A DNA stretch of 64,000 bases from Candidatus Omnitrophota bacterium (lineage in GTDB: Bacteria > Omnitrophota > Gorgyraeia > Zapsychrales > JANLHA01), in contig OY759724.1 of assembly GCA_963662715.1 (NCBI GenBank), positions 1,946,662 to 2,010,661 on the forward strand. The letters run 5' to 3'. Below are positions 1-64,000 of this stretch, piece after piece. The notes below the pieces were generated by a model. The model had not been told where the DNA came from and searched no databases. It saw only the letters and a program-made list of their open reading frames with translations. The position numbers were made by a program, and so were the translations under genes. How positions within the stretch are numbered: position 1 is the stretch's first letter; the number at the start of each line of letters is the position of its first letter.

Positions 1-563
1 ATCCTGACAGGAAATATCCTTTACTGATTGCCGTACACAAGGAAGGCGGCGACCCGCTGGATCAGGGGCATCTTTGGAGCCCCTTGGCCGATCGGGAACA
101 GTATATCCTGCTTTGCCCGAAGTTTAACGAAGGGTTCCCCACGATGGAAAGCAGTGAGGATTTGACGCTCATGCTCATTCTTCTTGAATTGCAGAAAGAT
201 TTCCCGTATGACCCCAGCAAAGTATATATGGTCGGTCTTTCCGGGGGAGCAGAGTTTGTCCATCGTTTTGCTTTTAAAAGACCCAATATCGTTCAGGCGG
301 TAGCGGTTTTTGCCCTTGGAACATATGATCCCCCGCCTCGTCTGTTGCGCAACCGGCAGGTCAGGTTTTTTGTGGGGGTCGGGGAAAATGACTCTTACAT
401 TAAAGATAATCGGGTAGAAAAGGCGGAAAATTTTTACCGGGTGCTGAAAGATTCCGTTTACGATGTGACGTTTAAAATTTATCCTCTTGTGGGCAGGGAG
501 CTTTCAGCGGAAATGCAGGAAGATACCATAAGGTTTTTTAACACATTACAAAAAAGCGAATAG
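1..563 (+). CDS. alpha/beta-hydrolase esterase (PHB-depolymerase/carboxylesterase-like), 5'-truncated at the window edge
   Basis: The frame is open from nt 3 (PDRKYPLLIAVHKEGGDPLDQG...). It has a GLSGGA nucleophile-elbow motif and an esterase-like N-terminus 'LLIAVHKEGG'. It stops at 563. Confidence 0.6.
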   Translation, partial: PDRKYPLLIAVHKEGGDPLDQGHLWSPLADREQYILLCPKFNEGFPTMESSEDLTLMLILLELQKDFPYDPSKVYMVGLSGGAEFVHRFAFKRPNIVQAVAVFALGTYDPPPRLLRNRQVRFFVGVGENDSYIKDNRVEKAENFYRVLKDSVYDVTFKIYPLVGRELSAEMQEDTIRFFNTLQKSE

Positions 564-775
564 AACAATAAAATTCAGAGAACCCGGTGATATGGCCTGC
601 GGATCCGGGGGCCGTATCAGCAGGCGATATCCTCTTATCTCGCACAAAGCGTATTTTACAGTTCATCATACGGATTTAAAAAGTTCATTTTTTCATTCCC
701 CTTATTCTCCCGGCGAATTATATTAAGTATGAGAAACCCCTCTGTATTAATCAGTCATTAAAATTTTTCAGATTC

Positions 776-2128
776 ATGTTGAATGCCATTTTGGACAAAA
801 CCTTCCGGATTTCAGAACAGCATACGAATATTCAAAGAGAAATATTAGCCGGCCTGACAACCTTCCTGACGATGTCCTATATTATCTTTCTTCAGCCCGG
901 CGTCCTTTCAAAAGACTTTGCCGGAAATCCTACGGGTTTGGATTTCGGCGCCGTGTTGCTGGCCACATGCCTGATTTCGGCTTTTTCGTCTGTTTTTATG
1001 GGACTCTATGCCAACTACCCTATTGCTTTGGCTCCGGGCATGGGGGAAAATTTCTTTTTTGTCTCGGTCATTATGGCCCTGTCCTCCCTGGGGATCCCTG
1101 AAGCCTGGAAGGTTGCCCTGGGAATCGTTTTTATTTCCGGAGTGATATTTTTCATCCTTTCCATCCTGAGGGTCAGGGAAGCCATTATCAGCGCCGTCAG
1201 CATGAGTTTGCGTAACGGAATTGCCGTGGGGATCGGTCTTTTTATCACGTTTATCGGCCTGCAGCACGGCCACATTATCATAGATCAGCCGGGGACCCTG
1301 GTTCAGCTGAATACCCGTTTTATTGCCCCGGAGATCGCCGTTTTTTTCTTTGGTCTTATTGTGACCAGTGTGCTGAGAGTCAGAAAAATCCACGGCGCGA
1401 TCCTTTGGGGCATCCTGGCGTCCGCCATGCTGGCTATGAGCTTCGGGGAAATTACGTATCAAGGATTATTCGGCCTGCCGGATATCAAACAGACGATTTT
1501 TTTGAAAATGAATCTGGCCGGCGCCCTGCGTTTAAGCTGTCTTCCTTTTATCGTTGTATTTGTTTTTATGGATATGTTTGATACGGTGGGGACCTTGATT
1601 GGCGTTGCGGAAACAGCGGGCTTTATGAAAGGGAACACCCTGCCCCGGGCTGACCGGGCTTTGATTGTGGATGCCGCCGGGACAGTCGGCGGCGCTTGCC
1701 TGGGAACGAGCACTGTCACCAGCTATATAGAGAGCGCCGCCGGCGTTGCGTTCGGCGGGCGTACGGGATTGACAAGCGTGACGGTCGGCGTATTGTTTGT
1801 TCTGGCTCTTTTTTTCAGCCCGTTTATAGGAATGATCGGCGAGTATCCCCCTATCACCGCGCCGGCCCTTGTTATTGTCGGGGTTATGATGATGGAAAAC
1901 GTGAAAAAGATACAGTGGGACGATGCCTCGGAAAGTATCCCTGCCTTTTTAACGATGATCGGGATTCCGTTCTGCTACTCTATTGCCGACGGACTTTCTC
2001 TGGGGTTTATCAGTTATCCTGTTATTAAAATGTTAAGCGGCCGGGCCAGGGATGTCAGTTGGCTGATGTATGTTTTGGCGGCGCTGCTCTTGTTGTATTT
2101 CATCTTTGTCCGGGCGCGGTTGGCTTGA
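776..2128 (+). CDS. NCS2-family purine permease (AzgA/PbuG-like adenine/guanine/hypoxanthine transporter)
   Basis: 450 aa and polytopic. The N-terminal 'REILAGLTTFLTMSYIIFLQP' and overall length are typical of COG2252 permeases. Confidence 0.8.
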   Translation: MLNAILDKTFRISEQHTNIQREILAGLTTFLTMSYIIFLQPGVLSKDFAGNPTGLDFGAVLLATCLISAFSSVFMGLYANYPIALAPGMGENFFFVSVIMALSSLGIPEAWKVALGIVFISGVIFFILSILRVREAIISAVSMSLRNGIAVGIGLFITFIGLQHGHIIIDQPGTLVQLNTRFIAPEIAVFFFGLIVTSVLRVRKIHGAILWGILASAMLAMSFGEITYQGLFGLPDIKQTIFLKMNLAGALRLSCLPFIVVFVFMDMFDTVGTLIGVAETAGFMKGNTLPRADRALIVDAAGTVGGACLGTSTVTSYIESAAGVAFGGRTGLTSVTVGVLFVLALFFSPFIGMIGEYPPITAPALVIVGVMMMENVKKIQWDDASESIPAFLTMIGIPFCYSIADGLSLGFISYPVIKMLSGRARDVSWLMYVLAALLLLYFIFVRARLA

Positions 2129-2195
2129 GTTGCGGGCCGCAGGATATTTTTGGTCATATATATTATTTCTTAATAAAAACGAAGGAGGGCTGCCG

Positions 2196-2864
2196 ATGTG
2201 TTTGCAAAGCGCCAAGGTCCCAGAATCCATGATCCCTGTGTTTGAAAAGGCAGAGGAATATGTGCAGAGTTATTTTTCCACTTTTACCGCAAATAAAAAG
2301 GAAGGGACCATCACGATCGGGGACGACCGGTATATTCTCGTGAGAGCAAAATCTTTACGTCTGCATTTTGCCAAAAGTCTTGGGGAAGCTATGGGCCTTT
2401 CCGAGGAGTTCGCGGAAGACGCGGTGGATAATCTTCTTTATATCATGGCCAAGTCGATCGGGAAAGAGGACGCCAAACATTTTGCCTCGGTGCAAAAAGT
2501 TGCTGACCCTGTTTCCAAACTGGCCGCGGGGCCGATCAGCTTTAATTATTCGGGATGGGCCTTTGTGAATATTTTCCCGGAGAGTAAGCCGTCCCAGGAT
2601 GACAATTACCTGCTTCTGTACGATCATCCGTATTCTTTTGAGTGCAACGTTTATCTGTCCACGTATGGCCCCGTGTCTAAGAAGGCTGTTTGTGTCATGA
2701 ATGCCGGTTATTCTGCCGGCTGGTGCTCGGAGAGTTTCGGGGTTGATGTGGACGCGAGGGAAATCTTGTGCCAGGCCAAGGGCGACAAGGCCTGCCGGTT
2801 TGTTATGGGCGTCAAACACAAGCTGGATGAATACGAAACCTGGGCGTTAGCGCATTTAAAATGA
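2196..2864 (+). CDS. V4R (4-vinyl reductase) domain protein, hydrocarbon/small-molecule-binding
   Basis: GGAGG lies 7 nt upstream of the ATG at 2196. The C-terminal 'AGYSAGWCSESFG...CQAKGDKACRF' Cys pattern is typical of V4R/XylR-N domains. The long track ORF from 2070 overlaps the permease; the internal start is preferred. Confidence 0.55.
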   Translation: MCLQSAKVPESMIPVFEKAEEYVQSYFSTFTANKKEGTITIGDDRYILVRAKSLRLHFAKSLGEAMGLSEEFAEDAVDNLLYIMAKSIGKEDAKHFASVQKVADPVSKLAAGPISFNYSGWAFVNIFPESKPSQDDNYLLLYDHPYSFECNVYLSTYGPVSKKAVCVMNAGYSAGWCSESFGVDVDAREILCQAKGDKACRFVMGVKHKLDEYETWALAHLK

Positions 2865-2883
2865 TATTCAAGGAACGGATACG

Positions 2884-3114
2884 ATGGGTTCTTTCTATGA
2901 TAAAGTTTATAAGGAGTGCGAGGTTTTCTTTGCCCAGGGGACAAAACGTTTCCTGGACCGGCAAATCGAACATCATCTGAATAAAAAGGCTGATAGGCTC
3001 GATTATGCAGATAAAGAAGAGCTGGCTAAGTGGATCAGGATTTCCGCCGGGCTTGTCCTGAAGAGAGAGGATGCGGAATCTTTATCGAATAAAGTACGGC
3101 AGATGAAGCCCTGA
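2884..3114 (+). CDS. small hypothetical protein (76 aa), co-oriented with the V4R gene
   Basis: The ORF has an AAGGAA-like RBS and sits 20 nt after the V4R stop. No recognisable motif. Confidence 0.35.
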   Translation: MGSFYDKVYKECEVFFAQGTKRFLDRQIEHHLNKKADRLDYADKEELAKWIRISAGLVLKREDAESLSNKVRQMKP

Positions 3115-3264
3115 TTTTTTGCCCCCCTTTTTGATTGTCCGTCCGCATTGAGGCCATTTCCTTAAGAATTCCGAGAAATTGCTTTGTTTGGCATGTGGAT
3201 GCCCTTCCTTTAATATGAGGATTCCCAAAATAAAAAGAGTTCGTAGGACGGGAAATACGGGTTT

Positions 3265-3993
3265 TTAAAATCCGGAGATGGCGTCCAGCAGATTGATGAG
3301 TTTTTCCTGCAGCAGGAGAACGGCGAGGATATAGACATTGGTCAGGATGAGCAGATTTCTTAGGGAAGGGTGTTTTTTGTTGAGCCGTAATTTAAAGAAA
3401 GTTATATTGATAAGGGTCAGGGTCAATATCTGAGAAACGAGGATGCTGGGAATGAGTCCAAGAAACGGGTTTAAAAAGAACGTGAAAATAAGGATGCCCA
3501 CACAGGCTCCGAAGTAATCACTGGTGAGAACTCCGATAATGGGTTTCGAGACATGCCATTTTTCTTTCTCAATGAGTTTGGAAAAGAACGGCAGTTCCGC
3601 TCCGGAGACCATTCCTATCAGCGTTGTTAAAACAATGCCTAAAGGGAATAATAAAAAGAGCAGGTCTTTTTGCTGCGCCCGGAGCAGATATCTCAGGATC
3701 TCGTTCAGGCCCATGATGCCGATAATGCCGGGATTGGCCAGCAGAATTCCTATGAGGCTGTTCAGAATAATCAGGGAAACAAACCGGTCGCTGTCCCCTT
3801 TGATTTTTTCAACGAACAACGTCCCGATTCCCATAGACATTAAGTATAATCCGGTGAAAAAAGAAAACACCAGGATAGAGTTGCTGAAAATGTAGCTCAG
3901 GGCTGTCGACAAAGCGATATAGGCCAGTGTGCAGTGACTGGATGTCACGAGGTTGAGGGTGATGAGCCTGAGAAACTGTTTATGGTTCAACAT
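3265..3993 (-). CDS. polytopic membrane protein (MFS-like half), paralogous to the N-terminal membrane domain of fused MFS/spermidine-synthase proteins
   Basis: 242 aa with 6-7 hydrophobic helices. It overlaps the upstream gene by 14 nt, suggesting translational coupling. Confidence 0.5.
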   Translation of the reverse strand: MLNHKQFLRLITLNLVTSSHCTLAYIALSTALSYIFSNSILVFSFFTGLYLMSMGIGTLFVEKIKGDSDRFVSLIILNSLIGILLANPGIIGIMGLNEILRYLLRAQQKDLLFLLFPLGIVLTTLIGMVSGAELPFFSKLIEKEKWHVSKPIIGVLTSDYFGACVGILIFTFFLNPFLGLIPSILVSQILTLTLINITFFKLRLNKKHPSLRNLLILTNVYILAVLLLQEKLINLLDAISGF

Positions 3994-5647
3994 GATCTTC
4001 GATAATTAATTGTATTTGTTTTTTAAAGGGAAGCCTGGAAATAAGAGGATCATAAAAGCTGAGGTAATGCTCCGCTTCCTCCACCGTGAAATATTGCATC
4101 ATACCGAAATCTTCCTGCCGTTTTGGCCGGTATTTTAAATGACGGTGATAATTTAGTTTATAATTGTTCAAGAATTCGTCCCGGCCTTTTTCCGAATTAA
4201 AAAGGATGATATGCTCCAGCCGGCTCCAGGTCCCTTCCTTTCCCGGGTAATAGCCGATCAGGGGCGCGAGTTTTGCCATGCGGGCGGTTTTGGCCTGGAT
4301 AGATAACCTTAACTTGGATGAATGGGTGTTGGAGGTGACGACGGCAACCCCGTTGTCAGATAATATTTTCTTGAGATCCCGAAAGAACTGAACGCTTAAT
4401 GTCCGGATTTTAGCCAGACTGGTTGGTTCGGAAGGGAAGTTCACAATAATAAGGTCGTAACGGTTGCGATCGCGCAAAACCCATTTAAACGCATCCATAT
4501 AATGCACTTTGAAGCGGGGGTCATCCCAGACATCTTTGGTTAAGGCATGAAGAAACGGATTGCTTTTGGCCAGTTCGACCCATTCTTTATCCAGATCCAC
4601 CATCGTAATTTTTTTAATCGAGGGGTATTTAACGGCCTGCCGGGCCGGCAGGCCGTCCCCTCCGCCGAGAATGAGAACGTTTTCCACCTTGGGATGGAGC
4701 GTGAGATAAGGATCAAATAAAAAGAAATGGTTCGGGTCGACTTTAGAGTCAAAAGGCAGGAAGAATTGCAGAGAGCCGTTCAGCAACCCGAAAATGTAAT
4801 ATTTATAGGGTTTGGCCAGGATTTCTTCCTGTGTGTCAAAGACGGCATGACCGTTTTTTTTTGAAATAAATAACAGCACTTCCTGATACGGGGTGTGTTC
4901 TTTGGCAATGAGGGCGGCGGGGCGGATGCCCAGATACATTTTCCTTAACATCGCATTCTCTATCTTGTCAATATGAAGACAGAGGGCGAGAAAAATTCCT
5001 GTAAAGACAGAGAGCCCCCAGACCCAGTTTTGGTTGAACCTTATGTCATTTTTTTGCTGTATGATAAAAATCAGGACGACCAGCATTAAATTGATAAAAG
5101 AAATCAGTATCGATGTTTTGAAAAATCCTAAATGGGCAAAAAAGACCAAAGTACACATCAGGGAAGCGAAAAAGCTCGCCAGGTAGTCAAAGAAAATGAT
5201 TTTTCGTATGTGTTTTTGCTCCATGTTTAATGAGGAACAAAAATGGAAGAGCAGCGGAAGTTCCTGTCCGCTTAAGAACCCGATAACCGCTGCGATAACA
5301 AGGCCGAAAACAACACCTTCAAGATTAATTATATACAGGGAATTGAATAACCAGTGATTGATTCCGGAGATGCTGAATATCCCGGCTATCGTCAAACCCA
5401 GTTCGATATTTCTGAGTTTCCGCAGCGTCCTTGAGATGTCGAGCGGTTTCTTCCGGTACCAGCGGGCGCTTCCCAGCCCCATGAAAAGGATAAATATCGC
5501 AATAACGGTCGGATAGACAAAAATGCCTTCCCCGAGAAGCCTAGACAGCCGCGAAGCCACGAGGATTTCGTAACAAATGGAGCAGAAGGCCATAAGAAAG
5601 GCGGTGAGGTTGCCGAGAATTTGATTGTGGGATGTGTTTTGATTCAT
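3980..5647 (-). CDS. fused membrane domain / spermidine-synthase-like (aminopropyltransferase fold) protein
   Basis: N-terminal multi-TM region, then 'VLILGGGDGLPARQAV...ITMVDLD...DPRFKVHYMDAFKWV...YDLIIVNFPSEP' (GGGDG SpeE-type motif). The canonical DSSDP Asp is replaced by NFPSEP. Confidence 0.7.
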   Translation of the reverse strand: MNQNTSHNQILGNLTAFLMAFCSICYEILVASRLSRLLGEGIFVYPTVIAIFILFMGLGSARWYRKKPLDISRTLRKLRNIELGLTIAGIFSISGINHWLFNSLYIINLEGVVFGLVIAAVIGFLSGQELPLLFHFCSSLNMEQKHIRKIIFFDYLASFFASLMCTLVFFAHLGFFKTSILISFINLMLVVLIFIIQQKNDIRFNQNWVWGLSVFTGIFLALCLHIDKIENAMLRKMYLGIRPAALIAKEHTPYQEVLLFISKKNGHAVFDTQEEILAKPYKYYIFGLLNGSLQFFLPFDSKVDPNHFFLFDPYLTLHPKVENVLILGGGDGLPARQAVKYPSIKKITMVDLDKEWVELAKSNPFLHALTKDVWDDPRFKVHYMDAFKWVLRDRNRYDLIIVNFPSEPTSLAKIRTLSVQFFRDLKKILSDNGVAVVTSNTHSSKLRLSIQAKTARMAKLAPLIGYYPGKEGTWSRLEHIILFNSEKGRDEFLNNYKLNYHRHLKYRPKRQEDFGMMQYFTVEEAEHYLSFYDPLISRLPFKKQIQLIIEDHVEP

Positions 5648-5941
5648 TTTTTCCGTTCGTAATGGCAGCAGAACCCTTGTTTAGAACAATCTATCAATTT
5701 TATCGTTAAGTTCGGCTTGGTTCAACAATAAATATTAAGAAAAAACTGAATCTTCAATATTTTTAAAAACACTTCCTGAAATAATAATGCAATAATACCT
5801 GTTGCACATGCTGAGGATATTGATAAAATATAGAAAACTTTTCACGAAGATTTCACATTATTCCTGAAAATTTTGGTCTGATGAAAGGACTGGTTTCAGC
5901 ATTAAACCCTTAAATTTCTAAAAGAGGAGAAAAGTAAGTTT

Positions 5942-7597
5942 ATGAAAGACATTGTGTTTGGGCTCATGGGCGGATTGGGGATCTTTATTTTCGGCATGAA
6001 ATATTTGTCAGATGCCCTGCAAAGGATTGCCGGCACAAAGCTCAGAAGGACATTAAGATCTTTAACGCAAAACCGGTTGCGCGGTGTTATTCTGGGGACA
6101 ACCGTAACGTCCCTGATTCAAAGCAGCAGTGTGACAACGGTCATGCTGGTCGGTCTGGTCAATGCCGGGATCGTGAGTCTTGAACAGGCGGCGACCGTTG
6201 TCATCGGCGCGAACATCGGGACGACGATCACGGCCCAAATCATTGCTTTCAAAATTTCCAAGTACGGTCTGCCGGCGATAGGGCTCGGGGTGGCGATGAT
6301 GCTCATAGCTCGTCAGCGCAAGACCCAGTTCTGGGGGCAGGTTGTTTTATCTTTCGGTATGGTTTTTGTCGGGCTGTCAACGATGTCCGGGGTCATGAAA
6401 CCTTTAAAGGATATCCCTGAGGTGACGGAATTTTTTGTCAATTTAAGCGGGACGCCTCTGCTGGCCATTCTTTTGGGGGTTGTTTTCACGATAGCGGTTC
6501 AATCGAGCAGTGCTTCCATCGGTATGGTCCTGGCTTTGGCCAGCAACGGGCTTATTGATTTTCAGACATCACTTTTTCTGGTCCTGGGGGACAATATCGG
6601 CACGACGGTAACGGCATGGCTGGCCAGTATCGGCGGAACGATTTCCGCCCGGCGCATGGCCTGTTTTCACACGGTCTTTAACATCCTCGGAGTTATCTAT
6701 TTTTATTTCCTTGTCCAAAGCAGTGTCTTTCCCCGGTTTGTTGATGCGATCACCCCGGGAGAAATCACCCCGGATACCATTTCCCGGCATATCGCCAACG
6801 CCCATTCCTGTTTTAATATCGGGAATGCGATCCTGTTCCTGTTTGTTCTATCCCCCATGGTTCTGCTGGTGAAAAAAATTATCCCGGGAAAAGACATCTA
6901 TGTCTCCACGGATTTCAAATTTCTGCAGGACCGGCTGCTGTCCACCCCGGAGATTGCCATTGAAAGCGCCAAAAAGGAATTAACCGCCATGGCGGAAATG
7001 GTTTTGAAAACAATCAAGACAGCCGTCGACGGATTCTTCGCTCATGATATCAAATCCATCCCTCATGTGCAGACGCAGGAAAGCGCTACGGATCATTTGC
7101 AGCACGACATCACTTTTTATCTCGCCAAATTAGCGGCGCAGGCGTTGACCCCTCAGCTGGCCCGGCAGCTTCCGCCGTTGCTGCATTCCATTAATGACCT
7201 TGAACGGATCGCTGATCATGCTGTCAATATCGCGGAATTGACGGAGAAAGTCCATGTCCAAGGCTTTAATTTTTCCAATAAAGCCCTGGCGGAGATGCGG
7301 ACGTTGTACGCCAAGATAGACGATATCTTTGAGGAGACGCTGCGTGCGGTCAGAGATGAGGATCAATTCGCCCCCGACCGCGTTATGCGTTATGAAGGGG
7401 AAGTGAATTTATTGCACCGTCAGTATCTGGCGGAACATTCGGAACGCCTGTGTCAGCAGAAATGTGATCCGATGAACGCTTTGATTTTTGTGGATTTTAT
7501 TAATAACCTGGAAAAGATTGCCGACCATTTGACCAATATTGCCCAGGCCTCAAGGCGGAGTTTTGAATTTACGGACAGCAAAGAAGAAGATAATTAA
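5942..7597 (+). CDS. Na+/phosphate cotransporter family protein (NptA-like) with C-terminal PhoU-like domain
   Basis: 'GGLGIFIFGMKYLSDALQ...RLRGVILGTTVTSLIQSSSVTTVMLVGLVNAG' duplicated Na/Pi repeat. The C-terminus carries paired PhoU-like helices. An RBS 'AGAGGAG' lies upstream. Confidence 0.8.
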   Translation: MKDIVFGLMGGLGIFIFGMKYLSDALQRIAGTKLRRTLRSLTQNRLRGVILGTTVTSLIQSSSVTTVMLVGLVNAGIVSLEQAATVVIGANIGTTITAQIIAFKISKYGLPAIGLGVAMMLIARQRKTQFWGQVVLSFGMVFVGLSTMSGVMKPLKDIPEVTEFFVNLSGTPLLAILLGVVFTIAVQSSSASIGMVLALASNGLIDFQTSLFLVLGDNIGTTVTAWLASIGGTISARRMACFHTVFNILGVIYFYFLVQSSVFPRFVDAITPGEITPDTISRHIANAHSCFNIGNAILFLFVLSPMVLLVKKIIPGKDIYVSTDFKFLQDRLLSTPEIAIESAKKELTAMAEMVLKTIKTAVDGFFAHDIKSIPHVQTQESATDHLQHDITFYLAKLAAQALTPQLARQLPPLLHSINDLERIADHAVNIAELTEKVHVQGFNFSNKALAEMRTLYAKIDDIFEETLRAVRDEDQFAPDRVMRYEGEVNLLHRQYLAEHSERLCQQKCDPMNALIFVDFINNLEKIADHLTNIAQASRRSFEFTDSKEEDN

Positions 7598-7688
7598 GAC
7601 CGTTCTGATTTGAAGTTCTTGATAATAAAAAACGGCCGGTGAGTTGCGGCCCGGAGCTTGATTCTCCCTGATGTTGAGGGGAAGAATT

Positions 7689-9872
7689 TCAGGGGGTGGA
7701 AACCTGCTTGAGGATATCCTGGGCCAGAGAGATGCTGATTTTGTCCACTTTGGTTAGCTCCTCTTCGGAAGCGTATTTCAGATCGCTGATATGCTTATAT
7801 CCTTTGTCGTAAAGATGCCTCGCCCGGATCCGCCCGATCCCTTTTAACTGCACCAGAGAGATGAGTTCTTCCCTGATCCCGTATTTGACACGGTTTTTTA
7901 AATTAGATAAAAGATACGTCAGCTTTTTGTACTTGAAGAGCTCGGCAAATGTGATGGAGGCGTATAACAGCCATTGAATGGCTTCCGTGTGCCGGTAGAT
8001 GTCTCCGGGGCCGATGTTGAAGTCATCGCAGATTTTTTCTTCCGACTCTTCTTCAATCCATTGGGATAACATCATGGTCGTTTTCATGATGGACATATTC
8101 AGCCCCATGTCCGTCAGCATGGGAAAATCTTCCTGCTGCAGAATGATTTCATCCTGACAATTATAGGCAAAAGCATCAATTTCCTCCCATTGGCGTTTCC
8201 AGTTCCTTAAGAGGGGGCTGTCCGGACAGCAGCACATCAAATGCAGAAGTCCTATATAAGAGAAGGATTTCCCTTTGGCCATTTTATGTAGCCCGTCGCG
8301 GATAATAATGCTGGAGGCCGGATCAATATAAAGGCGGCTCGTATACTGCCCGAAAGGGGTTGCCAGAAAACGGAAGCCCCGCTTTTCGATAAAATCCTCC
8401 TCCTGGAGGAAATCAAAAATATTCCCGATCAGCTCAATGAGGTTCAGCGTTTTTTTCTGATAAGCTAAAAAGGTGTGTGAGATGAAATCAAAGGTGTCAT
8501 TAATGTCGTAGACATATCCACCGGCAATCGAAGCCAGGATATGCGTCCGCAGAGCACTGTCCGAGCCGAGATGGGAGGATATGGGTTCCGGGGTGGCATT
8601 GATATACCGGTCAAACAAGGTTTTTGTTTCCGCGGCGGTCTTGGCCAGCAGCACGGCTTCCCCGGAATCGTCATATTGCGGACGTCCGGCCCGGCCGGCG
8701 CATTGTTTGTATTCGGAGACGGGGATGTATGCTGAGCCCAGTCCGTTCTCGAAACGTTTGTAATCTTTAATGATTGTCCTCCGGGCCGGCAGGTTCACCC
8801 CGGCGGCCAGTGTGGGCGTGGAACAGATGATTTTAATAATGTTTGCTTTGAAATTGTCTTCTATCAATTTCCTCTGTTCGGGTTTCAGTCCGGCATGATG
8901 GAAGGCCACGCCTTGCGCGACGACGTCTCCCAGCTTCCGGCAAATGCGGGTGGCCCGGGTTTCTGATCCGACCAGGGCTTTGGCTACCTGGGTGAGATGC
9001 TGCCGTTCATTATCTGTCAAAGAGGGGCCCACGGCTTTACAAAGCGCTCGGCTGGTGGCTTCGGAAGACCTCCGGGAGTTCACAAAAATCAGCAGCTGTC
9101 CTTTGCCGTCCAGAGTGTCCTTGACCAGTTTGTGGAGATCGTCCCCGGGGCCCTCGATGAGCCGGCGGCCTCCCTGGTTGAATTTGATTTCATTGTGGAA
9201 ATAAATTCCCTCTTTCAGGGGGATCGGCCGCCATTGACTTTCGACCAGTTCCGCCTTCAGCCAGGCAGCAATGTCTCCGGCATTGCTGACAGTTGCGCTC
9301 AGGGCCAGGAACTGCACTTCCGGATTCAATTGCTTGATACGGGCGGCAAGTATTTCCAGCGTCGGGCCGCGCTCAGAGTCGTTGAGGAAATGAATCTCGT
9401 CAAAGATCACGACATTCAGCCTGTTGACAAGCCATTGCGTGCGGGCCCGTAATAAAGCGTCAACCTTTTCGGCCGTGGCGATTAAAATATGGTAGCCGTT
9501 TAAAACATTATTAGGCGCGTCCGAGTCTCCGGTGGCTAAGCCGACTTTAATACCCAAGGGGGAATATTTTTTCTTTAAGTCTTCATGTTTTTCGCTGGCC
9601 AAAGCTTTGAGGGGGACGATGTAAAGACACCGGCCGTGAGTCGCCGACAATGAGCGTAACATGCATAATTCGGCGATAAGGGTTTTTCCGGCGGCCGTTG
9701 GCACGGATAAAACCAGATTCTTTCCGTCCAGGGCCCCGGCTTCAATAGCTTTGGCTTGCGGCGGGTAGAAATCCTGGACGCCCGATTGGATAAGAACATC
9801 TCTTATTTCTCTCGGGAGATTGTATTTGAAAAAAATAGTATCAATATTCATTTCTTGATTTGCTGCCCTCAA
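7689..9872 (-). CDS. Hel308/Ski2-like superfamily-2 DNA helicase (DEAD/DEAH box, C-terminal HhH)
   Basis: Walker A 'VPTAAGKT', DEIH box 'IFDEIHFL', 'LALSAT' motif III, C-terminal helix-hairpin-helix 'LKGIGRIRARHLYDKGY'. The first codon of the track ORF is TTG; an in-frame ATG at 9851 is an alternative start. Confidence 0.8.
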   Translation of the reverse strand: MRAANQEMNIDTIFFKYNLPREIRDVLIQSGVQDFYPPQAKAIEAGALDGKNLVLSVPTAAGKTLIAELCMLRSLSATHGRCLYIVPLKALASEKHEDLKKKYSPLGIKVGLATGDSDAPNNVLNGYHILIATAEKVDALLRARTQWLVNRLNVVIFDEIHFLNDSERGPTLEILAARIKQLNPEVQFLALSATVSNAGDIAAWLKAELVESQWRPIPLKEGIYFHNEIKFNQGGRRLIEGPGDDLHKLVKDTLDGKGQLLIFVNSRRSSEATSRALCKAVGPSLTDNERQHLTQVAKALVGSETRATRICRKLGDVVAQGVAFHHAGLKPEQRKLIEDNFKANIIKIICSTPTLAAGVNLPARRTIIKDYKRFENGLGSAYIPVSEYKQCAGRAGRPQYDDSGEAVLLAKTAAETKTLFDRYINATPEPISSHLGSDSALRTHILASIAGGYVYDINDTFDFISHTFLAYQKKTLNLIELIGNIFDFLQEEDFIEKRGFRFLATPFGQYTSRLYIDPASSIIIRDGLHKMAKGKSFSYIGLLHLMCCCPDSPLLRNWKRQWEEIDAFAYNCQDEIILQQEDFPMLTDMGLNMSIMKTTMMLSQWIEEESEEKICDDFNIGPGDIYRHTEAIQWLLYASITFAELFKYKKLTYLLSNLKNRVKYGIREELISLVQLKGIGRIRARHLYDKGYKHISDLKYASEEELTKVDKISISLAQDILKQVSTP

Positions 9873-10030
9873 TGGCCATCGGGGAATTTCAGGCTTATCT
9901 ATTTTGTCATAAATTTATTTAATAGTAAATAGGTAAGACATTAGATTATGATATTTACCGCTGGTTGTAAACATGATTTTGGGAAAGAATCCCTGTTGAA
10001 GAAATTTTTAATTTCTGGGGGATAATTCAG

Positions 10031-10059
10031 TTGACCGGGCTGATGATTCTCTTTATAAT
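10031..10059 (+). promoter_or_regulatory. sigma-70-like promoter upstream of dtd (TTGACC-17-TATAAT)
   Basis: TTGACC at 10031-10036, 17-nt spacer, TATAAT at 10054-10059, about 50 nt before the dtd ATG. Confidence 0.45.
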
Positions 10060-10111
10060 CGTTTCTATTCGGTGAATTTTTTATAAATACCCGTTCGATT
10101 CCTGATAAAAC

Positions 10112-10561
10112 ATGCGTGTTGTCGTTCAAAGAGTTAGAGAAGCCCGGGTCACTGTTGACTCTCAGGTTGTCGGGAGTATTCAACAGGGGGCCTTGGTCTT
10201 TTTGGGGGTGGCCAAGGATGACACTGGGCAGGATGTGGATTATCTTGTCCGTAAAGTATCACAAATGAGGATGTTTGAAGATGTGAACGGGAAAATGAAC
10301 CTTTCCGCGGAAGAGGTCGCCGGAGAGTTTTTGGTCGTGTCCCAGTTTACTCTGCTGGGGGATTGCGCAAAAGGAAGGCGCCCTTCCTTTGATAAGGCGG
10401 CGGATTTATCGAAAGGGGAGGAGTATTACAACCTTTTTATTCAGCGGCTTCGCGCTCAGGGATTTAAAGTCGAAGGAGGCCGTTTCAGAGCCATGATGGA
10501 TGTTGCTTTGATCAACGACGGTCCGGTCACATTCATTATTGACAGCCCTCAGCAACATTAA
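10112..10561 (+). CDS. dtd: D-aminoacyl-tRNA deacylase
   Basis: 'MRVVVQRV..A.V.VD..VVG.I..G.LV.LGV..DD...D.DYL..K....R.FED..GKMN' and 'SQFTL..D..KG.RPSF' with C-terminal 'NDGPVTF' are diagnostic of Dtd. Confidence 0.9.
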   Translation: MRVVVQRVREARVTVDSQVVGSIQQGALVFLGVAKDDTGQDVDYLVRKVSQMRMFEDVNGKMNLSAEEVAGEFLVVSQFTLLGDCAKGRRPSFDKAADLSKGEEYYNLFIQRLRAQGFKVEGGRFRAMMDVALINDGPVTFIIDSPQQH

Positions 10562-10586
10562 CTCATCTTTCCCCGGAAATCATGTT

Positions 10587-11360
10587 ATGCATATCATTGA
10601 CACCCACGCCCATTTAGACCATGTCGAGAATCTACCTGAAGTTTTGGCCGAGGCTTCGCGGGCGGGGATTTCTTCCATTATAACCATGGGGGAAGATCTG
10701 GCCTCCAATCAAAAAAATTTTCAGATCAGCCGGGACTTCTCCGCTCCCAGAATTTATCCGGGGTTCGGAATGCATCCGGGAAGCGTTCATCGCGAAGAAT
10801 GGAAGCCTTGCCGGGACTTTATTCTGGAACACATCGCAGATGCCGTGGCCATTGGAGAAATCGGTTTGGATTTCTGGTATCAATGGGTCAGAAAAGATCC
10901 TGTTTTGCAAGAAAAGCAGAAAGATATCTTCCGTTGTCAGTTGCAGATAGCGCAAGAACACCATTTGCCGGCCGTTATTCATTCCAGGGGAGCTTGGAAA
11001 GAAAGCCTTGAGATCACGCAAGATGTCGGTCATGCAAAGGCGCTTTTTCACTGGTATAGCGGACCGCTGGATGTACTAAGCGGGATCATCGAAAGCGGCT
11101 ATTATATATCCTGCTCTCCAAGTTTGAGTTACAGTAAACCCTCGCAAGAGGCCGCCTGCCAGGCGCCTTTAGAGCGGATTTTGATAGAAACGGATACCCC
11201 GGTTTATTACCGTACGGATGGCCGCAAGAGCGGTTTTACGGCAACTCCGAAAGATGTCATCAGGACATTGGAGGCCTTGAGTCATTTGAGGCAGGTCCCT
11301 GTTGAAGAAGCGGCGGAAATCCTCAATGCCAATGCCTGCCGGTTTTTTGAGCTAAAATAA
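10587..11360 (+). CDS. TatD-family metal-dependent hydrolase/DNase
   Basis: 'MHIIDTHAHLD' N-terminus, 'GEIGLDF' and 'HSR' motifs. The start is chosen at 10587 rather than the overlapping 10539. Confidence 0.85.
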   Translation: MHIIDTHAHLDHVENLPEVLAEASRAGISSIITMGEDLASNQKNFQISRDFSAPRIYPGFGMHPGSVHREEWKPCRDFILEHIADAVAIGEIGLDFWYQWVRKDPVLQEKQKDIFRCQLQIAQEHHLPAVIHSRGAWKESLEITQDVGHAKALFHWYSGPLDVLSGIIESGYYISCSPSLSYSKPSQEAACQAPLERILIETDTPVYYRTDGRKSGFTATPKDVIRTLEALSHLRQVPVEEAAEILNANACRFFELK

Positions 11361-11460
11361 ACATACCTTTTAATTATATTTTTTTTATGTATAATTAAGA
11401 GTGCTATTAAATCTATAAATAAAAGATGAAACGAAATTTAAAATTGAGGAAAGGATTATT

Positions 11461-13791
11461 ATGAAAAACTTTAAAGTCGTTCTCCTGATATTTTTAGTCC
11501 TGATTGTCATTGTCGGAGGGGTATTCTTATATAAGCGCAGTACAACCCCTCCTTTGACCGTGAATGCGATTCTGCCCCAACAGCCGGTGCTGTTTTTTCA
11601 CGTAAAGAATATTGAGCAGAATCTGAATGAGATGAGCCAGACCAAGTTTTGGAAAATCATGAGCGGTATTGATTATATTAGAATCATGCGAGAAGGAGGG
11701 ATGGATGAAAAGCTTATTGAGCGTTATGCGCAGATGAAATCCCAGGTGTTTTCGGAAGAATTCAAGCTGTTCATGAACATGTTTTTTGGAAGAGAAATCG
11801 CCTGCGCGGTTTATTCTCCGGAAGGCAGCCTTGTGGATTCGGAGAACATGCTGAACGTTGTTTCCAAAATGTATATCGTGACGCGTTTGAAACCCAAAGT
11901 GAAATTCGCGGAGAAGTTTTCCGGGTTGCTCGAAAAGGTTGACCCGAATATCGTTGTGGAAGAAGTTGAACATGAAAAGCATAAATTCTATATGATTTCA
12001 ACAAAAGGTATGCCGTTTAAAATTTGTTATACGAGAATTCAGGATTTCCTTATTATCGGTCTAAGTGAAGAAGTGGCACGCAAGACGATTGAGATTTATA
12101 AAGAGAAAATCCCGGCATTAAAAGAGGACAGCCTTTATCAGCAGGTGAATTCCGGGGCGACACCGCAAGCGGACCTTCTGGCTTATATGAATTATGCCAG
12201 GCTGGTTGGAGATTTAAAGAAACAGATTATGGGGTGGCTGGGCGCGCCCGAGGATGTTCATGATGTTTTGAGACAGCAAATTGATGAAACCTTCAAACAG
12301 TCCTCAGGCTTTCAGACCGTCAGCTTTTCCGCGCTTCTGAACCCCGAGTTAAAGCTGAAATTAAATGTTTATTACAACCCGGCCGAACTGGCCCCGGAAA
12401 TCAAACCCCTTTATGAATGTCAGGCGCAGGATAACGGTACGCTTCAATTTGTGCCGCAGGAGGTTCTCGGGTATCAGTGGAGCCCTTGCTACGATCTTGA
12501 CGCTTATTGGAGGCAGTCGCAGGATGATTTGCAGCGTGCGTTATTATCCAAAGGCGTGGATGTTGTAAGTTCAGAAGAGGTTGTCGCCGGCTTGGAACAG
12601 AACCTCGGGCTCAGTATCGAACAGGACATCCTTCCGGCTTTGGGCCGTGAATTCGGCTGGTACTGGAAAGACGTTAAGGTCGGGAGTGTTATCCCTGTGC
12701 CGCAGGTTGTGGTCTTCCTTAAAACCAGGAATCAGAGCAAGGTCGATCAAATCCTGAGGGACCTCATAGGGAAACAGCCTTTGCTGCGGGCCGACACAGA
12801 GGAATATGAAGGTGAAAATATCCGCTATTTTAATGTCCCGATGATTGAAGGGCTGGAACCGGCATACTCTTTTATCGACGGCTATTTGCTTATCGCTTCC
12901 AGCCGCGAGTCCATAAAAGAAGCTTTTGAAACAAGGAGCGGGAAAAACCCTTCTATTATCAGCCAGGCCGATTTTCGGAAGGAAGATTACGGATTAACTC
13001 AAAAGAATAATGCCATAATCTTTTTGAATTTTACGGGTATTGCGAAAAAGGCCTCGGATCTTTTAGCCTGGAGCCAGGGCTGGGTCGATCAGCAAATGGC
13101 CAAGCACCAGGCTTTTAGAGACGGCACGGAAAGAAGAATGAAGGACGTTATCGATAATATCATCGCGGATAAAGACCTTATTGCCACATTAGAGTCCGAA
13201 ATAGAAAGTTTAAAGGATCAAAAGGATTCTATCAAAGAGCAGCCGGAAGAATTGGCCAAAGTTGAAAATGAAATCGGACGTATTGAGAAATTTATGAATG
13301 TCTTAGAAAAAAGTTTGGAGCCTGATTTGAAGGAAGAGGCCGAATTGAAGTCCGTTCAGAATGACGAAAATTTCAAATTGCCGCCGGCGGGGGTGGCGCG
13401 CCTGAAATTCCTTAAGGACAGTATTGAAAAGAAACAAATGAAGCTGCAGTCCTTGAAAGATGAAATGAAAATGTATGCCGACCAGAGGCATGAACTGACC
13501 TCCATTGACGAGAAAAAAGCCCAGGTTGAGAAAACGATTGCGGAAAAGGCCAGAGAAATAGAAGAATTGAAGGTCCGGATTGAATCCTCCGTGGACACGC
13601 AATCCGAGCTGGAAGAAGTGATTAAGGAGCTTGATTCCCGGAGGACATTGACCCCGGAACAGCGGACAGATATCGTTGAGATGTTTGTTAAGCCTGTCAT
13701 CGAGGCCGTGTCCCAGTTGACTTCATTTGCTGCGAAAGCCTTGCTGGGGTCAGGTATGATTGAAATAGAAGCCTTTATGAGAATTAAATAA
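11461..13791 (+). CDS. large membrane-anchored protein (DUF3352-like N-terminal region, about 250-aa C-terminal coiled coil)
   Basis: 776 aa. One N-terminal TM helix. The C-terminal third is rich in E/K heptad-like repeats. It follows an AT-rich upstream region with an AGGA RBS. Confidence 0.5.
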   Translation: MKNFKVVLLIFLVLIVIVGGVFLYKRSTTPPLTVNAILPQQPVLFFHVKNIEQNLNEMSQTKFWKIMSGIDYIRIMREGGMDEKLIERYAQMKSQVFSEEFKLFMNMFFGREIACAVYSPEGSLVDSENMLNVVSKMYIVTRLKPKVKFAEKFSGLLEKVDPNIVVEEVEHEKHKFYMISTKGMPFKICYTRIQDFLIIGLSEEVARKTIEIYKEKIPALKEDSLYQQVNSGATPQADLLAYMNYARLVGDLKKQIMGWLGAPEDVHDVLRQQIDETFKQSSGFQTVSFSALLNPELKLKLNVYYNPAELAPEIKPLYECQAQDNGTLQFVPQEVLGYQWSPCYDLDAYWRQSQDDLQRALLSKGVDVVSSEEVVAGLEQNLGLSIEQDILPALGREFGWYWKDVKVGSVIPVPQVVVFLKTRNQSKVDQILRDLIGKQPLLRADTEEYEGENIRYFNVPMIEGLEPAYSFIDGYLLIASSRESIKEAFETRSGKNPSIISQADFRKEDYGLTQKNNAIIFLNFTGIAKKASDLLAWSQGWVDQQMAKHQAFRDGTERRMKDVIDNIIADKDLIATLESEIESLKDQKDSIKEQPEELAKVENEIGRIEKFMNVLEKSLEPDLKEEAELKSVQNDENFKLPPAGVARLKFLKDSIEKKQMKLQSLKDEMKMYADQRHELTSIDEKKAQVEKTIAEKAREIEELKVRIESSVDTQSELEEVIKELDSRRTLTPEQRTDIVEMFVKPVIEAVSQLTSFAAKALLGSGMIEIEAFMRIK

Positions 13792-13805
13792 CAAGTTTTT
13801 GGGCT

Positions 13806-14192
13806 TTGCACATGAATTCATTTGATAAAGGGGTGGCAACCCTTGAACAGATAGACAAAACAGCCTGCGCGCGCATCAGCAAAATGTTTGAGGACATTGC
13901 GCCGGACATGGCTCGCTGGATCATAGAATTCCCTTACGGTGAGATTTACTCCCGTCCCGGCTTATCTCTAAAAGTCAGAGAACTTTTAACCATCGCTTCG
14001 TTAACGACATCAGGGACAGCTCCCAGACAATTGGAGGTCCATATCCAGAATGCTCTTAATGTCGGGTGTTCCCCCCAGGATATTGTTGAAACCATTATGC
14101 AGATGGCTGTCTACGCCGGATTCCCCAAAGCTTTAAACGCCCTTTTTTCTGCAAAGGAAATTTTTTCTAAGAATAATCTTAATAAAGAATAA
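13806..14192 (+). CDS. carboxymuconolactone decarboxylase (CMD/AhpD-like) family protein
   Basis: 'RELLTIASLTTSG...QLEVHIQNALNVGCSPQDIVETIMQMAVYAGFPKALNA' matches the CMD family core. Confidence 0.7.
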   Translation: MHMNSFDKGVATLEQIDKTACARISKMFEDIAPDMARWIIEFPYGEIYSRPGLSLKVRELLTIASLTTSGTAPRQLEVHIQNALNVGCSPQDIVETIMQMAVYAGFPKALNALFSAKEIFSKNNLNKE

Positions 14193-14270
14193 TTTGATTT
14201 CATGACAGATGAAATCAAGCCGGTTTGATTCAACATGTGGGATTTGTAAATCAGAAGATTTTGAGGGCCT

Positions 14271-14594
14271 ATGCTGTTAACCTACGGACAAGGGGAATAT
14301 TTTGAGCAAGACAAGCATTTTTCCGGCCGTATTATCCTGAGTGAGCATAAATTGTATCTGACGGATTCACAAGGAGAATTATCCGCCACCTTTATCCCTT
14401 TGGAAAAAATAGCCGGAGTGAAGATAACCCGTTCCGGTGTCGAGATTTTTGTCCGTCCGTCTATCCTGGAGCGCTATCAGGTATTACTGAAAGGGGATCG
14501 CCGGACATTGACAGACCTGGCAAAGGAGATCGCGGAACGGAGAGGCATGAAAAAAAAGTTTTTAACTCGTGAATGGAATGACCCTGCTTTATGA
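14271..14594 (+). CDS. hypothetical protein (107 aa)
   Basis: ORF with no recognisable motif. Its stop overlaps the next small ORF (ATGA). Confidence 0.4.
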   Translation: MLLTYGQGEYFEQDKHFSGRIILSEHKLYLTDSQGELSATFIPLEKIAGVKITRSGVEIFVRPSILERYQVLLKGDRRTLTDLAKEIAERRGMKKKFLTREWNDPAL

Positions 14595-14749
14595 ATGGTT
14601 CACGTTATGGCCAATACGGGCTTGTTTTACTGTCTATGGTGTGCTTGCTGTTTTCCGGCTGCGCTCTTCTTCAGATACCCTTTCAGCTTGTCTCTGCGGC
14701 TTTGAAAATCGCCAGTCAATTGCCCATGCCGCCGCCCGGTGTGTTTTAG
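14591..14749 (+). CDS. putative small lipoprotein (52 aa), absent from the >=60-aa ORF track
   Basis: ATGA start/stop overlap with the preceding gene. The translation MNGSRYGQYGLVLLSMVCLLFSGCALLQ... has an n-region Arg, an h-region and an LFSGC lipobox-like motif. Confidence 0.35.
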   Translation: MNGSRYGQYGLVLLSMVCLLFSGCALLQIPFQLVSAALKIASQLPMPPPGVF

Positions 14750-14794
14750 CAGATATTTTTTGGCCGTATAACAGGTCTGAACGGGGAGGTTTTT

Positions 14795-15484
14795 ATGCCG
14801 TTTAAACTGAAAGTTTTTCGAACAGCAGTGTTGTGGACTGTTTTTTTCTTCCTCGGGATAGGGGCTTGGGGAGCCTATAAGCTGTATTCCCAGTATATTC
14901 TTAAGAATGAAATCCTTAATCAAATCATCGATCGTCTGGAATCAGAGTCCCGGATCGCCGAAGTCCTGGTGACGGATGTTGTTTTTAACCCCCTGACACA
15001 GAAACATATGACAACGATAAAATTTCTGGAATACAACAGTCTTCATCAGCCGATGAAGCCCCGGTACTTCACGTTCAGCCATAATATTATCCAGTTTCAG
15101 TCTTTGGTGATCCGTTTTGACGACATTTATATTGAGCAGGGGGACCCTTTAAAAGGCAAGAGCGTTTATTTGTTCTGGAAAGCCTTTGTCCTGGACGGGA
15201 AAAATACGGAAGAGTTTGTTATTACCCCGGTACATGAAATTCCTGAAGGTTATAAGGTTGCCGGCGGGGGCGGGGAATTTGAACGGAGGCTGTGGAGCAA
15301 ATTCTGGGACTTTGCCCTGGACTCTGATAAGGCCATTAGCAAAGGGATCAAGAATGCCCAGATAGAAGCTCCGGGAACCAAGTTTGTCCCCGGCATCCTT
15401 TATACTTTAAAAATTGAACATGACGGGGGCATCAGAATTGATTCGCAAAATATCCCGGAGGTTTTAAAGGGGGAAAATTTATAG
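14795..15484 (+). CDS. hypothetical membrane-anchored protein (229 aa)
   Basis: GGAGG lies 10 nt upstream. It has an N-terminal TM helix 'AVLWTVFFFLGIGAWGAY'. Confidence 0.5.
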   Translation: MPFKLKVFRTAVLWTVFFFLGIGAWGAYKLYSQYILKNEILNQIIDRLESESRIAEVLVTDVVFNPLTQKHMTTIKFLEYNSLHQPMKPRYFTFSHNIIQFQSLVIRFDDIYIEQGDPLKGKSVYLFWKAFVLDGKNTEEFVITPVHEIPEGYKVAGGGGEFERRLWSKFWDFALDSDKAISKGIKNAQIEAPGTKFVPGILYTLKIEHDGGIRIDSQNIPEVLKGENL

Positions 15485-15551
15485 GGACGGCCCTTTCCGG
15501 TCCCGTAGCCCTGTTGTGTCCTGCGAAACGAATTTAGGAGTTGATAATATT

Positions 15552-17195
15552 ATGGGTCATTTTTTAAAACGAAAAAATTTTATCAGAATTTTTTTCCTTG
15601 CGGCGTTTCTGCTTTATCCCCGGGAAACCCCCGTGGATTCAGCCGAACAACAGGATTTCTTCCGGAAAGCCGTTGAGGCTTTCAATCATCAGAATTTCGA
15701 ATCAGCTTACAACTTCTATAAAGTTGTGCTTGAAGAAGATCCGGGCAACCTGGAAGCTCAGAGCGGGTTGTTGATTTCAAGAATAAATTTACAGGAGTCG
15801 GTTGAAGAAATCCGGATGCAGGACGCCGCGGTTTTAAAAGAAACCCCCGGGGATTATCTGGCTAATTACCGGTTAGGTCTCCTGTTCGATATCCGGGATA
15901 TCCCCGATGAAGCTGAAAAATACTATTTGAACGCTTTGGCCGAAGCTCCGGCCCCGGCAGCGATTTATGTCGCCCTTATTAATCTCAAGTCGGAAAAGCG
16001 GCCGGACGATCCCGAGATCAGCCAATATCTGGAAAGCCTGGCCAACGTTGCCCCCGAGTCTTATCTTCATTACCTTGGCCAGACGAGTTATTATTTAAGG
16101 CTGGCGCAGAAGGAGACAGACTACGAGTCTCTCGATTCCCTGGTGAATCTGGCCGCCCAGACAGCTTTGGAAGCTCAGGCCCATCGGCCCTACTCAATCA
16201 CACCTTATTATTTTTTGTCTTACTGCAGCCTTATGCTGGAGGATATGGAGAAGACAAAGGACCTGTTGACGGAAGCGTTGTCTTTAGCTCCTATGGACAG
16301 TTTGCTTCATCTTATCCTGGCCACGGTTTATATGCAGGAGGAAAATTTCGCCGAGGCGCGGATTCATCTGGTGATGGCCAAAAAATCTTTAACCAGACTG
16401 GACAGATTATCCGGACATGATAAAACTATTCAGACGCAATTGGATATGATCCAGGTTCACAAAAAAATGAAACCTGTTGTGCTGCATGTCGCAAGCTTTG
16501 TGATTCTGATCTTTTCCATTATTTTGCATGAATTCATGCACGGCTGGGTGGCTTATAAGCGGGGCGATGCCACGGCTAAGATCTTGGGCCGGTTATCGCT
16601 TAATCCTCTTGTCCACATTGATCTGTTTGGCTCTATCATTCTGCCGGTCATTCTCATCCTCAGCCAGGCGCCTTTTCTGATAGGCTGGGCTAAGCCGGTG
16701 CCGGTTAATCCGGCCAATTACAGGAATCCCCGGAAAGATGACGCCTTGATTTCTTTGGGAGGGCCCGCAGCGAATATTTTTTTGAGCCTCATATTTGCCG
16801 GCTGTTTGTTTTTCCTGGGATACTACCTGAAAATTCATAATTATACCTCGTTCGGATTCGGGCTGTTAGGATACCAGACGATTATTGCGGGAACGCAAGG
16901 GACGGATTTGGTGTTAACGTATATGGTGAATATTTTCAAGTACGGCATCATGATCAACTGCGTCTTAGCGGGGCTTAATCTTCTGCCTATCCCTCCTTTG
17001 GACGGTTCTCATATTGTAAAGGCGCTGTTGCCTTTCGCCTGGCTGGATAAATTGTTCGCCTTTTTCAGCTCATCCGGACTTATAATGATAGCGTTTTTGG
17101 CTTTCTTCGGTGTGCTGAATTATTTGCTTCTCCCGGCGCTTATTTTTGCACAGCTTCTTATGAGTTCCGTCGCTTATATTTTCGGACTGGGGTGA
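15552..17195 (+). CDS. TPR-repeat domain fused to a site-2 protease (M50 family intramembrane metalloprotease)
   Basis: AGGAG RBS before the ATG at 15552. The N-terminal half has TPR-like helical repeats. The C-terminal membrane domain has 'LHEFMHGWVAYKRGD' (HExxH) plus downstream 'LNLLPIPPLDGSH' (LDG motif). Confidence 0.7.
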   Translation: MGHFLKRKNFIRIFFLAAFLLYPRETPVDSAEQQDFFRKAVEAFNHQNFESAYNFYKVVLEEDPGNLEAQSGLLISRINLQESVEEIRMQDAAVLKETPGDYLANYRLGLLFDIRDIPDEAEKYYLNALAEAPAPAAIYVALINLKSEKRPDDPEISQYLESLANVAPESYLHYLGQTSYYLRLAQKETDYESLDSLVNLAAQTALEAQAHRPYSITPYYFLSYCSLMLEDMEKTKDLLTEALSLAPMDSLLHLILATVYMQEENFAEARIHLVMAKKSLTRLDRLSGHDKTIQTQLDMIQVHKKMKPVVLHVASFVILIFSIILHEFMHGWVAYKRGDATAKILGRLSLNPLVHIDLFGSIILPVILILSQAPFLIGWAKPVPVNPANYRNPRKDDALISLGGPAANIFLSLIFAGCLFFLGYYLKIHNYTSFGFGLLGYQTIIAGTQGTDLVLTYMVNIFKYGIMINCVLAGLNLLPIPPLDGSHIVKALLPFAWLDKLFAFFSSSGLIMIAFLAFFGVLNYLLLPALIFAQLLMSSVAYIFGLG

Positions 17196-17202
17196 GAAAA
17201 AC

Positions 17203-17967
17203 ATGAATAAAGGTCATCGATATTACGGCGAATTCCGTTGGCAGCTTTTCCTGGGCTTGATCCTGCTGAGCTTATCCGCCTTTTTTTATCTGATTCATTA
17301 CTTTATTTTTCATGACATCCATCATATTCTTATTTATTTTATCGGAGATATTGCCTTTGTTTTCTGTGAAGTCCTTTTGGTCGCCCTGGTCCTGAACCGA
17401 TTGTTGGTCTATCAGGAAAGGAGAACGGTTTTAAAGAAACTCAACATGATCATAGGGGCCTTTTTTAGTGAAGTGGGCTTCCCGCTTTTAAAACTCCTGG
17501 CCGGATTCGACACGCGGATAGCTCAGGTACAGCCGAAGCTCGTTATCTCGGCCCGGGATACAGAGCAGGATTTTAAGAATATTCAAAAGATTCTGCTGTC
17601 CTATCAGCCGGCTGTCGAGATTAAAAAAGGGGATCTTGCGGAGCTGAAAGAGTTCTTGTCCCGCAGAAGAGATTCCCTCCTGAATCTGTTGCGCAATTCT
17701 AATTTGCTTGAGCATGAATCCTTCACGGATACGCTTTGGGCTATTTTTCATTTAACAGAGGAATTGATGTTCCGGCCCCAGTTAACCGGCCTGCCGGGCC
17801 ATGATTATGAACATCTCGCGGGGGATGCTGAAAGAGCGTATCGTTTGCTTATTGTCGAATGGCTGGCTTATATGAAGCATCTGCGCCGGGAATATTCCTA
17901 TCTGTTTTCCCTGGCCATACGCACGAATCCGTTTGACCGGAATGCTTCGGTTGTCATAAACGACTAG
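17203..17967 (+). CDS. hypothetical integral membrane protein (254 aa)
   Basis: Two or three N-terminal TM helices. It lies 8 nt after the S2P stop and is probably co-transcribed. Confidence 0.45.
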   Translation: MNKGHRYYGEFRWQLFLGLILLSLSAFFYLIHYFIFHDIHHILIYFIGDIAFVFCEVLLVALVLNRLLVYQERRTVLKKLNMIIGAFFSEVGFPLLKLLAGFDTRIAQVQPKLVISARDTEQDFKNIQKILLSYQPAVEIKKGDLAELKEFLSRRRDSLLNLLRNSNLLEHESFTDTLWAIFHLTEELMFRPQLTGLPGHDYEHLAGDAERAYRLLIVEWLAYMKHLRREYSYLFSLAIRTNPFDRNASVVIND

Positions 17968-18007
17968 TGCGCGTCTAGGCCGTGTTATTTAAAACAAGGA
18001 GAATTTC

Positions 18008-18376
18008 ATGAAGGATAAAAGAAGATGTCATCGTTTAAACGTGGAGCTGCCGGTTACGTTTCTTGCTCCCGGCAAAGAACAGGAACTGGTCTTGGCTGCA
18101 ACCATGGATATCAGCGCGACGGGTATTTGTCTTGTCACCAAAGAGCCCCTGGATATCGGCCAGGAACTGGTGATCCGGGTGGAGTTGCCGACCGGGGAAA
18201 AGCCCCAGATCCATGTGAACGTGATACGTGTTGAGGAGATGATTCAGATGGCTGAATTGGGAGGATTCAAGGAATACAAGATCGGTCTTCTTATCACTGG
18301 TCCGGTTGAAGCGGATGAGTCGGTTTTTGTTAAGTATTATGCTGAGAAACTGAAAGAAGTCTTCAATAAAAGTTGA
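18008..18376 (+). CDS. PilZ-domain protein (c-di-GMP receptor-like)
   Basis: 'RRCHRLNVELPV' (RxxxR) and 'DISATGICL' (DxSxxG) PilZ signatures. Confidence 0.7.
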   Translation: MKDKRRCHRLNVELPVTFLAPGKEQELVLAATMDISATGICLVTKEPLDIGQELVIRVELPTGEKPQIHVNVIRVEEMIQMAELGGFKEYKIGLLITGPVEADESVFVKYYAEKLKEVFNKS

Positions 18377-18379
18377 CAT

Positions 18380-20119
18380 ATGAAAAATCAATCCTTGGCC
18401 GATATTTTTAATCGCATGGGCGTTCTCCTGGAAATTCAGGGGGAGAATGTTTTTAAAGTCAGAGCTTACCATAAAGCCGCGGACAATATTTCACAGTTGG
18501 GGGAAGACATCCAGACTTTAAAAGATCAGGGGCGGCTCGGTGATATCCCCGGTATTGGCAAGGCTTTGCAGGATAAAATTTCAGAATATCTCGATACCGG
18601 AGGAATTTCCGCTTATGAAAGGATTCTTGACGCGGTCCCGGAGACTCTTCTGGATGTCGTCCATGTCCCGTCAGTCGGGCCGAAAAAGGCCAAGCTGTTT
18701 TTTGACCGGCTTCATATTCAGGACATTGCCGGCCTTGAATCTGCGGCGAGATCCGGGGCGATGCTGGGGCTCCCGGGCATTAAGGACAAGACTGTCAATA
18801 ATATTTTAGAAGGAATCCGGATTTTCCGGGCCGCACAGTCACGCATGACTTTGGATGAGGCCTTCATCGTCGCTTTGTATTTTGTTGATCAGTTGAAGAC
18901 ATTGCCGCAGGTATCGCGTGCCGAGATCGCGGGGAGTTTAAGGCGCCGGAAAGAAAGCATCCGCGATATTGATATCCTTGCGGAATCGCGGGAGGCGGAC
19001 AGAGTCATGGATGTTTTCGTCGGGCTGCCGGCGGTGGAGTCTGTGCAGGCCCGGGGCGAGACAAAATCCTCTGTGCTGGCCCGTGATCATATCCAGGTCG
19101 ACCTGCGCGTCGTTGATTCGGACTGTTTCGGGGCGGCTTTGCTGTATTTGACCGGTTCGAAAAATTTTAATATCGCCTTGCGGCAAATAGCTATAAAACA
19201 GAAAAAGAAGATCAGCGAATACGGCGTTTTTTCTGCGCAAGGCCCGGTTGAGAAAAAAATAGCCGGAACAACGGAAGAAGAGTGTTTTGCCGCTTTGGGC
19301 CTTCCGTATGTCCCCCCGGAACTCCGGGAAGATATCGGTTTGGACCATATTCTTAAGGGGGCGGAGAATCCCGCCGGCCTGCAGCTTCCTGATTTGATTC
19401 AGCTGAAAGACATTAAAGGCGATCTGCACGTGCATTCCTTGTGGTCGGACGGACGTTGCTCGATCCGGGATTTGGCCCAGGCGGCGGTCGCGAAAGGATA
19501 TGAATATATCGGAATCAGTGATCATTCCGTAAGTTTAAAGGTTGCCGGCGGGCTGGGGCGGGAGGACTTAAAAAAGAAAAAACTGGAAATCGATGCCCTG
19601 AATAAGGAGTTCAAGAACCTCCGTATCTTATTCGGGACGGAAGTGGAAATCGATGCGGACGGGAACATTGATTATCCCGATGAGATATTAAGTCAGTTCG
19701 ATATTGTCATCGCTGCCATTCATAACGGTTTTGAGCAAGGCCGGGTTCAATTGACGCAGCGGATCATTAAAGCCTGTCACAATGACCATGTTCACGTGAT
19801 CGCGCACCCTACCGGATTTCACAAGGGCAAGAGAGAGGCTTACGATATTGATTTTGAAGCTGTTTGTGATGCGGCCGTCAGCAGCCGAACGTGTCTGGAA
19901 ATCAACGCCTTCCCGGTAAGGCTGGATTTAAACGCGGTCAATGTCCATTTCGCCCGCGGGAAAGGCGTGTCTTTCGTCATCAACACCGATGCTCATGATA
20001 TCGGTCATTTGGATTATATGAAATACGGTCTTGCCGTAGCCAGGAGAGGGTGGTTGACAAAACAGCAGGTTCTTAATACACTGTCTTTAAAAGATTTGCT
20101 CAAAGTTCTGCATAAATAA
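18380..20119 (+). CDS. family X DNA polymerase with C-terminal PHP phosphoesterase domain (PolX)
   Basis: N-terminal HhH/8-kDa domain, Pol-beta-like core, C-terminal 'HVHSLWSDGRCSIRDLA...YIGISDHS' PHP motifs. Confidence 0.85.
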   Translation: MKNQSLADIFNRMGVLLEIQGENVFKVRAYHKAADNISQLGEDIQTLKDQGRLGDIPGIGKALQDKISEYLDTGGISAYERILDAVPETLLDVVHVPSVGPKKAKLFFDRLHIQDIAGLESAARSGAMLGLPGIKDKTVNNILEGIRIFRAAQSRMTLDEAFIVALYFVDQLKTLPQVSRAEIAGSLRRRKESIRDIDILAESREADRVMDVFVGLPAVESVQARGETKSSVLARDHIQVDLRVVDSDCFGAALLYLTGSKNFNIALRQIAIKQKKKISEYGVFSAQGPVEKKIAGTTEEECFAALGLPYVPPELREDIGLDHILKGAENPAGLQLPDLIQLKDIKGDLHVHSLWSDGRCSIRDLAQAAVAKGYEYIGISDHSVSLKVAGGLGREDLKKKKLEIDALNKEFKNLRILFGTEVEIDADGNIDYPDEILSQFDIVIAAIHNGFEQGRVQLTQRIIKACHNDHVHVIAHPTGFHKGKREAYDIDFEAVCDAAVSSRTCLEINAFPVRLDLNAVNVHFARGKGVSFVINTDAHDIGHLDYMKYGLAVARRGWLTKQQVLNTLSLKDLLKVLHK

Positions 20120-20157
20120 TTGCGGGCGTATTTTTTTCAGCTTTCATGTGCTAATTT

Positions 20158-21018
20158 ATGTTCCCTATTATCAACAAACAGTTATTGGCGAAAGACGTGA
20201 AGCGGCTTGATATCGTGGCAGAAACGATCGCCGCCAAAGCCCAGCCCGGGCAGTTTGTCATCGTTATGCCGGAAAGAGGCGGGGACTGGATTCCGCTTTC
20301 CATTGTTGAAAGCGATCCTCTGCGGGGCACGGTTTCGTTTATTTTTCAGGAGAAGGGCCCGGCAACGCGTCTGCTGGGTTCTTTATCCATTCAGGAATCC
20401 GTATCCGTTGTCATGGGGCCTCTGGGGAAACCCGCGACGATTAAGAACGCCGGAACGGTTGTCTGTATGGCCTCTGGCACGGGCATTGCATCGATTTTGC
20501 CCATATGCCGCGCCATGAAAAAGAAGGAAAACAAAGTCATCGGGCTGATCGGGGCGGCGCAGAAGAAATCTCTGCTGCTTGAGACTCAAATGAGGCTGGC
20601 GTGTCATTCGCTGATGATCACAACTGAAGACGGTTCTTACGAACGGAAAGGGAACATCGTTGAACTGTTGAAAGAGGTGCTGGATAAAGAACGGGTGAAG
20701 CTGGTTTACGTCATCGGCAATGCGCAGACGATGGAAGAGGCCTGTCAATTAACCCGTCCCAGGAAAATTGAAACGTTGATCCAGGCCAATACGATCATGT
20801 ATTGCGGATCAGGGCTTTGCGGCTCCTGCCGTCTGGAAGTTCAGTCTAAATCTGTTTTGTCCTGTGTCGAGGGGCCTGAGTTCAACGGGCATAAAGTGGA
20901 TTTCGAAAAATTGAAGATCCGTCTGCAGGCCCACGAAAGGACCGGGAAGAATTCGGGGCCTGATAATAATGCTGCCGGGGTGATGAAAAAAATCATATCC
21001 GGATTTTGGGACAATTAA
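20158..21018 (+). CDS. nfnA: NfnA/SudB-like ferredoxin-NADP reductase subunit (PyrK family, FAD/[2Fe-2S])
   Basis: PyrK-like fold with C-terminal 'CGSGLCGSCR' cluster-binding motif. It is directly upstream of the GltD-like gene. Confidence 0.75.
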   Translation: MFPIINKQLLAKDVKRLDIVAETIAAKAQPGQFVIVMPERGGDWIPLSIVESDPLRGTVSFIFQEKGPATRLLGSLSIQESVSVVMGPLGKPATIKNAGTVVCMASGTGIASILPICRAMKKKENKVIGLIGAAQKKSLLLETQMRLACHSLMITTEDGSYERKGNIVELLKEVLDKERVKLVYVIGNAQTMEEACQLTRPRKIETLIQANTIMYCGSGLCGSCRLEVQSKSVLSCVEGPEFNGHKVDFEKLKIRLQAHERTGKNSGPDNNAAGVMKKIISGFWDN

Positions 21019-21086
21019 CCCTGTGCCCGGGAGGATATCCGGACTGGAAGCTTGTCCGGGGCCCGGCATCCGCAGAGGTTTTAAAT

Positions 21087-22448
21087 ATGTTACAGCCTCC
21101 TCAGAAAATTCAGTCTAAAGAAAAACGCGTTAGGAATTTCCGGGAAGTTTGTCAGGGATTCTCCCGCAAGAATGCCGTGAGTGAAGCGCGCCGTTGCCCT
21201 CAATGCAGTGACCCGGTTTGCATGACGGCCTGTCCTTTGAAAATTGATATCCCGGGATTTATCCGTCTTTTAAGGGAAGGGGATTTCCCGGCGTCTTTGC
21301 AGAAAATCAAAGAGCAGAATCCTTTGCCGGACGTTTGCGGCCGGGTATGCCGGGCTCCTTGTGAGCAAGCCTGTGTATTAAAAAAAGAAGGCGATCCCAT
21401 TGCGATCCGGACCTTAGAGCGTTTTGCCGCGGATCACGGCCGGTCTTTTTCGGTGCTGAAGAGAAAACCCCGGCTTCACGGTGCCAAAGTGGCTGTCGTC
21501 GGATCCGGGCCGTCAGGATTGACGGTGGCTTCCTGTTTAGCCCGGCAGAAAATGAACGTTACCGTTTTTGAGTCCTTCCCGTTCCTCGGCGGAATCCTCC
21601 GCTACGGCATCCCGGAATTAAGAATGCCGCAAAAAGTTCTGGACACGCTGACGGATGACATAGAGATGGAGGGCGTTGATTTTAAGACTCTGACACGTAT
21701 CGGCCGGTCTTTATCCATCGAAGAACTGTGGAGCCAGGAGTACAAGGCGGTTATATTAGCGACGGGAACCGGAGGCGCCGCATTGAATCAGATCCCCGGA
21801 CACGACTTGGGGGGCGTCTTTTTCGCGGAAGAATTCCTCATGAAAATGAATGTTGCGGAAACGAGTTACAGCCGCATCCAGGCCGATTTCCACCGTTATA
21901 AGAGAATCGCCGTTTTAGGCGCCGGTCATAAAGCTCTGGACTGTGCCAGATTGTGCCGCCGGCTGGGTAAAGACGTGACACTTGTTTTTCCTTTATCTGA
22001 AGATGACCTGCCTATCCATCCTCAGGAGCGCCGTTTAGCCCTGGAGGAAGGGATCGAGTTTGCCGCCCGGACAAGGCCCCTGGACCTGATAGGAGATGAA
22101 ACTCATTTCGTTCAGGGGGTTCAATGTGACCGGCTGGATTACGCTGATCCTAAAGCTGACGGGCACTGGCAGCTGATGGTCGTCCCGGACTCGGCTTTTA
22201 TTTTTGCCGCAGACGCTGTTATCATCGCATCGGCTCATAAGCCGGACATGTCTTTATACGATGTTATTCCGGGCTTAACCTCAACAAGGGAAGGGTATGT
22301 CTGGGTTGAGGAGCTTTCCATGAAGACGCCGGCCGCCAATGTCTTTGCCGTTGGCGATGTGACGTGCGGTCAATTTGATATTGTTCAGACAATGGCTTCG
22401 GCCAAAAAGATTGTTGAATATGTTGAAAGAGGTCTTATCAGATTATGA
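21087..22448 (+). CDS. nfnB: NfnB/SudA-like subunit (glutamate synthase small-chain family, FAD/NAD(P)-binding with 2x[4Fe-4S])
   Basis: 'RCPQCSDPVCMTACPLKIDIP' and 'CGRVCRAPCEQAC' Cys motifs, 'VAVVGSGPSGL' Rossmann motif. AGAGG RBS. The start is at 21087. Confidence 0.8.
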   Translation: MLQPPQKIQSKEKRVRNFREVCQGFSRKNAVSEARRCPQCSDPVCMTACPLKIDIPGFIRLLREGDFPASLQKIKEQNPLPDVCGRVCRAPCEQACVLKKEGDPIAIRTLERFAADHGRSFSVLKRKPRLHGAKVAVVGSGPSGLTVASCLARQKMNVTVFESFPFLGGILRYGIPELRMPQKVLDTLTDDIEMEGVDFKTLTRIGRSLSIEELWSQEYKAVILATGTGGAALNQIPGHDLGGVFFAEEFLMKMNVAETSYSRIQADFHRYKRIAVLGAGHKALDCARLCRRLGKDVTLVFPLSEDDLPIHPQERRLALEEGIEFAARTRPLDLIGDETHFVQGVQCDRLDYADPKADGHWQLMVVPDSAFIFAADAVIIASAHKPDMSLYDVIPGLTSTREGYVWVEELSMKTPAANVFAVGDVTCGQFDIVQTMASAKKIVEYVERGLIRL

Positions 22449-23284
22449 AAAAGCGATTGACCCCCGAGGATATTCTTGAAAAGAAACGGCAAGGTCGCAG
22501 GCTGACGATGCTTACAGCGTATGACTATGCGTTCGCGCAGCTCATTGACAGCTGCGGCATTGATATGATTCTGGTCGGGGATTCTTTGGCGAATGTTGTC
22601 CTGGGCCTGGGTTCAACAAGGGACGTTGATATTGATATCATGCTGCACCACGCTAAAGCCGTTAACCGGGGCGTGTCGAAAGCCCTCCTGATAGGAGATC
22701 TTCCGTATTCTTCCTGTCATGCAGCTCCGGGGCAAACGGTCAAAGACGCCCGGAGATTCTTGGATGAGGCCGGATGCGATGCCGTTAAGATAGAATGGTT
22801 TGAAAATTGCGCGCCGTCTGTTGAAGCTTTGCGGCAGGCCCAGATTCCGGTGATGGGGCATGTCGGTTTGACGCCGCAGACCGCTGAACAATTGGGCGGA
22901 TTTAAGGTTCAGGGCAAGGGCGCTGAAAAGGCTCAGCAAATTCTGACACAGGCCAGATGGCTTGAGGACAAGGGGTGTTTCGGTGTTGTCCTGGAATGTG
23001 TCCCCGACCGTTTGGCGCAGATAATTACGGGCCAGCTGACCATCCCCACGATCGGAATAGGGGCCGGTCCCTATTGCGATGGTCAGGTTCTTGTAACGCA
23101 CGATGCCCTGGGGCTGTTTGAAAGTTATCAGCCGAAGTTTGTTAAAACCTTTATGTCCGCAGGGTCCTTGATCCAAAAAGCCGTTAAAGAGTTTCAGGAT
23201 GAGGTTGTCAACGGAACTTATCCGGATGATCAGCATTCTTATCATATGCCGGATGAAGAGTTTGCAAAGCTGCAAAAGGGTTGA
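22445..23284 (+). CDS. panB: 3-methyl-2-oxobutanoate hydroxymethyltransferase (ketopantoate hydroxymethyltransferase)
   Basis: 'LTMLTAYDYAFAQLIDSCGIDMILVGDSLANV' and 'AVKIE' are PanB hallmarks. It overlaps the nfnB stop by 4 nt. Confidence 0.9.
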   Translation: MKKRLTPEDILEKKRQGRRLTMLTAYDYAFAQLIDSCGIDMILVGDSLANVVLGLGSTRDVDIDIMLHHAKAVNRGVSKALLIGDLPYSSCHAAPGQTVKDARRFLDEAGCDAVKIEWFENCAPSVEALRQAQIPVMGHVGLTPQTAEQLGGFKVQGKGAEKAQQILTQARWLEDKGCFGVVLECVPDRLAQIITGQLTIPTIGIGAGPYCDGQVLVTHDALGLFESYQPKFVKTFMSAGSLIQKAVKEFQDEVVNGTYPDDQHSYHMPDEEFAKLQKG

Positions 23285-23356
23285 AAGGAAACGCTTTTTA
23301 AACTTTCCGGAACAGGTCATCTCTGTATGCTGATAGATGAACCATCGGGGTTATAG

Positions 23357-23680
23357 ATGAAAAAATGTCCGTTTTGCGCAGAAGAGATTCAGGATGAAGC
23401 GATTAAATGCCGTTACTGTAATGAGTTCCTCGATGGCAGGAAACTCAAGGGACGAAAGTCTCCGGACTGGTACTTCAGCAAGACCTTTCTTGTGATCGGT
23501 TTTTGCTGCGTGGGGCCTTTGGTTTTACCCCTGGTCTGGCTTCATCCCCGTTACAGCCGGAATACGAAAATCATTCTTTCTGCGGTGCTTATTATTCTCA
23601 GCTGGATGCTGGGTAAGATGGTTATGAATTATTTATCTTCTATTAGTCAGTATTACAGTATTATTTTTAACTCCATTTAA
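23357..23680 (+). CDS. zinc-ribbon (CPxC...CxxC) membrane protein, hypothetical
   Basis: 'CPFCAEEI...CRYCNEF' N-terminal zinc ribbon, followed by two TM helices. Confidence 0.45.
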
Positions 23681-23797
23681 TGCGTCAGGAATAACCCGCA
23701 AATCCAGCTTTGATAAACCCCTTGCTTTTTATAAAACTTTTAGTTAGAATATGGCTTCAATTAAATCCTCTTGACTTTATTAAGCTGAAGTGTTGTC

Positions 23798-25105
23798 ATG
23801 CAATCCACTGTTGATATGGACAAAATAGTTTCCCTCTGTAAGCGCCGGGGCTTCATTTTTCAATCATCAGAAATATACGGTGGTTTAGGAAGTGCCTGGG
23901 ATTACGGGCCTTTGGGTGCCGAACTGAAACGCAACGTCAAGGCGGCCTGGTGGAAAGCCGTGGTTCACGACCGGGATGATGTCGTGGGGCTGGATGCCAG
24001 CATCCTTATGCATCCCATGACATGGAAAGCGTCCGGTCATACGGAAAATTTCACTGACGTCCTTGTTGACTGCAAACAGTGCAAAAAACGTTTCCGGCAG
24101 GACCATGTCGGAGATACCTGCCCGAACTGCGGTGCGAAAGATTTTACCGAAGGTCGGGCTTTTAATTTAATGCTTAAAACTCATCTGGGGGCTGTTGAAG
24201 ATGAGGGAAGCGTTGCCTATCTCCGCCCGGAAACCGCGCAGGGTATCTTTGTGAATTTTCCCAATGTCGTGAATGTGACCCGCCGCAAACTGCCTTTTGG
24301 CATTGCCCAGATCGGCAAGTCCTTCCGCAACGAGATTACTCCGGGGAATTTTACGTTCCGGACCCGGGAATTCGAACAAATGGAGATTGAATACTTTACC
24401 CGTCCGGAAGAGGCTCGGGCTTGTCATGAAGAATGGATCCAGGCCCGATATAACTGGTATTTACAGCTGGGGATTCATAAAGACAAACTGCGCCTGCGTC
24501 CGCATGGGGCCGACGAGTTGGCCCATTATGCCGCCGGGTGTACGGATGTCGAATATCAGTTCCCGTTCGGCTGGTCGGAACTGGAGGGGATAGCCAACCG
24601 TACGGATTTTGACCTGCGGCAGCATGCCCAATTCTCCGGCAAGGACCTCAGTTACCAGGACCTCGTGTCACATCAGAAATTTTATCCCTATATTATCGAG
24701 CCTTCCGGCGGTGTCGACCGCGCCACGCTGGCGTTTATCGTTGATGCCTATCATGAAGAGGAGGTCAAAGAGACAAAGAGAGTTGTGTTGAAGCTGCACA
24801 AATCCCTGGTTCCTATCCAGATCGCTTTTCTGCCGCTTTTGAAAAAGAATTCGGATATTGTCACTCTGGCCAAAGCCCTTAAGAAAGAACTGCAAAAAGA
24901 TTTTACCTGCGCCTATGATGACACGGCCTCTATCGGTAAGTTATATAGACGGCAGGATGAAATAGGGACGTTTTACTGCGTGACTGTGGACGTTCAGTCT
25001 CTGGAAGACAAGCAGGTAACGGTCCGCTTCCGCGACACCATGGCTCAGGAGAGGATCGCCGTGGATCAACTTCGGGATTATCTTAAAGCACAATTAGAAT
25101 CTTAA
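23798..25105 (+). CDS. glyQS: glycine--tRNA ligase, alpha2 homodimeric type
   Basis: 'RRGFIFQSSEIYGGLGSAWDYGPLGAELK' and class-II motifs. The start may instead be the ATG at 23816 (MDKIV...). Confidence 0.9.
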   Translation: MQSTVDMDKIVSLCKRRGFIFQSSEIYGGLGSAWDYGPLGAELKRNVKAAWWKAVVHDRDDVVGLDASILMHPMTWKASGHTENFTDVLVDCKQCKKRFRQDHVGDTCPNCGAKDFTEGRAFNLMLKTHLGAVEDEGSVAYLRPETAQGIFVNFPNVVNVTRRKLPFGIAQIGKSFRNEITPGNFTFRTREFEQMEIEYFTRPEEARACHEEWIQARYNWYLQLGIHKDKLRLRPHGADELAHYAAGCTDVEYQFPFGWSELEGIANRTDFDLRQHAQFSGKDLSYQDLVSHQKFYPYIIEPSGGVDRATLAFIVDAYHEEEVKETKRVVLKLHKSLVPIQIAFLPLLKKNSDIVTLAKALKKELQKDFTCAYDDTASIGKLYRRQDEIGTFYCVTVDVQSLEDKQVTVRFRDTMAQERIAVDQLRDYLKAQLES

Positions 25106-25152
25106 AGGTTACACATTTGAGTTTAACAATTATAAAGAAAGGTTGAGAAACG

Positions 25153-27933
25153 ATGGCTAAAAAATATGTTTATTCCTTCGGAGGAGGGAAAGCCGACGGT
25201 AAAGCTGAGATGAAAAATCTTTTGGGCGGCAAAGGTGCCAACTTGGCCGAGATGGCCGGGCATAATGAACTGCGTTTGCCGGTTCCTCCCGGTTTCACCA
25301 TTACAACCGATGTCTGCACCTACTATTATGCGAATAAAAAGAAATATCCGGCGGAGCTCAAAGGGCAGGTAAAATCGGCTTTAGAGAAAGTCGAGAAGAT
25401 CACCGGTAAAAAATTCGGTGATGCCAAGGACCCTCTGCTTGTATCCGTCCGTTCCGGCGCGAGAAAATCCATGCCCGGGATGATGGAAACTGTCTTAAAC
25501 GTCGGGTTGACCCAGAAAACAATCCCCGGGTTGGTGGCTAAAACAAACAACGAACGGTTTGTTTATGACGCCTATCGCCGTTTGCTGACAATGTACGCGG
25601 ATGTCGTTATGGAAAAGGCCGCAGGCATTGAACCGGCAGACGGCCAGGGCATCCGCCGTCAATTAGAAAAGATCCTTGACCGGTATAAAAAAGAGCAGGG
25701 CGTCAAAAATGATTCTGATTTGGGCGCCGATGTTCTGAAGAATCTGTGTGCTGATTATAAAAAGAAAATCAAAGAGGTCTTGGGGAAGGAATTCCCGGAC
25801 AATGCGATGGATCAGCTGTGGGGCGGTATCAGTGCGGTCTTTTCTTCCTGGAACGGAAAGAGAGCTGTGGCCTACCGGGTGATCGAAGGCATTCCGCATG
25901 AATGGGGGACGGCTGTGAACGTCCAGACGATGGCTTTCGGAAACATGGGCGAGAATTCCGCCACCGGTGTGGCCTTTACCCGTAATCCCGGTAACGGGGA
26001 GAATGATTTTTACGGAGAGTTTCTCATTAACGCGCAAGGGGAAGACGTGGTGGCCGGTATCCGGACCCCGGCCCCGATCAACGCGTATTCTCAGACGGAA
26101 TATAACAAGAACCTCGAAACGCTTGAGCAGAATTCCCCGCAGATTTATAAACAGCTGGTCGATATCCGCAACCGTCTGGAAAAGCACTATAGAGACATGC
26201 AGGACATTGAATTCACCATTGAAGAAGGCGTTCTGTATATGCTGCAGTGCCGGGTCGGCAAGCGCAACGGGCCGGCGGCTTTGAAAATGGCTATGGATAT
26301 GCTTAAGTCAAAGCTGATCACGCCGGAAGATGCGATCAGCCGTGTGACACCGGCTCAGCTGGATGAGCTTTTGCATCCTATTATCGATCCGATGCAGGAA
26401 AAAACGGCAACACTTCTCGGGTCGGGGCTGCCGGCAGGCCCCGGCGGCGCAACCGGACAAATCGTGTTCACGGCGGAGGCAGCCGTCGCATGGAAGAAAT
26501 CCGGGAAGCAAGTCATACTCGTCAGAGAGGAAACAAATCCGGAAGACGTGGAAGGCATGCGCGCGGCTGAGGCTATTTTGACAGCGCGAGGGGGGATGAC
26601 CTCCCATGCCGCTTTGGTCGCCCGCGGGTGGGGTAAATGTTGTATCGTCGGGTGTTCGGAAGTGGAAATAGACCACGCTACCAAGAATATGAAAATCGGA
26701 GACAAAGTCCTCCCGGAAGGCTCCTGGATCACCTTAAACGGAACCAAGGGAAAAGTCTATGAGGGCCAGTTGGCGATGATTGACGCCGCTTCTGAGAATC
26801 AGCTTTTAAACGACTTCCTGAAGGTGTGTGATAAAATCCGCACATTAAAAATACGGACAAATGCCGATACTCCGGATGATGCCGCTAAAGCGCGGGCTTT
26901 TGGGGCGGAAGGGATCGGATTGTTCAGAACAGAACATATGTTTTACGGGAAGAATTCTGAGCAGCCCTTATTTAAATTGAGAAAGATGATCGTTTCTCAG
27001 AAACTTGAGGAACGCCGGAAGGCTTTGGATGAATTGTTCCCTTATGTCAAGAATGATATCAAGGGGACTTTGGCCGCCATGGACGGGTTCCCTGTTACGA
27101 TCCGTTTGCTGGATCCGCCGCTTCATGAGTTTGTGCCGCACAATGAAGAGGCTTTGCAGCAGTTAGCCGAGAGCCTGGGGATTACGATGGACATCCTCGA
27201 AAAGCGGGCTTCGCTTTTGAGGGAATCTAACCCGATGATGGGACATCGCGGTGTCCGTCTGGGGGTGACTTATCCGGAAGTTACGGAAATGCAGGTCCGC
27301 GCTGTCCTCGAGGCAGCCGTGGAATGTACCAAGGAAGGCAAAAAAGTCTTTCCGGAGATTATGGTCCCGGTTGTCTGCTCGGTTAAAGAGTTGGAGAATC
27401 AGAAAGAGATCGCTAAACGCGTCTATAAAGAAGTGTGTGAGAAATACAGTGTCAAGACCATTAAGCACATGTTCGGGACAATGATTGAAATCCCCAGAGC
27501 GGCCTTGACGGCTAATAAAATTGCTGACGTCGCGGAATTTTTCTCTTACGGAACGAATGACCTCACTCAGATGAGTTTCGGCTTCTCCCGCGATGATATC
27601 GGCGGGTTCTTGCCGGATTATCTTGAAACGTCGATTTTGCCGGAAGATCCTTTTGCCAGCATCGATGAAGAGGGCGTGGGCGAACTTATAAGCCTGGGGG
27701 TGCAGAGGGGCCGTTCTGTCCGTCCGAACCTGAAGATCGGTATCTGCGGGGAACATGGCGGAGATCCCAAGTCGATCGCATTTTGCCAGAATGTCGGCAT
27801 GGACTATGTCAGCTGTTCGCCTTTCCGTGTTCCGATCGCCCGCTTAGCCGCAGCGCAGGCTGCTTTGGCCGGCGCAAACAAGCCGAAAAAGAAAGCACAG
27901 AAAAAAGTTGCCAAGAAAAAGAGTAGACGTTAA
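25153..27933 (+). CDS. ppdK: pyruvate, phosphate dikinase, carrying an unusual Lys-rich C-terminal tail
   Basis: 'LGGKGANLAEM', the phospho-His region 'GGMTSHAALVARGWGK' and the C-terminal PEP-utilising domain 'RLGVTYPE...GICGE'. The last 30 aa are 'ANKPKKKAQKKVAKKKSRR'. Confidence 0.9.
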   Translation: MAKKYVYSFGGGKADGKAEMKNLLGGKGANLAEMAGHNELRLPVPPGFTITTDVCTYYYANKKKYPAELKGQVKSALEKVEKITGKKFGDAKDPLLVSVRSGARKSMPGMMETVLNVGLTQKTIPGLVAKTNNERFVYDAYRRLLTMYADVVMEKAAGIEPADGQGIRRQLEKILDRYKKEQGVKNDSDLGADVLKNLCADYKKKIKEVLGKEFPDNAMDQLWGGISAVFSSWNGKRAVAYRVIEGIPHEWGTAVNVQTMAFGNMGENSATGVAFTRNPGNGENDFYGEFLINAQGEDVVAGIRTPAPINAYSQTEYNKNLETLEQNSPQIYKQLVDIRNRLEKHYRDMQDIEFTIEEGVLYMLQCRVGKRNGPAALKMAMDMLKSKLITPEDAISRVTPAQLDELLHPIIDPMQEKTATLLGSGLPAGPGGATGQIVFTAEAAVAWKKSGKQVILVREETNPEDVEGMRAAEAILTARGGMTSHAALVARGWGKCCIVGCSEVEIDHATKNMKIGDKVLPEGSWITLNGTKGKVYEGQLAMIDAASENQLLNDFLKVCDKIRTLKIRTNADTPDDAAKARAFGAEGIGLFRTEHMFYGKNSEQPLFKLRKMIVSQKLEERRKALDELFPYVKNDIKGTLAAMDGFPVTIRLLDPPLHEFVPHNEEALQQLAESLGITMDILEKRASLLRESNPMMGHRGVRLGVTYPEVTEMQVRAVLEAAVECTKEGKKVFPEIMVPVVCSVKELENQKEIAKRVYKEVCEKYSVKTIKHMFGTMIEIPRAALTANKIADVAEFFSYGTNDLTQMSFGFSRDDIGGFLPDYLETSILPEDPFASIDEEGVGELISLGVQRGRSVRPNLKIGICGEHGGDPKSIAFCQNVGMDYVSCSPFRVPIARLAAAQAALAGANKPKKKAQKKVAKKKSRR

Positions 27934-27950
27934 TATCATATATTAGCCCT

Positions 27951-27985
27951 GGTGGACAGAAAAGTTCACGGCTTTTCTGTCCACC
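27951..27985 (+). terminator. perfect 14-bp stem hairpin 18 nt after the ppdK stop, with no canonical U-tract (terminator-like or regulatory)
   Basis: GGTGGACAGAAAAG-ttcacgg-CTTTTCTGTCCACC. A TATAAT box follows at 28001-28006. Confidence 0.4.
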
Positions 27986-28178
27986 GGAGATTCTTTCGTG
28001 TATAATATTTCTACCCCGCCAACAGAACTTCACCCCGCAAGATGTCGGGCTGCGATTTCCTTAGGGGCGTTCACCGATAAGGATGTGCTGGGCGGGTGAA
28101 GCATAGTGACCGCCTCCTGTAAACGGAGAGCGTCTAGTGTCTTTTGTAATTTCAGTATTACTTTAATAAAGGAGTTTC

Positions 28179-29000
28179 ATGGATCCGATTAAAGCCTACC
28201 TGAAAGATGTTCGTAAAATTCCGTTATTGACTCCCAAAGAAGAAGTCGAATTGGCCCGCAAAGCCAAAACCGGGGATCAGGAAGCCCGTAATAAAATGAT
28301 CCGCTCGAATTTACGCTTGGTGATCAGTATCGCCAAACGGTATATGAATCTTGGGGTGCCGCTCAGTGATCTCATTGAGGAAGGGAATATCGGGTTGATG
28401 AAAAGTATTGAGAAATTCGACCCGGAGAAAGGTTTTCGTTTCTCGACATATTCCGCCTGGTGGATCAAGCAGGGTATTTCCCGCGCCATTATTGATCAGG
28501 GCAAGATGATCCGTGTCCCTGTCTACATGAATGAGGAAATCTTAAAATATAAAAAGGCTGTCGAGGCTTTAACGCATAAACTCAGACGAAAACCCCGCAT
28601 GAGTGAAGTTGCCAGAAAATTACAGACAACGGTTGAAAAAGTGCGGGAACTGGAGCGGTCTATCGCCAAAATGTCCAGTCTCGACGCCCCTATCGGCAGT
28701 GACGGAGACAGCCAGGTTAAAGATATTATTGAGGATCAGAGTTCGGTCAGCCCGGACGAACAGTTAGAGGTGTTTTTCAACCGTGAACGCGCCCAGAGTT
28801 ATTTGAATATGCTCAATGAACGGGAACGTAAAATCCTCACAATGCGTTATGGCCTGGAAGACGGAAAAACTTATACCCTTGCGGAAATCGCCAAAAAACT
28901 GGGCGTGTCCCGCGAAAGAGTCCGGCAGATTGAAGCGGCGACAATTAAGAAAATACAGTTGCTTATACAGCAACAGGAATCTGAACAAGATGAAAAGTAA
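28179..29000 (+). CDS. RNA polymerase sigma factor, sigma-70 family (regions 2-4, no region 1.1)
   Basis: 'DLIEEGNIGLMKSIEKFDPEKGFRFSTYSAWWIKQGI' (region 2) and the region-4 HTH 'TLAEIAKKLGVSRERVRQIEA'. The RBS is AAGGAG. Confidence 0.85.
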   Translation: MDPIKAYLKDVRKIPLLTPKEEVELARKAKTGDQEARNKMIRSNLRLVISIAKRYMNLGVPLSDLIEEGNIGLMKSIEKFDPEKGFRFSTYSAWWIKQGISRAIIDQGKMIRVPVYMNEEILKYKKAVEALTHKLRRKPRMSEVARKLQTTVEKVRELERSIAKMSSLDAPIGSDGDSQVKDIIEDQSSVSPDEQLEVFFNRERAQSYLNMLNERERKILTMRYGLEDGKTYTLAEIAKKLGVSRERVRQIEAATIKKIQLLIQQQESEQDEK

Positions 29001-29841
29001 AAAGAGGAAAAATACTTTTGTCCTGGTGATTCCGAGTTTTGAGGACTTTTTTCATTCATTTTATGCCGGTGAGATTATTAAAGGCGTCAGTTTCGCGGCA
29101 AGCCGCTTGAAGATAGATATCCTCATTCATATCACGAACCGTTACGATCATCGCGGCTGGCTGGATTCAACCCTTTTAGACCGGAATTACATCGACGGGA
29201 TTATTTTTGCGGATATCGATAATGATGTGCATATTGTCAAAAAATCCATTTGCCGCGGCATCCCGACTTTTGTTTTGAATAATTCCCTTAAGGAGCCGAT
29301 CAACTGCATTTCAGTTGACAACTATAAGGCTTCTTTTGACATCGTGACCTATCTTCTGGAACTCGGGCATACAAAGATCGCCACTATCGCCGGGGACCTG
29401 ACGACACAGGCGGGAGAAAAGCGGTTGGAGGGCTATGAAAAAGCTTTGGCCGCCGCCGAACTTCCTGCCCTGAAATCCTATGTGACCCAGGGGGATTTCT
29501 TGCGCACGTCGGCACGGGTGGCGGCGAAAAAGCTGCTTAAACTCAAGGACCGTCCGACGGCGATTTTCGCCGCTTCTGATGTGATGGCGTTGGAAGTGAT
29601 TGATGTCGCCAGGCAGTTGGATCTGCGTGTCCCTGAGGATATCTCGGTCGTCGGGTTTGATAATAATCCCCTGGCCGCCACCGGTTCTGTCCCTTTAACC
29701 ACAGTATCTCAGCCGCTGGTCGAAATGGGGCGGTTGGGAACCGAACAATTGCAGCTTGTCCGTTGCGGAAAAGCTCAGTTGCCTGTCAAAATGACTTTGC
29801 CGACAAGACTCATTAAGAGGAAATCATCGGCCAGGCCTTAA
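28990..29841 (+). CDS. LacI/PBP-type periplasmic-binding-fold effector domain protein lacking an N-terminal HTH
   Basis: It starts directly in the sugar-binding domain ('VLVIPSFEDFFHSFYAGEIIKGV...IDGIIFA...DNYKASFDIVTYLLELGHTKIATIAG...'). The ATG at 28990 overlaps the sigma gene by 11 nt. The track ORF from 28816 has no HTH-like sequence either. Confidence 0.65.
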   Translation: MKSKKRKNTFVLVIPSFEDFFHSFYAGEIIKGVSFAASRLKIDILIHITNRYDHRGWLDSTLLDRNYIDGIIFADIDNDVHIVKKSICRGIPTFVLNNSLKEPINCISVDNYKASFDIVTYLLELGHTKIATIAGDLTTQAGEKRLEGYEKALAAAELPALKSYVTQGDFLRTSARVAAKKLLKLKDRPTAIFAASDVMALEVIDVARQLDLRVPEDISVVGFDNNPLAATGSVPLTTVSQPLVEMGRLGTEQLQLVRCGKAQLPVKMTLPTRLIKRKSSARP

Positions 29842-29898
29842 AAAACGCAGGCCCTGAAAAATAATTGTTTTAAGCATCTCAACGCAAGGAAACGGATT

Positions 29899-30432
29899 AT
29901 GAAAAAGCACGTGAGTTCAAAAAAGCTGGGCACCCTGATCCGGGATGTCCCTGATTTCCCTAAGAAAGGGATTATTTTTAAAGACATTACGACATTGCTG
30001 CAGGATGCGAAAGCTTTTAAAAAGGCTGTTAATGTTTTAGCGAAAGTGTATAAGAAAGAGAAAATTGATACGGTTGTGGCGATTGAATCCCGCGGTTTTA
30101 TTTTTGGCTCTGTTTTAGCGTATAAACTTGGGGCCGGATTTGTTCCGGTGCGTAAAAAGGGGAAATTGCCGTATGAAACAAAGAAAATCACCTATTCTTT
30201 GGAATACGGGACAGATACGTTGGAAATGCATATTGACGGGGTCGCTAAGAATGCCCGAGTATTGATTGTAGATGATCTTTTGGCAACAGGGGGGACGGTT
30301 CAGGCTGTTGTCAAACTTGTTAAGGGATGTAAAGCAAAGATTGTCGGGGTTGCCTTTTTAGTTGAACTGGAATTCCTGAAAGGCCGTAAGAAACTGAAAG
30401 GGTTACCGCTTTATTCGGTTATAAAATATTAA
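29899..30432 (+). CDS. apt: adenine phosphoribosyltransferase
   Basis: 'PDFPKKGIIFKDIT...VVAIESRGFIFG...VLIVDDLLATGGT' PRTase motifs. Confidence 0.9.
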   Translation: MKKHVSSKKLGTLIRDVPDFPKKGIIFKDITTLLQDAKAFKKAVNVLAKVYKKEKIDTVVAIESRGFIFGSVLAYKLGAGFVPVRKKGKLPYETKKITYSLEYGTDTLEMHIDGVAKNARVLIVDDLLATGGTVQAVVKLVKGCKAKIVGVAFLVELEFLKGRKKLKGLPLYSVIKY

Positions 30433-30526
30433 TAAGAAGGGGGGGCTCCGAGAGGCTGTTCTTCTCCCCGGGAGTCTTTCTGGCATTTGATTTTTTAATT
30501 TCTCTCCCAAGAGCGCATGTTCCTGT

Positions 30527-32368
30527 TTGTGTGAATCCGCATGGGCTGTCTTTATGTTTCAGACCTTCGATAAAAAGAAAGTTCTTATCACCAGCTTAAT
30601 TGTCTGTTGTGTCTTTTTTGTGCTCAGCCCGGTTCTCAGGAATGATTTTGTTAATTATGATGATAATGTCCATCTGCTCAACAATCCTTTTCTCCGGCCT
30701 TTAAATTCAGAAAATTTAAAACGGCTGTTTTCCACGACGGTCAATAAAACGTATATCCCGTTAACTTTATTATCTTTCTCCGTGGAATATGCGTTATGGG
30801 GTGCGGACCCTTTTGTCTATCACCTTAACAATCTTCTTTTCCACTGTGTGAACGTGGCTTTGGTGGTCAGTTTGGCCTGGCTTCTGGGGTTGTCCTGGCA
30901 GGTGGGGTGTTTGGCGGCATTGATTTTCGGCCTGCATCCCATGCATGTCGAGTCTGTGGCCTGGGTCACGGAAAGAAAAGATGTTCTGTATTCTTTTTTC
31001 TACCTGATCGCCGTTCACTGTTATGTTTTTCACTTGTTCCGGGTTTTCGCGCTTCAGAAAAACGCCTCCGCATGCTGTTCATCTCCAGGGAAGGGCGTGT
31101 CCCGGATCTCTCTAAAAGGAAAAGGCTGGCTGTGGGGCACAATCGTTTTCGGCGTTTTAAGCGCCTTTTCCAAACCGATGGCTTTAAGTTTGCCGTTTAT
31201 CTTGCTGTTGATTGACTGGTATTTGAAAAGGCCCATAAATGTTTACGTCCTGTTTGAGAAATTTCTATGCGGATTTTTTCTGTTTCCTGTTATATGGATC
31301 AGTTATTCTCTGCATATGCGTGCGGGGGAGATGTCTTTTCCCCAATCCGTTCTTATCTGGTTGTGGTGCTTTGCTTTTCATCTGAGAAAATTTTTCTTCC
31401 CGGATTCTTTTGCCGTGTTTTATGCCCCTCCGTGGCCTGTCGTCTTCTGGAATCGTGATGTGCTGCTGGCCTTGGGCATCGTGATTCTCGTCATCTGCGC
31501 CTTGATCCGCTTTCGGAGACAGCGTTTATTGCTGCTGGCGTTTTTTTGGTATTTCCTTTCGACATTTTTTCTTTACAGGTTTGACTACGGGGCGGATTCC
31601 CACGTTGTGGCAGACCGTTTTATGTATCTGCCGAGTTTGGGGTTTTGTTATGCGGCGGCGCTTTTTATGGCCCGCTTTGTATGTGAATATAATAAGAAAC
31701 GGAGTGAGCTGGCGGTTGCTTTTGTGTTGATTGTGGCGGTCTTCTTGTTCCTGTCCACTCAGGCGCGCAAACAGCTTTTTGTGTGGAGCAACAGTGAGCG
31801 GCTTTGGCGCCATCAGATTTCCTGGCAGTGGCAAGGGCAGCCCGGCTTGGTCCAGGCTGTGATCCTCACAAATTATGCTGATGCGGTTCTTCATCAGATG
31901 GGGGTGCGGAACCTTTTTCGGCCGTATTCTGACCGGGGGATCTCCGCCCTTAATAAAAGGCATGGCATCTCTTGTCATGACAGACGGCAGATAACGCAGG
32001 CTGTTTATCTCTATCAGAAGGCCCTGGAAATTCGTCCTCAATACGCCAGCGCTTCTTTCGGTTTGGCCAGGCTTTACGATCTTCTGGGGCAGGGCCGGGA
32101 AGCCGAGAGACATTACGGGCAGGCTGTTCATGCCGATCCCGCGCATTTCGACGCGTATTATTATCTTGGCCGTATTTTATTAAAGGAGAAAAGGGTTGAG
32201 GAAAGTGTCCGGGGTTTCCGGGCTGCGATTGAGGTTAATCCCGGAAACTTGCTTTTATTGGAACAGGTTATAAAGGAATACCGGGCGGCATTGGCTTCTT
32301 CTCCTCACCCCGAATTGATTGAAGAAGAACTGTCCCGTTTGATATCCCGGAGCCGAAAGACAAGATAG
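30527..32368 (+). CDS. TMTC/DUF1736-type polytopic membrane protein with C-terminal TPR repeats (putative protein O-glycosyltransferase, GT-C fold)
   Basis: 'NDFVNYDDNVHLLNNPFLR...SFSVEYALWG.DPFVYHLNNLLFHC.NVALV...GLHPMHVESVAWVTERKDVL', then TPR-like repeats ('YQKALEIRPQYASASFGLARLY...YGQAVHADPAHFDAYYYLGRI'). Confidence 0.6.
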   Translation: MCESAWAVFMFQTFDKKKVLITSLIVCCVFFVLSPVLRNDFVNYDDNVHLLNNPFLRPLNSENLKRLFSTTVNKTYIPLTLLSFSVEYALWGADPFVYHLNNLLFHCVNVALVVSLAWLLGLSWQVGCLAALIFGLHPMHVESVAWVTERKDVLYSFFYLIAVHCYVFHLFRVFALQKNASACCSSPGKGVSRISLKGKGWLWGTIVFGVLSAFSKPMALSLPFILLLIDWYLKRPINVYVLFEKFLCGFFLFPVIWISYSLHMRAGEMSFPQSVLIWLWCFAFHLRKFFFPDSFAVFYAPPWPVVFWNRDVLLALGIVILVICALIRFRRQRLLLLAFFWYFLSTFFLYRFDYGADSHVVADRFMYLPSLGFCYAAALFMARFVCEYNKKRSELAVAFVLIVAVFLFLSTQARKQLFVWSNSERLWRHQISWQWQGQPGLVQAVILTNYADAVLHQMGVRNLFRPYSDRGISALNKRHGISCHDRRQITQAVYLYQKALEIRPQYASASFGLARLYDLLGQGREAERHYGQAVHADPAHFDAYYYLGRILLKEKRVEESVRGFRAAIEVNPGNLLLLEQVIKEYRAALASSPHPELIEEELSRLISRSRKTR

Positions 32369-32415
32369 CCCGGAGAATTTCTCGGGGCGTTTAAGGGGAA
32401 GAACAGGAAATCTCA

Positions 32416-32444
32416 TTGACATGCGGTTTGATTAATGTTTAAAT
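32416..32444 (+). promoter_or_regulatory. sigma-70-like promoter for the tRNA gene (TTGACA-17-TTAAAT)
   Basis: Consensus -35 TTGACA at 32416-32421, a 17-nt spacer, TTAAAT at 32439-32444, about 50 nt upstream of the tRNA 5' end. Confidence 0.45.
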
Positions 32445-32495
32445 GGAGCACGAAAACACACATCCTTTTCAGACACCTTGTTGAAAATTATTTTT

Positions 32496-32569
32496 GCGCC
32501 TGTAGCTCAGATGGATAGAGCGCGGCTCTCCTAAGGCCGGCGTGGGTGGTTCGAGTCCACCCAGGCGCA
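32496..32569 (+). tRNA. tRNA-Arg (anticodon CCT)
   Basis: I folded it by hand. The 7-bp acceptor GCGCCTG/CAGGCGC, the 4-bp D-stem GCTC/GAGC, the anticodon stem CGGCT/GGCCG and the 5-bp T-stem GGTGG/CCACC with T-loop TTCGAGT all pair. The anticodon loop is CT-CCT-AA, the variable loop is 5 nt, the discriminator is A, and no CCA is encoded. Confidence 0.85.
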
Positions 32570-32805
32570 TATTTTTTTGTGAAAAATACGTGAAATTTTT
32601 TTAACAACGACCGATAAAAAAATCTCGAAAATCATTGACTCTGTTATATCTATGTGTGACAATAGTCATCATTTATTTTTTTAACCCAGTGATGATTCCA
32701 ATCTGACAAAGAAAGGAGGGGATGCAGCTATTTACGTCAGGAGTCATCGAACCCTGGTCTAATGAAGCCATTAGCTAGACCATAATATATCTAGTTTATT
32801 ATATA

Positions 32806-32825
32806 ATTGTCAGCTTGCTGACAAT
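32806..32825 (+). promoter_or_regulatory. perfect 9-2-9 palindrome ATTGTCAGC-TT-GCTGACAAT overlapping a TATAAT box, 17 nt before the porin-like gene (candidate operator)
   Basis: The inverted repeat is exact. TATAAT at 32802-32807 overlaps its left arm. A related half-site GTGACAAT occurs at 32656-32663. Confidence 0.4.
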
Positions 32826-32842
32826 CAGGAGGAGAGGTAAAT

Positions 32843-34228
32843 ATGAAAAAATTAGGTTTATCATTACTCGCTGTTGCTTTAATGGCCATGCCGGCTTCTG
32901 CCAGCGTGCAGAATATTAAACTCAGCGGGGATGTGGACTCAACTTGGTTGGTCCGGGACCAGTTTGATCTCGGAGCCCAAGGATCTGTTACAAATGATAA
33001 GCAATTCTATCAGAATCTTTTGCTTACACAAACCCGTCTCAGAGTGGATGCCGACTTAACGGACAACGTCAGCGCCACCATCGCTATGATTAATGAGCGG
33101 GCTTGGGGGACAGATGATGAAACAGCGAACGGGAACAACGACATTGATATCAACCTGGCTTACGTAACATTAAGGGAAATGCTGTATTCTCCTTTAACCG
33201 TTATTATCGGTCGCCAGAACTTTGCTTACGGGAACTCCTTTGTCGTTGATTCCGCCGGAACTAACAATGAAGTTTCTGTCGGCGGATTGAAGGGCGTTGC
33301 CGAAGACCTTACAAAACGTACGGCTTTGGACGCCGTCAGAATGGTGTTCGATTACAGCCCGCTGACCATTGACATCGTGGCCGCAAAGTACGACGCCAAT
33401 ACTTTAGTCGGTGTTGGCAGCCAGGATGACGACATTGACATCTTCGGGATCAACGCGAACTGGGAATTAGGCGATGACTTGGGTACGGTCCTGGAAGGTT
33501 ATTTCTGGAGCAAAATTGACCAGAGCGTTAAGGATGACGCTATCGGGAATAAGGCGGACACCGTTTACATGCCTGGTATCCGTATGGAAACCAATCTTCT
33601 GGACGGCCTTTGGCTTTCCGGAGAACTGGCTTTTCAGTTCGGTATCAAGTCCTACGGGGTTCAGGATATCGTTGCTGAACGCGAGGCTGCGGGCGCTCAG
33701 ATCATTGCAAATTATATGGTTCCTTTTGAAAGCACAAAGGCTTGGAGCCCGGTCCTGACAACAGCGTATAGCTATTACTCCGGGGACAGTGATCCATCTG
33801 ACCTCACCGATGTCTATGAGGCCTGGGATCCGGTCCTGGAAAATCAGGGTGGCGGAAAGATTTTCAACACCCTTTTTAATGCCACTAACTGTCACGTTGT
33901 AAAGGTTCGCGGAGCTATTGTTCCTATGGAAGATCTGACTGCGGCTTTTGAGTGGAACGGCTTGTGGTTAGATAAACCGTTAGCCGATACAGACGGAGAC
34001 GGCCTGACATCTCTGACGTTGATGCAGCCGGATGACAATGACATCTCTGTATCAACAGATACGGATAAACATATCGGGGATGACCTTTCTCTCGAGTTGG
34101 TCTATGACTATACTGAAGATGTCAAGATCGGCGCGAGCTATGGATGGTTTTTCCCGGGAACAATGTTCACGTCTGACAATGATCAAGTGGCTTCCCAGTT
34201 AATGCTCAATGCGATTGTTAATTTCTAA
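32843..34228 (+). CDS. outer-membrane beta-barrel protein (porin-like) with signal peptide and C-terminal Phe
   Basis: AGGAGGAGAGG RBS. Signal peptide 'MKKLGLSLLAVALMAMPASA'. Alternating amphipathic beta-strand pattern. The terminal '...LMLNAIVNF' ends in Phe. Confidence 0.6.
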   Translation: MKKLGLSLLAVALMAMPASASVQNIKLSGDVDSTWLVRDQFDLGAQGSVTNDKQFYQNLLLTQTRLRVDADLTDNVSATIAMINERAWGTDDETANGNNDIDINLAYVTLREMLYSPLTVIIGRQNFAYGNSFVVDSAGTNNEVSVGGLKGVAEDLTKRTALDAVRMVFDYSPLTIDIVAAKYDANTLVGVGSQDDDIDIFGINANWELGDDLGTVLEGYFWSKIDQSVKDDAIGNKADTVYMPGIRMETNLLDGLWLSGELAFQFGIKSYGVQDIVAEREAAGAQIIANYMVPFESTKAWSPVLTTAYSYYSGDSDPSDLTDVYEAWDPVLENQGGGKIFNTLFNATNCHVVKVRGAIVPMEDLTAAFEWNGLWLDKPLADTDGDGLTSLTLMQPDDNDISVSTDTDKHIGDDLSLELVYDYTEDVKIGASYGWFFPGTMFTSDNDQVASQLMLNAIVNF

Positions 34229-34260
34229 TTAACAATATACATTGTTGTTGTTGATGTACA

Positions 34261-34292
34261 AGCCCCTGCTTAATTTAAGCAGGGGCTTTTTT
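34261..34292 (+). terminator. rho-independent terminator after the porin-like gene
   Basis: AGCCCCTGCTT-aattt-AAGCAGGGGCT followed by TTTTTT. Confidence 0.75.
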
Positions 34293-34601
34293 GTCTGTGT
34301 CGTTGGGGCCGGGGAGAAATGTCGGAGGTGAACGGTGGCTTGGGAGATGTCGGGCAGCCACGGGGTGCGGCGTTCGGCAGGAGCTGTTATCGACCGGACG
34401 GGAGCAGAAAGACGTGAATTAGTCGGGGAAGATCATCCGTCCCCTCATGGATTATAAGTCCCGACGAGAATTTTTTCGCGACAGTGTTAAAAAAAACAAA
34501 ATTATATTTTAAAAAGATTATTTATTTGTTATTATAAAAATAAATATCTAAAAATTAAACGTTTTATCGAGTTCTAAATCATTAAAATAGAGGAAGTTAA
34601 A

Positions 34602-35177
34602 ATGACCAGAGATGAAATTTATGACCATCTGGCTCAGGTATACATAGGGAAAAAGAGTAAAAACGATAAGGAAAAGAAAAAACAGCTCAGCGCCTGGCTT
34701 GTTATTAACATTGTTATTACTGTTGTTATTTTTGCGAGCGCTTTTTATGGCTTTACGGCCTTTTTAACTCACCGGGGAGAATCTTTCGAAAACAAGGTGA
34801 TCTATTCCCTGAATAAAGGTCCGTTGCGTGTTAATTATGATCTGACATACCCATATCCTCCGGTCAAGACCTTTTCCTTAACAACCCCACATGTTAATGC
34901 CGGTAAGTACCAGAAATTGCAATTTGCCATCAGAGGATTGGAGGACGGATATCCCGGAATTGTCCGCATAGAAATCAAGAATGCCCGGAATGAAATATCT
35001 TCTGTCTTTGTCGACGGGGTCAACCTGGGGTGGAAACGTTTTGAAATCCCTTTTGCCGAGTTTGATAAAATTACCGATTGGACCAGTATTACCGAGGTGT
35101 CTTTTATCCTGGAATCGTGGAATACTGATAAACAAAAAGGAATTATCCTTATAGACGAAATTTGCTTTTCCAGCTAA
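34602..35177 (+). CDS. membrane-anchored protein with a C-terminal beta-sandwich, possible carbohydrate-binding module
   Basis: GAGGAAG RBS. N-terminal TM 'WLVINIVITVVIFASAFYGFTAFL'. The C-terminal 'IVRIEIKNARNEISSVFVDGVNLGWKRFEIPFAEF...SFILESWNTDKQKGIILIDEICF' resembles CBM/CIA30-type jelly-roll domains; similarity judged by eye. Confidence 0.45.
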   Translation: MTRDEIYDHLAQVYIGKKSKNDKEKKKQLSAWLVINIVITVVIFASAFYGFTAFLTHRGESFENKVIYSLNKGPLRVNYDLTYPYPPVKTFSLTTPHVNAGKYQKLQFAIRGLEDGYPGIVRIEIKNARNEISSVFVDGVNLGWKRFEIPFAEFDKITDWTSITEVSFILESWNTDKQKGIILIDEICFSS

Positions 35178-35195
35178 AAAGGAGGCTAATGTAAA

Positions 35196-36347
35196 ATGAG
35201 AATCATATCCATTGCGAATCAAAAAGGAGGATGTGGGAAAACCACGACGGCGATTAACCTCTCCTCGGCGCTGAGTCATAATAATAAAAGAACATTGTTG
35301 ATTGACTTGGATCCGCAATCGCATGCGTCCCTGGGGTTGAATTTCGAGAACCAAGACAGCCTTTATAATGTGATTTCTAAACTGACGCCTCGTAAGCTGA
35401 AAATCCGTAATATTATAAAAAATGTCGACACGAATTTTGATATCGTCCCTTCAAGCATTTTGGTCGGGACGCTTGAGCAGGAACTGGCCGATGAGATCGG
35501 GCGGGAGACAAAGATTCTGGAGATCATTAATGAAATTAAGGAAGACTATGACTACATTCTTATTGACTGTCCGCCAAGTCTCGGTATCCTAACCGTGAAT
35601 TCCATCAGAGCCTCGGATGAGGTCATCATACCCGTCGAGACAAGCCGTTTTTCCATGCAGGGGGTTGAGCATCTTATGGACATTATCCATCTGATCCGCG
35701 ACCGGCTGAATCACCAGGTGGACTATAAAATATTGATCACGATGTTCGATTCGCGTTTGAGACATTCATTTTCTATGATGTCAAGCATAAGAGAGAAGTT
35801 CAGGGATGTCTTGTGTGACACAATTGTGCATATTAACGTTAAGCTGAAAGAGTCGGCGGTTATGGGGCAGACCGTGACAGCGTACGATAAATACTGCCGT
35901 GGTTCCAAAGATTATTTCAGCCTGGCCAAAGAACTGATTGCCGCTGAACAGACGGTGGAGAATCCTGAGGCGGCCGTTTCTGCCGGGCGGGAGGTTCCTG
36001 CGGAGACAGCCGGCAGTGAAATTCCTCAGGCACTTTCAGAAAGAATGCAGGAAACGATCAGGGTCCATGCCGGAGAGATGTGCATGACGACATTTACACT
36101 CGCTGCTCCGGATGCCAGGTCTGTCTACGTTACGGGCAGTTTCAATGACTGGTCCTTGGATGAAAATTGCCGGATGCGCCTTGAAGGAGATTCTTGGGTC
36201 GTCAAGGTGCCTTTGCGCCCTGGAACCTATAAATATCAATTTATTGTTGATGGCCGATGGAAAGAGGACCCGGCAAATCCCCGGCAAGAGCGGAATTCCT
36301 TTGGCGATATTAATTCCTTGCTAGAAGTGGTCCCGGTCAATGCCTAG
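35196..36347 (+). CDS. ParA/MinD-family deviant-Walker-A ATPase fused to a C-terminal AMPK-beta-like glycogen-binding domain (CBM48)
   Basis: GGAGG RBS. 'IANQKGGCGKTTTAINLSSAL' (KGGxGKT), 'LLIDLDPQ' and 'ILIDCPPSLG' ParA motifs. After a linker, 'VYVTGSFNDWS...RPGTYKYQFIVDGRWKEDPANP...FGDINSLLEV' aligns motif-for-motif with the AMPK-beta GBD ('GSFNNWS...GEHQYKFFVDGQWVHDPSEP...GTINNLIHV'). Confidence 0.8.
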   Translation: MRIISIANQKGGCGKTTTAINLSSALSHNNKRTLLIDLDPQSHASLGLNFENQDSLYNVISKLTPRKLKIRNIIKNVDTNFDIVPSSILVGTLEQELADEIGRETKILEIINEIKEDYDYILIDCPPSLGILTVNSIRASDEVIIPVETSRFSMQGVEHLMDIIHLIRDRLNHQVDYKILITMFDSRLRHSFSMMSSIREKFRDVLCDTIVHINVKLKESAVMGQTVTAYDKYCRGSKDYFSLAKELIAAEQTVENPEAAVSAGREVPAETAGSEIPQALSERMQETIRVHAGEMCMTTFTLAAPDARSVYVTGSFNDWSLDENCRMRLEGDSWVVKVPLRPGTYKYQFIVDGRWKEDPANPRQERNSFGDINSLLEVVPVNA

Positions 36348-36663
36348 AAAGCAGGCCCTGAAAGAAGACCCCATTTCCGAAGGAAAGATTTTTGCCATTC
36401 TGGCCTATCTGTCGATACTCTGCATCATTCCCTTATTGTTTAAAAAAGATAATCAATTTGTTTTATCTCATGGGAAACAAGGACTCGTGTTATTTATCGG
36501 CGAGGTAGGTGTTTTTGTTCTCAGCATTATCTTCCCGTGGCTGTTGAGGATAGGTTTGTTTTGCCTGGGAATATATTCTTTTGTCGGGATCATTTCTGCT
36601 TTGCAGGGACGAACCATAAAACTTCCTTTTATCTCGCGTATGGCAGAGAACATTACTCTTTAG
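36340..36663 (+). CDS. DUF4870-like small membrane protein
   Basis: 'KIFAILAYLSILCIIPLLFKKDNQFVLSHGKQGLVLFI' matches the DUF4870 pattern. It overlaps the ParA-CBM48 stop by 8 nt. Confidence 0.55.
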   Translation: MPRKQALKEDPISEGKIFAILAYLSILCIIPLLFKKDNQFVLSHGKQGLVLFIGEVGVFVLSIIFPWLLRIGLFCLGIYSFVGIISALQGRTIKLPFISRMAENITL

Positions 36664-36727
36664 CTGTTTTTCCGTTTCCTGTCCCTTCGTTTCTTATTAA
36701 CATTAATATTATTTTCATTGAAATATT

Positions 36728-37468
36728 ATGCCTATAATAGAGAATATTATTTCCTTTTTCGAGAGAATGCTTGGGACCCCTCATCCCAAGAAAAAGAAAC
36801 GAAGTTTGCCCAGGAATAAATCGGTAAGCCGCAGAAAAACAACCCGGGCAAACGAAGGAGCCCGTAAGCCGGGACCGGGCCGGCTTTCTTCCCCTGGACA
36901 GCAAAGCCGGAAGCCTCAGGCAAAGAAGGGCGCTTCAGCGGCCAGGAAAGTCAAAAAGAAAGTTGTTGCAAAAGAAAAGGTCGCGGCGCGAACAAAACGA
37001 TATAAAGGTGAAAATAAAAAGACCGGGACAGCCCCTTCAGTTAAAAAGAAGGCCGTCCATACGCCGAATAAGGCTCGGCAGAGCCCTGTTCGTGGCAGAG
37101 CCCTGCCTGAGGTAAAGAAAAAAAATTCTGGGAAGCCGGTAAAGCAAGCGCAAAAAAAAGTTAAAAGGCCTTCTGCGGGCAATGTGGGAGACAGGTGTGG
37201 TTCAGCGGCGATAGAGTTTGACCGGGTGGGGCAAGTAACTCATTATTTTTCTAAAATTATGGTTTGTGTGGTTAGGGTTGAGGCGGCGGCCATCTCGCTG
37301 GGAGACCAAATTGTCATTAAAGGGAAGAAAACCAAGCTTTCTCAAAAGGTTCAGTCTCTTCAGGTTGAGAGTGTTGACGTGAAATCGGCCAAGAGAGGTC
37401 AACTGGTGGGCCTCAAAGTCGTCAGTCAGGTTTGTCCGGGTGATGTTGTCCAGAAAATAAGAAAATGA
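36728..37468 (+). CDS. lysine-rich protein with a disordered N-terminal 170 aa and a C-terminal beta-barrel resembling translation-factor domain II
   Basis: N-terminal KKKK/AKK-rich low complexity. The C-terminal 'GQVTHYFSKIMVCVVRVEAAAISLGDQIVIKG...VQSLQVESVDVKSAKRGQLVGLKV...PGDVV' follows the EF-Tu/IF2 domain-II barrel pattern. The start is uncertain; an alternative ATG lies at 36770. Confidence 0.5.
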   Translation: MPIIENIISFFERMLGTPHPKKKKRSLPRNKSVSRRKTTRANEGARKPGPGRLSSPGQQSRKPQAKKGASAARKVKKKVVAKEKVAARTKRYKGENKKTGTAPSVKKKAVHTPNKARQSPVRGRALPEVKKKNSGKPVKQAQKKVKRPSAGNVGDRCGSAAIEFDRVGQVTHYFSKIMVCVVRVEAAAISLGDQIVIKGKKTKLSQKVQSLQVESVDVKSAKRGQLVGLKVVSQVCPGDVVQKIRK

Positions 37469-37834
37469 ACCAATAATGCCAGGCCTCCCAAAGATGCGAA
37501 GAAGGAATTCATCGGAAAGATAGATGAGTATCTATTTAAGGTCTGGTGTATCTATTTGACAGAAATATTCTTTTTGTTATAATTTTCTCTATAAGCTTCT
37601 CGGGCGGAAAACGTTATGTTAATTGGCGCAGGCTTGATGAGGGGCAAACAAGATAAACCCGGAGAAGGACGTTAAAAAAATCACGCCTATTATTAAAATA
37701 TGCATTATCATATTTTCCCTGATGCTCCTCGCGCAAAGTCATTGGTTTTCATGTAAGACAGAATTGATAATTCACGGCTAAATTTAAAACTGTGCCTTCA
37801 TAGCGGTGGGAAGGATAATAAAGGAAAATGATAT

Positions 37835-38731
37835 ATGTCCAACGTCAATAAGTCCCCCATGCCTTCCAACGGAAATTTATTTATGATTTTTTCGGCTTTA
37901 AGGCCCTATCAATGGATTAAAAGTGCCTTTGTTTTTCTGCCGTTGATTTTCGGCGGCAAACTTTTCCATGTCCCCACGTTTATAAAGACAGTCTGGATGG
38001 CTTTAATATTCGCCCTTGCCTCCAGCGCCGTCTATGTCCTGAATGATATTTATGACTTAACCGAAGATCAAAAACATCCGGATAAATGCCGCCGGCCTCT
38101 AGCCGCGGGGGTTATGACCCTGTCCCGGGCCAGGATGATCATTGTTTCTCTCTCGCTTATTACGCTTGTCTTGTCATATACCGTTAACATTCATGCCGCA
38201 TTCATCATTATGGCTTATTTTCTTTTGAATTACCTGTATTCGAAATATTTAAAGCATATCGTCATTATTGATGTTTTTTGTATCGGAGCTTTTTATTATT
38301 TGCGCATCCTGGCCGGGGGGGTTGCCAGCGATGTTTATTTGTCAAACTGGATCATTATGTGTTCGGTTTTGTTGGCTTTATTCATCGGATTTAATAAACG
38401 CAAATATGACGTTGATTTTGAAAAAGACAATCACGCCCAGACAGATTCTTATACCCGTTATTATATTGACAGAATGATATCCGTCATTGCCTCCTCCTTA
38501 ATTATGAGTTATGCCCTTTATGTCATGGACCGGGAAACGATTGCCAAATTTCATACAACGGCCCTGATTTATACGGTGCCTTTTGTTTATTACGGGATTT
38601 TCCGATATATTTATCTGGTTGATATGAAATTACTGGGAGGCGATCCGGTGCGCATTCTCTGGAAAGACGGAGTTTTGAAATTGACCGTTTTGTTGTGGCT
38701 CCTGACGTGCACCGTCATCATATACGTTTGA
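37835..38731 (+). CDS. UbiA-family prenyltransferase, decaprenyl-phosphate 5-phosphoribosyltransferase-like
   Basis: 'LRPYQWIKSAFVFLPLIFGG' N-terminus and 'NDIYDLTEDQKHPDKCRRPLAAG' (NDxxDxxxD) resemble the DPPR-synthase (Rv3806c-type) subfamily. 8-9 TM helices. Confidence 0.65.
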   Translation: MSNVNKSPMPSNGNLFMIFSALRPYQWIKSAFVFLPLIFGGKLFHVPTFIKTVWMALIFALASSAVYVLNDIYDLTEDQKHPDKCRRPLAAGVMTLSRARMIIVSLSLITLVLSYTVNIHAAFIIMAYFLLNYLYSKYLKHIVIIDVFCIGAFYYLRILAGGVASDVYLSNWIIMCSVLLALFIGFNKRKYDVDFEKDNHAQTDSYTRYYIDRMISVIASSLIMSYALYVMDRETIAKFHTTALIYTVPFVYYGIFRYIYLVDMKLLGGDPVRILWKDGVLKLTVLLWLLTCTVIIYV

Positions 38732-38768
38732 ACGTGCAGATGAATTAACAGGGCGTTTTTGAAATTTT

Positions 38769-39512
38769 GTGATGATGTCTCCGGCACATATGAAATTATC
38801 CGTTATCATCCCTTTTTATAATGAAAAGGGGAACATCAGCTTTGTTCTTGATGAAATCAACGAGGTCATGGGGCCCCTGGATATCCCGTATGAAGTCATT
38901 GCCGTGGATGACGGAAGCGAGGATGCCACCCCGGACATCCTCCGGCGCTACTCTCAGGATTGGGAGCAGATGACCGTTGTGACTTTTCCTGAAAATAAGG
39001 GAAAGGATGCGGCCATGTTCGCCGGTTTTCATGCCGCCGGCGGGGATGTGATCGTGACTTTGGACGGGGACGGCCAGAACGACTTTCACGATATCGTTCT
39101 GATGCTTCCCTGGTTAAAGGACTATGACGGGGTTTTCGGCGCCAGAGTCAACCGGCAGGACCCTTTCAGCAAGAAAATCGTTTCCCGGGTGGCGGCTTTT
39201 TTCCGGAAGTTGATTCTCAAGGATGACGTGAAAGATACGGCTTGCGCTTTAAAAGTTTTTAAACGCCACGCGCTCGCGAGCCTCTTTCCGATGAGAGGGG
39301 TTCATCGTTTTATCCCGTTTTTATTCCATCTCTCAGGATTGACTTATAGAATCGTTCCGGTGCATCATCGGCCGAGAAGGGAGGGCCGGTCAAAATTCTC
39401 TCTTAAACGGTTTTATTTCGTTTCGACCATTCTTGATCTTATGTTTATGTGGTGGTTTAAGTTGAACTATATTCGATGTCAGCGTGAGGAAGGCGGTCTT
39501 GGTAGAAAATAA
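38769..39512 (+). CDS. family-2 glycosyltransferase (polyprenyl-phosphate sugar synthase, DPM1/ArnC-like)
   Basis: 'LSVIIPFYNEKGNI...VIAVDDGSEDAT...VTLDGDGQND' GT2 DxD motifs, plus a C-terminal TM anchor. An alternative start is at 38790. Confidence 0.8.
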   Translation: MMMSPAHMKLSVIIPFYNEKGNISFVLDEINEVMGPLDIPYEVIAVDDGSEDATPDILRRYSQDWEQMTVVTFPENKGKDAAMFAGFHAAGGDVIVTLDGDGQNDFHDIVLMLPWLKDYDGVFGARVNRQDPFSKKIVSRVAAFFRKLILKDDVKDTACALKVFKRHALASLFPMRGVHRFIPFLFHLSGLTYRIVPVHHRPRREGRSKFSLKRFYFVSTILDLMFMWWFKLNYIRCQREEGGLGRK

Positions 39513-39525
39513 CTCTCAACCGGGT

Positions 39526-40725
39526 ATGTCAAAAAAGATTTGTCATGGATGGTTTCTTCCCCCTGTCCTCATTTTAACCAGCTTTTTTTTAACAGTCATT
39601 TTTTTGGAAATCCTGGCCCGTCTTTTTTTGCCGGTTCCTCCGAGACTCGTCATCGAGAATTTGAACAAACCCGGCCAGAGCGATTATACGGAATATGGAG
39701 ACTTCCATGTTGACCAGGATGGGCATATTGAGAGTGAACGGCTTCCGGGAGGATTTTTTCTTTACTCGCATACGGGCACGCGGCTTAAAAGAAATGCCAG
39801 GGGAGTGGTGCGTAACCATGCTGTTTCGAATACCGATGTGGACATCTCAACCAATTCTTTGGGATTCCGTCACCGGGAACTTGGCCCGAAGAAAAAAAAT
39901 GAACTGAGGATTTTGGTCCTGGGAGACAGTATCACTTTCGGAGACTTTGTCCCGCAGGATCAGACATATCCTGCTTATCTTGAGCGCCATTTGCGGGCGA
40001 TGTTCCCGGCCAAACATATTGAAGTCATTAACGCCGGGGTCGGGGGGGTTGATCTTCAGAACGAGTTTGCCATTCTCATGGAAAGCGGTCTTTCCGTTGA
40101 GCCGGATATTGTTCTGGTAGGCCTGTACCTGAATGATGCCCATGAGTCCCCTTTCTTGAAAATCAGCCGTTTGCCCTCCTGGCTGGACTGGAGTCATCTC
40201 GCAAGATTTGTCCTGGGCAAGGTGGATAAATTGCGTGCGTTATACCGGGAGCATAAGTGGGAGGAGCAATCTCCCGAGGCTTGGAAGGAGGCCAGGGCAA
40301 GGTTTGCCAGGCAGAACCCTTTACGGGAAGGCGGCGGTAATACAGATGCGTCCCTGAATTGGGAGATTCACCATGCGTTCAGGGACTGGGGCTATGCCTG
40401 GGATGACGGGTACTGGGATAAGGTTCTGGACATTATTGATATGATGGCCGATGTCAGTCAGGACCATCATTTTAAATTGGCTTTCTGTTATTTCCCGGTT
40501 CGTTTTCAGATCACAGCCGCCCATCTGAAGAATGAGCCTCAGCAAAGATTTGAAATGGAAATGCAGCGGCGGCGTTTGCCGCATTTGGATTTGCTGCCTG
40601 TTTTAAGATCCAAATATTCCGGAGATCAGCAGGACCTGTTATATGATCATTGTCATTACCGGCCGGAAGGTAATGCTTTTATCGGGGAAATGTTAGCCCG
40701 TTTTATGGCAGATCATTTGCTGTGA
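39526..40725 (+). CDS. SGNH/GDSL-family hydrolase (esterase/acyltransferase-like), membrane-anchored
   Basis: N-terminal TM, 'LRILVLGDSITFGD' (GDS block I), 'NAGVGG' (block II) and a 'DHCH' block V-like motif. Confidence 0.7.
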   Translation: MSKKICHGWFLPPVLILTSFFLTVIFLEILARLFLPVPPRLVIENLNKPGQSDYTEYGDFHVDQDGHIESERLPGGFFLYSHTGTRLKRNARGVVRNHAVSNTDVDISTNSLGFRHRELGPKKKNELRILVLGDSITFGDFVPQDQTYPAYLERHLRAMFPAKHIEVINAGVGGVDLQNEFAILMESGLSVEPDIVLVGLYLNDAHESPFLKISRLPSWLDWSHLARFVLGKVDKLRALYREHKWEEQSPEAWKEARARFARQNPLREGGGNTDASLNWEIHHAFRDWGYAWDDGYWDKVLDIIDMMADVSQDHHFKLAFCYFPVRFQITAAHLKNEPQQRFEMEMQRRRLPHLDLLPVLRSKYSGDQQDLLYDHCHYRPEGNAFIGEMLARFMADHLL

Positions 40726-40792
40726 ATTTCATCACAGGCCATGAGGGCTTTATCCCGGACGGAAGCTGTCCGGGCAAACCCAGGAGAACAAA

Positions 40793-41512
40793 ATGGAAGG
40801 ACCTTTAACGTTGATCATGCCGGTTTTCAATGAAGCCGAAACCATAGAGAAGGTGATCCGTGATACTTACGGAGAAGTGAGCCGCTGGCAGACGGCGGTG
40901 AACTTCATTATTGCGGAAGACGGCAGTCAGGACGGGACAAAGGAAATATTATATGAACTTCAAAAGGATATCCCTTTCACCTTGGTAAGTTCGCAGGAAC
41001 GTAAAGGCTATACCCGGGCCTTCAAGGATGCCCTGGCTTTGGCCGGGACCCCCTGGGTCCTTTTCAGCGACTCGGACGGGCAGCACGACCCCCGGGACAT
41101 GAAGAAGCTCGTTGATGCCGCGGAAGGGTATGATATCGTCAGCGGATGCAAGACCCCGCGGCATGACCCTCCGCACCGGCTGATGTTATCGTTTTTTTAT
41201 AATTCTTTTATTCATGTGCTGTTTGGCCTGAAAATGAAAGACTGCAATTCCGGTTTTAAGCTCATCCGGAAATCCGTTATCGATCAGGTTCTCCCGCAGC
41301 TTCAGGATATGCGGGATTGTATTATGTCAGAATTTATCTTGAGGGCCTATTTATTAGGTTTTAGAATTAGGGAAATCCCCGTAACGCATTATGCCCGGCC
41401 TTTCGGGCAGACGGCTATTTTTCAACTGAAACAGTTGCCGGGTATCATCTGGGGGCTGCTTAAGGCCTTGGTTCATATTAAACGGGAAGATCAAAGAAGA
41501 AAAGCGATATGA
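40793..41512 (+). CDS. family-2 glycosyltransferase (dolichyl-phosphate-sugar synthase-like)
   Basis: 'LIMPVFNEAETI...IIAEDGSQDGT...FSDSDGQHD' GT2 signature. Confidence 0.8.
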   Translation: MEGPLTLIMPVFNEAETIEKVIRDTYGEVSRWQTAVNFIIAEDGSQDGTKEILYELQKDIPFTLVSSQERKGYTRAFKDALALAGTPWVLFSDSDGQHDPRDMKKLVDAAEGYDIVSGCKTPRHDPPHRLMLSFFYNSFIHVLFGLKMKDCNSGFKLIRKSVIDQVLPQLQDMRDCIMSEFILRAYLLGFRIREIPVTHYARPFGQTAIFQLKQLPGIIWGLLKALVHIKREDQRRKAI

Positions 41513-42834
41513 AGATCCTTATATTAGGCGCGGGGCTCGCCGGTTTAGAGTGCGGGCGGCAGCTCCGTCAGCGGGGGTGTGATTTTGCAATTCTTGAAAA
41601 AGAGTCGCAGATCGGCGGCCTCGCCAGGACCAACAAGACGGGGGATTATGCCTGGGACTTCGGCGTGCATGCTCTTTACAGCCGGCATCCTCATATGACC
41701 CGGTATCTGCACAGCCTGCCGTTGGACTACGTTCCGTCGGAACGGAGAGTTTCCATTTATCATACATCAGGCAGAAACGCGCCCCCGTATTTGATTAACT
41801 ATCCTTTTGAGGAAGGCATCAAGGGCCTGCCCTGGAAGGACCGCTGGGAATGCATCGGCGGATATTTCATTTCGAAATTTCGGCATCAATCCGAATATTG
41901 TCATTTGCAGGATTGGATCGATCACGGGCTGGGCTTCGGGATCGCCAAGCATTTTATGACGCCCTACAACCGGAAAATCTGGAACTGTCCCCTTGAGGAC
42001 ATTTCCATGGATTTGGTCAATGCGAAGATTCATCCCGCTTCACTCAAGAATTTTCTTATGGCCGCTTTCGGCAGGGAGGTTATCGGGCGAATCTATCAAT
42101 GGAAATTTGTTTATCCCCGCAGGGGCATTCAGGCCTTAATGGATTACACGGCGCAAGACATCCGCGATAAGATACGGGTCAAAAAGCAGGTGGAGAAAAT
42201 AAGACGGCAGGGTACGGGCTGGGAGGTTTTAACGACCGACGGGGATATTGAGAAGGCGGATAGGGTGATTTCTACGATCCCTTTGGTGGAATTATTGAAA
42301 ATGGTTGAAATGGAAGGCCTGCACAAGAGTTTTTCTCAGCTGAAATGGAATGACACGTATTTCATTCTTGTCGGATTAAGAAAGGGATGCCGGTTTTCAT
42401 TGCTGAACGACTGCCACTGGGCTTTTTTTAAAGAGCAGGAAATTTTCTACCGGATCACGATGATGCATAATTTCAGTGAGGAGTTTTTGCCCGCCTTGGT
42501 TGCGGAGGTGACAAATAAGGAAGCCGTCCGGCAGATGTCCCCGGAACAAATACAGGCCGGGGTCCTCAAGGACTTGACGCGTTTGAACATTATCAAGAAC
42601 TCCCGGGATGTCGCTGTCACGGACATACGATACGTTCCTTATACGTACCCTATCCCTACGGTCGATCTGGATTCCGTCAAGGATACGATCACCCGGCGAC
42701 TGGAAAGGGAAAATATATTGCTTGTCGGACGAAACGGGCGCTGGGATTACCTGAACATGGACGGGATACTCCGGTCCGTTTCCGAATTTATCCGGGGCTA
42801 TTTTGGTGATGAGCCGGACGGCCCGCCGCTTTAG
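41509..42834 (+). CDS. FAD/NAD(P)-binding oxidoreductase (amine-oxidase / UDP-galactopyranose-mutase-like fold)
   Basis: 'MKILILGAGLAGLECGRQL...ILEKESQIGGLARTNKTGDYAWDFGVHALYS' GxGxxG dinucleotide motif and 'GG.A.T' motif. It overlaps the GT2 stop by 4 nt. Confidence 0.6.
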   Translation: MKILILGAGLAGLECGRQLRQRGCDFAILEKESQIGGLARTNKTGDYAWDFGVHALYSRHPHMTRYLHSLPLDYVPSERRVSIYHTSGRNAPPYLINYPFEEGIKGLPWKDRWECIGGYFISKFRHQSEYCHLQDWIDHGLGFGIAKHFMTPYNRKIWNCPLEDISMDLVNAKIHPASLKNFLMAAFGREVIGRIYQWKFVYPRRGIQALMDYTAQDIRDKIRVKKQVEKIRRQGTGWEVLTTDGDIEKADRVISTIPLVELLKMVEMEGLHKSFSQLKWNDTYFILVGLRKGCRFSLLNDCHWAFFKEQEIFYRITMMHNFSEEFLPALVAEVTNKEAVRQMSPEQIQAGVLKDLTRLNIIKNSRDVAVTDIRYVPYTYPIPTVDLDSVKDTITRRLERENILLVGRNGRWDYLNMDGILRSVSEFIRGYFGDEPDGPPL

Positions 42835-42975
42835 GGCCGGTTTATCTCCAGGGCGCTGGCTTTTATAACAGTCCCCCCAGGAGGGCGGAAGGGGGGGAAC
42901 GGACACGGGCAGCGACTGGCCGTGTGTTTGTGAAATCAATGAATGGATACATTGCTTCTGTAAGATCTCTCCTTT

Positions 42976-44637
42976 ATGAAAATTCAATTAAGAAAAATAT
43001 CCCCTGGGGCTGTCTGTCACAATGAATGTTTCCCCGCTGTTCTGTTTGTGATCTTTTTTGTCTTGAGCTGGCTGTTCATGCAGCACACTTTCAGTTATAA
43101 AGACGATACATTTTTCCTGAGACATAAAGTCTGGAGCGATTTCGGGGCGCATATCCCTCTCATCAGATCTTTTTCCATGGGAGATAATTTCTCCCTCGAA
43201 CACCCCCTGTTCCCGGGAGACCGGATGCGCTATCATTTCCTTTTTTATTCCTGGGTCGGACTTCTTGAGCAATGGGGGCTTAATATCGCTGTGGCTCTTA
43301 ACCTGCTCAGCGCCTTTGGTTTGGCTTTGTTGATGTGGCTCATCTTTCGTCTGAGTGAAAAGATGTTCACCAGCCGTTTAGCCGGGCTGCTCGCGGTCCT
43401 GCTTTTTCTTTTTAACGGATCCCTGTCCTGCCTGTTTTTCTTCCAGAAACATCCCTTGCACTGGAGTTCCTGGCAGGACATTATCACGGCAGACTCTTTT
43501 GCTTCGTTTGGGCCCTGGAACGGGATCGTAAGTATTTTCTGGACCCTGAATATCTACACCAATCAGCGGCATTTGGCTTTAAGTTATGCCGTGATCCTTT
43601 TATGTTTGTGGCCGCTGATGACCCTGGCTTTTGAAGGGAGAAAGATATCCTTAAGGAATAAGATCGCGATCGGCATGGTCGCGGCGCTTGCCCCGTTTCT
43701 TCATCATACGATTATCCCCGTTGTTTTTACATATGTTGTGATGTGGATGATATTTTGTCCCCGGATGGCAAGGGCCATAGGCCCTTATTATCTGTTCATG
43801 TTCCTTTGCGCGGTCCCGGCATTATGGTATATGAACGACGGCTCTTCCGTTGATTTTGTCTATTCCCCGGGGTTTGTTCAGCAGCCCAAAAACTGGGTGG
43901 AGTGGGCGGAATACTGGATGTATAATCTGGGGCTTTATACCGTTCTCATACCCTTTGTCTTTATATGGGCGAAGAAAGGGGGCCGCGTCTGGCTGGCTTC
44001 GTCTTTCATCCTTTTTATTGTCAGCAATATCTGGCGGTTTTCTCCGGACATGTTTAATAATCACAAGCTGATCAATTTCTTTATGATTTCTGTGCAGATT
44101 GTCGTTGCCGGATTTCTTGCGCAATGGCTGCGGAAACCCGGTCTTTTCCGGGCAGGAGCCGTGGCGTTTTTGCTGACTTTGACTTTTTCCGGAGTGATTG
44201 ATTTTTTCCCGATCCTGAATGACGGCCGGGGGGCCCTGCGGGACTTCCGCAGATCGCCCGCAGCTGTCTGGATTCAGGAGAATACGTCTCCGCAGTCCGT
44301 GTATTTATGTACGAACGGGATGAACTCTCCCCCTTCGTTCCTGGGGCGCCGGATTTATATGGGGTACGTTTATTTTCCCTGGTCCGCCGGCTTTCCCGCC
44401 TATGAAAGACTCCGGGCGATTGAACCCGTTTTTCATGAGGATACGGACCAGGAATCGGTTTGCCGGCTGCTTCAGCAGGAGCATATCGATTATATTGTCG
44501 TCGAACCCGGCACCGATGCCTGGCCGGAGATCGATATCCATGACAGTCTGTTATTAAAGACATGGACGCCAATCTTCAAAACAGATGATCGCTACAAGAT
44601 TTATTCTGTCAAGGAGGAATGTGCTGAGACACGTTAA
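42976..44637 (+). CDS. polytopic membrane protein (about 12 TM), putative GT-C-fold glycosyltransferase
   Basis: 553 aa and highly hydrophobic, with large loops. It lies in the glycosylation gene neighbourhood. I recognise no family. Confidence 0.4.
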   Translation: MKIQLRKISPGAVCHNECFPAVLFVIFFVLSWLFMQHTFSYKDDTFFLRHKVWSDFGAHIPLIRSFSMGDNFSLEHPLFPGDRMRYHFLFYSWVGLLEQWGLNIAVALNLLSAFGLALLMWLIFRLSEKMFTSRLAGLLAVLLFLFNGSLSCLFFFQKHPLHWSSWQDIITADSFASFGPWNGIVSIFWTLNIYTNQRHLALSYAVILLCLWPLMTLAFEGRKISLRNKIAIGMVAALAPFLHHTIIPVVFTYVVMWMIFCPRMARAIGPYYLFMFLCAVPALWYMNDGSSVDFVYSPGFVQQPKNWVEWAEYWMYNLGLYTVLIPFVFIWAKKGGRVWLASSFILFIVSNIWRFSPDMFNNHKLINFFMISVQIVVAGFLAQWLRKPGLFRAGAVAFLLTLTFSGVIDFFPILNDGRGALRDFRRSPAAVWIQENTSPQSVYLCTNGMNSPPSFLGRRIYMGYVYFPWSAGFPAYERLRAIEPVFHEDTDQESVCRLLQQEHIDYIVVEPGTDAWPEIDIHDSLLLKTWTPIFKTDDRYKIYSVKEECAETR

Positions 44638-44641
44638 TTTT

Positions 44642-46357
44642 ATGACAAGGAAACCATTTATAACAAGTCTTTGTCTGGCCGCTATTCTTCTTGCGGCGGC
44701 TGGCTTTCGTTTTGTCGGGATCAACTGGGATTACGGATATCAGCAGCATCCCGATGAACGCATGCTGATGCTCGTTGCGAGCCGGATCCGGTTTTTTGAC
44801 AAGCTTGACCCGGATTTTTTTAATTACGGAAGTTTTCCGGTTTATTGTGTGCGCGCCGTCGCTCAATTAAGCGATGCTTTGTTTCACACCCGGTGGGCCA
44901 ATTATGACGGCATGCTCTTTGTCGGCCGGGTTTTGGTTTCCCTTCTTGACATCCTGATGGTTTATTGTGTCTATCGGCTGGCCGACAAGCTTTTCCGTGT
45001 CCCGAGGCTGTCCCTTTGCGCCGCGGCGTTTTATGCTTTAAGTTTTTTCCCTATCCAGAACAGCAATTTTTATATCGTTGATAACTTTGTAAACTTTTTC
45101 CTGACATTATTATGCGGCCTTCTTCTGCTGTATTTAAAAAAGGCCTCTTTAAGCAAGGTTGCCGGCCTGGCGGCCCTGTTCGCCGTTTTATTAGCAACAA
45201 AAGTGACTCCGGTGATTTATTTACCGGTCATTCTTTTAATGCTGTTTTTTCAGGTCCGGGGTTTTCGGTGGCATCTTTTGCGTCCGTGGTACAGGCCGTT
45301 TCAGTACCAAGTGTTGTTTGTGTTGCTTTGTCTGGCCTGCCATTTTGTCCTCATGCCGTATGCCTATATCCGGTTTGATAAGTTCTGGAGTGATATCACC
45401 TTGCAGATGCAGATGAGCCGGGACCCTTATGTGTTCCCTTACACGCTGCAATACGTGGGGACAAAGCCTTACAGCTACTATTTTATCAATATGTTCTTCT
45501 GGGGGCTGGGCCCGATGCTGTCTTCGTTTTTCCTCCTGGGGCTTTTGTCGGTTTTTCTTCCGGGTGCGCAGCAGGCGAAAAGACAGGGACGAGTGTTTGT
45601 CTTCGTCCTGGTCTATGTTTTATGGAATTTTTATTATTTTGCCGTTTTGGGCCGGTCGGCGGTCAAGTTCATGCGCTATATGCTGCCTTTATATCCTTTC
45701 GCAGCCGTGATGGCGGCGGCGGGATTTGAATGGACCTTAAGCTTATTTAAAAGAAAAAAAATGCAGGGGCTTTATTTTGTTGCCGCCTTCGGGTTCATTT
45801 TCCTATGGACCGTCTGCTTTGTTGATATTTATTCGCGTCCTCTCACCAGGATTGAAGCCTCCAAGTGGATTAACCGGCACATCCCGGCCGGAGCTGTTTT
45901 AGCGGTGGAACACTGGGACGAACGTCTGCCGTTGTTCGGTGTTGACCGGTATGTTTTCGTAGAACTGCCGCTGTACGAATATCCGGACCAGGAGAGAAAG
46001 TGGGCGGGGATGAAAGATAAACTCCGGCAAGCCGATTATATTATTATCGCCTCACAAAAATTGTTTGTCCCTTTGCAGAAGCTGGGAAATTGTCAGGAGG
46101 TCGCAAGGTGCTATCCGAGAAGCGGGGATTATTACAGAAAGCTCTTTGCCGGGCAGCTGGGTTTTGAGAAAGTCGCTGAGTTTACCTCTTATCCGGGATT
46201 AACGGTTTTGGGCCGGCGGTTTGACTTTCCTGATGATCAGGCCGATGAATCCTTTTCCGTTTATGATCATCCGAGGGTTTATATTTTTCAAAAGAGGGGC
46301 TTTTCCCAATCCGAACGGCAGTATCCTTTTCCCGCGGAGTCACCGGGGCGGCAGTGA
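44642..46357 (+). CDS. ArnT/PMT-like GT-C glycosyltransferase (GT39/GT83-like)
   Basis: 'WDYGYQQHPDERMLMLVA' acidic first-loop motif and the ArnT-like topology. The start is given per the ORF-track frame (MTRKPF...). My own nucleotide count around 44639-44644 disagrees by 1 nt, so treat the start as +/-1. Confidence 0.55.
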   Translation: MTRKPFITSLCLAAILLAAAGFRFVGINWDYGYQQHPDERMLMLVASRIRFFDKLDPDFFNYGSFPVYCVRAVAQLSDALFHTRWANYDGMLFVGRVLVSLLDILMVYCVYRLADKLFRVPRLSLCAAAFYALSFFPIQNSNFYIVDNFVNFFLTLLCGLLLLYLKKASLSKVAGLAALFAVLLATKVTPVIYLPVILLMLFFQVRGFRWHLLRPWYRPFQYQVLFVLLCLACHFVLMPYAYIRFDKFWSDITLQMQMSRDPYVFPYTLQYVGTKPYSYYFINMFFWGLGPMLSSFFLLGLLSVFLPGAQQAKRQGRVFVFVLVYVLWNFYYFAVLGRSAVKFMRYMLPLYPFAAVMAAAGFEWTLSLFKRKKMQGLYFVAAFGFIFLWTVCFVDIYSRPLTRIEASKWINRHIPAGAVLAVEHWDERLPLFGVDRYVFVELPLYEYPDQERKWAGMKDKLRQADYIIIASQKLFVPLQKLGNCQEVARCYPRSGDYYRKLFAGQLGFEKVAEFTSYPGLTVLGRRFDFPDDQADESFSVYDHPRVYIFQKRGFSQSERQYPFPAESPGRQ

Positions 46358-46558
46358 CCCTGCTTGGGCGTGGGGGAGGAGAGACGAGCCGGAGAAGGAC
46401 GCGTACTTTTAAAATAATGATTCTGTGCGTGGGCCAGGATCAAAATATGATATAATTCCCTAAAATTAAGGAAGAATGCCGGATTCCTAAAATTTATAAA
46501 TATTTAAAGGCCGTTTCCTTGTCCCGGGTCCTCTGAGGCCGCATGTGATTTCCTGTCC

Positions 46559-48265
46559 ATGGATACAAAAAATAATATGATATGTCCTCAAAACCGGTTT
46601 TCCCTGAACAGAAATTTTCTCCTTTTTATCGGTTTTTTTATCTTGATTATTATTGAGTTCTGTGCCTACCAGTGGCAAGGCAAGCTGTCCTTCATCGCTT
46701 CAAGGCTTTGGCTGCTGCATGGGAGCTTTTATGTCCTCTGCAGTCTCGGTGTTATAGTCAAAACCTTGAAAAAAGATTTTCAGGAAAGAAATTTCCGCGG
46801 GCTGTTAATTTTTTTCCTCTTTGGTTTGGTCCTTTTTCATACGGTGGGTTCCCGGGGAATAACCATAAATCACGAAAGCACGCAACAGGTGGCGGACGGC
46901 TGTGGTTTCTTTAAGCAGCCGGATTTCAGCTACACCAAAATAGGTTTTCTGGGATATCCGGCCCGTCAATATCTGCTCCTGGCCCTTCCGTCCCTGATGT
47001 TCGGCCGGAGTCTCATAACTCTCCGGTTGCCTTATGCCGCAGCCTTTTTTCTTGGGGTGATGCTGTTTTATTGCGGACTTAACCGGTATTTTGACGAAAG
47101 GAAAACAGGCCGGACCCTGCTGGCCCCGTTTGTCACCCTGTCATTGCTGTGTTTCCCCGTCCTTGTCAGTATCCTGATTTCCTTTGAACAGGCTGTCCTG
47201 CCTTTATCCTTTACTTTGCAGGCGACGGGGTGGTTTTTATTGTGTCTGAAAACGATAACCCGTCTGCGGGCTGTTTGTCTGGCGTTCATCGGCGCCTTGT
47301 TGGCGACGGCGTACACCCCCGGGCTCGCTTCATGGGGCCTGCTTATTGTCCTGCTGGGCGTTCAAATATGGCGTGAGGGCCGATTGAAGGATTTTAACTC
47401 AACGGTCCTTTGGATAAATGTCCTGTTATTCGCTGGTCTTGTCGGAGCATTTTCGTTCTTTACGCGTATCGATCTGTTTTCCCGGGAGAGCGGATTATGG
47501 ATTCCCCATTATTTGATAGGCCCCTATTTGTTGGATGTCTTCAAGGCTCTTTTTATCCCTTTCGAACAGGCCTTTCTTCCTGTTCCCGTCGTTATTTATT
47601 TCATGTTATCCTTAATGTCTGTATTCCGTCGCCGGGATTTTGCCGTATCTCTCTGGGCGATGCTGACAATTTTTCTGGCCACGCAGCTGGGAGGATTTGC
47701 CAAACCGGCACCCCCTTACAGCCTGCACAGGGCCCTGGTGATCATTCCGCCGCTTTTGACCTCTATGGCCTTGACCATAGAGTCCTGGGTGGCGGATAAA
47801 GGTGTCAGAGTGTTGAAAAGGGTCGTTTTTTTCGCCCTGTGCCTGGGGGTTTTGTTTGCCGGCAAGAATTTGTACGAAAGTTTAAAACTTTGCCGCAGCG
47901 GTCCCCGGGATGTCGTGATATTTAATGTCCTGGATGCGGTCGAGGAGTTCGGGGTTGATAAGTCCGGTAAAATGAGGATTCTTGTCGCTCCCGGCAATTT
48001 AAATTATAGCAACCTTTATGACTGCTTCAGATATTTTCTGCCGAAGTCCGAATTCTTATGGCACCCGACCACCGTTGGTAAGCTTGAGAATATGGATGCC
48101 CCTGCTTTTGTTTATCTTGATAGACCGGAGTGGCGTGCAGGAATTATGGACATGATGAAGGGAGGGCAGGGCCATTATGCCATCATTAGATTTCATTATG
48201 ATAATAAAGAGATACAATTTCTCAGAATTATTTGCGTCTCGGAGAAAAACAAAGACAGAAAATGA
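46559..48265 (+). CDS. polytopic membrane protein (568 aa), putative GT-C-like transferase
   Basis: More than 10 TM helices and a C-terminal soluble domain. It lies in the glycosylation neighbourhood. Confidence 0.4.
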   Translation: MDTKNNMICPQNRFSLNRNFLLFIGFFILIIIEFCAYQWQGKLSFIASRLWLLHGSFYVLCSLGVIVKTLKKDFQERNFRGLLIFFLFGLVLFHTVGSRGITINHESTQQVADGCGFFKQPDFSYTKIGFLGYPARQYLLLALPSLMFGRSLITLRLPYAAAFFLGVMLFYCGLNRYFDERKTGRTLLAPFVTLSLLCFPVLVSILISFEQAVLPLSFTLQATGWFLLCLKTITRLRAVCLAFIGALLATAYTPGLASWGLLIVLLGVQIWREGRLKDFNSTVLWINVLLFAGLVGAFSFFTRIDLFSRESGLWIPHYLIGPYLLDVFKALFIPFEQAFLPVPVVIYFMLSLMSVFRRRDFAVSLWAMLTIFLATQLGGFAKPAPPYSLHRALVIIPPLLTSMALTIESWVADKGVRVLKRVVFFALCLGVLFAGKNLYESLKLCRSGPRDVVIFNVLDAVEEFGVDKSGKMRILVAPGNLNYSNLYDCFRYFLPKSEFLWHPTTVGKLENMDAPAFVYLDRPEWRAGIMDMMKGGQGHYAIIRFHYDNKEIQFLRIICVSEKNKDRK

Positions 48266-48295
48266 TTCCGCTGCCATGAATTTCCTGGGGGTTCT

Positions 48296-49894
48296 ATGAC
48301 CCGGCTATTTATCAGTTTCCCAATGTTCCGCGGTGTTTTTCTGGGTGTGCTTCTGTCTCTGTTGTGCATCCTGAAGAAGGAATGCTTTGTCCGTATTCAG
48401 CTAATAAGAAAGATTCTTCTTGCGGCCCTTGCTTATTTAGCCATCCCTTCTCTGTTGTTTTGTTTTTCTTTGCCTCTCCCGCTTCCTCATCGCAGCGCGC
48501 TTTGTCTTCTGGTCATGTACTGCTTCTTTTCTTCCGTCCGGAAAATTAAGAACCACAGAACTTTCCCGCCGTGTGATTACGAATATAAAATAAGGCTCGA
48601 TTTTTTCCTCATGGGTATTTTGTTATTGGCGTTGAATCAAGGGGCTATCTTTTTTGACCTCAGTGTGGTGGGGGACTGGCATAAACATCGCAGTGTTTTG
48701 ATGAGCCTGTACGAGAATCCCTGGGACCCCTTGTTATGTACAGGCTTTGATTGCTCCGCCCAGGTCGCTCCGGGCATGCATCTGGTTTATTATTACGCCA
48801 TGTATCTTCCCGGCGTGTACGTTTGCAAATTGTTGGGAGGAATGGTTTCGTCTTTGGCCGGGCCGTCCCTTTGGAGTATCCTGTCGGTGTCTTTCCTGAT
48901 CTGGAATCTTTTGGGGATGATGATTGTTTTTCTCCTGTTGCCTGTCGTGTGTCAGGTCCTGTTTAAAACAAAAGACAGGGTGTCCTGGGGGATTTTTTAT
49001 CCTGTCTTAATATTTTTCGCGGGCATGGATTATTGGTTCATCTGGATTCACAAGAAAACCTGGCTGATCGGTCATGCCGAATGGGGGGCGACGGCCTATA
49101 ATGCGCAGATGAGTTCTTTTATCAGTATGTGGTCATGGGTCCCTCATCAGCTTGTTGTCGGGTTCTTAGGGATATCCCTGCTGATCTTGTTCAGCCGGAA
49201 TTTTTCTTTGTTCCCTTTCTGTTTGTGGACTGTTTTCCTGCTGTCCGGGGCCAGTCTGGCCTGGATCGGCAGCATTCCGATATTGGTTTATTTTCTTGTC
49301 GTCCGGTTCCTGGACATCCGTCAGGAATTGTCCTGGGGCTGTCTGCGGAATATTTTTGCCGCGAACCTGATAAACATCCTGGCCGGACTTTTTATAACGA
49401 TGACCATTTTTCTGTTTTACAGCACGAAGGTGGAGGCCGAGGGATTTGATATCTTATTAAAGAGGACAACGGTGGGGGATTTCCTGCTGTTTCATTTTAT
49501 CGAATTTTATCCGACGTTTATGCTGGTTGTCGCGTATCGTCTGTTGCGCCGGACTGTCCCGCCCATTCTAGGGTTTTTATTCGGATGGATTGTCTTTATT
49601 GCCATGTTTCACGGCGGCAACTGGAATGATCTGGTGATGCGGGGAAGCCTGCCGGCGTTGTCTGTTATTATGATTTTCTGTGCTTATGCCGTTCAGGCCG
49701 TGATTCAGAAAAAACGGACCGCATCCCTTATTTTAGTGCTGCTTGTGCTCCTGCTGACCTTCCCTTTATTTTTAAATGAATATTTTGTCGCTTTGGAGGG
49801 GATGCATCCTCAGCTGGAGGAAGGCTACGCTGTTTATATGCAGTATGCCGGAGACGGCCGTGTCCGGGGGGTTTGGAAACTGTTTAACCTGTAA
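48296..49894 (+). CDS. polytopic membrane protein (532 aa), hypothetical (possible polymerase/ligase or GT-C)
   Basis: 12 or more TM helices and no recognisable motif. Confidence 0.4.
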   Translation: MTRLFISFPMFRGVFLGVLLSLLCILKKECFVRIQLIRKILLAALAYLAIPSLLFCFSLPLPLPHRSALCLLVMYCFFSSVRKIKNHRTFPPCDYEYKIRLDFFLMGILLLALNQGAIFFDLSVVGDWHKHRSVLMSLYENPWDPLLCTGFDCSAQVAPGMHLVYYYAMYLPGVYVCKLLGGMVSSLAGPSLWSILSVSFLIWNLLGMMIVFLLLPVVCQVLFKTKDRVSWGIFYPVLIFFAGMDYWFIWIHKKTWLIGHAEWGATAYNAQMSSFISMWSWVPHQLVVGFLGISLLILFSRNFSLFPFCLWTVFLLSGASLAWIGSIPILVYFLVVRFLDIRQELSWGCLRNIFAANLINILAGLFITMTIFLFYSTKVEAEGFDILLKRTTVGDFLLFHFIEFYPTFMLVVAYRLLRRTVPPILGFLFGWIVFIAMFHGGNWNDLVMRGSLPALSVIMIFCAYAVQAVIQKKRTASLILVLLVLLLTFPLFLNEYFVALEGMHPQLEEGYAVYMQYAGDGRVRGVWKLFNL

Positions 49895-49960
49895 TGTGCT
49901 CCCCTTGCGGTGCAGAACCCTGAGATTGAAATCTGATGAGCGGGAGGTTGAAATCAACGC

Positions 49961-50998
49961 TCACATGAATTTTTTCACCAGCCCCAAAAGCCCTTGCTTC
50001 CAGGCCGCTGTGTGGGTGATCCCTGCTTTACGGCTTTTGATGTCCTGATAATTCTCCAAATACCAGGCATAGGTCTTGATAAGAATCTGTGCGTTGGAAT
50101 AGCGCGGGGACCATTTCAGGGTGTTTTTAAGTTTGTCAATGGAGACATAGGAATCTTTATCCGCGGTATCGTAAACCCATTGATAAAGAGGAGAGAGCCG
50201 GATAGCTTCCAGGAAACGCAAGAAACCTTTAATTGTGTTCGCTGAAGTGGGGAAGAGGGTGGAGCCCGATTCCGCAAAATGGAATAAGGCTTCCAGGTCA
50301 TCCTGGACCGTGCTGAATTTTTCTGCCGCGACATTAAAGACGTCGTTGAACGCTGCGTCCTGTTTCTGAACAAAAAGCGCGATGACGTCAACCAGATCAT
50401 CGACCGCCAAAAGCTGGTAGGAGTTCTGTCCGTCTCCGATAACCGGAATCTTCTTGCCGTCATGCACCCAGTCAAAAAGGATTTCAAAGACGCCCAGCCG
50501 GCCGGTGCCTAAAAATGTCTTTGGCCGTAAAATCGTTACGTTAAGGCCTTTTTTTATATATCCAAGACACAGTTCTTCTGCGGCGATTTTGGATTCGCCG
50601 TAAGGCCCGACGCCCATTAACCGGTCGCTTTCTAGAATGGGATGTTTTTCCGGAATGCCGTAGACAGCCGTCGAAGAGATATAAATCACTCTCTGAACAT
50701 GGTGGGTATGCGCGGCATCCAGGATGTATTTTGTCCCGCTGACATTGGTGGAAAAAATATCCGCTTTTTTCCAGAGGGGGAGCGCCGCAGCGGCATGAAT
50801 AACGATATCCATCCCTCTGACAAGCTCCGGGATGTTTTCTTCCTGCCGGATATCCCTGCGGATAAAACGGCAGGATTTTTTTAAAGGATTGTCGACCGAA
50901 GCGATATCCACCAGCGTGAGTTTATGATTTTGTTTAAGCAGGGAATGCGCACAGTGTGTGCCCAGGAAACCGGCTGCGCCTGTAATGAGAATATTCAT
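49961..50998 (-). CDS. NAD-dependent epimerase/dehydratase (SDR, extended family)
   Basis: 'MNILITGAAGFLG' Rossmann motif and 'YGESK' catalytic YxxxK. It is the only minus-strand gene in the locus. Confidence 0.8.
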   Translation of the reverse strand: MNILITGAAGFLGTHCAHSLLKQNHKLTLVDIASVDNPLKKSCRFIRRDIRQEENIPELVRGMDIVIHAAAALPLWKKADIFSTNVSGTKYILDAAHTHHVQRVIYISSTAVYGIPEKHPILESDRLMGVGPYGESKIAAEELCLGYIKKGLNVTILRPKTFLGTGRLGVFEILFDWVHDGKKIPVIGDGQNSYQLLAVDDLVDVIALFVQKQDAAFNDVFNVAAEKFSTVQDDLEALFHFAESGSTLFPTSANTIKGFLRFLEAIRLSPLYQWVYDTADKDSYVSIDKLKNTLKWSPRYSNAQILIKTYAWYLENYQDIKSRKAGITHTAAWKQGLLGLVKKFM

Positions 50999-51128
50999 GG
51001 AGGCCCCTTCTTTAAAAATGAGAGAAAAAAGATATTTTTGTTCCGTTCAGGAAATTAGTGTTTTATTATATCACAGAGGAAAAGTCTTCCCAAAAGCCAA
51101 ACGAGGTAATTTGTCGGTTAAAAAATAA

Positions 51129-53228
51129 ATGAATCCTATCCTGATAAATTTAGGTCTTATCGTTTTTGCCTGGTTCATGACGCTCATTCTTCAGCTGTTC
51201 GCTGTCCCGGTGATCGTCGTGAAGCTCCGGAACGTGTTGTTCGACGCCGGATGGGCTTTCGGCCGGCTGGTGTCCTGGTTAAGCCTTGGCCTGCCGATAT
51301 GGTTTTTAGCCCATTTCCAATGCCCTGTGAATAATCAGCCCGGGCTGTTTATCGTTTTTTTCCTTTGGGCGGCTTTGAGCTGGAGAACTTTTCATAAGAA
51401 TAAGGATGAAATAGTGCTTTATCTGCAGGAAAAGTGGCCCTGGCTCCTTGCAGAAGAAGTTGTTTTCGCGTTTGGCTTTTTCTTTTTCAGCCTCATGCGG
51501 GGTTTTGCTCCTGATATCCTTGATTTAGAGAAGTTCATGGACATGGGCCTGATGGCCTCTTATCTCCGCGCTGACACTTTCCCGGTTTTGGATATGTGGT
51601 TTGCCGGAGAAACCATGAACTATTATACATTCGGGCATTTTTTGGGTTCCATCATGACGAGGTTCTGGTCGGTGCCTTTACATTACAGCTATAATTTATT
51701 ATTGGGCCTTGTGTTCGGCCTGACAATGGTCCACAGCTTTGGTTTTGTTTTGAACCTTTTACAGAGAAGCGGGGATGAAACAGCCCCGCCCCTGGGCCCG
51801 CTGGTCTGGGGAGGGGCTGTCGGGGCTTTTTTGATTGTTTTTGCCGGGAACAGCCATGCGATTTGGTACGGGATCAAAAACCACGGCTGGCAGGGATATT
51901 GGTATCCGGACGCGACGCGATTTATTCCCTACACGATTCATGAATTCCCGGCGTATTCATTTATTGTCAGTGACCTGCATGCCCATGTCTGGAATTTCCC
52001 CCTGGTGATCGCCTTATTGACAGCGATTTTTTTGTGGTACCGCGCGGTATTGATTTCCGAACAGCCGAGACGGATTTATCTTCGGGCTTTTTTTGTGAGT
52101 TTGATGTTCAGCATCTGTTTTATGACCAGCGCCTGGGACGGGGGTATCTATGCGCTACTTTTAGGTGTTTGCGGAGTGAGCCTGCTGATGTTTTATCCGA
52201 AACGTTTCCGGCATATTGCCGCTTCTCTGGGGCTCATGGGGTGTCTGTCGGCCTTGATTTCTTCAGCCTGGTGGTTGCATTTCCGTCCTATTTCCGAAGG
52301 GGTCGGGATAGTGGAAACCAGTACTCATTTCTGGCAAATGTTGATTGTCTGGGGCGGGTTAGGCCTCGGGAGTTTTTTGGCTTTCAGCATCGCTGACCAT
52401 CAAAACAGACATTTGATTTATATGGCCCATGTCGTTAAAAGAAGAAAGCAGGCTGTCTTAGGTCTTGTGATGGCGCTTATTGCGGCGGCCTGGATTCTCA
52501 TATTGCTCCCGGAACTTATTTATGTCAAAGACATTTATCCGAATCATCCCCGGGCCAACACGATGTTTAAATTTACTCTGCAGAGCTATATCTTTATGTG
52601 CCTCTCAACAGGCTGGGCTTCGGGTTTTATTTGGCTGAAAGAGTTTCTGCCGCATAATAAATACCGCTTATGGATCAGGGGTTTTTTGTCATTCGTTCTT
52701 ATTGTTGTTGTTTCTTCGCTTTTAATTTATCCGTATTTCGGCTATCGGGACAGATACGGTCAGTTGAAAAATTTTAAAGGACTCGACGGATTAACCTGGC
52801 TTAAAGAAAAATATCCTGATGATTATGCGGCTGTCTTATGGCTGAATCAAAATGTCTCCGGACAGGCTGTTATATTAGAGGCGGTGGGCACCAGCTATTC
52901 TGAATTCAGCCGGATATCGGCTTTTACCGGCCTTCCGACGGTCGTTGGCTGGCCGGTCCATGAATGGTTGTGGCGGGGTTCATACGATATCCCGGGTTCA
53001 CGCATCGAAGAAGTCAGGAGGATGTACGAGAACCCGGTCTCTTATAATTCGGCCATGTCTTTTGAAAAGTACCTGGTGGATTATATATTTGTGGGAGCCA
53101 AGGAGCGGGAGGCCTATCCTGAGCTTAAAGAAAGGCAGCTCCGGGCGTTAGGAAAGGTGATTTTTGAACAGGGAGACACGTTGGTCGTTAAACGTAATAT
53201 AAGCCCTGCGATGTATCCGATTTATTAA
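51129..53228 (+). CDS. large polytopic membrane protein (699 aa), DUF2298/GT-C-like
   Basis: About 14 TM helices with a C-terminal soluble domain. The pattern resembles predicted GT-C families. Confidence 0.4.
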   Translation: MNPILINLGLIVFAWFMTLILQLFAVPVIVVKLRNVLFDAGWAFGRLVSWLSLGLPIWFLAHFQCPVNNQPGLFIVFFLWAALSWRTFHKNKDEIVLYLQEKWPWLLAEEVVFAFGFFFFSLMRGFAPDILDLEKFMDMGLMASYLRADTFPVLDMWFAGETMNYYTFGHFLGSIMTRFWSVPLHYSYNLLLGLVFGLTMVHSFGFVLNLLQRSGDETAPPLGPLVWGGAVGAFLIVFAGNSHAIWYGIKNHGWQGYWYPDATRFIPYTIHEFPAYSFIVSDLHAHVWNFPLVIALLTAIFLWYRAVLISEQPRRIYLRAFFVSLMFSICFMTSAWDGGIYALLLGVCGVSLLMFYPKRFRHIAASLGLMGCLSALISSAWWLHFRPISEGVGIVETSTHFWQMLIVWGGLGLGSFLAFSIADHQNRHLIYMAHVVKRRKQAVLGLVMALIAAAWILILLPELIYVKDIYPNHPRANTMFKFTLQSYIFMCLSTGWASGFIWLKEFLPHNKYRLWIRGFLSFVLIVVVSSLLIYPYFGYRDRYGQLKNFKGLDGLTWLKEKYPDDYAAVLWLNQNVSGQAVILEAVGTSYSEFSRISAFTGLPTVVGWPVHEWLWRGSYDIPGSRIEEVRRMYENPVSYNSAMSFEKYLVDYIFVGAKEREAYPELKERQLRALGKVIFEQGDTLVVKRNISPAMYPIY

Positions 53229-53253
53229 TTATTTTTTGTCGGGGAGGGGAATT

Positions 53254-53691
53254 ATGAAAAGAATAACTAAGATGACCAGAGATGAAAAAAATTTGTATAA
53301 ACGGTATCTTCTTTGGTGTTATAAGACGACCCGCGAATCCCTGGAAAGGATTGACAGGAAATTTACGCAGTTGGATATCGATAAGTTTGTCTATGACGAT
53401 ATCTGCAAATGTCCTGAACTGCGAGACAAGTCTAAAGAGAAAAAATATCAAGGGAAACTTGTTGAATTTAAGCAGTATATAACGCATAAAGAGAAAAGTG
53501 CTTATGTTGAAAAATTTGAACGGGGCAAGATCCCGGAGTTAAAAGCAGATTACTGGTATTGGGATAAACGATTAAAAGCCATTAAAAAAGCCGTAAGACA
53601 TTTCTTGGGGGCAAGAGCTTTAACCCAAATTGAGCGAGCTTATGAAGAGGAAATGGAGCGGCGTATTTTGGCGGCACGGGAGCATTCCTGA
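53254..53691 (+). CDS. hypothetical soluble protein (about 145 aa), basic
   Basis: GGGGAGGGG RBS 5 nt before the ATG at 53254. No motif. Confidence 0.4.
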   Translation: MKRITKMTRDEKNLYKRYLLWCYKTTRESLERIDRKFTQLDIDKFVYDDICKCPELRDKSKEKKYQGKLVEFKQYITHKEKSAYVEKFERGKIPELKADYWYWDKRLKAIKKAVRHFLGARALTQIERAYEEEMERRILAAREHS

Positions 53692-53821
53692 AAAAATATT
53701 TTAACAATGGACGTTTTAATTTGTTTGTTATTTTGTAAATTATTGCAATTAAATATTTTACGGCTAGACAATTTGTTAAGACTTCTTCAATTCAGATAAA
53801 AATATGTTATAATATAACTAA

Positions 53822-54061
53822 ATGAAGAAAGAAATGCTGAAGAAATTATTTAACAAGAAAGCCCAGCAGACAGTTGAGTTTTTGTTGGTGTTTACGGTTG
53901 TCGTCGTGGTTATTTTTGTCTTTATGAGGCCAGGCGGTGAATTTCAGACCGAATACCCCAGGGCTCTTAATGCCCCTGTTCAAAGTATGGTCGAAGTTGC
54001 CGATATGGTTTGGGGAGACGCAACCGGAACATTGCAGGTCTCCTCTCCGGGCCCTCCGTGA
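53822..54061 (+). CDS. Flp/type-IV-pilin-like prepilin (class III signal peptide), 79 aa
   Basis: 'NKKA|QQTVEFLLVFTVVVVVIFVF': basic leader, a Glu at +5 and an aromatic at +6 after the putative cleavage site, then a hydrophobic helix. The size is Flp-like. An alternative start is at 53834, preceded by a GAAAGAA RBS. Confidence 0.5.
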   Translation: MKKEMLKKLFNKKAQQTVEFLLVFTVVVVVIFVFMRPGGEFQTEYPRALNAPVQSMVEVADMVWGDATGTLQVSSPGPP

Positions 54062-54380
54062 TCCGTATCCTTTTATTCCCGTAGAATTTTACACTGCCTT
54101 TTTACATAATAATACTTTTGAGAGCAGGCTTTTATCCTTATTAGGCCTTATAAAGGCCTTGTGTTTGCTGTCTCATACATATCAAAAAATCCGTTATTGG
54201 GGCGTTTCCCGTATAATAAAAGCGATTCGGGCCTATGCACGCATCATTTTATTGGTTTATGGCTTATGCCCAAGTTATTAGGTAAATCCAGAGAGAAATA
54301 CAAAATTTTTTATTGATTTTTGAAAATTATGTTATACTAATATTAAATTATCTCTATAAAAATTGATACTTCATTAAACC

Positions 54381-55694
54381 ATGAAAGTTGTTAATAAAAA
54401 AGCCCAACAAATCATAGAGTACCTTTTGCTTGTTGCTGTTGTGGTTGTTGGAATCTTGTCTTTTGTCGGGCCTTTCGGGCCTTTTCGTCCTGCGGTAGAG
54501 GACTCCATAAAACAGTCTTTAGCGCAGATTAATGCTGAAACAGCAAAACACTGCAGTGATCCCAGCTGTTTCTCCGTAATCGCCTGCCCGGATGCCCTTT
54601 TCTGCCAGCTGGCTTATATGGGTGATGTCGGCGCGTGTCAGCAGTGTGAAGCCTGTTGGCCTTGTTGCGGCGACGGGACCTGTGGTGCAGGGGAAGACAG
54701 TGGTAGCTGCCCGGAGGATTGTATCGCCTGCGGGGATCCCGCCTATGACTGCTCGACGCAAGCCAATTGTGCGGCCTGTGCAGCCTGTTCTCCCTGCTGC
54801 GGAGATGGTGTTTGCGATGCCGGGGAAACGGCACTTTCTTGTCCTGTTGATGGCTGTGCCGCTGCCTGCGGGGAACCGGGTTTTGACTGTGTCGCTGGCT
54901 GCGGCAGTTGTGCGGCCTGTTCTCCATGCTGCGGAGACGGCGTTTGTAATGAAGACCCGGCGTCATGTGTCGCAGACTGTCCTATAGGCTGCGGTCATCC
55001 TTCGTATGATTGTAGTATTCCGGCAAATTGCGCCTCATGCGGTTATTGCCAGCCCTGCTGCGGTGATTCCCAATGTACCTCGGGGGTTGAGACTTATTGC
55101 GGGACAGGCGGGACAGATGCCTGTACATTGGATTGTACCGCTGACTGTCCTAATGGTGTTTGTGATGACTGTGCCGGAGAGAACTCGACGAACTGTCCGG
55201 AAGATTGCGGGGCGCTGTGCGGGGATGGCACGTGTGATTATCCGGGGACGGAAGACTGTGACGCCTGCTATCAGGACTGCGGATATTGCAGCTGGTGGAC
55301 CGGTGCCTGGGGGGCTTGTCTCGGTGACTGCACGATCCCTTCCTGTATTCAAACGAGAACGGTCGAATGCCGGGATTTCGGTTCCAACAGCGTTCTTTTC
55401 GGATACTGTGAAGCCTCTGGAGAACCTGAGCCGACCCAGACATGTACTTGCCCTACTTGTACGCCGACGCCGACCCCAACGCCGACGCCAACCTCAACCC
55501 CGACTCCGACAGTGACGCCGACCCCGACGGAAACTCCGACTCCGACGCCGACTCCGACAGTGACGCCGACCCCGACAGTGACGCCGACGCCGACGATTAC
55601 CCCGACCCCGACAGATACCCCGACGCCGACCCCAACGCCGACGATTACCCCGACCCCGACAGATACCCCGACGCCGACCCCAACGCCCGGCTGA
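54381..55694 (+). CDS. pilin-like secreted/surface protein: class III signal peptide, tandem Cys-rich repeats and a C-terminal Pro-Thr tail
   Basis: The N-terminal 'NKKA|[18 protein letters not shown]' is paralogous to the 79-aa gene. Aa 86-216 hold three repeats of about 43 aa (CxxCxxCxPCCGDGxC...E...CPxDC...CG.P.YDC...AN) plus a degenerate fourth. The last 85 aa are (PT)n. Confidence 0.6.
54636..55028 (+). repeat. three tandem repeat units of about 130 nt, encoding the Cys-rich repeats
   Basis: The units share near-identical stretches such as tgtgcggcctgt...tgttctccatgctgcggagacggcgtttg. Confidence 0.5.
55593..55688 (+). repeat. exact 2 x 48-nt tandem duplication within the Pro-Thr-coding tail
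   Basis: acgattaccccgaccccgacagataccccgacgccgaccccaacgcc(g/c) occurs twice back to back, encoding [16 protein letters not shown] twice. Confidence 0.8.
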
Positions 55695-55975
55695 TGCCTG
55701 AATCCTGTTATTCTTAGAATATCCCTTTTTGTCCGTAAGCGGGGTTCTTTCTTCTCGTGAGACTCGGGGAAAGAGGCATTTTTGTTTTGCAAGCCTTTAC
55801 GTCATTCACTTCTTTTCTTGCAAAACTTAATGAATATATTAAAATATTAAAAGTTGTCTCTGGATTTTTTTCGGTATAAAGGTCTGTCGCCCGGGATAAT
55901 ATCTTTTCTGCAGACAGGATGAGCCTGTCTGCAAAATTTGTTTATGAAGAGGCTGAATAACGTATTGTATTAAGA

Positions 55976-57832
55976 ATGGTTGTCCCCATGATGATGAATT
56001 TTTTAACTTTATTGTTATCAACGTGTTGTCTTTGTTATGTGTTCATCCTTGCGCGGGCTATGAGCTTATGCCTGCATCAGGAAGTTTTCTGGCTGAGCCT
56101 TGCTCTGGGAGGTTTTTTCAGCGCGGGATGTGCGGGGTTTTTCTTTTGGATGCGACGTTCTAAAACCGATAAAAATTCTTTGATTTTTATCGAAATGGGC
56201 CAGACAACAGCCGGAGCGCTTGCCGTTCCTTTCATGTATTTGAGTTATTGTTTGAGCCTATATATAGGGGAAACATTGAATTACTACGCGGGTCTGTTTT
56301 TGTTTTTCTCTTTATATTTGTTTGTCGTTCTTTTTCTGGGTCTTTGTTCGGGAGGGGCTTTGTTTCTCTTGTCTCGAGGGAACGGCAAAGATTCAGCCCG
56401 GAATGAAATCGTTCCGGAACGCCTCAGGTTCCACTTTACAGGGTTTCTGTTGTCTGTCATCGTTTTTGTCGTCTTCTGTTGGCTGCGCCGTGAATTGTTT
56501 GTCATCGGATTTTGGTTGGGTTTATTGAACCTCGGTATTGTCTGGGTTTTGATTTTTATCCTAAGACCCCATGAGCAGAATCGGACGCGTAATATTACGG
56601 CCGCGAGTATTCTCCTTTTTTTGCTGACGGTCGCTCTGGTCCGTCAGGCCTCTCTGGAACAGTATTTTTTAAAAAAGTTGTATTTTGTCAAGCCTGTGCA
56701 GCAGATTATGGATGTGTTCCGCCTGGACCCGGAGTGGCAGGATATTACCCGGTATAGAACATCTCATAATAATATTGATATTGTTCCCTTTAACCCTAAT
56801 CCTTTTGATATTTGGCTGTTGTCTTCATACAGCAGGAAATATTTAGACAACCCGGCCTATCCCTGGGCCTATTTTATACTTTTAAATCATCAGCTTCTTC
56901 AGAATGCCCAGTGGGATGAATTTCATCATGAATATTTTATTCATGTCCCTATTATTCTCCAGGGACAGGTCCCCAGAAAAGTTCTCATATTGGGAAACGG
57001 GGGAGGGTTGTTATTAAAAGACCTTATTCAATATGATTCTATCGAGAGCATCACTTGTGTTGAACGCGATCCCGAGATAATGGATTTCTTCCTGAGTCAT
57101 TCCATGATGCAGTATATGGGCAGTGGTTCCCTGGGGGACCCCCGGGTTGAAATCGTTGATGAAGAAGGCCTGTTATTCATGCAGGATAAAGCCCGGGATT
57201 ACGATGCTATCTATATAACGTCTCCGGATGTTTCGGGTTATGAATTCAGTCAATATTATAGCCAGGAATTTTTCCGTTTTATCGGAGAACATTTGAATGA
57301 GAACGGTTTTATCGTGATTGATCCTAAAGGGATTGTTGGTCCCGGTCCGGAGACCGTTACGGACCGACGGCTTAACCCCTGGCCGAAATATTTAAGTACT
57401 CTGATGTCTTCCGGGTATAAAACAATCGTGCCTTATGCCATAAATTTGGAGCCCGACAATCCGAAAATTCTTGAGAAAATAGGAATTGTCCTCTACGGCC
57501 GGGACTTTTTTGCGTCCGGTTCCTGCGACCCTCAAATTTCATCTTGTGTGCCTGAAGAAGAAAAATTGCATGCTGTCAAACGCATTGTTTCATCATTCGT
57601 TAAAAGTTTCCGGCAGGGATTTATTTTTATGAAGAAAAAAGAGACTCCCTTGTATTCGGATGTTCCCCTGGCAGGCGTTCCTTGGCAGGTTTTAAATCAG
57701 AACCGGGTTGACCGGGCCCTGGCATGGCGTCCGGCTTTCCCGGAATCCTTTGATAGCACGCAAGTCAATTCTCTCCTGCGGCCCACGTTGCCCGTGTTCC
57801 GGTTGCGTTCTTTATTGCCCATATCCGAATAA
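55976..57832 (+). CDS. fused membrane domain / spermidine-synthase-like protein (second paralog)
   Basis: N-terminal 6-7 TM, then 'VLILGNGGGLLLKDL...ITCVERDPEIMDFF...DPRVEIVDEEGLLFM...YDAIYITSPDVSG...FFRFIGEHLNENGFIVI' (SpeE-like fold with the Asp retained). Confidence 0.65.
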   Translation: MVVPMMMNFLTLLLSTCCLCYVFILARAMSLCLHQEVFWLSLALGGFFSAGCAGFFFWMRRSKTDKNSLIFIEMGQTTAGALAVPFMYLSYCLSLYIGETLNYYAGLFLFFSLYLFVVLFLGLCSGGALFLLSRGNGKDSARNEIVPERLRFHFTGFLLSVIVFVVFCWLRRELFVIGFWLGLLNLGIVWVLIFILRPHEQNRTRNITAASILLFLLTVALVRQASLEQYFLKKLYFVKPVQQIMDVFRLDPEWQDITRYRTSHNNIDIVPFNPNPFDIWLLSSYSRKYLDNPAYPWAYFILLNHQLLQNAQWDEFHHEYFIHVPIILQGQVPRKVLILGNGGGLLLKDLIQYDSIESITCVERDPEIMDFFLSHSMMQYMGSGSLGDPRVEIVDEEGLLFMQDKARDYDAIYITSPDVSGYEFSQYYSQEFFRFIGEHLNENGFIVIDPKGIVGPGPETVTDRRLNPWPKYLSTLMSSGYKTIVPYAINLEPDNPKILEKIGIVLYGRDFFASGSCDPQISSCVPEEEKLHAVKRIVSSFVKSFRQGFIFMKKKETPLYSDVPLAGVPWQVLNQNRVDRALAWRPAFPESFDSTQVNSLLRPTLPVFRLRSLLPISE

Positions 57833-57973
57833 TTTCTCCTGAAATTATATTTCTAGAAGAGGAATAAAAACGGCCTCTTTTTTCCCGGCCGGCAGAAGGC
57901 ATCATATTTTTAAATAGGAAAGCCTGTGTTTTCTTTGAGATTTTTAAAGGAGAAATAATTTATGCGAGGGGGC

Positions 57974-58207
57974 TTATTCAGATGGTTTGTAAGACTCCAG
58001 CCTTTTTTTCTGCAGTTCCTTTTGCTGTTCCAGCAGCTTGCGTTGCTGTTCTTTTCTTTCAGCCTGCAATCTTTCCATGTCATTCGAACCGGAAAAAATG
58101 TTTTCTATGGCGGAGGAACTGGAAGAGTTTTCTGCGGAGGAAGAATCAAAGGGCTGCGAGCAGCCCGTGCATAATATTATACATAAAAATAAGCTAAAGA
58201 ATTTCAT
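57974..58207 (-). CDS. possible small lipoprotein with Ser-rich and coiled-coil segments (77 aa)
   Basis: 'MKFFSLFLCIILCTGCSQP' signal peptide with a Cys. A plus-strand ORF of equal size overlaps it, and there is no clear RBS. Confidence 0.3.
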   Translation of the reverse strand: MKFFSLFLCIILCTGCSQPFDSSSAENSSSSSAIENIFSGSNDMERLQAERKEQQRKLLEQQKELQKKRLESYKPSE

Positions 58208-58255
58208 CGTGAGAAAGGTCAGGGGTAAAAAATAGTTGTTCCGGTGCGGCCGATT

Positions 58256-58483
58256 TTAACGTCTCTGCAGATCCTTTATCCTCTGTTCCCTGTCTTGTTG
58301 GAGCCGACGTTGGCGTTTTCTGACCTCCTCGGCTGTATTCTGGGTGTAACGCTGCTGCTCTGCTGAAACGGAAGCATCGACTTCTGGTTTGCTGTTATAA
58401 GTTTTTTCAACGAAGTACAGCCATCCGAAGTAGAGGGCCAATAACCAAGCGATTCCTGCTACTAGAATAATAAATCCTCGCAT
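58256..58483 (-). CDS. small membrane-anchored protein (75 aa) with a basic coiled-coil tail
   Basis: 'FIILVAGIAWLLALYFGWLYF' TM helix, then RRLQQDREQR... No clear RBS. Confidence 0.3.
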   Translation of the reverse strand: MRGFIILVAGIAWLLALYFGWLYFVEKTYNSKPEVDASVSAEQQRYTQNTAEEVRKRQRRLQQDREQRIKDLQRR

Positions 58484-58756
58484 AGAAGTAGTATAACTAA
58501 AAAAAACAGAATCTTCAATAGCAAGATAATAGTTCTTGATCTTTAATAAAAATTATGTCAAATTGGTTACGTTACTTCCTGGGGAATCGGGGGTTCCGGT
58601 TCTCTGCAGCCGTTGATGGGCATTATGGAATGCCTTGGGATGCAGCCTGTCGCGCAACGGCAAGATGTCAATGCCGATGGTCTTTTCGCTCGTTGAGTCA
58701 TTACGTCATTCGTAAGAATAAATTTAACAATTCGCAGTATTAAGGAGGAGTGCGTT

Positions 58757-59146
58757 ATGGATGAAGGATATGATTTTAAAAAGGAATGGCCTAAAATTCA
58801 GAAAGAATTGCGACGAATGAGTGACGAAGCCCTGAAAGTGGTTAAGAAAGGAGAGAAGGAATTAGTCAAATTTTCTAAAGTCAGCAGGGTTCATGTTGAT
58901 TCCGCTGCCTTGCGGCTGAAACAAGAACATTTGTTCCATCTTTTGGGCAGGGAATATGTTAAAGCAAAATTCCCCGGGACGCATTCCCCGAAAATGAAAA
59001 AACTTATAGGGGAGTATAGTAAGCTGGAAAAAGAACTGACTGTTCTCAGGCAGGAGTTGAAAGCAAAGGGCCCCGTGAGGAAGAAGAAAACTTCAGGAAC
59101 AAAAAAAAGGACTAAACAGGCGTCTTCAGCCGGTAAGAAAGCTTAG
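58757..59146 (+). CDS. basic coiled-coil protein (129 aa) with a Lys-rich C-terminal tail
   Basis: Strong RBS AAGGAGGAG. Helical N-terminus and the tail 'VRKKKTSGTKKRTKQASSAGKKA'. Confidence 0.5.
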   Translation: MDEGYDFKKEWPKIQKELRRMSDEALKVVKKGEKELVKFSKVSRVHVDSAALRLKQEHLFHLLGREYVKAKFPGTHSPKMKKLIGEYSKLEKELTVLRQELKAKGPVRKKKTSGTKKRTKQASSAGKKA

Positions 59147-59202
59147 CTGTCCCGGCATAATTCGTTGATTTATCAGATTTCGGGAGTATGGAGTTATAAG
59201 GC

Positions 59203-59231
59203 TTGACTATTCTGAGACCTGATAGTATAAT
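59203..59231 (+). promoter_or_regulatory. consensus sigma-70 promoter for rpsO-pnp (TTGACT-17-TATAAT)
   Basis: TTGACT at 59203-59208, a 17-nt spacer, TATAAT at 59226-59231, about 55 nt before rpsO. Confidence 0.55.
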
Positions 59232-59286
59232 ACACGCCACGTTTATAACTATTAATAATTAATATAATTAGGGAGGAAAAGGTAAA

Positions 59287-59556
59287 TTGGTGTTAATTAA
59301 GGAAAGAAAAACTGAAGTGATCGACAATTTTAGAGTGCATGCGAAGGACACCGGGTCGGCAGAAGTCCAGGTGGCTTTGTTAAGTGAAAAGATCAAATAT
59401 CTCTCGGAACATCTGAAGGTTCATCGCAAGGATTTCCATTCTAGACGCGGTTTGCTTATGATGATTGGAAAAAGACGGCGTCTTTTATCCTACCTTAAAA
59501 AGAAGAATCCACAGAGATACGAAGAAACCATTAAGAAACTCGATTTACGTAAATGA
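59287..59556 (+). CDS. rpsO: 30S ribosomal protein S15
   Basis: '...[48 protein letters not shown]' is an S15 signature. The start is TTG/GTG, 13-16 nt after GGAGG. Confidence 0.9.
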
Positions 59557-59565
59557 GGTTAATAC

Positions 59566-61677
59566 ATGACGTTAGGACGAATTGAAATCCCTTTCGGTGC
59601 CCAGAATCTAATTATTGAAAGCGGCAGACTTGCCAAACAAGCTAATGGTGCAGTAACAGTGACTTATGGCGGGACTGTCGTTCTTGTAACAGCCTGTATG
59701 GCTAAAAAACCCAGAGAAGGAATAGATTTTTTCCCTCTTATGGTTGAATATCAAGAAAAAACATATTCTGCCGGCAGAATTCCGGGGGGATTCTTTAAAC
59801 GGGAAGGCCGGCCGACGGAAAAAGAGATTTTGACAGCCCGGGTCATTGACCGGCCGTTAAGACCGTTGTTCCCGGAAGGATTATATAATGATGTGCAGAT
59901 CGTTGCTTCAGTCTTGAGCAGTGACGGTGAATATGACCCGGATATCCTCGCTCTGGTCGGGGCTTCGGCCGCTTTGATTGTTTCGGATATCCCGTTTGAC
60001 TTCTCTCTGGGGGCTGTGCGGGTCGGCTGTATTGAAGAACAGTTTATTTTAAATCCTTCTTATGCGCAGAGAGATGAGAGTGATTTGGATTTTATTGTCG
60101 CTGGACATGAAGACGGAATTGCGATGATTGAAGGCGACGGGAAGTCTATTTCTGAAGAAAAAATTTTGAATGCTTTGAAATTCGCTTATGAAGCCTTAAT
60201 CCCTATTGCCGCGATTCAGAATGAATTGCGCAAAGAAGTCGGAAAGCCCAAACAGGAGGTGGAGGTCCGCCTGCCGCATCCGGGCCTGATTGATAAAATC
60301 AGAAATTTGGCGCAGGGACGGTTGACGGATGTTTACAAAATCGGTGACAAGGAAGAACGCGAAGACGCTTTACACGAAATTTTTGAAACCCTTGTCCAGG
60401 ATATGTCTGTTTTTGATGAATTTAAATCAGAAGAGGATGATGAGATTAGCGAATCCTCAATCCGCCGGATTTTTGACCAGATTGAATATGAAGAGGTGCG
60501 GCGTCTTATCCTTAAAGAGGGCCGCCGGGCAGATGGCCGGGGGCTGAAAGATATCCGTCCCATTACCTGCGAGGTGAACGTTTTGCCCCGCACGCATGGG
60601 GCCAGCCTTTTCACAAGAGGGCAGACACAAAGTCTGGCCATTGTGACTTTGGGGACGAAAAGAGATGAACAGCTGATTGAATCGCTGGAAGAAACGTCTT
60701 ATAAGAATTTTATGCTGCATTACAACTTCCCCTCTTTCAGTGTCGGAGAGACCCGGCCTATGCGCGGACCTGGCCGTCGGGAAATCGGGCATGGAGCTTT
60801 AGCCGCGCGGTCTCTTGTCCCTGTATTGCCGACTAAGGATGAGTTCCCTTACACGGTCCGGGTGGTTTCGGAAATATTGGAATCTAACGGATCTTCGAGC
60901 ATGGCTTCTGTCTGTGCCGGCTGTTTATCCCTGATGGATGCCGGGGTTCCGATCAAGGACACGGTTGCCGGGATATCCATAGGATTAATCACGGATGAAG
61001 AGGATCAGCTCCTTATTACGGATATCATGGGATTAGAGGACCATTTCGGAGATATGGATTTTAAAGTGGCCGGGACACGAAAAGGGGTAACGGGTATTCA
61101 GCTTGATTTGAAAATCAAGCAGGTCAACCTGGATCTTTTAGCTAAGGCGCTTGAGCAGGCCCGGGAAGCCCGTTTATTCATCCTGGACAAAATGCATGCG
61201 GCGATTGCTTCTCCAAGAGAGGAGTTGTCGGAATATGCGCCAAGAATTATGAGTTGTCAAATTCCGACAGAGAAGATCGGAGAAGTGATCGGGCCGGGCG
61301 GCCGTGTTATCAAAAAGATCATGGAGGAGACCGGTGTGACCTCCATCGACATTGAGGATGACGGGAAAGTGCTTATAGCATCTTCTGATAAGATCGCTGC
61401 CGAAAAAGCGCTGGAAACCATAAAAGCTATCATCGAGGAGCCGGAAGTCGGAAAAATTTATATGTCGACGGTTAAACGCGTCACAAACTTCGGCGCGTTT
61501 GTCGAATTTCTCCCCGGGAAGGAAGGCTTGGTTCACATATCCGAGTTGTCAGACACTTATGTCAAAGACTGTAATGATGTTGTGCATGAGGGAGACCGGT
61601 TTAAAGTAAAACTTATCGAGATTGATAAGTTGAAGAGGGTTAACTTGAGCAAAAAGCAGGCAGAAGCTGCTGAATAA
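59566..61677 (+). CDS. pnp: polyribonucleotide nucleotidyltransferase (PNPase)
   Basis: Two RNase PH domains, a KH domain ('IGEVIGPGGRVIKKI') and a C-terminal S1 domain ('GKIYMSTVKRVTNFGAFVEF'). Confidence 0.95.
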   Translation: MTLGRIEIPFGAQNLIIESGRLAKQANGAVTVTYGGTVVLVTACMAKKPREGIDFFPLMVEYQEKTYSAGRIPGGFFKREGRPTEKEILTARVIDRPLRPLFPEGLYNDVQIVASVLSSDGEYDPDILALVGASAALIVSDIPFDFSLGAVRVGCIEEQFILNPSYAQRDESDLDFIVAGHEDGIAMIEGDGKSISEEKILNALKFAYEALIPIAAIQNELRKEVGKPKQEVEVRLPHPGLIDKIRNLAQGRLTDVYKIGDKEEREDALHEIFETLVQDMSVFDEFKSEEDDEISESSIRRIFDQIEYEEVRRLILKEGRRADGRGLKDIRPITCEVNVLPRTHGASLFTRGQTQSLAIVTLGTKRDEQLIESLEETSYKNFMLHYNFPSFSVGETRPMRGPGRREIGHGALAARSLVPVLPTKDEFPYTVRVVSEILESNGSSSMASVCAGCLSLMDAGVPIKDTVAGISIGLITDEEDQLLITDIMGLEDHFGDMDFKVAGTRKGVTGIQLDLKIKQVNLDLLAKALEQAREARLFILDKMHAAIASPREELSEYAPRIMSCQIPTEKIGEVIGPGGRVIKKIMEETGVTSIDIEDDGKVLIASSDKIAAEKALETIKAIIEEPEVGKIYMSTVKRVTNFGAFVEFLPGKEGLVHISELSDTYVKDCNDVVHEGDRFKVKLIEIDKLKRVNLSKKQAEAAE

Positions 61678-61966
61678 ATATATTTTGCTTCTTAGGCAAA
61701 ACGGAATTTGGGAATGCGTTTGTTTTATGAAAGTTCCGGAAGCGAAATGGTCTTTAAAGAGAACTATAAATATTAGAAATAGATTGAAAAATTTCTAATG
61801 TGATAGAAAATAAGATAAGAAAGCAACAACAGACTCTCAGGTTTCTTCAATAAACTATTGTATCTGTGTGTATAATCCTGAATATTTTCAGGCTTGCCGC
61901 TCCTGGATGAAATCAAGACCGCAATTTGTATTTAATTGATTCGTTTTTGGTTTTTATCGATCTCCG

Positions 61967-64000
61967 ATGAAAAAGGAACTCCTCAATGAAATCCAAGGAA
62001 TTGTCGTTCTTGCCATTGGCTTGATTCTCCTCGCCAGTCTCATTTCTTTTGTTCCGGAAGACCTCCCCTGGTACAGCACGCAAACCCAGGGGGCCGTGAG
62101 CAACCTTGTCGGTATCGTCGGTGCTTATACCGCCGGGACACTTTTTTTCGCTTTTGGTTACAGCGCTTACTGTCTGGTTATCTTCCTTTTCTTCTGGAGT
62201 TGGAACCAATTTTCCCAGCAGGAACTGGATTTCACTGTCCCGAAGGTCCTTATTGCATTTATTCTTTTTTGCGTTGTGAGTTCTCTGCTGGCTATGGCGG
62301 GGGATGGGGCGAGTGTCGCCCGTTTTGAACGGGGCGGCCTTATTGGCTTTGTTTCGGCCGATTATCTTGTCCGTTATTTAAGACCCACCGGAGCGTATAT
62401 TATCCTTTTAACATTGGGATCGCTCACCCTGGTTTTAACAGGGGAGTTTTTAGTTTCTCCCCTGCTTTTTAAATTAACCGAATGGGGCCGGCGGTTCCTG
62501 TTTTATTGCCGGGACGGATTGCTGGAATGGGTTGAACAGAGGAAAGCCAGGGCGATAACAACTCCTAAAAACAAGCCGCGTTTTAAAATAAATATTCAAC
62601 AGCCGCAGAGAAAGAAAGAGACGGCCGAGGTTGCTGAGGAGGACGAAGAAGAGGATGAAGAATATGAAGAGGAGGAATATGAGGAAGCGGAAGATTCTTT
62701 CCAGCCTGCTCCCGGTCGCCGGAAGCCCAGAATACGCATTGCAAAATCTAAAGGAAAGTCGCCTGATCCTGAATCTTTGACCCCTAAAGTCGTTGGGGAA
62801 TATATTATCCCGAGTTTAGAGCTTCTGGCCTCTCCGCCTCAAATTCCGACTTCAAAGCTGGAGAGTGATCTGGAGGAGGGGGCGAGGACATTGGAAAACA
62901 CGCTGGGAGACTTTAACGTCAGTGCTCGGGTTGCGGATATAGAGCGGGGGCCGGTTATTACGCGGTATGAACTGGAGCCGGCGCCTGGGGTGAAAATTCA
63001 GAAAATTACAACATTATCTGACGACATCGCTTTAGCGATGCGGGCGGCCGCGATACGGATCGTTGCTCCTATCCCGGGCAAGAACCGCGTCGGGATAGAA
63101 GTTCCCAACAGTTCAACGGCAGCGGTTTTTCTTAAGGAAGTGTTAACGGAAAGCAATTTTCAGAAATCCAAGTCAAAACTTATGCTGGCCATCGGGAAGA
63201 ATATCTCGGGGCGACCGATTATCGCAGATTTGGGGGAAATGCCTCATTTATTGATCGCCGGGACCACCGGAGCCGGCAAGACGGTTTGCGTGAACAGTTT
63301 AATTATGTCCATGTTGTTTAACGCCACCCCCGATGAAGTGAAATTTCTTATGGTTGACCCGAAAATGGTCGAACTTGCCCAGTATAATGATATTCCCCAT
63401 ATGCTTTGCCCGGCCGTAACCGACCACAAGAAAGTCTCTTCGGCTCTTAATTGGGTCGTGGGGGAAATGGAAAACAGGTATCAGATGTTGTCGAAAGCCG
63501 GTGTCCGGAATATCAAGGCCTATCATGCCAAAGGGATGAGTCTGCCGTATATTGTGATTATTATTGATGAGCTGGCGGACCTTATGCAGGTGTCGGCCAA
63601 GACCGTTGAAAGCGCTATTACACGTCTTGCCCAATTATCAAGAGCGGTGGGGATCCATCTGATTCTGGCGACTCAGAGACCTTCGGTCGATGTCATCACC
63701 GGGGTCATTAAGGCGAACTTTCCGGCCAGGATATCCTTTAAAGTGGCCTCAAAGGTCGATTCAAGAACCGTTTTGGATATGAACGGGGCCGAGACTTTGC
63801 TGGGGAAAGGGGACATGCTTTTTATGAAGCCGGGTGATGCCAAGCCGACCCGGGGGCAATGCAGTTATGTTACGGACGACGAAGTTCATCAGGTGATTGA
63901 TTTTATCAAGAATCAGCAAGAGCCGACTTATGACAACACGATCCTTACGTCACAAAAAGGGGGCGGGGCCGGGGATTCTGACCATAAAGATGAATTGTAC
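61967..64000 (+). CDS. ftsK: DNA translocase FtsK, 3'-truncated at the window edge
   Basis: The frame is open from the ATG at 61967 to the window end. N-terminal 4-TM domain, acidic/Pro linker, Walker A 'LIAGTTGAGKTVCVN', 'IIDELADLM' and 'HLILATQRPSVDVITG'. It is absent from the ORF track because there is no stop within the window. Confidence 0.85.
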   Translation, partial: MKKELLNEIQGIVVLAIGLILLASLISFVPEDLPWYSTQTQGAVSNLVGIVGAYTAGTLFFAFGYSAYCLVIFLFFWSWNQFSQQELDFTVPKVLIAFILFCVVSSLLAMAGDGASVARFERGGLIGFVSADYLVRYLRPTGAYIILLTLGSLTLVLTGEFLVSPLLFKLTEWGRRFLFYCRDGLLEWVEQRKARAITTPKNKPRFKINIQQPQRKKETAEVAEEDEEEDEEYEEEEYEEAEDSFQPAPGRRKPRIRIAKSKGKSPDPESLTPKVVGEYIIPSLELLASPPQIPTSKLESDLEEGARTLENTLGDFNVSARVADIERGPVITRYELEPAPGVKIQKITTLSDDIALAMRAAAIRIVAPIPGKNRVGIEVPNSSTAAVFLKEVLTESNFQKSKSKLMLAIGKNISGRPIIADLGEMPHLLIAGTTGAGKTVCVNSLIMSMLFNATPDEVKFLMVDPKMVELAQYNDIPHMLCPAVTDHKKVSSALNWVVGEMENRYQMLSKAGVRNIKAYHAKGMSLPYIVIIIDELADLMQVSAKTVESAITRLAQLSRAVGIHLILATQRPSVDVITGVIKANFPARISFKVASKVDSRTVLDMNGAETLLGKGDMLFMKPGDAKPTRGQCSYVTDDEVHQVIDFIKNQQEPTYDNTILTSQKGGGAGDSDHKDELY

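Follow-up and report, generated by a model that had tools for sequence, protein, structure and literature searches.

ParA-CBM48 is a bacterial protein in which a Soj/ParA-type ATPase domain (residues 1–250) is joined through a disordered linker of variable length to a CBM48/AMPK-beta glycogen-binding domain at its C-terminus. We suggest that it serves as the ATPase of a widespread and hitherto undescribed ParA-type system, the cargo of which would be intracellular alpha-glucan (glycogen). Judged from the sequences, this assignment is about evenly balanced between right and wrong.

Domain structure of ParA-CBM48

In the window, by which we mean the whole 64-kb stretch of Omnitrophota DNA that was analysed, the gene of ParA-CBM48 occupies the positions 35196..36347 on the plus strand (383 aa plus stop). 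The reading frame runs exactly as annotated at first, from the ATG at 35196 to the TAG at 36345–36347, it is uninterrupted, and a good ribosome binding site with the Shine-Dalgarno sequence AAAGGAGG is located at 35178–35185 of the same strand, 10 nt 5′ of the start codon. A signal peptide was not found in ParA-CBM48 and thus its CBM48 should be cytoplasmic.

The first-pass annotation had read residues 1–250 (35196..35945, plus strand) as a ParA-family ATPase, which is borne out by profile, fold and residue alignment. The Pfam family AAA_31 matches residues 1–175 with 186 bits (cutoff 27), further Pfam matches are to CbiA (63 bits), MipZ and BcsQ, and the deviant Walker A motif (K10-GGCGK15-T, 35223–35243), motif 2 (D37-x-D39) and Walker B (D124) are all present, with K10, K15, D37, D39 and D124 found in 132/132 sequences. 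By its catalytic motifs the N-terminus is a complete Soj/ParA-type ATPase. The top sequence match is the ParA protein of M. xanthus (8ray, E 7e-48), and Foldseek retrieves 9a6n, 8ray and 1wcv, the TM to Soj/ParA being about 0.8 when normalised to the target. In the alignment R187 and K216 are the equivalents of the DNA-binding arginines of Soj and are invariant in 46 Omnitrophota sequences; across the family, again based on alignment, the equivalent of R189 of B. subtilis Soj is arginine in 115/132 sequences and the equivalent of R218/Mx R238 is lysine or arginine in 104/132. The cleft for the ParB peptide likewise has its equivalents in ParA-CBM48 (Y57, E94/E96, L129, I131, V134, L166, L171), of which Y57, E94, L129, L166 and L171 are conserved in the family. 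The counterparts of these five in M. xanthus ParA are Y81, the E117 region, L150, L187 and L192, and the roles of these residues have been described (PMC12462528).

The low-complexity linker (residues 251–293, 35946..36074, plus strand) is predicted to be disordered, with pLDDT <50 for residues 262–280, and closes with a short conserved helix (S281-x-x-M284; helix 282–292). Across the family its length ranges from about 5 to 360 residues. The CBM48/AMPK-beta-type glycogen-binding domain follows (residues 294–380, 36075..36335, plus strand) and ends the protein with ...EVVPVNA. The similarity to the AMPK-beta domain that had been noticed by eye holds at the level of profiles: AMPK1_CBM (PF16561) covers residues 306–380 with 58.2 bits (cutoff 26.8), CBM_48 (PF02922) scores 25.7 bits (cutoff 22.4), and in a phmmer comparison the last 98 aa match the glycogen-binding domain (GBD) of rat AMPK beta1 (1z0n) with an E of 8.6e-10. 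The structural comparison proposed for this region recovered the AMPK GBD fold as well. An AlphaFold model of the CBM48 domain only (pLDDT 81) has the GBDs of AMPK beta1/beta2 as top Foldseek matches, followed by the CBM48 of SEX4 (3nme), and superimposes on 1z0m_B with E 6.4e-8, a target-normalised TM of 0.85, an rmsd of 2.1 Å and 30% identity.

We take the glycan contacts of rat AMPK beta1 to be W100, K126, W133, L146 and N150 (1Z0M/1Z0N work); their equivalents in the CBM48 of the window are W319, K346/Q348, W355, F369 and N373. The motifs GSFNDWS, YKYQFIVDGRW and GDINSLLEV can all be read in the sequence, and most of their residues do not vary among 46 members of the family. Thus, the motif-for-motif match claimed in the first-pass annotation stands for the motifs but not for every contact, as K126 of AMPK beta1 corresponds to Q348 in the window protein and in Omnitrophota, with K346 two residues earlier. 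No exchange is seen in Omnitrophota at W319, W355, F369 or N373. Family-wide, the two tryptophans are kept in 125/132 (W319) and 120/132 (W355) sequences, position 348 is R/K in 124/132, position 373 is N/D in 118/132, and the L146 equivalent (F369) is F/Y/L in 96/132. The nearest kin of the family CBM outside ParA proteins are multi-CBM48 proteins with pullulanase-associated domains. By profile, modelled fold and glycan residues the C-terminal domain belongs to the CBM48/AMPK-beta GBD group, and we infer from its sequence that ParA-CBM48 binds glycogen.

Conservation and gene neighborhoods

The fusion is real and conserved, which as good as rules out that two genes were joined artificially by an assembly or frameshift error. 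We found no evidence in favor of such an artefact, whereas the intact frame, the same full-length architecture in hundreds of independent assemblies (NCBI, ENA, JGI, Logan) and the single fused ORF in 85/88 fetched loci from >10 phyla all argue against it. The best 120 homologues are all full length and all contain PF16561. When the domain architectures of cluster representatives at 50% identity were scored with local HMMs, a ParA domain plus one C-terminal CBM48 was found in 129 of the best 150, so that the proposed look at relatives also speaks for the fusion. Carriers are found in Omnitrophota, Planctomycetota, Myxococcota, Thermodesulfobacteriota, Latescibacterota, Gammaproteobacteria and other phyla, and the known ones are all bacterial; when a Myxococcota member was used to look for cultured carriers, the named matches were without exception uncultured MAGs, annotated in generic terms. 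One carrier that grows in enrichment is Ca. Kuenenia stuttgartiensis (locus L085).

In Omnitrophota the gene is part of a four-gene operon with the order c1, ParA-CBM48, DUF4870 (c4) and the Lys-rich c2. An intrinsic-terminator-like hairpin after the gene of an Alginate_exp porin (34260..34288, plus strand; 13-bp stem, T-run) marks the upstream boundary and a perfect sigma-70 consensus promoter (12/12; 37556..37583, plus strand), serving UbiA/glycosyltransferase genes, the downstream boundary; the promoter-like site 5′ of the first operon gene (9/12, TG extended; 34508..34535, plus strand) is weak evidence. The first gene, c1 (34602..35177, plus strand), codes for a 191-aa bitopic membrane protein and directly precedes ParA-CBM48 in 31/31 Omnitrophota-type loci whose flank is long enough. 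Its conserved N-terminal peptide MTRDEIYDHLAQVYIG (34602–34649, plus strand) is followed by a Lys-rich stretch, a transmembrane helix at about residues 31–55 (34692–34766, plus strand) and a beta-sandwich-like domain with the invariant residues E131, W144, F168, E171, W173 and N174. This protein matches CBM_11 of Pfam with 21 bits, its likeness to CBM30 is weak, and a comparison to solved structures yielded nothing significant (CBM11 2lro at E 1.8).

Downstream, c4 (36340..36663, plus strand; in 20/32 Omnitrophota-type loci) encodes a 107-aa small membrane protein of the DUF4870/MamF-MmsF-like type (DUF4870, 19.7 bits), and its ATG overlaps the stop codon of ParA-CBM48 by 8 nt, an arrangement of the sequence that indicates translational coupling. 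The last gene, c2 (246 aa; 36728..37468, plus strand), is present in 25/30 Omnitrophota-type loci. Its product has a short amphipathic N-terminus, a histone-H1-like disordered region rich in Lys/Arg (26% K+R; 36728–37213, plus strand) and a conserved EF-Tu-domain-2-like beta-barrel of ~84 aa (37214–37465, plus strand) that scores 17.7 bits against EF-Tu D2 in Pfam and has weak similarity to domain 2 of EF-Tu/SelB/eIF5B (E 0.002). The Lys-rich c2 is probably DNA-binding, judged from its composition. In the N-terminal peptides of both c1 and c2 the central residue is acidic, not basic. The flanking genes are as first described, a transmembrane protein with a possible CBM, DUF4870 and a Lys-rich disordered protein, and they turn out to be conserved operon partners, but the matches to CBM_11, DUF4870 and EF-Tu D2 all remain below the Pfam thresholds. 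A gene of an Alginate_exp-family porin is found upstream in 18/23 loci; loci outside Omnitrophota lack c1, DUF4870 and the porin alike. As c1 and DUF4870 are membrane proteins beside an outer-membrane porin, a role at the membrane or envelope fits the Omnitrophota partners equally well as a role at the nucleoid.

Outside Omnitrophota the neighbor of ParA-CBM48 is an FlhG/MinD-like protein with a degenerate or absent Walker A motif, which resembles FleN (5j1j, E 5.9e-33), FlhG (4rz2, 1e-27) and also MinD; a match to the partner HMM lies ≤4 kb from ParA-CBM48 in 24/53 non-Omnitrophota loci. Its N-terminal peptide LGRGL-x-D-V-S-H-L-F-L-S is ParB-like and matches the N-terminal ParB pattern L11-x-R13-x-L15-x-x-L18 (PMC12462528). 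With hhalign no profile similarity was found between c1 and this partner, and we therefore do not claim homology of their N-terminal peptides. When c1, c2, the FlhG-like partner and two other neighbors were compared to NCBIfam, no specific family was obtained. Since these partner genes, c1/DUF4870/Lys-rich c2 or the FlhG/MinD-like pseudo-ATPase, accompany the fusion, the idea of a self-contained positioning system had to be given up.

Three independent gene neighborhoods tie ParA-CBM48 to alpha-glucan metabolism, and we consider this link well supported. In 13 Omnitrophota loci a GH57 gene (213 bits) is located two genes upstream; this adjacency is confined to one sub-clade of Omnitrophota, to which the genome of the window does not belong. 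Full glycogen clusters stand beside ParA-CBM48 in one Latescibacterota and one Thermodesulfobacteriota locus. One of these two loci, L086, carries on one strand ParA-CBM48, a CBM48 protein, two GT5/GT1 synthase-like genes, GH57 and an alpha-glucan phosphorylase, and in the other, L040, a CBM48 protein, GH57, DUF4912 and a GT5-like gene are found nearby. Thus, the expected connection to glycogen genes exists in relatives, in the form of GH57, GT5-type synthases, alpha-glucan phosphorylase and extra CBM48 proteins, but there are no glycogen genes in the 64-kb window. Glycogen synthesis has been reported to be encoded by Omnitrophota MAGs (PMC8542988).

Relation to known ParA systems

The best sequence and fold matches are chromosomal ParA/Soj proteins (T. 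thermophilus 1wcv, H. pylori 6iub, M. xanthus 8ray; 36% identity), with which ParA-CBM48 has in common the deviant Walker A, motif 2, Walker B, the equivalents of the DNA-binding arginines and the cleft for the ParB peptide. As in ParABS, an N-terminal peptide of the ParB-like form L-x-R-x-L-x-x-V is found on the partner in many lineages. Unlike ParA/Soj of ParABS, however, ParA-CBM48 has no adjacent parB and possesses a linker plus CBM48, and it is accompanied by an FlhG/MinD-like pseudo-ATPase or, in the Omnitrophota loci, by membrane and Lys-rich proteins. There are also differences in detail: the Walker A motif reads KGGCGKT compared to KGGVGKT in B. subtilis Soj, and in the cleft Q95 takes the place of V116 and, in Omnitrophota, N58 that of E82. 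An approximate Spo0J probe, used with no positive control, detected no ParB-like ORF within about 8 kb in 88 loci, in which a single ORF with the GERRxRA motif was seen 5.5 kb off. The ParBc domain is absent among the Pfam-annotated neighbors in 5 distinct contexts, and neither ParB nor a second ParA is encoded in the window. ParA-CBM48 reaches no NCBIfam equivalog cutoff (ParA_partition 114 vs 180 bits). With no ParB nearby and no equivalog threshold reached, an ordinary chromosomal ParA is not favored. Canonical ParABS systems are present in phyla where the ParA-CBM48 family occurs. Two other classes were rejected, namely BY-kinases of the Wzc/CapB type (no C-terminal Tyr cluster; eps_fam 42.7 vs a cutoff of 108) and BcsQ (no bcs genes near; cellulose_yhjQ 69 vs a cutoff of 158).

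An orphan ParA-type ATPase, a non-DNA cytoplasmic cargo and a stimulating partner on the side of the cargo would be features shared with McdA-McdB, PomXYZ, PpfA-TlpT and ParC-ParP. The McdA structure 6nop is among the fold matches of ParA-CBM48, and c2 in the operon is reminiscent of McdB-type proteins in its disorder and high charge. In these systems the adaptor is a separate protein, whereas ParA-CBM48 has cargo module and ATPase in one chain and the would-be cargo is a polysaccharide. Storage granules are tethered to the nucleoid by PhaM in Ralstonia and PhaF in Pseudomonas, which in this way share out PHB/PHA granules to the daughter cells, and the DNA-binding tail of PhaF is histone-H1-like and Lys-rich. 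The Lys-rich region of c2 resembles this tail; on the other hand, PhaM and PhaF have no ATPase, are unrelated in sequence to ParA-CBM48 and have a polyester and not an alpha-glucan as cargo. On the side of the CBM48, the fold and the glycan-site residues are shared with the AMPK beta GBD, SEX4, laforin, Stbd1 and Atg45, and so is the logic that glycogen or starch is reached by a regulatory or transport protein through a non-catalytic CBM, but there the CBM is joined to a kinase scaffold, phosphatase or autophagy receptor and here to a ParA ATPase. The FlhG-like partner in turn has the profile of FlhG/FleN/MinD but differs in its degenerate or absent Walker A, in having no flagellar or Min genes nearby, and in that the activator helix of FlhG is replaced by the N-terminal LGRGL..SHLFLS peptide.

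In line with the initial impression that such a system had not been described, the literature that we searched contains no ParA-glycogen or ParA-CBM48 system, and no curated family was found. The word glycogen is absent from the surveys of ParA/MinD cargos that we searched, and in a large review on alpha-glucan metabolism in prokaryotes from 2024 there is no mention of either ParA or the nucleoid.

Discussion

We propose a ParA-driven system, spread over many phyla, that by an active process holds glycogen granules on the nucleoid, spaces them and partitions them and that is reset by lineage-specific activators, a tentative reading to which we give a little less than an even chance. The ATP-bound Soj-like domain would dimerise and bind the nucleoid non-specifically, and the CBM48, held by each subunit on a flexible linker of variable length, would attach to glycogen particles at their outer alpha-1,4-glucan chains. 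Because each subunit carries a glycogen-binding CBM48, multivalent granules would be tethered to the chromosome and spread over it and could thus be positioned and inherited together with it. The N-terminal peptide of a partner may dock in the ParB-type cleft at the interface of the ParA dimer, stimulate ATP hydrolysis and so reset the tethers. Outside Omnitrophota this partner would be the adjacent FlhG/MinD-like pseudo-ATPase with its ParB-like peptide. In Omnitrophota, the window included, the resetting role probably falls to the operon partners, one candidate activator being c1 in the membrane, which would act by means of its invariant N-terminal peptide on the cytoplasmic side, and the other the Lys-rich c2. 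Nucleoid binding, the identity of the activators and the positioning and partitioning of granules are the steps that we infer. In classical ParA ratchets the activator must sit on the cargo; in ParA-CBM48 the binder of the cargo sits on the ATPase, so that the activator may be placed elsewhere than in these ratchets and the outcome may be directed motion or no more than tethering.

Other readings of the same protein have to be weighed. The CBM48 could report the glycogen status to a ParA-type switch, the output of which would be segregation, division-site placement or another nucleoid-linked process. In AMPK the glycogen-binding domain does act as a regulator, and Soj, MipZ and PomZ are ParA-type switches with nucleoid-linked outputs. 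The closeness of the ATPase to chromosomal Soj/ParA, the retained DNA-binding and ParB-cleft residues, the ParB-like peptide of the FlhG-like partner and the presence of ftsK and rodZ a few kb downstream in the loci L001/L002 are in keeping with such a sensor. We nevertheless regard it as unlikely, as across 85 loci neither ParB nor a Min or division gene turns up beside the fusion with any consistency, the recurring neighbors are glycogen enzymes and not cell-cycle genes, and the long and variable disordered linker is better suited to a tether than to an allosteric sensor. A rather low probability is also given to a scaffold at the membrane or envelope, in which the ATPase, recruited by c1 and DUF4870, would organise a machine for alpha-glucan synthesis or export or localise glycogen enzymes. 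BcsQ localises cellulose synthase, a membrane adaptor activates the cytosolic BY-kinase, and proteins of the FlhG/MinD type, to which the partners outside Omnitrophota belong, are typically membrane-associated. The invariant neighbor c1, bitopic, with its cytoplasmic peptide and its CBM-like outer domain, the translationally coupled c4, the frequent upstream porin and the generic Pfam/NCBIfam matches to BcsQ and tyrosine autokinases would suit this scaffold. But ParA-CBM48 is far nearer to Soj than to BcsQ or Wzc and has no C-terminal tyrosine cluster, its CBM48 is predicted to be cytoplasmic, in the window the porin gene is cut off from the operon by a strong terminator, and the fusion is widespread, whereas c1, DUF4870 and the porin are restricted to Omnitrophota.

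It is also conceivable that the C-terminal beta-sandwich is a mere protein–protein interaction or dimerisation module of the CBM48 fold and that the cargo is some protein complex. Folds of the CBM48/Ig-like kind do serve in contacts between proteins, as at the CBM–kinase interface of AMPK, a weak NCBIfam match to a T9SS plug protein covers residues 292–354, and in Omnitrophota the ERNSFGDINS loop is invariant to a degree above the CBM norm. This explanation appears quite improbable in view of the AMPK-site tryptophans, basic residue and Asn, which are kept in 118–125 of 132 sequences across phyla, the best scores against glycogen- and starch-binding CBM48s, and the glycogen genes and further CBM48 proteins that recur beside ParA-CBM48.

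If glycogen granules are indeed tethered and partitioned by ParA-CBM48 as proposed, this would be the first case of a system that actively positions storage granules made of polysaccharide, and also the first in which the ATPase of a ParA-type system has its cargo-binding module built in. The known range of ParA mechanisms would be extended in two ways, by a cargo binding that is covalent and not mediated by an adaptor and by a ParB-like activating peptide on a pseudo-ATPase of the same superfamily. In Omnitrophota the membrane-anchored peptide could couple the position of the granules to the envelope. Glycogen is the commonest carbon store of bacteria, and a ParA-CBM48 family that spans many phyla and has identifiable partners offers a concrete molecular handle on how glycogen is placed and inherited in these cells.

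Domain structure and conservation of the fusion protein

The open reading frame of the ParA–CBM48 protein (window 35196–36347, + strand) comprises 383 codons without interruption and has a strong Shine–Dalgarno sequence. In Pfam, residues 1–175 match AAA_31 (186 bits) together with further ParA/MinD-superfamily models and residues 306–380 match AMPK1_CBM (58.2 bits, cutoff 26.8) as well as CBM_48; no NCBIfam equivalog attains its own cutoff on this protein. Among solved structures, the best matches of residues 1–250 are chromosomal ParA/Soj proteins (M. xanthus ParA, 8ray, E 7e-48; likewise the Soj proteins of Thermus and Helicobacter), and the C-terminus matches the glycogen-binding domains of AMPK beta1 and beta2 (1z0n, E 8.6e-10 for the domain by itself). 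The full-length AlphaFold model (pLDDT 72.7) consists of a ParA core, a disordered segment (262–280), and a beta-domain, and its Foldseek matches are Soj/ParA. With the model of the CBM domain only (pLDDT 81.1) the AMPK beta glycogen-binding domains rank first (TM-score 0.85 normalised to the target, rmsd 2.1 Å, 30% identity), and SEX4, a starch phosphatase, comes next. Thus, the first-pass annotation, which had read a ParA ATPase and an AMPK-beta-like CBM48 in one open reading frame and had made this depend on the fold of the C-terminus, is confirmed by Pfam, by the solved structures, and by AlphaFold/Foldseek.

All of the best 120 homologues (63–100% identity) are full length and carry PF16561; the named members are Omnitrophota proteins called “AAA family ATPase” or “chromosome partitioning protein”. 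When 1.84 billion cluster representatives were searched exhaustively, this whole clade formed a single representative. Of the 150 best representatives (32–46% identity), 129 combine a single ParA domain at the N-terminus with a single CBM48 at the C-terminus, joined by a linker of about 5–360 residues; the others are 10 multi-CBM48 repeat proteins and 11 ParA-only proteins, several of which are fragments. A scan with one genome per GTDB species yielded 80 loci from Omnitrophota, Planctomycetota (Phycisphaerae, Pirellulales, Ca. Kuenenia stuttgartiensis), Myxococcota, Thermodesulfobacteriota, Zixibacteria, Eisenbacteria, Krumholzibacteriia, Latescibacterota, Rokubacteria, Margulisbacteria, Gammaproteobacteria (Thiogranum, Thiohalobacter), and Spirochaetes, and a single fused frame is found in 85 of 88 loci. 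A further search for homologues, with a member from Myxococcota as query, returned only full-length, generically annotated proteins, the named ones all from uncultured MAGs. By these counts the fusion is real and conserved, and we give an assembly or frameshift artefact hardly any credence. The nearest non-ParA relatives of the CBM are multi-CBM48 proteins with pullulanase-associated domains (P0121, P0134, P0162, P0201; 4–18 tandem CBM48/AMPK1_CBM repeats); in the largest array, the 18 repeats of the 1812-aa P0121 (WP_305767917.1, Candidatus Epulopiscium viviparus), the match to the pullulanase-associated PUD domain is weak and sub-threshold.

Among 46 Omnitrophota sequences, variation is very tightly limited everywhere but in the linker. 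None of 132 diverse members departs from the signature and catalytic residues (K10, K15, D37, D39, D124); an Arg stands at the position of B. subtilis Soj R189 in 115 of them, and a Lys or Arg at that of Soj R218/M. xanthus R238 in 104. Five positions of AMPK beta1, which we take from the 1Z0M/1Z0N work to be glycan contacts, are also widely kept in the whole family: W100 in 125 and W133 in 120 of 132 members, K126 as R/K in 124, L146 as F/Y/L in 96, and N150 as N/D in 118. In the Omnitrophota clade Q stands in place of K126, and a conserved K precedes it by two residues. It is well supported that the protein combines a functional-looking Soj-type ATPase, a flexible tether, and an alpha-glucan-binding module.

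Partner genes

In Omnitrophota the fusion belongs to a conserved four-gene unit. The gene c1 directly upstream codes for a membrane protein of about 190 aa. The N-terminal peptide of this protein, M-x-(K/R)-x-E-(I/V)-Y-(E/D)-H-L-A-x-(V/I)-Y-L, hardly varies; its other parts are a Lys-rich stretch, one transmembrane helix, and a beta-sandwich-like domain resembling CBM11/CBM30 below threshold, which presumably is periplasmic, beside a putative cytoplasmic glycogen binder. Downstream follow a small DUF4870/MamF-MmsF-like membrane protein, whose start codon and the ParA stop share an overlap of 8 nt in the window, and c2, with a histone-H1-like Lys/Arg-rich disordered region (19–32% K+R) and a conserved terminal beta-barrel of ∼84 aa weakly resembling EF-Tu domain 2. 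Where the flank is long enough, HMMs place c1, or c21 as its divergent form, in 31 of 31 Omnitrophota loci, c2 in 25 of 30, DUF4870 in 20 of 32, and, farther upstream, an Alginate_exp-family porin in 18 of 23. The divergent form (about 250–290 aa, longer N-terminal region, sub-threshold CBM30 match of 24.4 bits) lies at −1 in L033, L034, L044, and L050, deep-branching loci without the DUF4870 and c2 genes. In the window a terminator with a 13-bp stem lies between the porin gene and c1, and c2 is followed by a perfect sigma-70 consensus promoter (12/12; TTGACA, 16-nt spacer with TG, TATAAT) at 37556–37583 (+); both fit an operon of these four genes. This promoter precedes a UbiA gene, and promoter-like sites in the region overall are twice as many as in shuffled controls.

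The genes c1, DUF4870, and c2 are absent from the loci outside Omnitrophota. There, the directly downstream gene often codes for a ParA-superfamily paralogue of 280–670 aa, with an HMM match within 4 kb of the fusion in 24 of 53 loci. Its profile matches FleN/FlhG/MinD (5j1j, E 5.9e-33), its Walker A motif is degenerate or missing, and its conserved N-terminal peptide reads (K/R)LGRGL-x-D-(V/I)-S-H-(L/I/Y)-F-L-S, or MPRDLS(D/E)VL(D/H)YF(L/M)P in Myxococcota (strict pattern in 16 loci, looser forms in several more). The functionally tested positions in the motif by which M. xanthus ParB binds ParA are L11, R13, L15, L18, and I19; since the partner spacing L-x-R-x-L-x-x-(V/I) matches four of these five, we infer from the sequences that the partner acts as ATPase activator of the fusion protein. 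The c1 peptide and the N-terminus of c2 in the window space their hydrophobic residues as the ParB motif does but have an acidic residue at the centre; hhalign found no relationship between c1 and the FlhG-like partner.

The ParB-peptide site of M. xanthus ParA comprises Y81, E82, D110, and E117 and a hydrophobic cleft of V116, L150, L152, L155, L187, and L192 (PMC12462528). With the DxDPQ and PPSLG motifs as anchors, the equivalents are Y57, N58, E94/E96, Q95, L129, I131, V134, L166, and L171, most of them invariant within the Omnitrophota clade. E82 corresponds to N58 in 45 of 46 Omnitrophota sequences and the acidic docking cluster is partly neutralised; together with the acidic peptide centres of c1 and c2 this may be a compensating charge swap.

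A Spo0J probe, used without positive control, found no ParB-like frame in 88 loci, where the GERRxRA motif occurs in one small frame 5.5 kb from the fusion, and the pre-annotated neighbourhoods contain no ParBc domain. As partner genes are conserved, the idea of a self-contained system is not supported. A MerR-family regulator (cluster c9) lies at −1 in three gammaproteobacterial (L077, L078, L082) and two myxococcal loci (L057, L059), and locus L006 also has an HTH_17/MerR gene near the fusion.

Linkage to alpha-glucan genes

Three independent associations with alpha-glucan genes are found. In 13 Omnitrophota loci (L015–L017, L019–L026, L028, L030) a GH57 gene (213 bits in Pfam) lies directly upstream of c1; this family comprises glycogen branching enzymes, 4-alpha-glucanotransferases, and amylopullulanases (PMC11046441). 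In the Latescibacterota locus L086 the same strand carries, downstream of the fusion gene, genes for a stand-alone CBM48 protein, two GT5/GT1 glycogen-synthase-like proteins, GH57, and alpha-glucan phosphorylase. In the Thermodesulfobacteriota locus L040 the fusion neighbours the FlhG-like partner, and the opposite strand codes for a CBM48 protein, GH57, DUF4912, and a GT5-like glycosyltransferase. These clusters are compact (L086, 9763–16927; L040, 6337–10649), with stand-alone CBM48 proteins of ∼100–125 aa and either DUF4912 or a phosphorylase with DUF3417. The window genome falls in an Omnitrophota sub-clade without adjacent GH57, and glycogen genes, ParB, and a second ParA are absent from the 64-kb window; glycogen synthesis is reported as encoded in Omnitrophota MAGs (PMC8542988). 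Membership in a conserved multi-protein system tied by genomic context to glycogen metabolism is well supported.

Remainder of the window

Between the operon and pnp (59566–61677), about 20 kb (37835–57832) are taken up by genes for envelope glycosylation and membrane proteins, among them a UbiA prenyltransferase, two GT2, a GDSL-like protein, an amine-oxidase-type flavoprotein, a PMT_2-like protein, DUF2298, an NAD-epimerase, and a spermine-synthase-like membrane protein; three frames of 530–570 aa (42976–44637, 46559–48265, 48296–49894) have no Pfam match. As rpsO-pnp directly follow the operon in the related loci L001 and L002, this block looks like an inserted or lineage-specific island. 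Two proteins of 555 and 618 aa with a C-terminal spermine/spermidine-synthase domain (3980–5647, −; 55976–57832, +) lie at opposite window ends and share 22% identity. The window also encodes a Hel308-like helicase with “archaeal helicase domain 4” (7689–9872, −) and a family-X DNA polymerase with PHP domain (18380–20119, +), a combination for DNA repair that is uncommon in a bacterium, although each of the two is known from some bacterial phyla.

Possible function

Binding of alpha-glucan by the fusion protein, and a role in glycogen biology, are quite probable. As the most economical mechanism, for which we see an even chance, we suggest that the protein would bind the nucleoid in an ATP-dependent manner, that its CBM48 would attach it to glycogen particles, and that the partner peptide would stimulate hydrolysis and thereby reset it, so that granules would be tethered to and distributed over the chromosome. 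Such a system would resemble in function McdAB, which serves carboxysomes, and PhaM/PhaF, which serve PHB granules. A glycogen-sensing switch for a nucleoid-linked process is unlikely. The membrane partners in Omnitrophota and the porin suggest a membrane- or envelope-associated scaffold, a reading we likewise hold to be unlikely. That the CBM fold has a non-glycan role in protein interaction is very improbable.

No curated family searched, NCBIfam included, describes this protein, and the literature searched describes neither it nor a ParA-type glycogen system. The word “glycogen” is absent from the two surveys of ParA/MinD cargo searched, and a comprehensive alpha-glucan review mentions neither ParA nor the nucleoid. 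Since databases contain many such sequences under generic names, we place the protein within the ParA/MinD cargo systems and not in a separate category. Its predicted function is directly testable.

Follow-up and report, generated by a model that had tools for sequence, protein, structure and literature searches.

Introduction

ParA/MinD ATPases determine where chromosomes, plasmids, carboxysomes, chemoreceptor arrays, flagella, and the divisome are placed. Many of these ATPases are still "orphans", since the diversity of the partners prevents their recognition. The traits that the partners have in common are a positively charged, disordered N-terminus and a gene located beside that of the ATPase (PMC10241942). 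In McdB, the 20 N-terminal residues, three of them lysines, are enough to bind McdA (PMC12139897), and a C-terminal tryptophan of this protein is described as invariant (PMC11321042). In ParB, the ParA-binding motif is made up of aliphatic residues and residues with a positive charge (10.1101/2025.03.14.642875). We found no report of a translation-factor barrel in any ParA/MinD partner. Such barrels are known as small stand-alone proteins. Pbp11 of Pyrococcus abyssi (PDB 7ANU) is an EF-Tu-domain-II-like barrel whose N-terminal tail is disordered and poorly conserved and is required to bind tRNA; the barrel itself contacts the ATPase PAN (PMC9540759).

In this study, we analysed a window of 64,000 nucleotides from a Candidatus Omnitrophota bacterium (contig OY759724.1). 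Omnitrophota are an uncultivated phylum of mostly ultra-small bacteria. The window encodes a ParA-CBM48 fusion and, close to it, a lysine-rich protein designated here KD2, which had been put forward in the original prediction as a possible McdB/ParB-like partner of this ATPase.

Results

KD2 is a conserved three-part protein

The KD2 gene occupies positions 36728-37468 of the + strand, exactly as predicted, and codes for a protein of 246 aa whose start codon is backed by the N-termini of orthologues. The open reading frame, its homologues, and a full-length AF2 model define three parts: an amphipathic helix at the N-terminus is followed by a disordered polybasic region and then by a C-terminal barrel of the EF-Tu-domain-II-like type. 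We considered that KD2 might be an artefact or a chance ORF and rejected this idea, since hundreds of homologues retain the frame together with the barrel and the N-terminal helix. KD2 is thus a real gene, conserved across the phylum. The barrel is the sole match of the protein in Pfam and NCBIfam, and residues 1-163 consist of the helix and the disordered region, so that the G domain is absent, as had been proposed. Our literature search found nothing on the locus or the barrel family, and the domain architecture of KD2 has not been described before. Public MAG annotations often shorten the gene to the barrel alone and, therefore, domain-based surveys overlook the architecture. Omnitrophota copies that seem to be short result from miscalled start codons.

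The barrel belongs to a widespread stand-alone family

The barrel spans residues 164-244 (37217-37459, + strand) and is delimited by AF2, Foldseek, Pfam, and invariant columns. The original prediction had assigned a domain-II barrel to the last 75 aa; the fold is supported by AF2 and Foldseek, but the length is about 81 aa. The modelling and disorder analysis suggested at that time were carried out, and the barrel folded confidently, with pLDDT values of 91-98, in contrast to values of about 50 for residues 15-163. Modelled separately, the barrel has seven strands and a pLDDT of 91.4. In the AF2 model it is closed and all-beta and can be superimposed on domain II of EF-Tu, EF1A, and IF2, and the Foldseek matches to domain II of EF-Tu, EF1A, IF2, and eIF5B have a probability of 1.0 and a TMq of 0.63-0.82. 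At the sequence level, GTP_EFTU_D2 (PF03144) scores 17.7 bits on full-length KD2 and 21.5 bits on the barrel alone, below its gathering score of 30.3. The same profile matches 36 of 40 members of the barrel family at E<0.01, with a best value of 5.8e-8. KD2 shares fold and sequence pattern with domain II of translational GTPases (EF-Tu, EF1A, IF2/eIF5B, SelB) but lacks both their G domain and their domain III, and it is not a translation factor.

The best structural match is the C-terminal domain of U32 proteins (PDB 4HE5/4HE6; PF16325), with a Foldseek probability of 1.0, a TM of 0.82-0.90, and an rmsd of 1.1 A over 80-82 columns. PF16325 is also matched by several members of the barrel family. 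Identity to this C-terminal domain is 20%, and no U32 catalytic domain was matched in Pfam. Resemblance to Pbp11 is structural only (TM 0.62-0.67, 17-19% identity, no HMM-level match). Moreover, the tail of Pbp11 has 20 aa, compared with about 160 aa in KD2, and Pbp11 is found only in Thermococcales, in a proteasome context, whereas KD2 has a ParA context.

A phmmer search retrieved 1553 representative clusters at E<=1e-3 (317 at E<=1e-10), and a profile search retrieved 1082 proteins at E<=1e-5, among them NCBI records named "translation elongation factor-like protein". These records are stand-alone barrels of about 85 aa from Bathyarchaeia, Micrarchaeota, Woesearchaeota, Thermoplasmatales, CPR, Chloroflexi, and Clostridia. 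They show 35-52% identity to the window barrel, with profile E-values down to about 1e-28, and carry the same family-invariant H, Q, S, Q, E, and G residues in identical columns. Full-barrel homology and these common residues place KD2 within this family. Unlike KD2, the stand-alone proteins have neither an N-terminal extension nor a ParA-CBM48 neighbourhood. Around them, at 34 non-Omnitrophota loci, no gene recurs in more than five loci and no translation-related neighbour is conserved. One Saccharibacteria copy bears a short K-rich tail of independent origin, with no ParA. Essentially all module-encoded copies have the helix and polybasic extension, and none of the stand-alone copies does; this extension is confined to Omnitrophota and represents a lineage-specific gain.

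The N-terminal extension combines an amphipathic helix with a polybasic region

AF2 places a helix at residues 2-14 (PIIENIISFFERM; 36731-36769, + strand) with a pLDDT of about 76. Relatives have hydrophobic residues at positions 3, 4, 7, 8, 11, 14, and 15, a pattern drawn from those 142, out of 156 relatives, whose N-extension has at least 40 aa. The mean hydrophobic moment of the family helix is 0.60 versus 0.29 in shuffles, and that of the window protein is 0.58. The family consensus reads M-x-[ILF]-[LFI]-K-K-[LIF]-[ILF]-x-x-[LFI]-K-K-[LIF]-F-K-K-K. The commonest residue per column reaches at most about 52%, so what is kept is the amphipathic pattern, not the sequence. The window helix itself has E5, E12, and R13, and its basic run begins only at residue 21.

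Residues 15-163 (36770-37216, + strand) form the polybasic intrinsically disordered region, as judged by composition and by AF2, which finds no secondary structure there. Residues 17-165 contain 21.5% K and 10.7% R (K+R 32%, D+E about 5%), carry a net charge of +41, and include AKK and KKK runs. These values, together with the low pLDDT, confirm the lysine-rich disorder noticed previously. The proposed low complexity of the first 170 aa stands as an H1-like composition, although the conserved helix that precedes it had been overlooked. In relatives, the polybasic region varies in length from 65 to 173 aa and is always rich in K/R (20-48%); family-wide, the N-extension contains 27.5% K and 12.4% R. 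KD2 thus displays the positively charged, disordered N-terminal region that is typical of ParA/MinD partners.

KD2 is the last gene of a putative four-gene operon

The gene of the ParA-CBM48 fusion lies at 35196-36347 of the + strand (Pfam AAA_31 9e-55, AMPK1_CBM 9.7e-16, CBM_48 1.5e-5). Its ParA/Soj-type ATPase domain covers approximately residues 1-252 (35196-35951, + strand), and its CBM48/AMPK-beta-type domain approximately residues 297-380 (36084-36335, + strand). Among PDB entries, the fusion best matches a ParA family protein (8ray; 7e-48) and Soj, and the ATPase domain is Soj-like. Across the phylum this domain is 65-91% identical between loci. The CBM48 domain keeps two aromatics and one asparagine at aligned positions, which we take to be the sugar contacts of AMPK-beta. 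Between ParA-CBM48 and KD2 there is a gene for a small membrane protein of 107 aa resembling DUF4870/MamF-MmsF (36340-36663, + strand), whose match to Pfam DUF4870 is sub-threshold but recurrent. Hence, KD2 is located two genes downstream of ParA-CBM48 on the same strand, as first described.

The first gene of the putative operon encodes p191, a single-pass membrane protein of 191 aa (34602-35177, + strand) identified by its ORF and by orthologue conservation. Its cytoplasmic N-tail, residues 1-17 (MTRDEIYDHLAQVYIGK; 34602-34652, + strand), is nearly invariant: at most positions, at least 95% of the 91 distinct orthologues have the same residue. The tail is acidic or neutral (D4, E5, D8). A weak, inconsistent match of p191 to CBM_11 was seen only once more among five further orthologues (E 0.022) and, therefore, we do not rely on any carbohydrate-binding assignment for this protein.

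The four genes are separated by an 18-nt gap (p191 to ParA-CBM48), an 8-nt overlap in which the DUF4870-like gene starts over the ParA stop codon, and a 64-nt gap preceding KD2. This arrangement suggests that p191, ParA-CBM48, the DUF4870-like gene, and KD2 probably form an operon extending over 34602-37468. We place its end at 37468 because a consensus sigma-70-like promoter (37556-37583, + strand; 12/12 with TG, by pattern match only) downstream of KD2 marks the start of the next unit. Further upstream, an Alginate_exp-family outer-membrane porin (32843-34228, + strand), assigned by Pfam (1.1e-10) and synteny, is probably transcribed separately from p191 onward; a terminator-like hairpin with a 13-bp stem and a T-run (34260-34288, + strand) lies between the two genes. 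In many loci, rpsO-pnp is found a few genes downstream. The neighbouring genes point to an envelope or glycan theme only. A PADLOC scan of the four operon proteins returned nothing meaningful, and a defence-system reading of the operon was rejected.

KD2 and ParA-CBM48 are conserved together

Co-conservation was tested in both directions. In the forward direction, a search with nine closer barrel sequences provided 79 species-level genome loci. A block of fixed order, spacing, and strand, comprising the porin, p191, ParA-CBM48, usually the DUF4870-like gene, and finally KD2, was present at every one of the 46 Omnitrophota species loci for which the upstream region was covered, and at none of 34 archaeal, CPR, Chloroflexi, and Clostridia barrel loci. 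At the Omnitrophota locus L047, where only about 600 nt upstream were covered, DUF4870 alone was visible. In the reverse direction, metagenome loci were found by the CBM48 motif alone, and 47 of them had enough downstream DNA. A barrel was encoded 350-920 nt past CBM48 in 43 of the 47; at the remaining four there was no barrel nearby, and a sensitive hmmsearch (--max) of their available DNA found no divergent copy. The DUF4870-like gene is missing in about nine loci (four genome, five metagenome). KD2 is kept in eight of these and there directly follows ParA-CBM48.

The absence of co-conservation in related genomes, which would have counted against a partnership, was thus not observed; co-conservation was very strong. 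KD2 shows the strict synteny with an adjacent ATPase gene that is expected of a ParA/MinD partner (46/46 and 43/47). Because the association holds in both directions, a functional link between KD2 and ParA-CBM48 is well supported by gene order.

KD2 shares the hallmarks but not the domains of known partners

Like ParB, McdB, MinE, and PomX, KD2 combines conserved synteny beside a ParA-type ATPase with a positive, largely disordered N-terminus of aliphatic and lysine residues, and, as in ParA/MinD partners, the remainder of the protein is free for binding cargo or matrix. Unlike these partners, its structured domain is a translation-factor barrel, and its ATPase carries a CBM48. Pfam and NCBIfam gave no match to a ParB/Srx CTPase or HTH domain at E<=1, and Pfam gave none to the MinE topological-specificity domain. 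The N-terminal amphipathic helix followed by basic residues resembles MinE in style only. No McdB family match and no coiled coil were detected, there is no Trp anywhere in the window protein, and carboxysome genes are lacking among the 36 window ORFs scanned. Accordingly, the McdB/ParB-like character first ascribed to KD2 holds for the generic hallmarks, namely the adjacent gene and the positive, disordered N-terminus, but does not extend to homology with McdB or ParB.

Discussion

We favour, tentatively and with less than even confidence, the view that KD2 belongs, as a dedicated subunit, to a module found throughout the Omnitrophota and serves the Soj-like ParA-CBM48 ATPase as its cognate partner or adaptor. 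By analogy with known partners, a role in stimulating the ATPase is plausible because the N-terminus of KD2 is positive and disordered and the gene adjoins that of the ATPase. In addition, the N-terminal consensus fits the description of the aliphatic and positive motif of ParB and of the lysines of McdB. From these likenesses we infer how KD2 might contact ParA, stimulate ATP turnover, bind a surface, and hold a cargo. A widespread stand-alone translation-factor-type barrel of about 85 aa would have gained an N-terminal amphipathic helix and a polybasic disordered linker of 65-170 aa. The lysine-rich N-terminal region, that is, the helix and the first basic stretch, would contact ATP-bound ParA dimers and promote their turnover, in the manner of the N-terminal peptides of ParB, McdB, and MinE. 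The linker could bind KD2 to a polyanionic surface, which may be the DNA/RNA of the nucleoid or else the anionic inner membrane, while the barrel may hold the ligand or cargo that is also bound by the stand-alone barrels, possibly an RNA/tRNA-type ligand.

Several observations weigh against a partner role. The invariant residues of the barrel equal those of stand-alone archaeal proteins that have no ParA neighbour, the nearest characterised stand-alone analogue, Pbp11, binds tRNA, and four of the 47 ParA-CBM48 loci have no barrel nearby. Moreover, the conservation of the N-terminal helix is limited to the pattern whereas the ParA domain is 65-91% identical, a behaviour seen more typically in membrane-targeting helices than in specific docking peptides. 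The E5, E12, and R13 of the window helix and the late onset of its basic run, at residue 21, also speak against this role. On the basis of its sequence, the N-tail of p191 is an equally good or better candidate for the specific ParA contact, since this cytoplasmic segment is nearly invariant. These considerations lead to a different and more doubtful reading, in which the module uses KD2 as a peripheral membrane scaffold, not as an ATPase activator. The helix and the polybasic stretch would anchor KD2 to the anionic inner membrane by p191 and the DUF4870-like protein, the barrel would recruit a ligand, and the p191 tail would dock ParA or CBM48. The hydrophobic moment of the helix, conserved in pattern and followed by K/R runs, is in keeping with such an anchor, as are the integral membrane nature of p191 and the DUF4870-like protein and the near-invariance of the p191 tail, which parallels the very high conservation of ParA. 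However, the p191 tail is acidic or neutral, whereas known partner peptides are positively charged. A membrane-bound protein may still be an activator, MinE being an example, and KD2 stays next to ParA even without DUF4870.

The fold of the barrel raises the question of whether KD2 primarily binds RNA, tRNA, or the ribosome, in the manner of Pbp11 but with a basic tail of far greater length. Its position in the ParA operon would then reflect co-regulation or an indirect link, for instance, the tethering of RNA or ribosomes to the nucleoid or the membrane. The structural matches agree with this notion, as they include EF-Tu domain II, IF2 C2, and the C-terminal domain of U32 proteins, which bind the ends of tRNA or the ribosome, as well as Pbp11, whose disordered N-tail is required to bind tRNA. 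It would also accommodate the invariant residues that Omnitrophota share with stand-alone archaeal/CPR copies, the short K-rich tail that one Saccharibacteria copy has independently, with no ParA, and the vicinity of rpsO-pnp. Nonetheless, the extension occurs only inside the ParA module, the synteny is held phylum-wide, the stand-alone copies have no conserved translation-related neighbour, and the likeness to Pbp11 does not reach the sequence level, so we regard this reading as unlikely. Tails rich in lysine link PHA granules to the nucleoid (PhaF/PhaM) and compact DNA (chlamydial Hc1/Hc2), and the K+R content, scarce acidic residues, net charge, and AKK/KKK runs of KD2 would suit a histone-H1/Hc1-like nucleoid-associated protein that coats or compacts DNA, the matrix of ParA, with no specific ParA contact, but this would leave the conserved helix, the conserved barrel, and the fixed place beside ParA-CBM48 unexplained and is very improbable.

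Returning to KD2 as the partner of ParA-CBM48, a broader and rather speculative proposal is that ParA-CBM48, KD2, p191, and the DUF4870-like protein constitute an undescribed, Omnitrophota-universal positioning system of the ParA/MinD type. Rather than DNA or a protein organelle, its cargo would be a glycogen-like granule of alpha-glucan or a glycan machine of the envelope, gripped by the CBM48 of the ATPase itself, and KD2 would represent a new class of partner built on a translation-factor barrel. The locus brings together a ParA with a fused putative cargo-binding domain and a candidate partner, fixed across a whole phylum. Confirmation of KD2 as the partner would define a new partner class and possibly a new class of cargo, polysaccharide, and it would provide the first cellular role for a family of barrels of about 85 aa that is widespread in archaea and CPR bacteria.

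Results

We found that the gene at window positions 36728-37468 (+) encodes, as originally placed, a protein of 246 aa, here called KD2. It lies on the same strand as the gene of ParA-CBM48, a ParA/Soj-type ATPase fused to a CBM48/AMPK-beta-type domain (35196-36347, +), and its position two genes downstream was borne out: the gene of a 107-aa DUF4870-like membrane protein (36340-36663, +) stands between them, its start overlapping the ParA-CBM48 stop by 8 nt and its end 64 nt from the KD2 start. On the other side, the gene of p191, a 191-aa membrane protein (34602-35177, +), ends 18 nt ahead of ParA-CBM48. Judged from the sequence, these four genes would fit a single transcription unit (34602-37468). 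A terminator-like hairpin with a 13-bp stem (34260-34288, between an Alginate_exp-family porin gene and p191) and a 12/12 sigma-70 consensus with extended -10 (37556-37583, after KD2) are pattern matches only and agree with such a unit. Defence-system models gave no meaningful match for the operon proteins, and a Pfam scan of 36 window ORFs revealed no ParB, Min, carboxysome or glycogen-metabolism genes.

The full-length AlphaFold2 model of KD2, for which 41 relatives were aligned, comprises a helix at residues 2-14 (pLDDT ~76), a stretch without secondary structure at residues 15-163 (pLDDT ~50) and a confident all-beta domain at residues 164-244 (pLDDT 94-98). The original prediction had described a histone-H1-like low-complexity start followed by a 75-residue EF-Tu-domain-II-like barrel with no G domain. 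The K/R-rich stretch is indeed there (Lys 21.5%, Arg 10.7%, acidic residues ~5% and net charge +41 over residues 17-165), with a short amphipathic helix ahead of it that had gone unmentioned; the barrel fold is upheld by AlphaFold2 and Foldseek, at ~81 residues instead of 75, and a G domain is absent. Modelled alone with an 80-sequence alignment, the barrel reaches a mean pLDDT of 91.4. It matches the C-terminal domain of the U32 family (4HE5/4HE6; Foldseek probability 1.0, TM 0.82-0.90, rmsd 1.1 A), and Foldseek probability is likewise 1.0 for IF2, domain II of EF-Tu/EF1A and the small archaeal protein Pbp11. The Pfam model GTP_EFTU_D2 scores 17.7 bits with the full-length protein and 21.5 with the barrel alone, both below the gathering score of 30.3. 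The assignment to this type nevertheless stands because of these fold-level matches and because, in the family as a whole, the model hits 36 of 40 relatives at E<0.01 (best 5.8e-8).

When the C-terminal 90 residues were searched against 1.84 billion representative proteins, 1553 clusters were found at E<=1e-3, of which 317 reached E<=1e-10. With few exceptions, the best 150 matches are proteins of 130-250 aa that end in the barrel. In 142 of the 156 relatives with a locatable barrel start, the protein has an N-terminal extension of 40 residues or more, with a composition of K 27.5%, R 12.4%, S 11% and D+E ~3%. Residues 1-15 conform to the pattern M-[SAP]-[ILF]-[LFI]-[KD]-K-[LIF]-[ILF]-x-[SA]-[LFI]-K-K-[LIF]-[FL], with hydrophobic residues at positions 3, 4, 7, 8, 11, 14 and 15. 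The helical hydrophobic moment of residues 2-16 averages 0.60 in the family against 0.29 after shuffling (0.58 in KD2 of the window), and identity does not exceed ~52% at any helix position; hence the amphipathic pattern is kept and the sequence is not. A profile search of a 5.8-billion-protein collection retrieved 1082 proteins at E<=1e-5. Many of them are ~85 aa long, come from Bathyarchaeia, Micrarchaeia and other groups, and bear the NCBI name "translation elongation factor-like protein". In these, as in the long Omnitrophota proteins, the same H, Q, S, Q and E columns and several G columns are invariant. KD2 is a real, conserved protein whose barrel shares homology with a widespread stand-alone one. 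Among relatives that are not of the Omnitrophota type, some have two matched barrel stretches and acidic N-terminal regions, and in a Saccharibacteria locus the barrel carries an independent 30-aa K-rich N-extension, without ParA (entries P0095, P0135 and L073 for these cases).

Annotations of 84-94 aa in Omnitrophota are gene-calling errors. In public MAGs, the entries P0166 (85 aa), P0205 (94 aa) and P0004 (84 aa) shorten the gene to the barrel by starting at an internal GTG, TTG or ATG; an in-frame upstream ATG brings back the helix and the polybasic extension, yielding for example MPILDHLLSATIKYLKKKQK... and MALFRRILESLKKKF... (miscalled copies at L164 4836-5258, L165 4731-5285 and in L013).

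The original prediction tied KD2 to the ParA fusion, a link expected to show as co-conservation, and strong co-conservation was found in both directions. In the forward survey, the barrel alignment was scanned against one genome per GTDB species, giving 79 loci; each was searched with the neighbour proteins of the window, and the full reading frame of every barrel gene was reconstructed. All 46 Omnitrophota loci with the upstream region in view have the same genes, strand and order: the Alginate_exp porin ~4 kb upstream of the barrel gene, p191 ~2.4 kb, the ParA domain ~1.8 kb, the CBM48 domain ~0.9 kb and, in most of them, the DUF4870-like protein ~0.6 kb upstream. A further Omnitrophota locus (L047), with ~600 nt of upstream sequence, shows DUF4870 only. 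In the Omnitrophota loci the barrel gene carries a K/R-rich extension, typically of 65-173 residues. The 34 remaining loci (archaea, CPR bacteria, Chloroflexi, Clostridia) all encode a stand-alone barrel, mostly of 81-90 aa, and none has any of the porin, p191, ParA, CBM48 or DUF4870 genes so arranged. The helix and polybasic extension are a lineage-specific gain, present exactly where the gene resides in the ParA-CBM48 module. The 46 loci include MAGs with the five-gene block that ENA titles "uncultured Planctomycetales" (L005, L012, L017, L021-L023, L039, L042, L066, L082) or "Lysobacterales" (L025), which are probably taxonomic mislabels or placeholder names.

In the reverse survey, metagenome contigs were scanned with CBM48-domain motifs only, independently of KD2. 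Among the 47 loci that extend 1300 nt or more past CBM48, 43 have the barrel 350-920 nt beyond that domain; in the other four (L127, L139, L141, L161) the barrel was not found in the locus sequence, even by unfiltered HMM search. These four have nearby a small minus-strand membrane-anchored protein of 80-120 aa with a charged, coiled-coil-looking tail, a homologue of which is present in the window at ~58265-58483 (-). The DUF4870-like gene is missing in ~9 loci (4 genome, 5 metagenome), in 8 of which KD2 still directly follows ParA-CBM48. Identity to the window proteins is remarkably high for the ParA domain, 65-91% across the phylum, and lower for the other components: 32-75% for the porin, 43-80% for p191 and 39-67% for the barrel.

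In ParA-CBM48 the Walker A motif (KGGCGKT) is of the deviant Soj type. The closest solved relative of the protein is the ParA family protein 8ray (E 7e-48), cited by a preprint on Myxococcus ParA-ParB, followed by Soj of Thermus and Helicobacter. AMPK1_CBM (E 9.7e-16) and CBM_48 are matched by the C-terminal domain, and its motifs GSFNDW, FIVDGxW and NSFGDINS are nearly invariant across the loci searched. In a by-eye alignment with the carbohydrate-binding module of rat AMPK-beta1, the residues that contact sugar there, two tryptophans and an asparagine, are retained, a lead only. Together with the ParA identity, these motifs reveal a constraint that is unusually strong for a ParA-family protein. 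For p191, with one predicted transmembrane segment, the CBM_11 match of the C-terminal domain is weak and inconsistent, and therefore not relied on. Its cytoplasmic N-tail (residues 1-17, 34602-34652, MTRDEIYDHLAQVYIGK) shows invariance of 95% or more at most positions among 91 distinct orthologues. Because it is far more conserved than the remainder of p191, this tail is probably a specific docking peptide.

Around the module, an envelope-glycan gene block of ~15.7 kb (37835-53228) separates KD2 from a 151-aa gene (53236-53691). It contains a UbiA/decaprenyl-phosphate phosphoribosyltransferase-like gene, two GT2 genes, an FAD oxidoreductase, a PMT_2-like gene, a DUF2298 membrane protein, an NAD epimerase and, as a guess from sequence, an SGNH-type hydrolase (39484-40725). 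In other Omnitrophota (L164, L165, L001 and L003), a homologue of the 151-aa gene follows KD2 almost directly, with rpsO-pnp a few genes on (PNPase at 59566-61677 in the window); the block looks like a lineage-specific insertion. In many loci KD2 is followed by small Flp/Fap-pilin-like ORFs (...GQNAIEYxLL...), and in one a T2SSE-type ATPase comes directly after it (sites in L164 5323-5496, L165 5296-5475, L139, L161 and L003 3920-5248), which hints at a Tad-pilus neighbourhood there. Beside KD2 in the window we found no pilin-like ORF. Upstream of the porin, both the window (28816-30432) and L164 (1-603) have a LacI-type periplasmic-binding-fold regulator and an adenine phosphoribosyltransferase; the window has, inserted between these two and the porin, a membrane protein of 613 aa (30527-32368) whose C-terminal region looks TPR-like by eye.

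Discussion

By fold and family, KD2 belongs to the translation-protein barrel superfamily and to an uncharacterised family of stand-alone barrels. It is not a translation factor, since it has no G domain, nor a U32 protein, since it has no catalytic domain. With no family hits, KD2 is homologous to neither ParB nor McdB nor MinE; moreover, the C-terminal tryptophan of McdB is called invariant in the title of one report (PMC11321042), whereas KD2 has no tryptophan at all.

Partners of ParA/MinD ATPases are described as extremely diverse, as encoded close to the ATPase and as interacting via an N-terminus that is disordered and positively charged (PMC10241942). The first 20 residues of McdB, three of which are lysines, are both required for binding and enough for it (PMC12139897). 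The KD2 N-terminus fits this description as well as that of the ParB motif, in which aliphatic residues are combined with positively charged ones, and the likeness of KD2 to ParA partners appears limited to adjacency to the ATPase and the basic disordered N-terminus. By this analogy, we tentatively prefer to regard KD2 as a cognate partner or adaptor of ParA-CBM48. Its N-terminal region would engage ATP-bound ParA dimers, the polybasic linker would ride on a polyanionic surface, and the barrel would bind the same ligand as in the stand-alone copies elsewhere. That the extension coincides with residence in the module argues most strongly for its serving this module.

Several observations lower our confidence in this partner role. 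The barrel's conserved residues are common to proteins without ParA nearby, and 4 of 47 ParA-CBM48 loci lack KD2 in the vicinity. In addition, the helix keeps amphipathicity and not sequence, in the style of membrane targeting, against a nearly invariant ParA surface, and the invariant p191 N-tail, though not basic, is a natural candidate for a specific contact. KD2 might then be a membrane scaffold and p191 the real ParA partner, a reading that we hold to be rather unlikely. It is partly compatible with a partner role of KD2, because MinE is both membrane-bound and an activator. Confidence is also lowered by the closest characterised stand-alone analogue, Pbp11, whose disordered N-tail binds tRNA and whose barrel binds an unrelated ATPase, PAN (PMC9540759); an RNA- or tRNA-binding KD2 with only an indirect link to ParA seems to us somewhat less probable still. 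The reading as an H1-like nucleoid protein is improbable.

Within a limited literature set, we found no paper on the KD2 family, the ParA-CBM48 fusion or the module; in the main Omnitrophota genomics paper there is no mention of ParA or of glycogen. A basic partner candidate next to a ParA-type ATPase makes a known kind of system; the architecture of this partner and the carbohydrate-binding module fused to the ATPase are unprecedented. The mechanism of KD2 is one that we infer, and the finding concerns an accessory protein and not the ATPase. What makes it of note to specialists is the phylum-wide conservation of the module and the new class of cargo that it may serve.

Follow-up and report, generated by a model that had tools for sequence, protein, structure and literature searches.

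Pathways in which a polyprenyl-phosphate 5-phosphoribosyltransferase (PPPRS) works with a GT-C glycosyltransferase, with or without an SDR epimerase that leads to xylofuranose (Xylf) or the DprE1/DprE2 pair that leads to arabinofuranose (Araf), have been demonstrated genetically and biochemically (PMC11127046). The pentofuranose systems described so far include those of the P. aeruginosa pilin and of the O antigens of Citrobacter and Stenotrophomonas, and in one system a single SDR epimerase yields xylofuranose (PMC11127046). All characterised members of the UbiA-type DPPRS class feed GT-C enzymes (PMC11127046, PMC10994848).

The logic of the locus analysed here matches that of Pseudomonas pilin arabinosylation and of the pentofuranose systems termed "three-component" by Kelly et al. 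2024, and the locus is an elaborate variant of the pathway described in Pseudomonas, Citrobacter and mycobacteria. It includes a GalE-like SDR, and no DprE1 or DprE2 homologue was found in the window, a 64-kb stretch from the genome of an uncultured Omnitrophota bacterium. An initial annotation saw the novelty in a system of this kind outside the Actinobacteria; this is outdated, since the P. aeruginosa, Citrobacter and Stenotrophomonas systems had already been described (PMC11127046). What is new is the phylum, the multi-donor and multi-GT-C architecture, the mutase-GT2 pair, and a syntenic (PT)n-tailed pilin-like candidate acceptor.

Organization and conservation of the gene cluster

All eleven open reading frames of the initial annotation were recovered at its coordinates and on its strands (Table 1). 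From the UbiA gene to M2, the genes are tightly spaced or overlapping, and they are preceded by one strong promoter-like site about 250 bp before the UbiA start, in the 366-bp gap after the preceding open reading frame (end at 37468). This arrangement suggests that the first seven genes, at least, are transcribed together. The SDR gene is transcribed convergently to this main operon. Upstream of the cluster are genes for an Alginate_exp (AlgE-like) porin and for a BcsQ-like, CBM48-containing ATPase.

The gene order is repeated in at least five related genomes with protein identities of about 65-75%, and the cluster is therefore no chance grouping. Since the whole cluster is shared by close relatives alone (about 70% identity), this synteny is weak evidence for functional linkage. 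Among 80 UbiA loci, at least one large polytopic protein was found near UbiA in 59, often directly adjacent, and distant relatives have just UbiA and a GT-C, in some cases joined by an SDR or GDSL gene. What lies between M2 and the SDR gene varies: nothing in one close relative (L092), a 495-aa membrane protein in another (L093), and M3 and M4 here.

Table 1. Predicted genes and sites of the cluster and its surroundings (positions in the window)
Feature	Position	Strand	Length (aa)	Basis or remark
Promoter-like site, sigma-70	37556..37583	+		TTGACA-16-TATAAT with TG extension, 12/12 matches; consensus match, predicted
UbiA-superfamily PPPRS/DPPRS-type enzyme	37835..38731	+	298	NF008977, PF01040, Rv3806c match
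GT2a, soluble GtrB/ArnC/PgfS-like polyprenyl-phosphate GT-like	38769..39512	+	247	PF00535 4e-28
Membrane-anchored SGNH/GDSL-type esterase or acyltransferase	39484..40725	+	413	Lipase_GDSL_2, GDS/DxxH blocks
GT2b, second soluble polyprenyl-phosphate-GT-like GT2	40793..41512	+	239	PF00535 4e-23
FAD-dependent UDP-galactopyranose-mutase-like enzyme (PRK07208-like family)	41509..42834	+	441	Amino_oxidase and NAD_binding_8
M1, GT-C-fold glycosyltransferase, DUF2298-related family common in Patescibacteria	42976..44637	+	553	fold
M2, PMT_2/ArnT-like GT-C	44585..46357	+	590	PMT_2 family
M3, distant GT-C (probable) with C-terminal extramembrane domain	46559..48265	+	568	profile comparison
M4, polytopic membrane protein, unclassified family	48296..49894	+	532	without large soluble domain
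Cytoplasmic extended SDR, GalE-like	49961..50998	-	345	Epimerase PF01370 2e-42
Promoter-like site near SDR	51093-51065	-		predicted
M5, DUF2298/Chlor_Arch_YYY membrane protein	51129..53228	+	699	PF10060, TIGR03662
Pilin-like protein, Cys-rich repeats, C-terminal (PT)n tail (about 80 residues)	54381..55694	+	437	tentative acceptor

The UbiA protein belongs to the DPPRS class

The UbiA protein scored 241.3 bits against the NCBIfam model NF008977 "decaprenyl-phosphate phosphoribosyltransferase", above the curated cut-off of 234, and matched PF01040 at 4e-24. The subfamilies of quinone, haem and chlorophyll prenyltransferases gave at most 53 bits, placing the protein with the DPPRS enzymes as had been proposed. 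The structure of Rv3806c (8j8j) matched residues 16-292 with an E-value of 3e-36. In this enzyme, the pyrophosphate K/R cluster, the ligands of the 5'-phosphate and ribose, the Mg motif, and the lipid-phosphate lysines have been defined (PMC10994848), and the UbiA protein conserves all of these elements, including the motif N70-D-xx-D-xxx-D78. Thirteen of the 15 functional residues checked were identical (R22, K28, Y70, N73, D74, D77, D81, K87, R90, Y138, K143, Y157, and K191 of Rv3806c), and the equivalent of Q135 is N. Judged from its sequence, the protein is a genuine polyprenyl-phosphate 5-phosphoribosyltransferase.

The SDR is a conserved partner of the UbiA enzyme

The SDR contains the motifs GAAGFLG (GxxGxxG) at residue 7 and YGESK (YxxxK) at residue 133. 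Close homologues, defined by a score of at least 200 bits, were counted over the 80 UbiA loci and found in 32, in 16 of which they lie directly downstream of UbiA. DprE1/DprE2 occupy the position of the SDR in five loci, no locus among the 80 has both the SDR and DprE1/DprE2, and the remaining 43 have neither. On haloarchaeal megaplasmids, a UbiA-type gene is likewise adjacent to an SDR gene with a GT-C alongside; the SDR of the window shares 43.6% identity with the one adjoining the DPPRS in Halostagnicola, and 33% with an epimerase of the Rhizobium CCGE531 system, a candidate listed by Kelly et al. These results show that the SDR is a conserved partner of the UbiA enzyme, and make it a candidate epimerase of polyprenyl-phospho-ribofuranose.

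The FAD protein is UDP-galactopyranose-mutase-like and is coupled to a GT2

The best PDB matches of the FAD protein were the UDP-galactopyranose mutases (UGMs) of Aspergillus and Trypanosoma (E 6e-28 to 8e-22, residues 3-414), and the Pfam GLF domain was not matched. It retains the equivalents of H63, W315, R327, Y419, R447, and Y453 of AfUGM, and K replaces R182, which binds pyrophosphate in AfUGM. By homology, the FAD protein is a eukaryote-type UDP-galactopyranose-mutase homologue. A role as DprE1 analogue was rejected, as its fold family is UGM/amine-oxidase and not vanillyl-alcohol-oxidase/DprE1; phmmer searches of the window with DprE1 homologues found nothing.

The start of the mutase-like gene overlaps the GT2b stop by 4 bp, so that it is translationally coupled to GT2b rather than to UbiA or the SDR. 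Over the 80 loci, a mutase-like protein near UbiA is limited to the nearest relatives and one further locus (L016). More distant relatives usually lie in another operon, composed of an SSF symporter, the mutase-like protein, a GT4, and a GT2 without DxDxQ, indicating that coupling to a lipid-phosphate GT2 is not general.

The DxDxQ motif is a hallmark of the ArnC/GtrB/DPMS-type GT2 group (PMC10821137). It is present in GT2a (DGDGQ, residue 99) and GT2b (DSDGQ, residue 93). For GT2a, the best NCBIfam matches were ArnC and PgfS, both under the cut-off, the best PDB matches were ArnC (3e-26), GtrB (9e-22), and DPMS (7e-14), and no TM helix was predicted. The best PDB match of GT2b was ArnC (2e-14).

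Four of the five large membrane proteins have support as GT-Cs

The initial annotation had treated five polytopic proteins of 530-700 aa as GT-C-like. This is supported for M1, M2, M3, and M5, whereas M4 is unclassified. M1 has no Pfam match of its own, but it has 1316 homologues, and PF10060 is present in some of the 120 listed. Its AlphaFold (AF2) model (pLDDT 89.8, pTM 0.91) was compared with the PDB by Foldseek, and all matches at E<1e-3 were GT-C enzymes: DPY19 (3e-9), STT3 (6e-7), AftA (8e-5, TM 0.53), AglB, and PglB. The residues S54-D55-F56, where the first external loop begins, are invariant. The modelled fold thus supports M1 as a GT-C. M5 matched PF10060 (DUF2298; 2.7e-80, 271 bits) and TIGR03662 (412.7 bits, cut-off 300.25), and is tied to the GT-C fold indirectly, through the M1-family members that match PF10060; the direct hhalign comparison of M1 with M5 was weak (E 0.012), and M5 is presumed to be a GT-C.

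M2 matched PMT_2 at 1.5e-5 (25.7 bits, cut-off 26.1), has an orthologue with a firm PMT_2 match (PF13231, in L093), and carries a loop-1 Asp (D57) that is invariant across ten PMT_2-like proteins. Its true start is likely M20 at 44642. M3 had no Pfam or PDB sequence match, even with a 50-sequence family profile, but hhalign aligned this family with the PMT_2-like profile over 145 columns (95.3%, E 2.3e-8, M3 residues 124-277), suggesting that M3 is probably a distant GT-C. M4 reached 6.9% against the same profile, has just five homologues among 5.8 billion clusters, and yielded a model of pLDDT 46 with no meaningful match in the fold search. M3 and M4 form an inserted pair in which M3 comes first. 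The pair also occurs beside PMT_2 genes in L090 and L091 and is missing from L092 and L093, both close relatives.

Proposed pathway and alternative explanations

The UbiA gene stands among GT-Cs and Dpm1/GtrB-like GT2s, in agreement with the initial proposal of an extracytoplasmic system fed by polyprenyl-phosphate sugars. Most likely, this 15-kb Omnitrophota cluster charges a membrane lipid carrier with sugars, some of them derived from ribose, and at least four large membrane glycosyltransferases then transfer these to surface molecules outside the cytoplasm. We give a probability of roughly 0.6 to a composite extracytoplasmic glycosylation system fed by polyprenyl-phosphate-linked sugars. 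After the UbiA reaction, a phosphatase encoded elsewhere would remove the 5-phosphate, and the SDR, with bound NAD, would epimerise the lipid-linked ribofuranose, as suggested by the conserved gene pairing and one characterised precedent. With Citrobacter youngae O2 ORF13 as the model, our best guess for the product is xylofuranose, and arabinofuranose is the alternative. In parallel, the two soluble DxDxQ GT2s would convert nucleotide sugars to two more polyprenyl-phosphate sugars, one of them possibly a hexofuranose supplied by the coupled UGM-like mutase. A transporter would flip the lipid-linked donors, and the GT-Cs, assigned by fold or family for M1, M2, M3, and M5, would move the sugars onto acceptors beyond the cytoplasmic membrane. 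Neither a phosphoribose phosphatase (HAD-PRP, PAP2, PHP) nor a small flippase (GtrA, SMR/EamA, LPG_synthase_TM) was detectable anywhere in the 64-kb window, so these two steps would depend on genes not seen in it.

The modules of the cluster could instead be independent, gathered as a mosaic in a variable cell-surface island, with a minimal module of PPPRS, SDR, and GT-C decorating one glycan, and unrelated GtrB-type modules and a cytoplasmic Galf-supplying mutase serving other polymers, such as an LPS O-antigen or an exopolysaccharide exported via the AlgE-like porin. We regard this as rather unlikely, given the tight UbiA-M2 arrangement behind one strong promoter-like site, yet the variable M2-SDR slot, the M3-M4 pair travelling independently in L090, the reduced sets of the distant relatives, the UGM-like relatives found elsewhere with Leloir-type GT4 and GT2 enzymes, and the porin and CBM48 ATPase genes upstream all fit it. 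It differs from the composite system mainly in the number of end products, not in chemistry.

The initial annotation implied that the locus copies the mycobacterial DPA pathway with non-orthologous enzymes, the FAD protein oxidising C2' of the lipid-linked ribose like DprE1 and the SDR reducing it like DprE2, to give polyprenyl-phospho-arabinofuranose for Emb/Aft-like GT-Cs. The joint presence in one block of a DPPRS-type enzyme and GT-Cs with a flavoprotein and an SDR, and the resemblance of the M1 model to AftA, are consistent with this reading, but it is very improbable: the flavoprotein is UGM-homologous along its length (E 6e-28), is coupled to GT2b, and seldom accompanies UbiA, while the SDR alone is the conserved neighbour, and loci where Araf-type chemistry is expected carry true DprE1/DprE2 without the SDR. 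Still harder to credit is that the UbiA product is no glycosyl donor, being an end-product glycolipid or the precursor of another phosphoribosyl-lipid, with the large membrane proteins using GT2-derived donors alone. The window's lack of a pentose-branch phosphatase or flippase and the 43 loci with neither SDR nor DprE1/DprE2 would agree with this, but the characterised enzymes of the class all supply GT-Cs (PMC11127046, PMC10994848), and in 59 of the 80 loci a large polytopic protein is encoded close to UbiA.

Candidate acceptor and the SGNH/GDSL protein

For the composite system, the acceptors are speculative and may be the syntenic Pro/Thr-tailed pilin-like protein or a polysaccharide or lipopolysaccharide. 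The pilin-like protein begins with KKAQQIIEY followed by a hydrophobic stretch, its tail is rich in S/T/P (28/30), and it had no Pfam or NCBIfam match. A homologue with the same architecture is at the same position in L092, and by synteny this protein, already suggested in the initial annotation, is a plausible, tentative candidate acceptor.

The GDSL protein scored 31.6 bits against Lipase_GDSL_2, just under the Pfam cut-off of 32.9, and has GDS at residue 147, DHCH (DxxH) at 388, and a single N-terminal TM at 27-45; its true start may be M15 at 39526. Anchored in the membrane, this SGNH protein may act in acylation or deacylation. GDSL-like genes also adjoin UbiA in three distant loci (L003, L018, and L036).

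Gene content and organization of the locus

The eleven open reading frames that the initial annotation had grouped into one glycoconjugate locus were all found in place (see the table). Family searches confirmed the UbiA-family protein, the two GT2 glycosyltransferases, the flavoprotein, the minus-strand extended SDR protein and the five polytopic membrane proteins of 532-699 aa (M1 to M5), and the GDSL/SGNH protein showed a weak family match with complete motifs and an N-terminal membrane anchor. The gene order was repeated in at least five related genomes, indicating that the grouping is real and not a chance juxtaposition; UbiA is the sole member of its sequence cluster, and its relatives with 43-72% identity are annotated as Candidatus Omnitrophota. 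A perfect match to the sigma-70 consensus is located 250 bp 5' of the UbiA start, and the UbiA-to-M2 stretch consists of overlapping or closely spaced genes, suggesting that at least the first seven genes form one transcript. The observation reported initially was essentially correct, the exception being M4, the one of the five membrane proteins for which no relationship to GT-C was found.

Positions of the genes and other features of the locus and its flanks
Feature	Position	Strand	Remarks
tRNA gene	32496-32569	+	single; Rfam 57.7 bits; just upstream of the porin gene
Outer-membrane porin	32843-34228		Alginate_exp-type (AlgE-like)
ATPase	35196-36347	+	ParA/MinD/BcsQ-type, fused to C-terminal AMPK1_CBM/CBM48 glycogen-binding module
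DUF4870/MamF-like protein	36340-36663	+	107 aa
246-aa protein	36728-37468	+	N-terminal half long, Lys/Arg/Ser-rich
UbiA	37835-38731	+	predicted phosphoribosyltransferase
GT2a	38769-39512	+	
SGNH/GDSL protein	39484-40725	+	
GT2b	40793-41512	+	
Mutase-like flavoprotein	41509-42834	+	
M1	42976-44637	+	
M2	44585-46357	+	
M3	46559-48265	+	
M4	48296-49894	+	
SDR	49961-50998	-	GalE-like
M5	51129-53228	+	
Pilin-like protein	54381-55694	+	437 aa; candidate acceptor; 1.1 kb downstream of M5
Terminator-like hairpin	55909-55933		strong
618-aa protein	55976-57832	+	about 7 N-terminal TM helices and a spermidine-synthase-like domain (PRK03612-like, below cut-off)

The UbiA protein is a predicted PRPP-dependent phosphoribosyltransferase

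The UbiA protein consists of 298 aa with no additional (phosphatase) domain. It matched NF008977, the NCBIfam model of decaprenyl-phosphate phosphoribosyltransferase, with 241.3 bits against a curated cut-off of 234, and stayed below the cut-off of the HAD-fused model NF006088. The models for haem O, UbiA, MenA-like/quinone and chlorophyll enzymes and for the archaeal-lipid GGGP synthase all gave 53 bits or less, and at these scores a quinone, haem or chlorophyll prenyltransferase is ruled out.

We aligned the protein with Rv3806c of M. tuberculosis, whose structure has been solved (residues 16-292, E 3e-36), and took the residue roles from the structure paper (PMC10994848). The Mg/ribose motif NDxxDxxxD in cytoplasmic loop 1 is present as N70-D71-I-Y-D74-L-T-E-D78 and is invariant in 28 relatives. 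The pyrophosphate K/R cluster is kept (R22, K87, R90 and K143 of Rv3806c correspond to R23, K84, R87 and K140), as are the ligands of the 5'-phosphate and ribose (K28, Y70, N73 and Y157 to K29, Y67, N70 and Y154). The lipid-phosphate residue K191 is found as K188, and Y138 is also conserved; Q135 is replaced by N132, and K208 falls in an alignment gap. With NF008977 passed and the Rv3806c ligand residues kept, the subfamily proposed initially, DPPRS and not another prenyltransferase, was upheld. These results indicate that UbiA is, as predicted from its sequence, a PRPP-dependent polyprenyl-phosphate phosphoribosyltransferase.

The GT2 enzymes and the UGM-like flavoprotein

The top PDB matches of both GT2a and GT2b were ArnC, GtrB and DPMS. 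Both proteins contain DxDxQ (DGDGQ in GT2a, DSDGQ in GT2b), which has been proposed as a hallmark of polyprenyl-phosphate glycosyltransferases (PMC10821137). No TM helices or hydrophobic segments were found in either, unlike the C-terminal helices of GtrB/ArnC, and in this the two proteins are similar to WpsA/DPM1, the soluble subtype that depends on a membrane partner.

The FAD protein and the SDR had been read at first as counterparts of DprE1 and DprE2. We found that the best solved relatives of the flavoprotein are eukaryote-type UDP-galactopyranose mutases (UGM) of Aspergillus and Trypanosoma (E 6e-28 to 8e-22), with homology over residues 3-414, almost the entire length. Equivalents of AfUGM H63, W315, R327, Y419, R447 and Y453 are kept, which we take to include the His of the flavin loop, the catalytic Arg and the Arg and Tyr residues that bind the diphosphate. 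The protein departs from AfUGM in R182 (presumably the pyrophosphate Arg), which is K, in N207, which is Q, and in Y317 and Y334, which are both F; it has no Pfam GLF match. When the 64-kb window was searched by phmmer with DprE1/DprE2 homologues of Chondrinema and Rhizobium, no match was found. The UGM homology and this null result rule out the FAD protein as a DprE1 analogue. The SDR is an extended protein of 345 aa, in contrast to the classical SDR of about 250 aa of the DprE2 type, and the DprE1/DprE2 analogy is not tenable.

The end of GT2b and the beginning of the mutase-like gene share 4 bp. In an 80-locus census of UbiA loci, the mutase-like gene occurred together with UbiA in no loci other than those of the three nearest relatives and one Melainabacteria locus. 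To see how general a supply of hexofuranose by the mutase-like enzyme to a lipid-phosphate GT2 might be, we analyzed 80 metagenome loci (L095-L174) with UGM-like relatives. Their usual gene set is an SSF symporter, the mutase-like gene, a GT4 and a GT2, and the GT2s of this operon are without DxDxQ, indicating that the UGM-like family accompanies glycosyltransferases in general. A DxDxQ GT2 within 6 kb of the UGM-like gene was found in 3 of the 80 metagenome loci, and in the related locus L016 the GT2s adjoining the mutase-like gene are also without the motif. The coupling of the mutase-like gene to a lipid-phosphate GT2 is therefore peculiar to clusters of the window type and speculative.

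Any GT2 within 6 kb was seen in 45 of the 80 metagenome loci. The symporter operon itself, as in L104 (1836-6535), contains relatives of the flavoprotein at about 30% identity, a GT4 of 325 aa, a GT2 of about 232 aa and a sodium:solute symporter, and looks like an apparently uncharacterised pathway for a small glycoside or glycolipid.

A GalE-like SDR accompanies UbiA more often than DprE1/DprE2 do

The SDR is of the extended type, with GxxGxxG (G7-AAGFLG) and YxxxK (Y133-GESK), and no TM helix or signal peptide was detected in it. For the census, 80 loci from species-representative genomes were fetched with a UbiA profile and their neighbours scored, a homologue of the SDR being counted as close at 200 bits or more. 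Such a homologue was present in 32 of the 80 loci, directly downstream of UbiA in 16, and DprE1/DprE2 homologues took its position in 5; no locus contained both, and 43 contained neither. These results show that in this clade the single GalE-like SDR is far commoner than DprE1/DprE2 as the partner of the phosphoribosyltransferase.

The best plasmid matches of the SDR are on haloarchaeal megaplasmids, with a DPPRS gene and a GT-C alongside; the Halostagnicola SDR is 43.6% identical to that of the window. Rhizobium sp. CCGE531, which Kelly et al. 2024 (PMC11127046) name among their candidate systems, is in the second tier of matches; there a 33%-identical epimerase with an SMR transporter lies opposite a HAD-UbiA gene. 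Near the Prevotella plasmid match, no SDR was found.

On the Halostagnicola larsenii plasmid (L176, 4868-10437), a PHP-domain protein and an LPG_synthase_TM-domain protein are encoded after the DPPRS gene, which is oriented divergently to the genes of the SDR and of a 'DolP-mannose mannosyltransferase'. The arrangement suggests that in the haloarchaeal branch PHP is the phosphatase and the MprF-like TM domain the flippase. PHP homologues were found in 7 and LPG_synthase_TM homologues in 4 of 88 UbiA loci.

The large membrane proteins

All five large membrane proteins had been described as GT-C-like. Judged by a multi-TM core, a GT-C fold and an acidic residue conserved in external loop 1, the description was borne out by fold or family for M1, M2, M3 and M5, and M4 is unclassified. 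Pfam searches at E up to 10 gave no match for M1, M3 or M4, and PDB sequence searches with M2 and with the M1- and M3-family profiles gave none either. The M1 family is large and abundant in Patescibacteria, and some of its proteins match DUF2298. The model of M1, built from a 40-sequence alignment, reached pLDDT 89.8, and all Foldseek matches below E 1e-3 were GT-C enzymes (DPY19, STT3, AftA, AglB, PglB); D55, in the first external loop, is invariant. M2 has a PMT_2 match near the threshold, its orthologue in another locus has a firm one, and its loop-1 Asp, D57, is invariant across ten PMT_2-like proteins. M3, with 367 homologues and no Pfam or PDB match, was related by hhalign to the PMT_2-like profile (family profiles, probability 95.3%, E 2e-8) and showed no relation to M1. 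M5 is a full-length DUF2298/Chlor_Arch_YYY (TIGR03662) protein, and its putative link to GT-C is indirect, by way of the M1-family members that match DUF2298. The M1 profile aligned with M5 colinearly but weakly (E 0.012, probability 3.5%) and was for this reason not counted as evidence.

The M4 family has five members among 5.8 billion protein clusters. The AlphaFold model from these 5 sequences is poor (pLDDT 46), which makes a Foldseek search meaningless, and fold or profile comparison detected no relatives. The genes of M3 and M4 are a conserved pair (46559-49894 in the window, 119-3390 in L090, 4963-8234 in L091), which in another genome adjoins PMT_2 genes with no UbiA in the flanking sequence seen. 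The closest relatives are without the pair and have, between M2 and the SDR, either no gene or one for another membrane protein.

In this lineage, UbiA commonly has several large polytopic proteins arrayed around it. In the Omnitrophota MAG locus L049 (1151-19756), it is surrounded by two GT2s and by eight or more large polytopic proteins with 8-11 TM helices, an array of putative GT-Cs larger than that of the window.

Comparison with known systems

Citrobacter youngae (C. youngae) uses a PPPRS of the UbiA type to convert PRPP into undecaprenyl-phospho-ribofuranose, which is flipped by a small transporter and serves a GT-C as the source of the sugar that it adds in the periplasm; the O1/O2 parts are ORF15 (PPPRS-PRP), ORF14 (flippase), ORF12 (GT-C/GT136) and ORF13, a cytoplasmic GalE-like SDR epimerase that turns the side chain from ribofuranose into xylofuranose (Kelly et al. 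2024, PMC11127046). The same paper mentions 'more elaborate' loci with several epimerases and GT-Cs, takes DprE1/E2 homologues as the mark of arabinofuranose systems, and cites the O-arabinofuranosylation of Pseudomonas aeruginosa group IV pilin by the GT-C TfpW with Rv3806c, DprE1 and DprE2 homologues (PMC11127046).

The window shares with C. youngae a PRPP-dependent UbiA-type enzyme, one or more GT-Cs and a cytoplasmic GalE-like SDR with GxxGxxG and YxxxK. It differs in that UbiA is stand-alone, closer to the Rv3806c type and without a fused HAD phosphatase, that no small flippase (MATE-, SMR- or GtrA-type) was found in cis, that there are four to five large membrane proteins of apparently other families than the one studied there, and that two GtrB-type GT2s and a UGM-like mutase are added; the host is an uncultured Omnitrophota bacterium. 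With the mycobacterial decaprenyl-phospho-arabinose pathway (Rv3806c, Rv3807c, DprE1/DprE2, Emb/Aft) it has in common a homologous first enzyme with its active-site residues and GT-Cs that would use the donor, and the M1 model superposes on mycobacterial AftA; however, DprE1, DprE2 and PAP2 homologues and Emb-type enzymes of about 1000 aa are missing from the window, and the place that DprE1/E2 take in other loci is occupied by a single extended SDR. The likeness to the P. aeruginosa pilin system lies in the Gram-negative-type cell, a (here predicted) PPPRS-derived lipid-linked pentofuranose, a GT-C and a pilin-like gene nearby, whereas the epimerase is of a different type. GT2a and GT2b are like GtrB, ArnC and PgfS in DxDxQ and in being paired with GT-Cs, as in GtrA/GtrB/GtrC and streptococcal PgfS/PgfM, but they are without the C-terminal TM helices of GtrB/ArnC, and a GtrA-type flippase is absent from the window.

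The locus follows the three-component logic, and it is thus not the first occurrence outside the Actinobacteria, as had been supposed; that logic was already described for C. youngae and the P. aeruginosa pilin (PMC11127046). The initial interpretation was partly right: the logic leading from DPPRS to GT-C stands, and the DprE1/DprE2 analogy and the claim of novelty fail. For such systems in Omnitrophota, no description was found in the searchable literature. Current understanding is not overturned by the locus.

Candidate acceptors

The pilin-like protein begins with KKAQQIIEY followed by a hydrophobic helix, contains four or five CxxCxPCCGDGxC-type repeats rich in Cys and ends in a (PT)n tail some 80 residues long; Pfam and NCBIfam searches gave no match. 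A homologue of the same position and architecture is present in the close relative L092 (17738-19042). Thr/Pro-rich tails are classic substrates of PMT-type GT-Cs, and in P. aeruginosa, too, the glycosylated protein is a pilin; on grounds of synteny, the protein is a tentative candidate acceptor. Two upstream genes, those of the AlgE-like porin and of the CBM48-containing BcsQ-like ATPase, point to a polysaccharide as a possible alternative acceptor. The ATPase gene lies between the porin gene and the DUF4870/MamF-like gene, and in relatives the block of these three precedes the glyco operon as well.

Proposed mechanism

We propose that UbiA makes polyprenyl-P-ribose-5-P from PRPP and polyprenyl-P, a predicted step that is strongly supported by its sequence, and that an enzyme not seen in the window would then remove the 5-phosphate. 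NAD-dependent epimerisation by the SDR may follow, as suggested by the gene pairing; the product, guessed by precedent, would best be xylofuranose, with arabinofuranose also possible. GT2a and GT2b would make two more polyprenyl-phosphate sugars, one perhaps a hexofuranose from the mutase-like enzyme. After flipping by a putative transporter, the GT-Cs, assigned by fold or family for M1, M2, M3 and M5, would transfer the sugars outside the membrane, and the SGNH protein might carry out acyl editing.

In the 64-kb window, phmmer queries taken from related loci found no phosphatase (PAP2, HAD, PHP), and those for a flippase (GtrA of Rhizobium, EamA/SMR of Marivivens and CCGE531, LPG_synthase_TM of Halostagnicola and L005) also had no match. 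No ORF of 70-260 aa with three or more TM helices was detected in the locus, and the upstream 107-aa protein is below the hydropathy threshold.

This 107-aa protein has three hydrophobic segments and a weak DUF4870 match, is kept upstream of UbiA in close relatives, and has a weak homologue near UbiA in the Anaerolineae locus L083. Purely as speculation, it could be considered an unconventional flippase candidate.

A more specific reading, to which we would give roughly one chance in seven, is that the operon makes both a lipid-linked pentofuranose and a polyprenyl-P hexofuranose, from which the GT-Cs assemble O-glycans rich in furanose on the pilin-like protein, at its Pro/Thr tail. The mutase would supply NDP-hexofuranose to the translationally coupled DxDxQ GT2, and flipping and dephosphorylation would fall to unrecognised protein types, such as M4 or the DUF4870-like protein. 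If so, Omnitrophota would have a furanosylated surface filament; a polyprenyl-P hexofuranose donor for GT-C enzymes was not found described in the searchable literature.

Omnitrophota are ultra-small, often epibiotic or predatory bacteria. If the six-step scheme holds, glycosylation with PRPP-derived lipid-linked pentofuranose, recently recognised as widespread, reaches them; related loci are also labelled Planctomycetia, Melainabacteria, Clostridium and Deferribacteraceae, and the UbiA-SDR gene pair is also on haloarchaeal plasmids. Should xylofuranose or another epimer be the product of the SDR family, genome sequence alone could suffice to predict the sugar. Two uncharacterised membrane-protein families, DUF2298/YYY and that of M1, are also connected by the locus with the GT-C fold and with lipid-phosphate sugar donors, and the (PT)n-tailed candidate acceptor makes protein O-furanosylation directly testable.

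Flanking genes

The C-terminal region of the 246-aa protein upstream of UbiA is weakly like EF-Tu domain 2, and only this region is conserved in relatives. The 618-aa protein, separated from the pilin-like gene by the terminator-like hairpin, is syntenic downstream of the locus in the close relatives L092 and L093. The tRNA gene is the sole match in the window at the Rfam gathering threshold.
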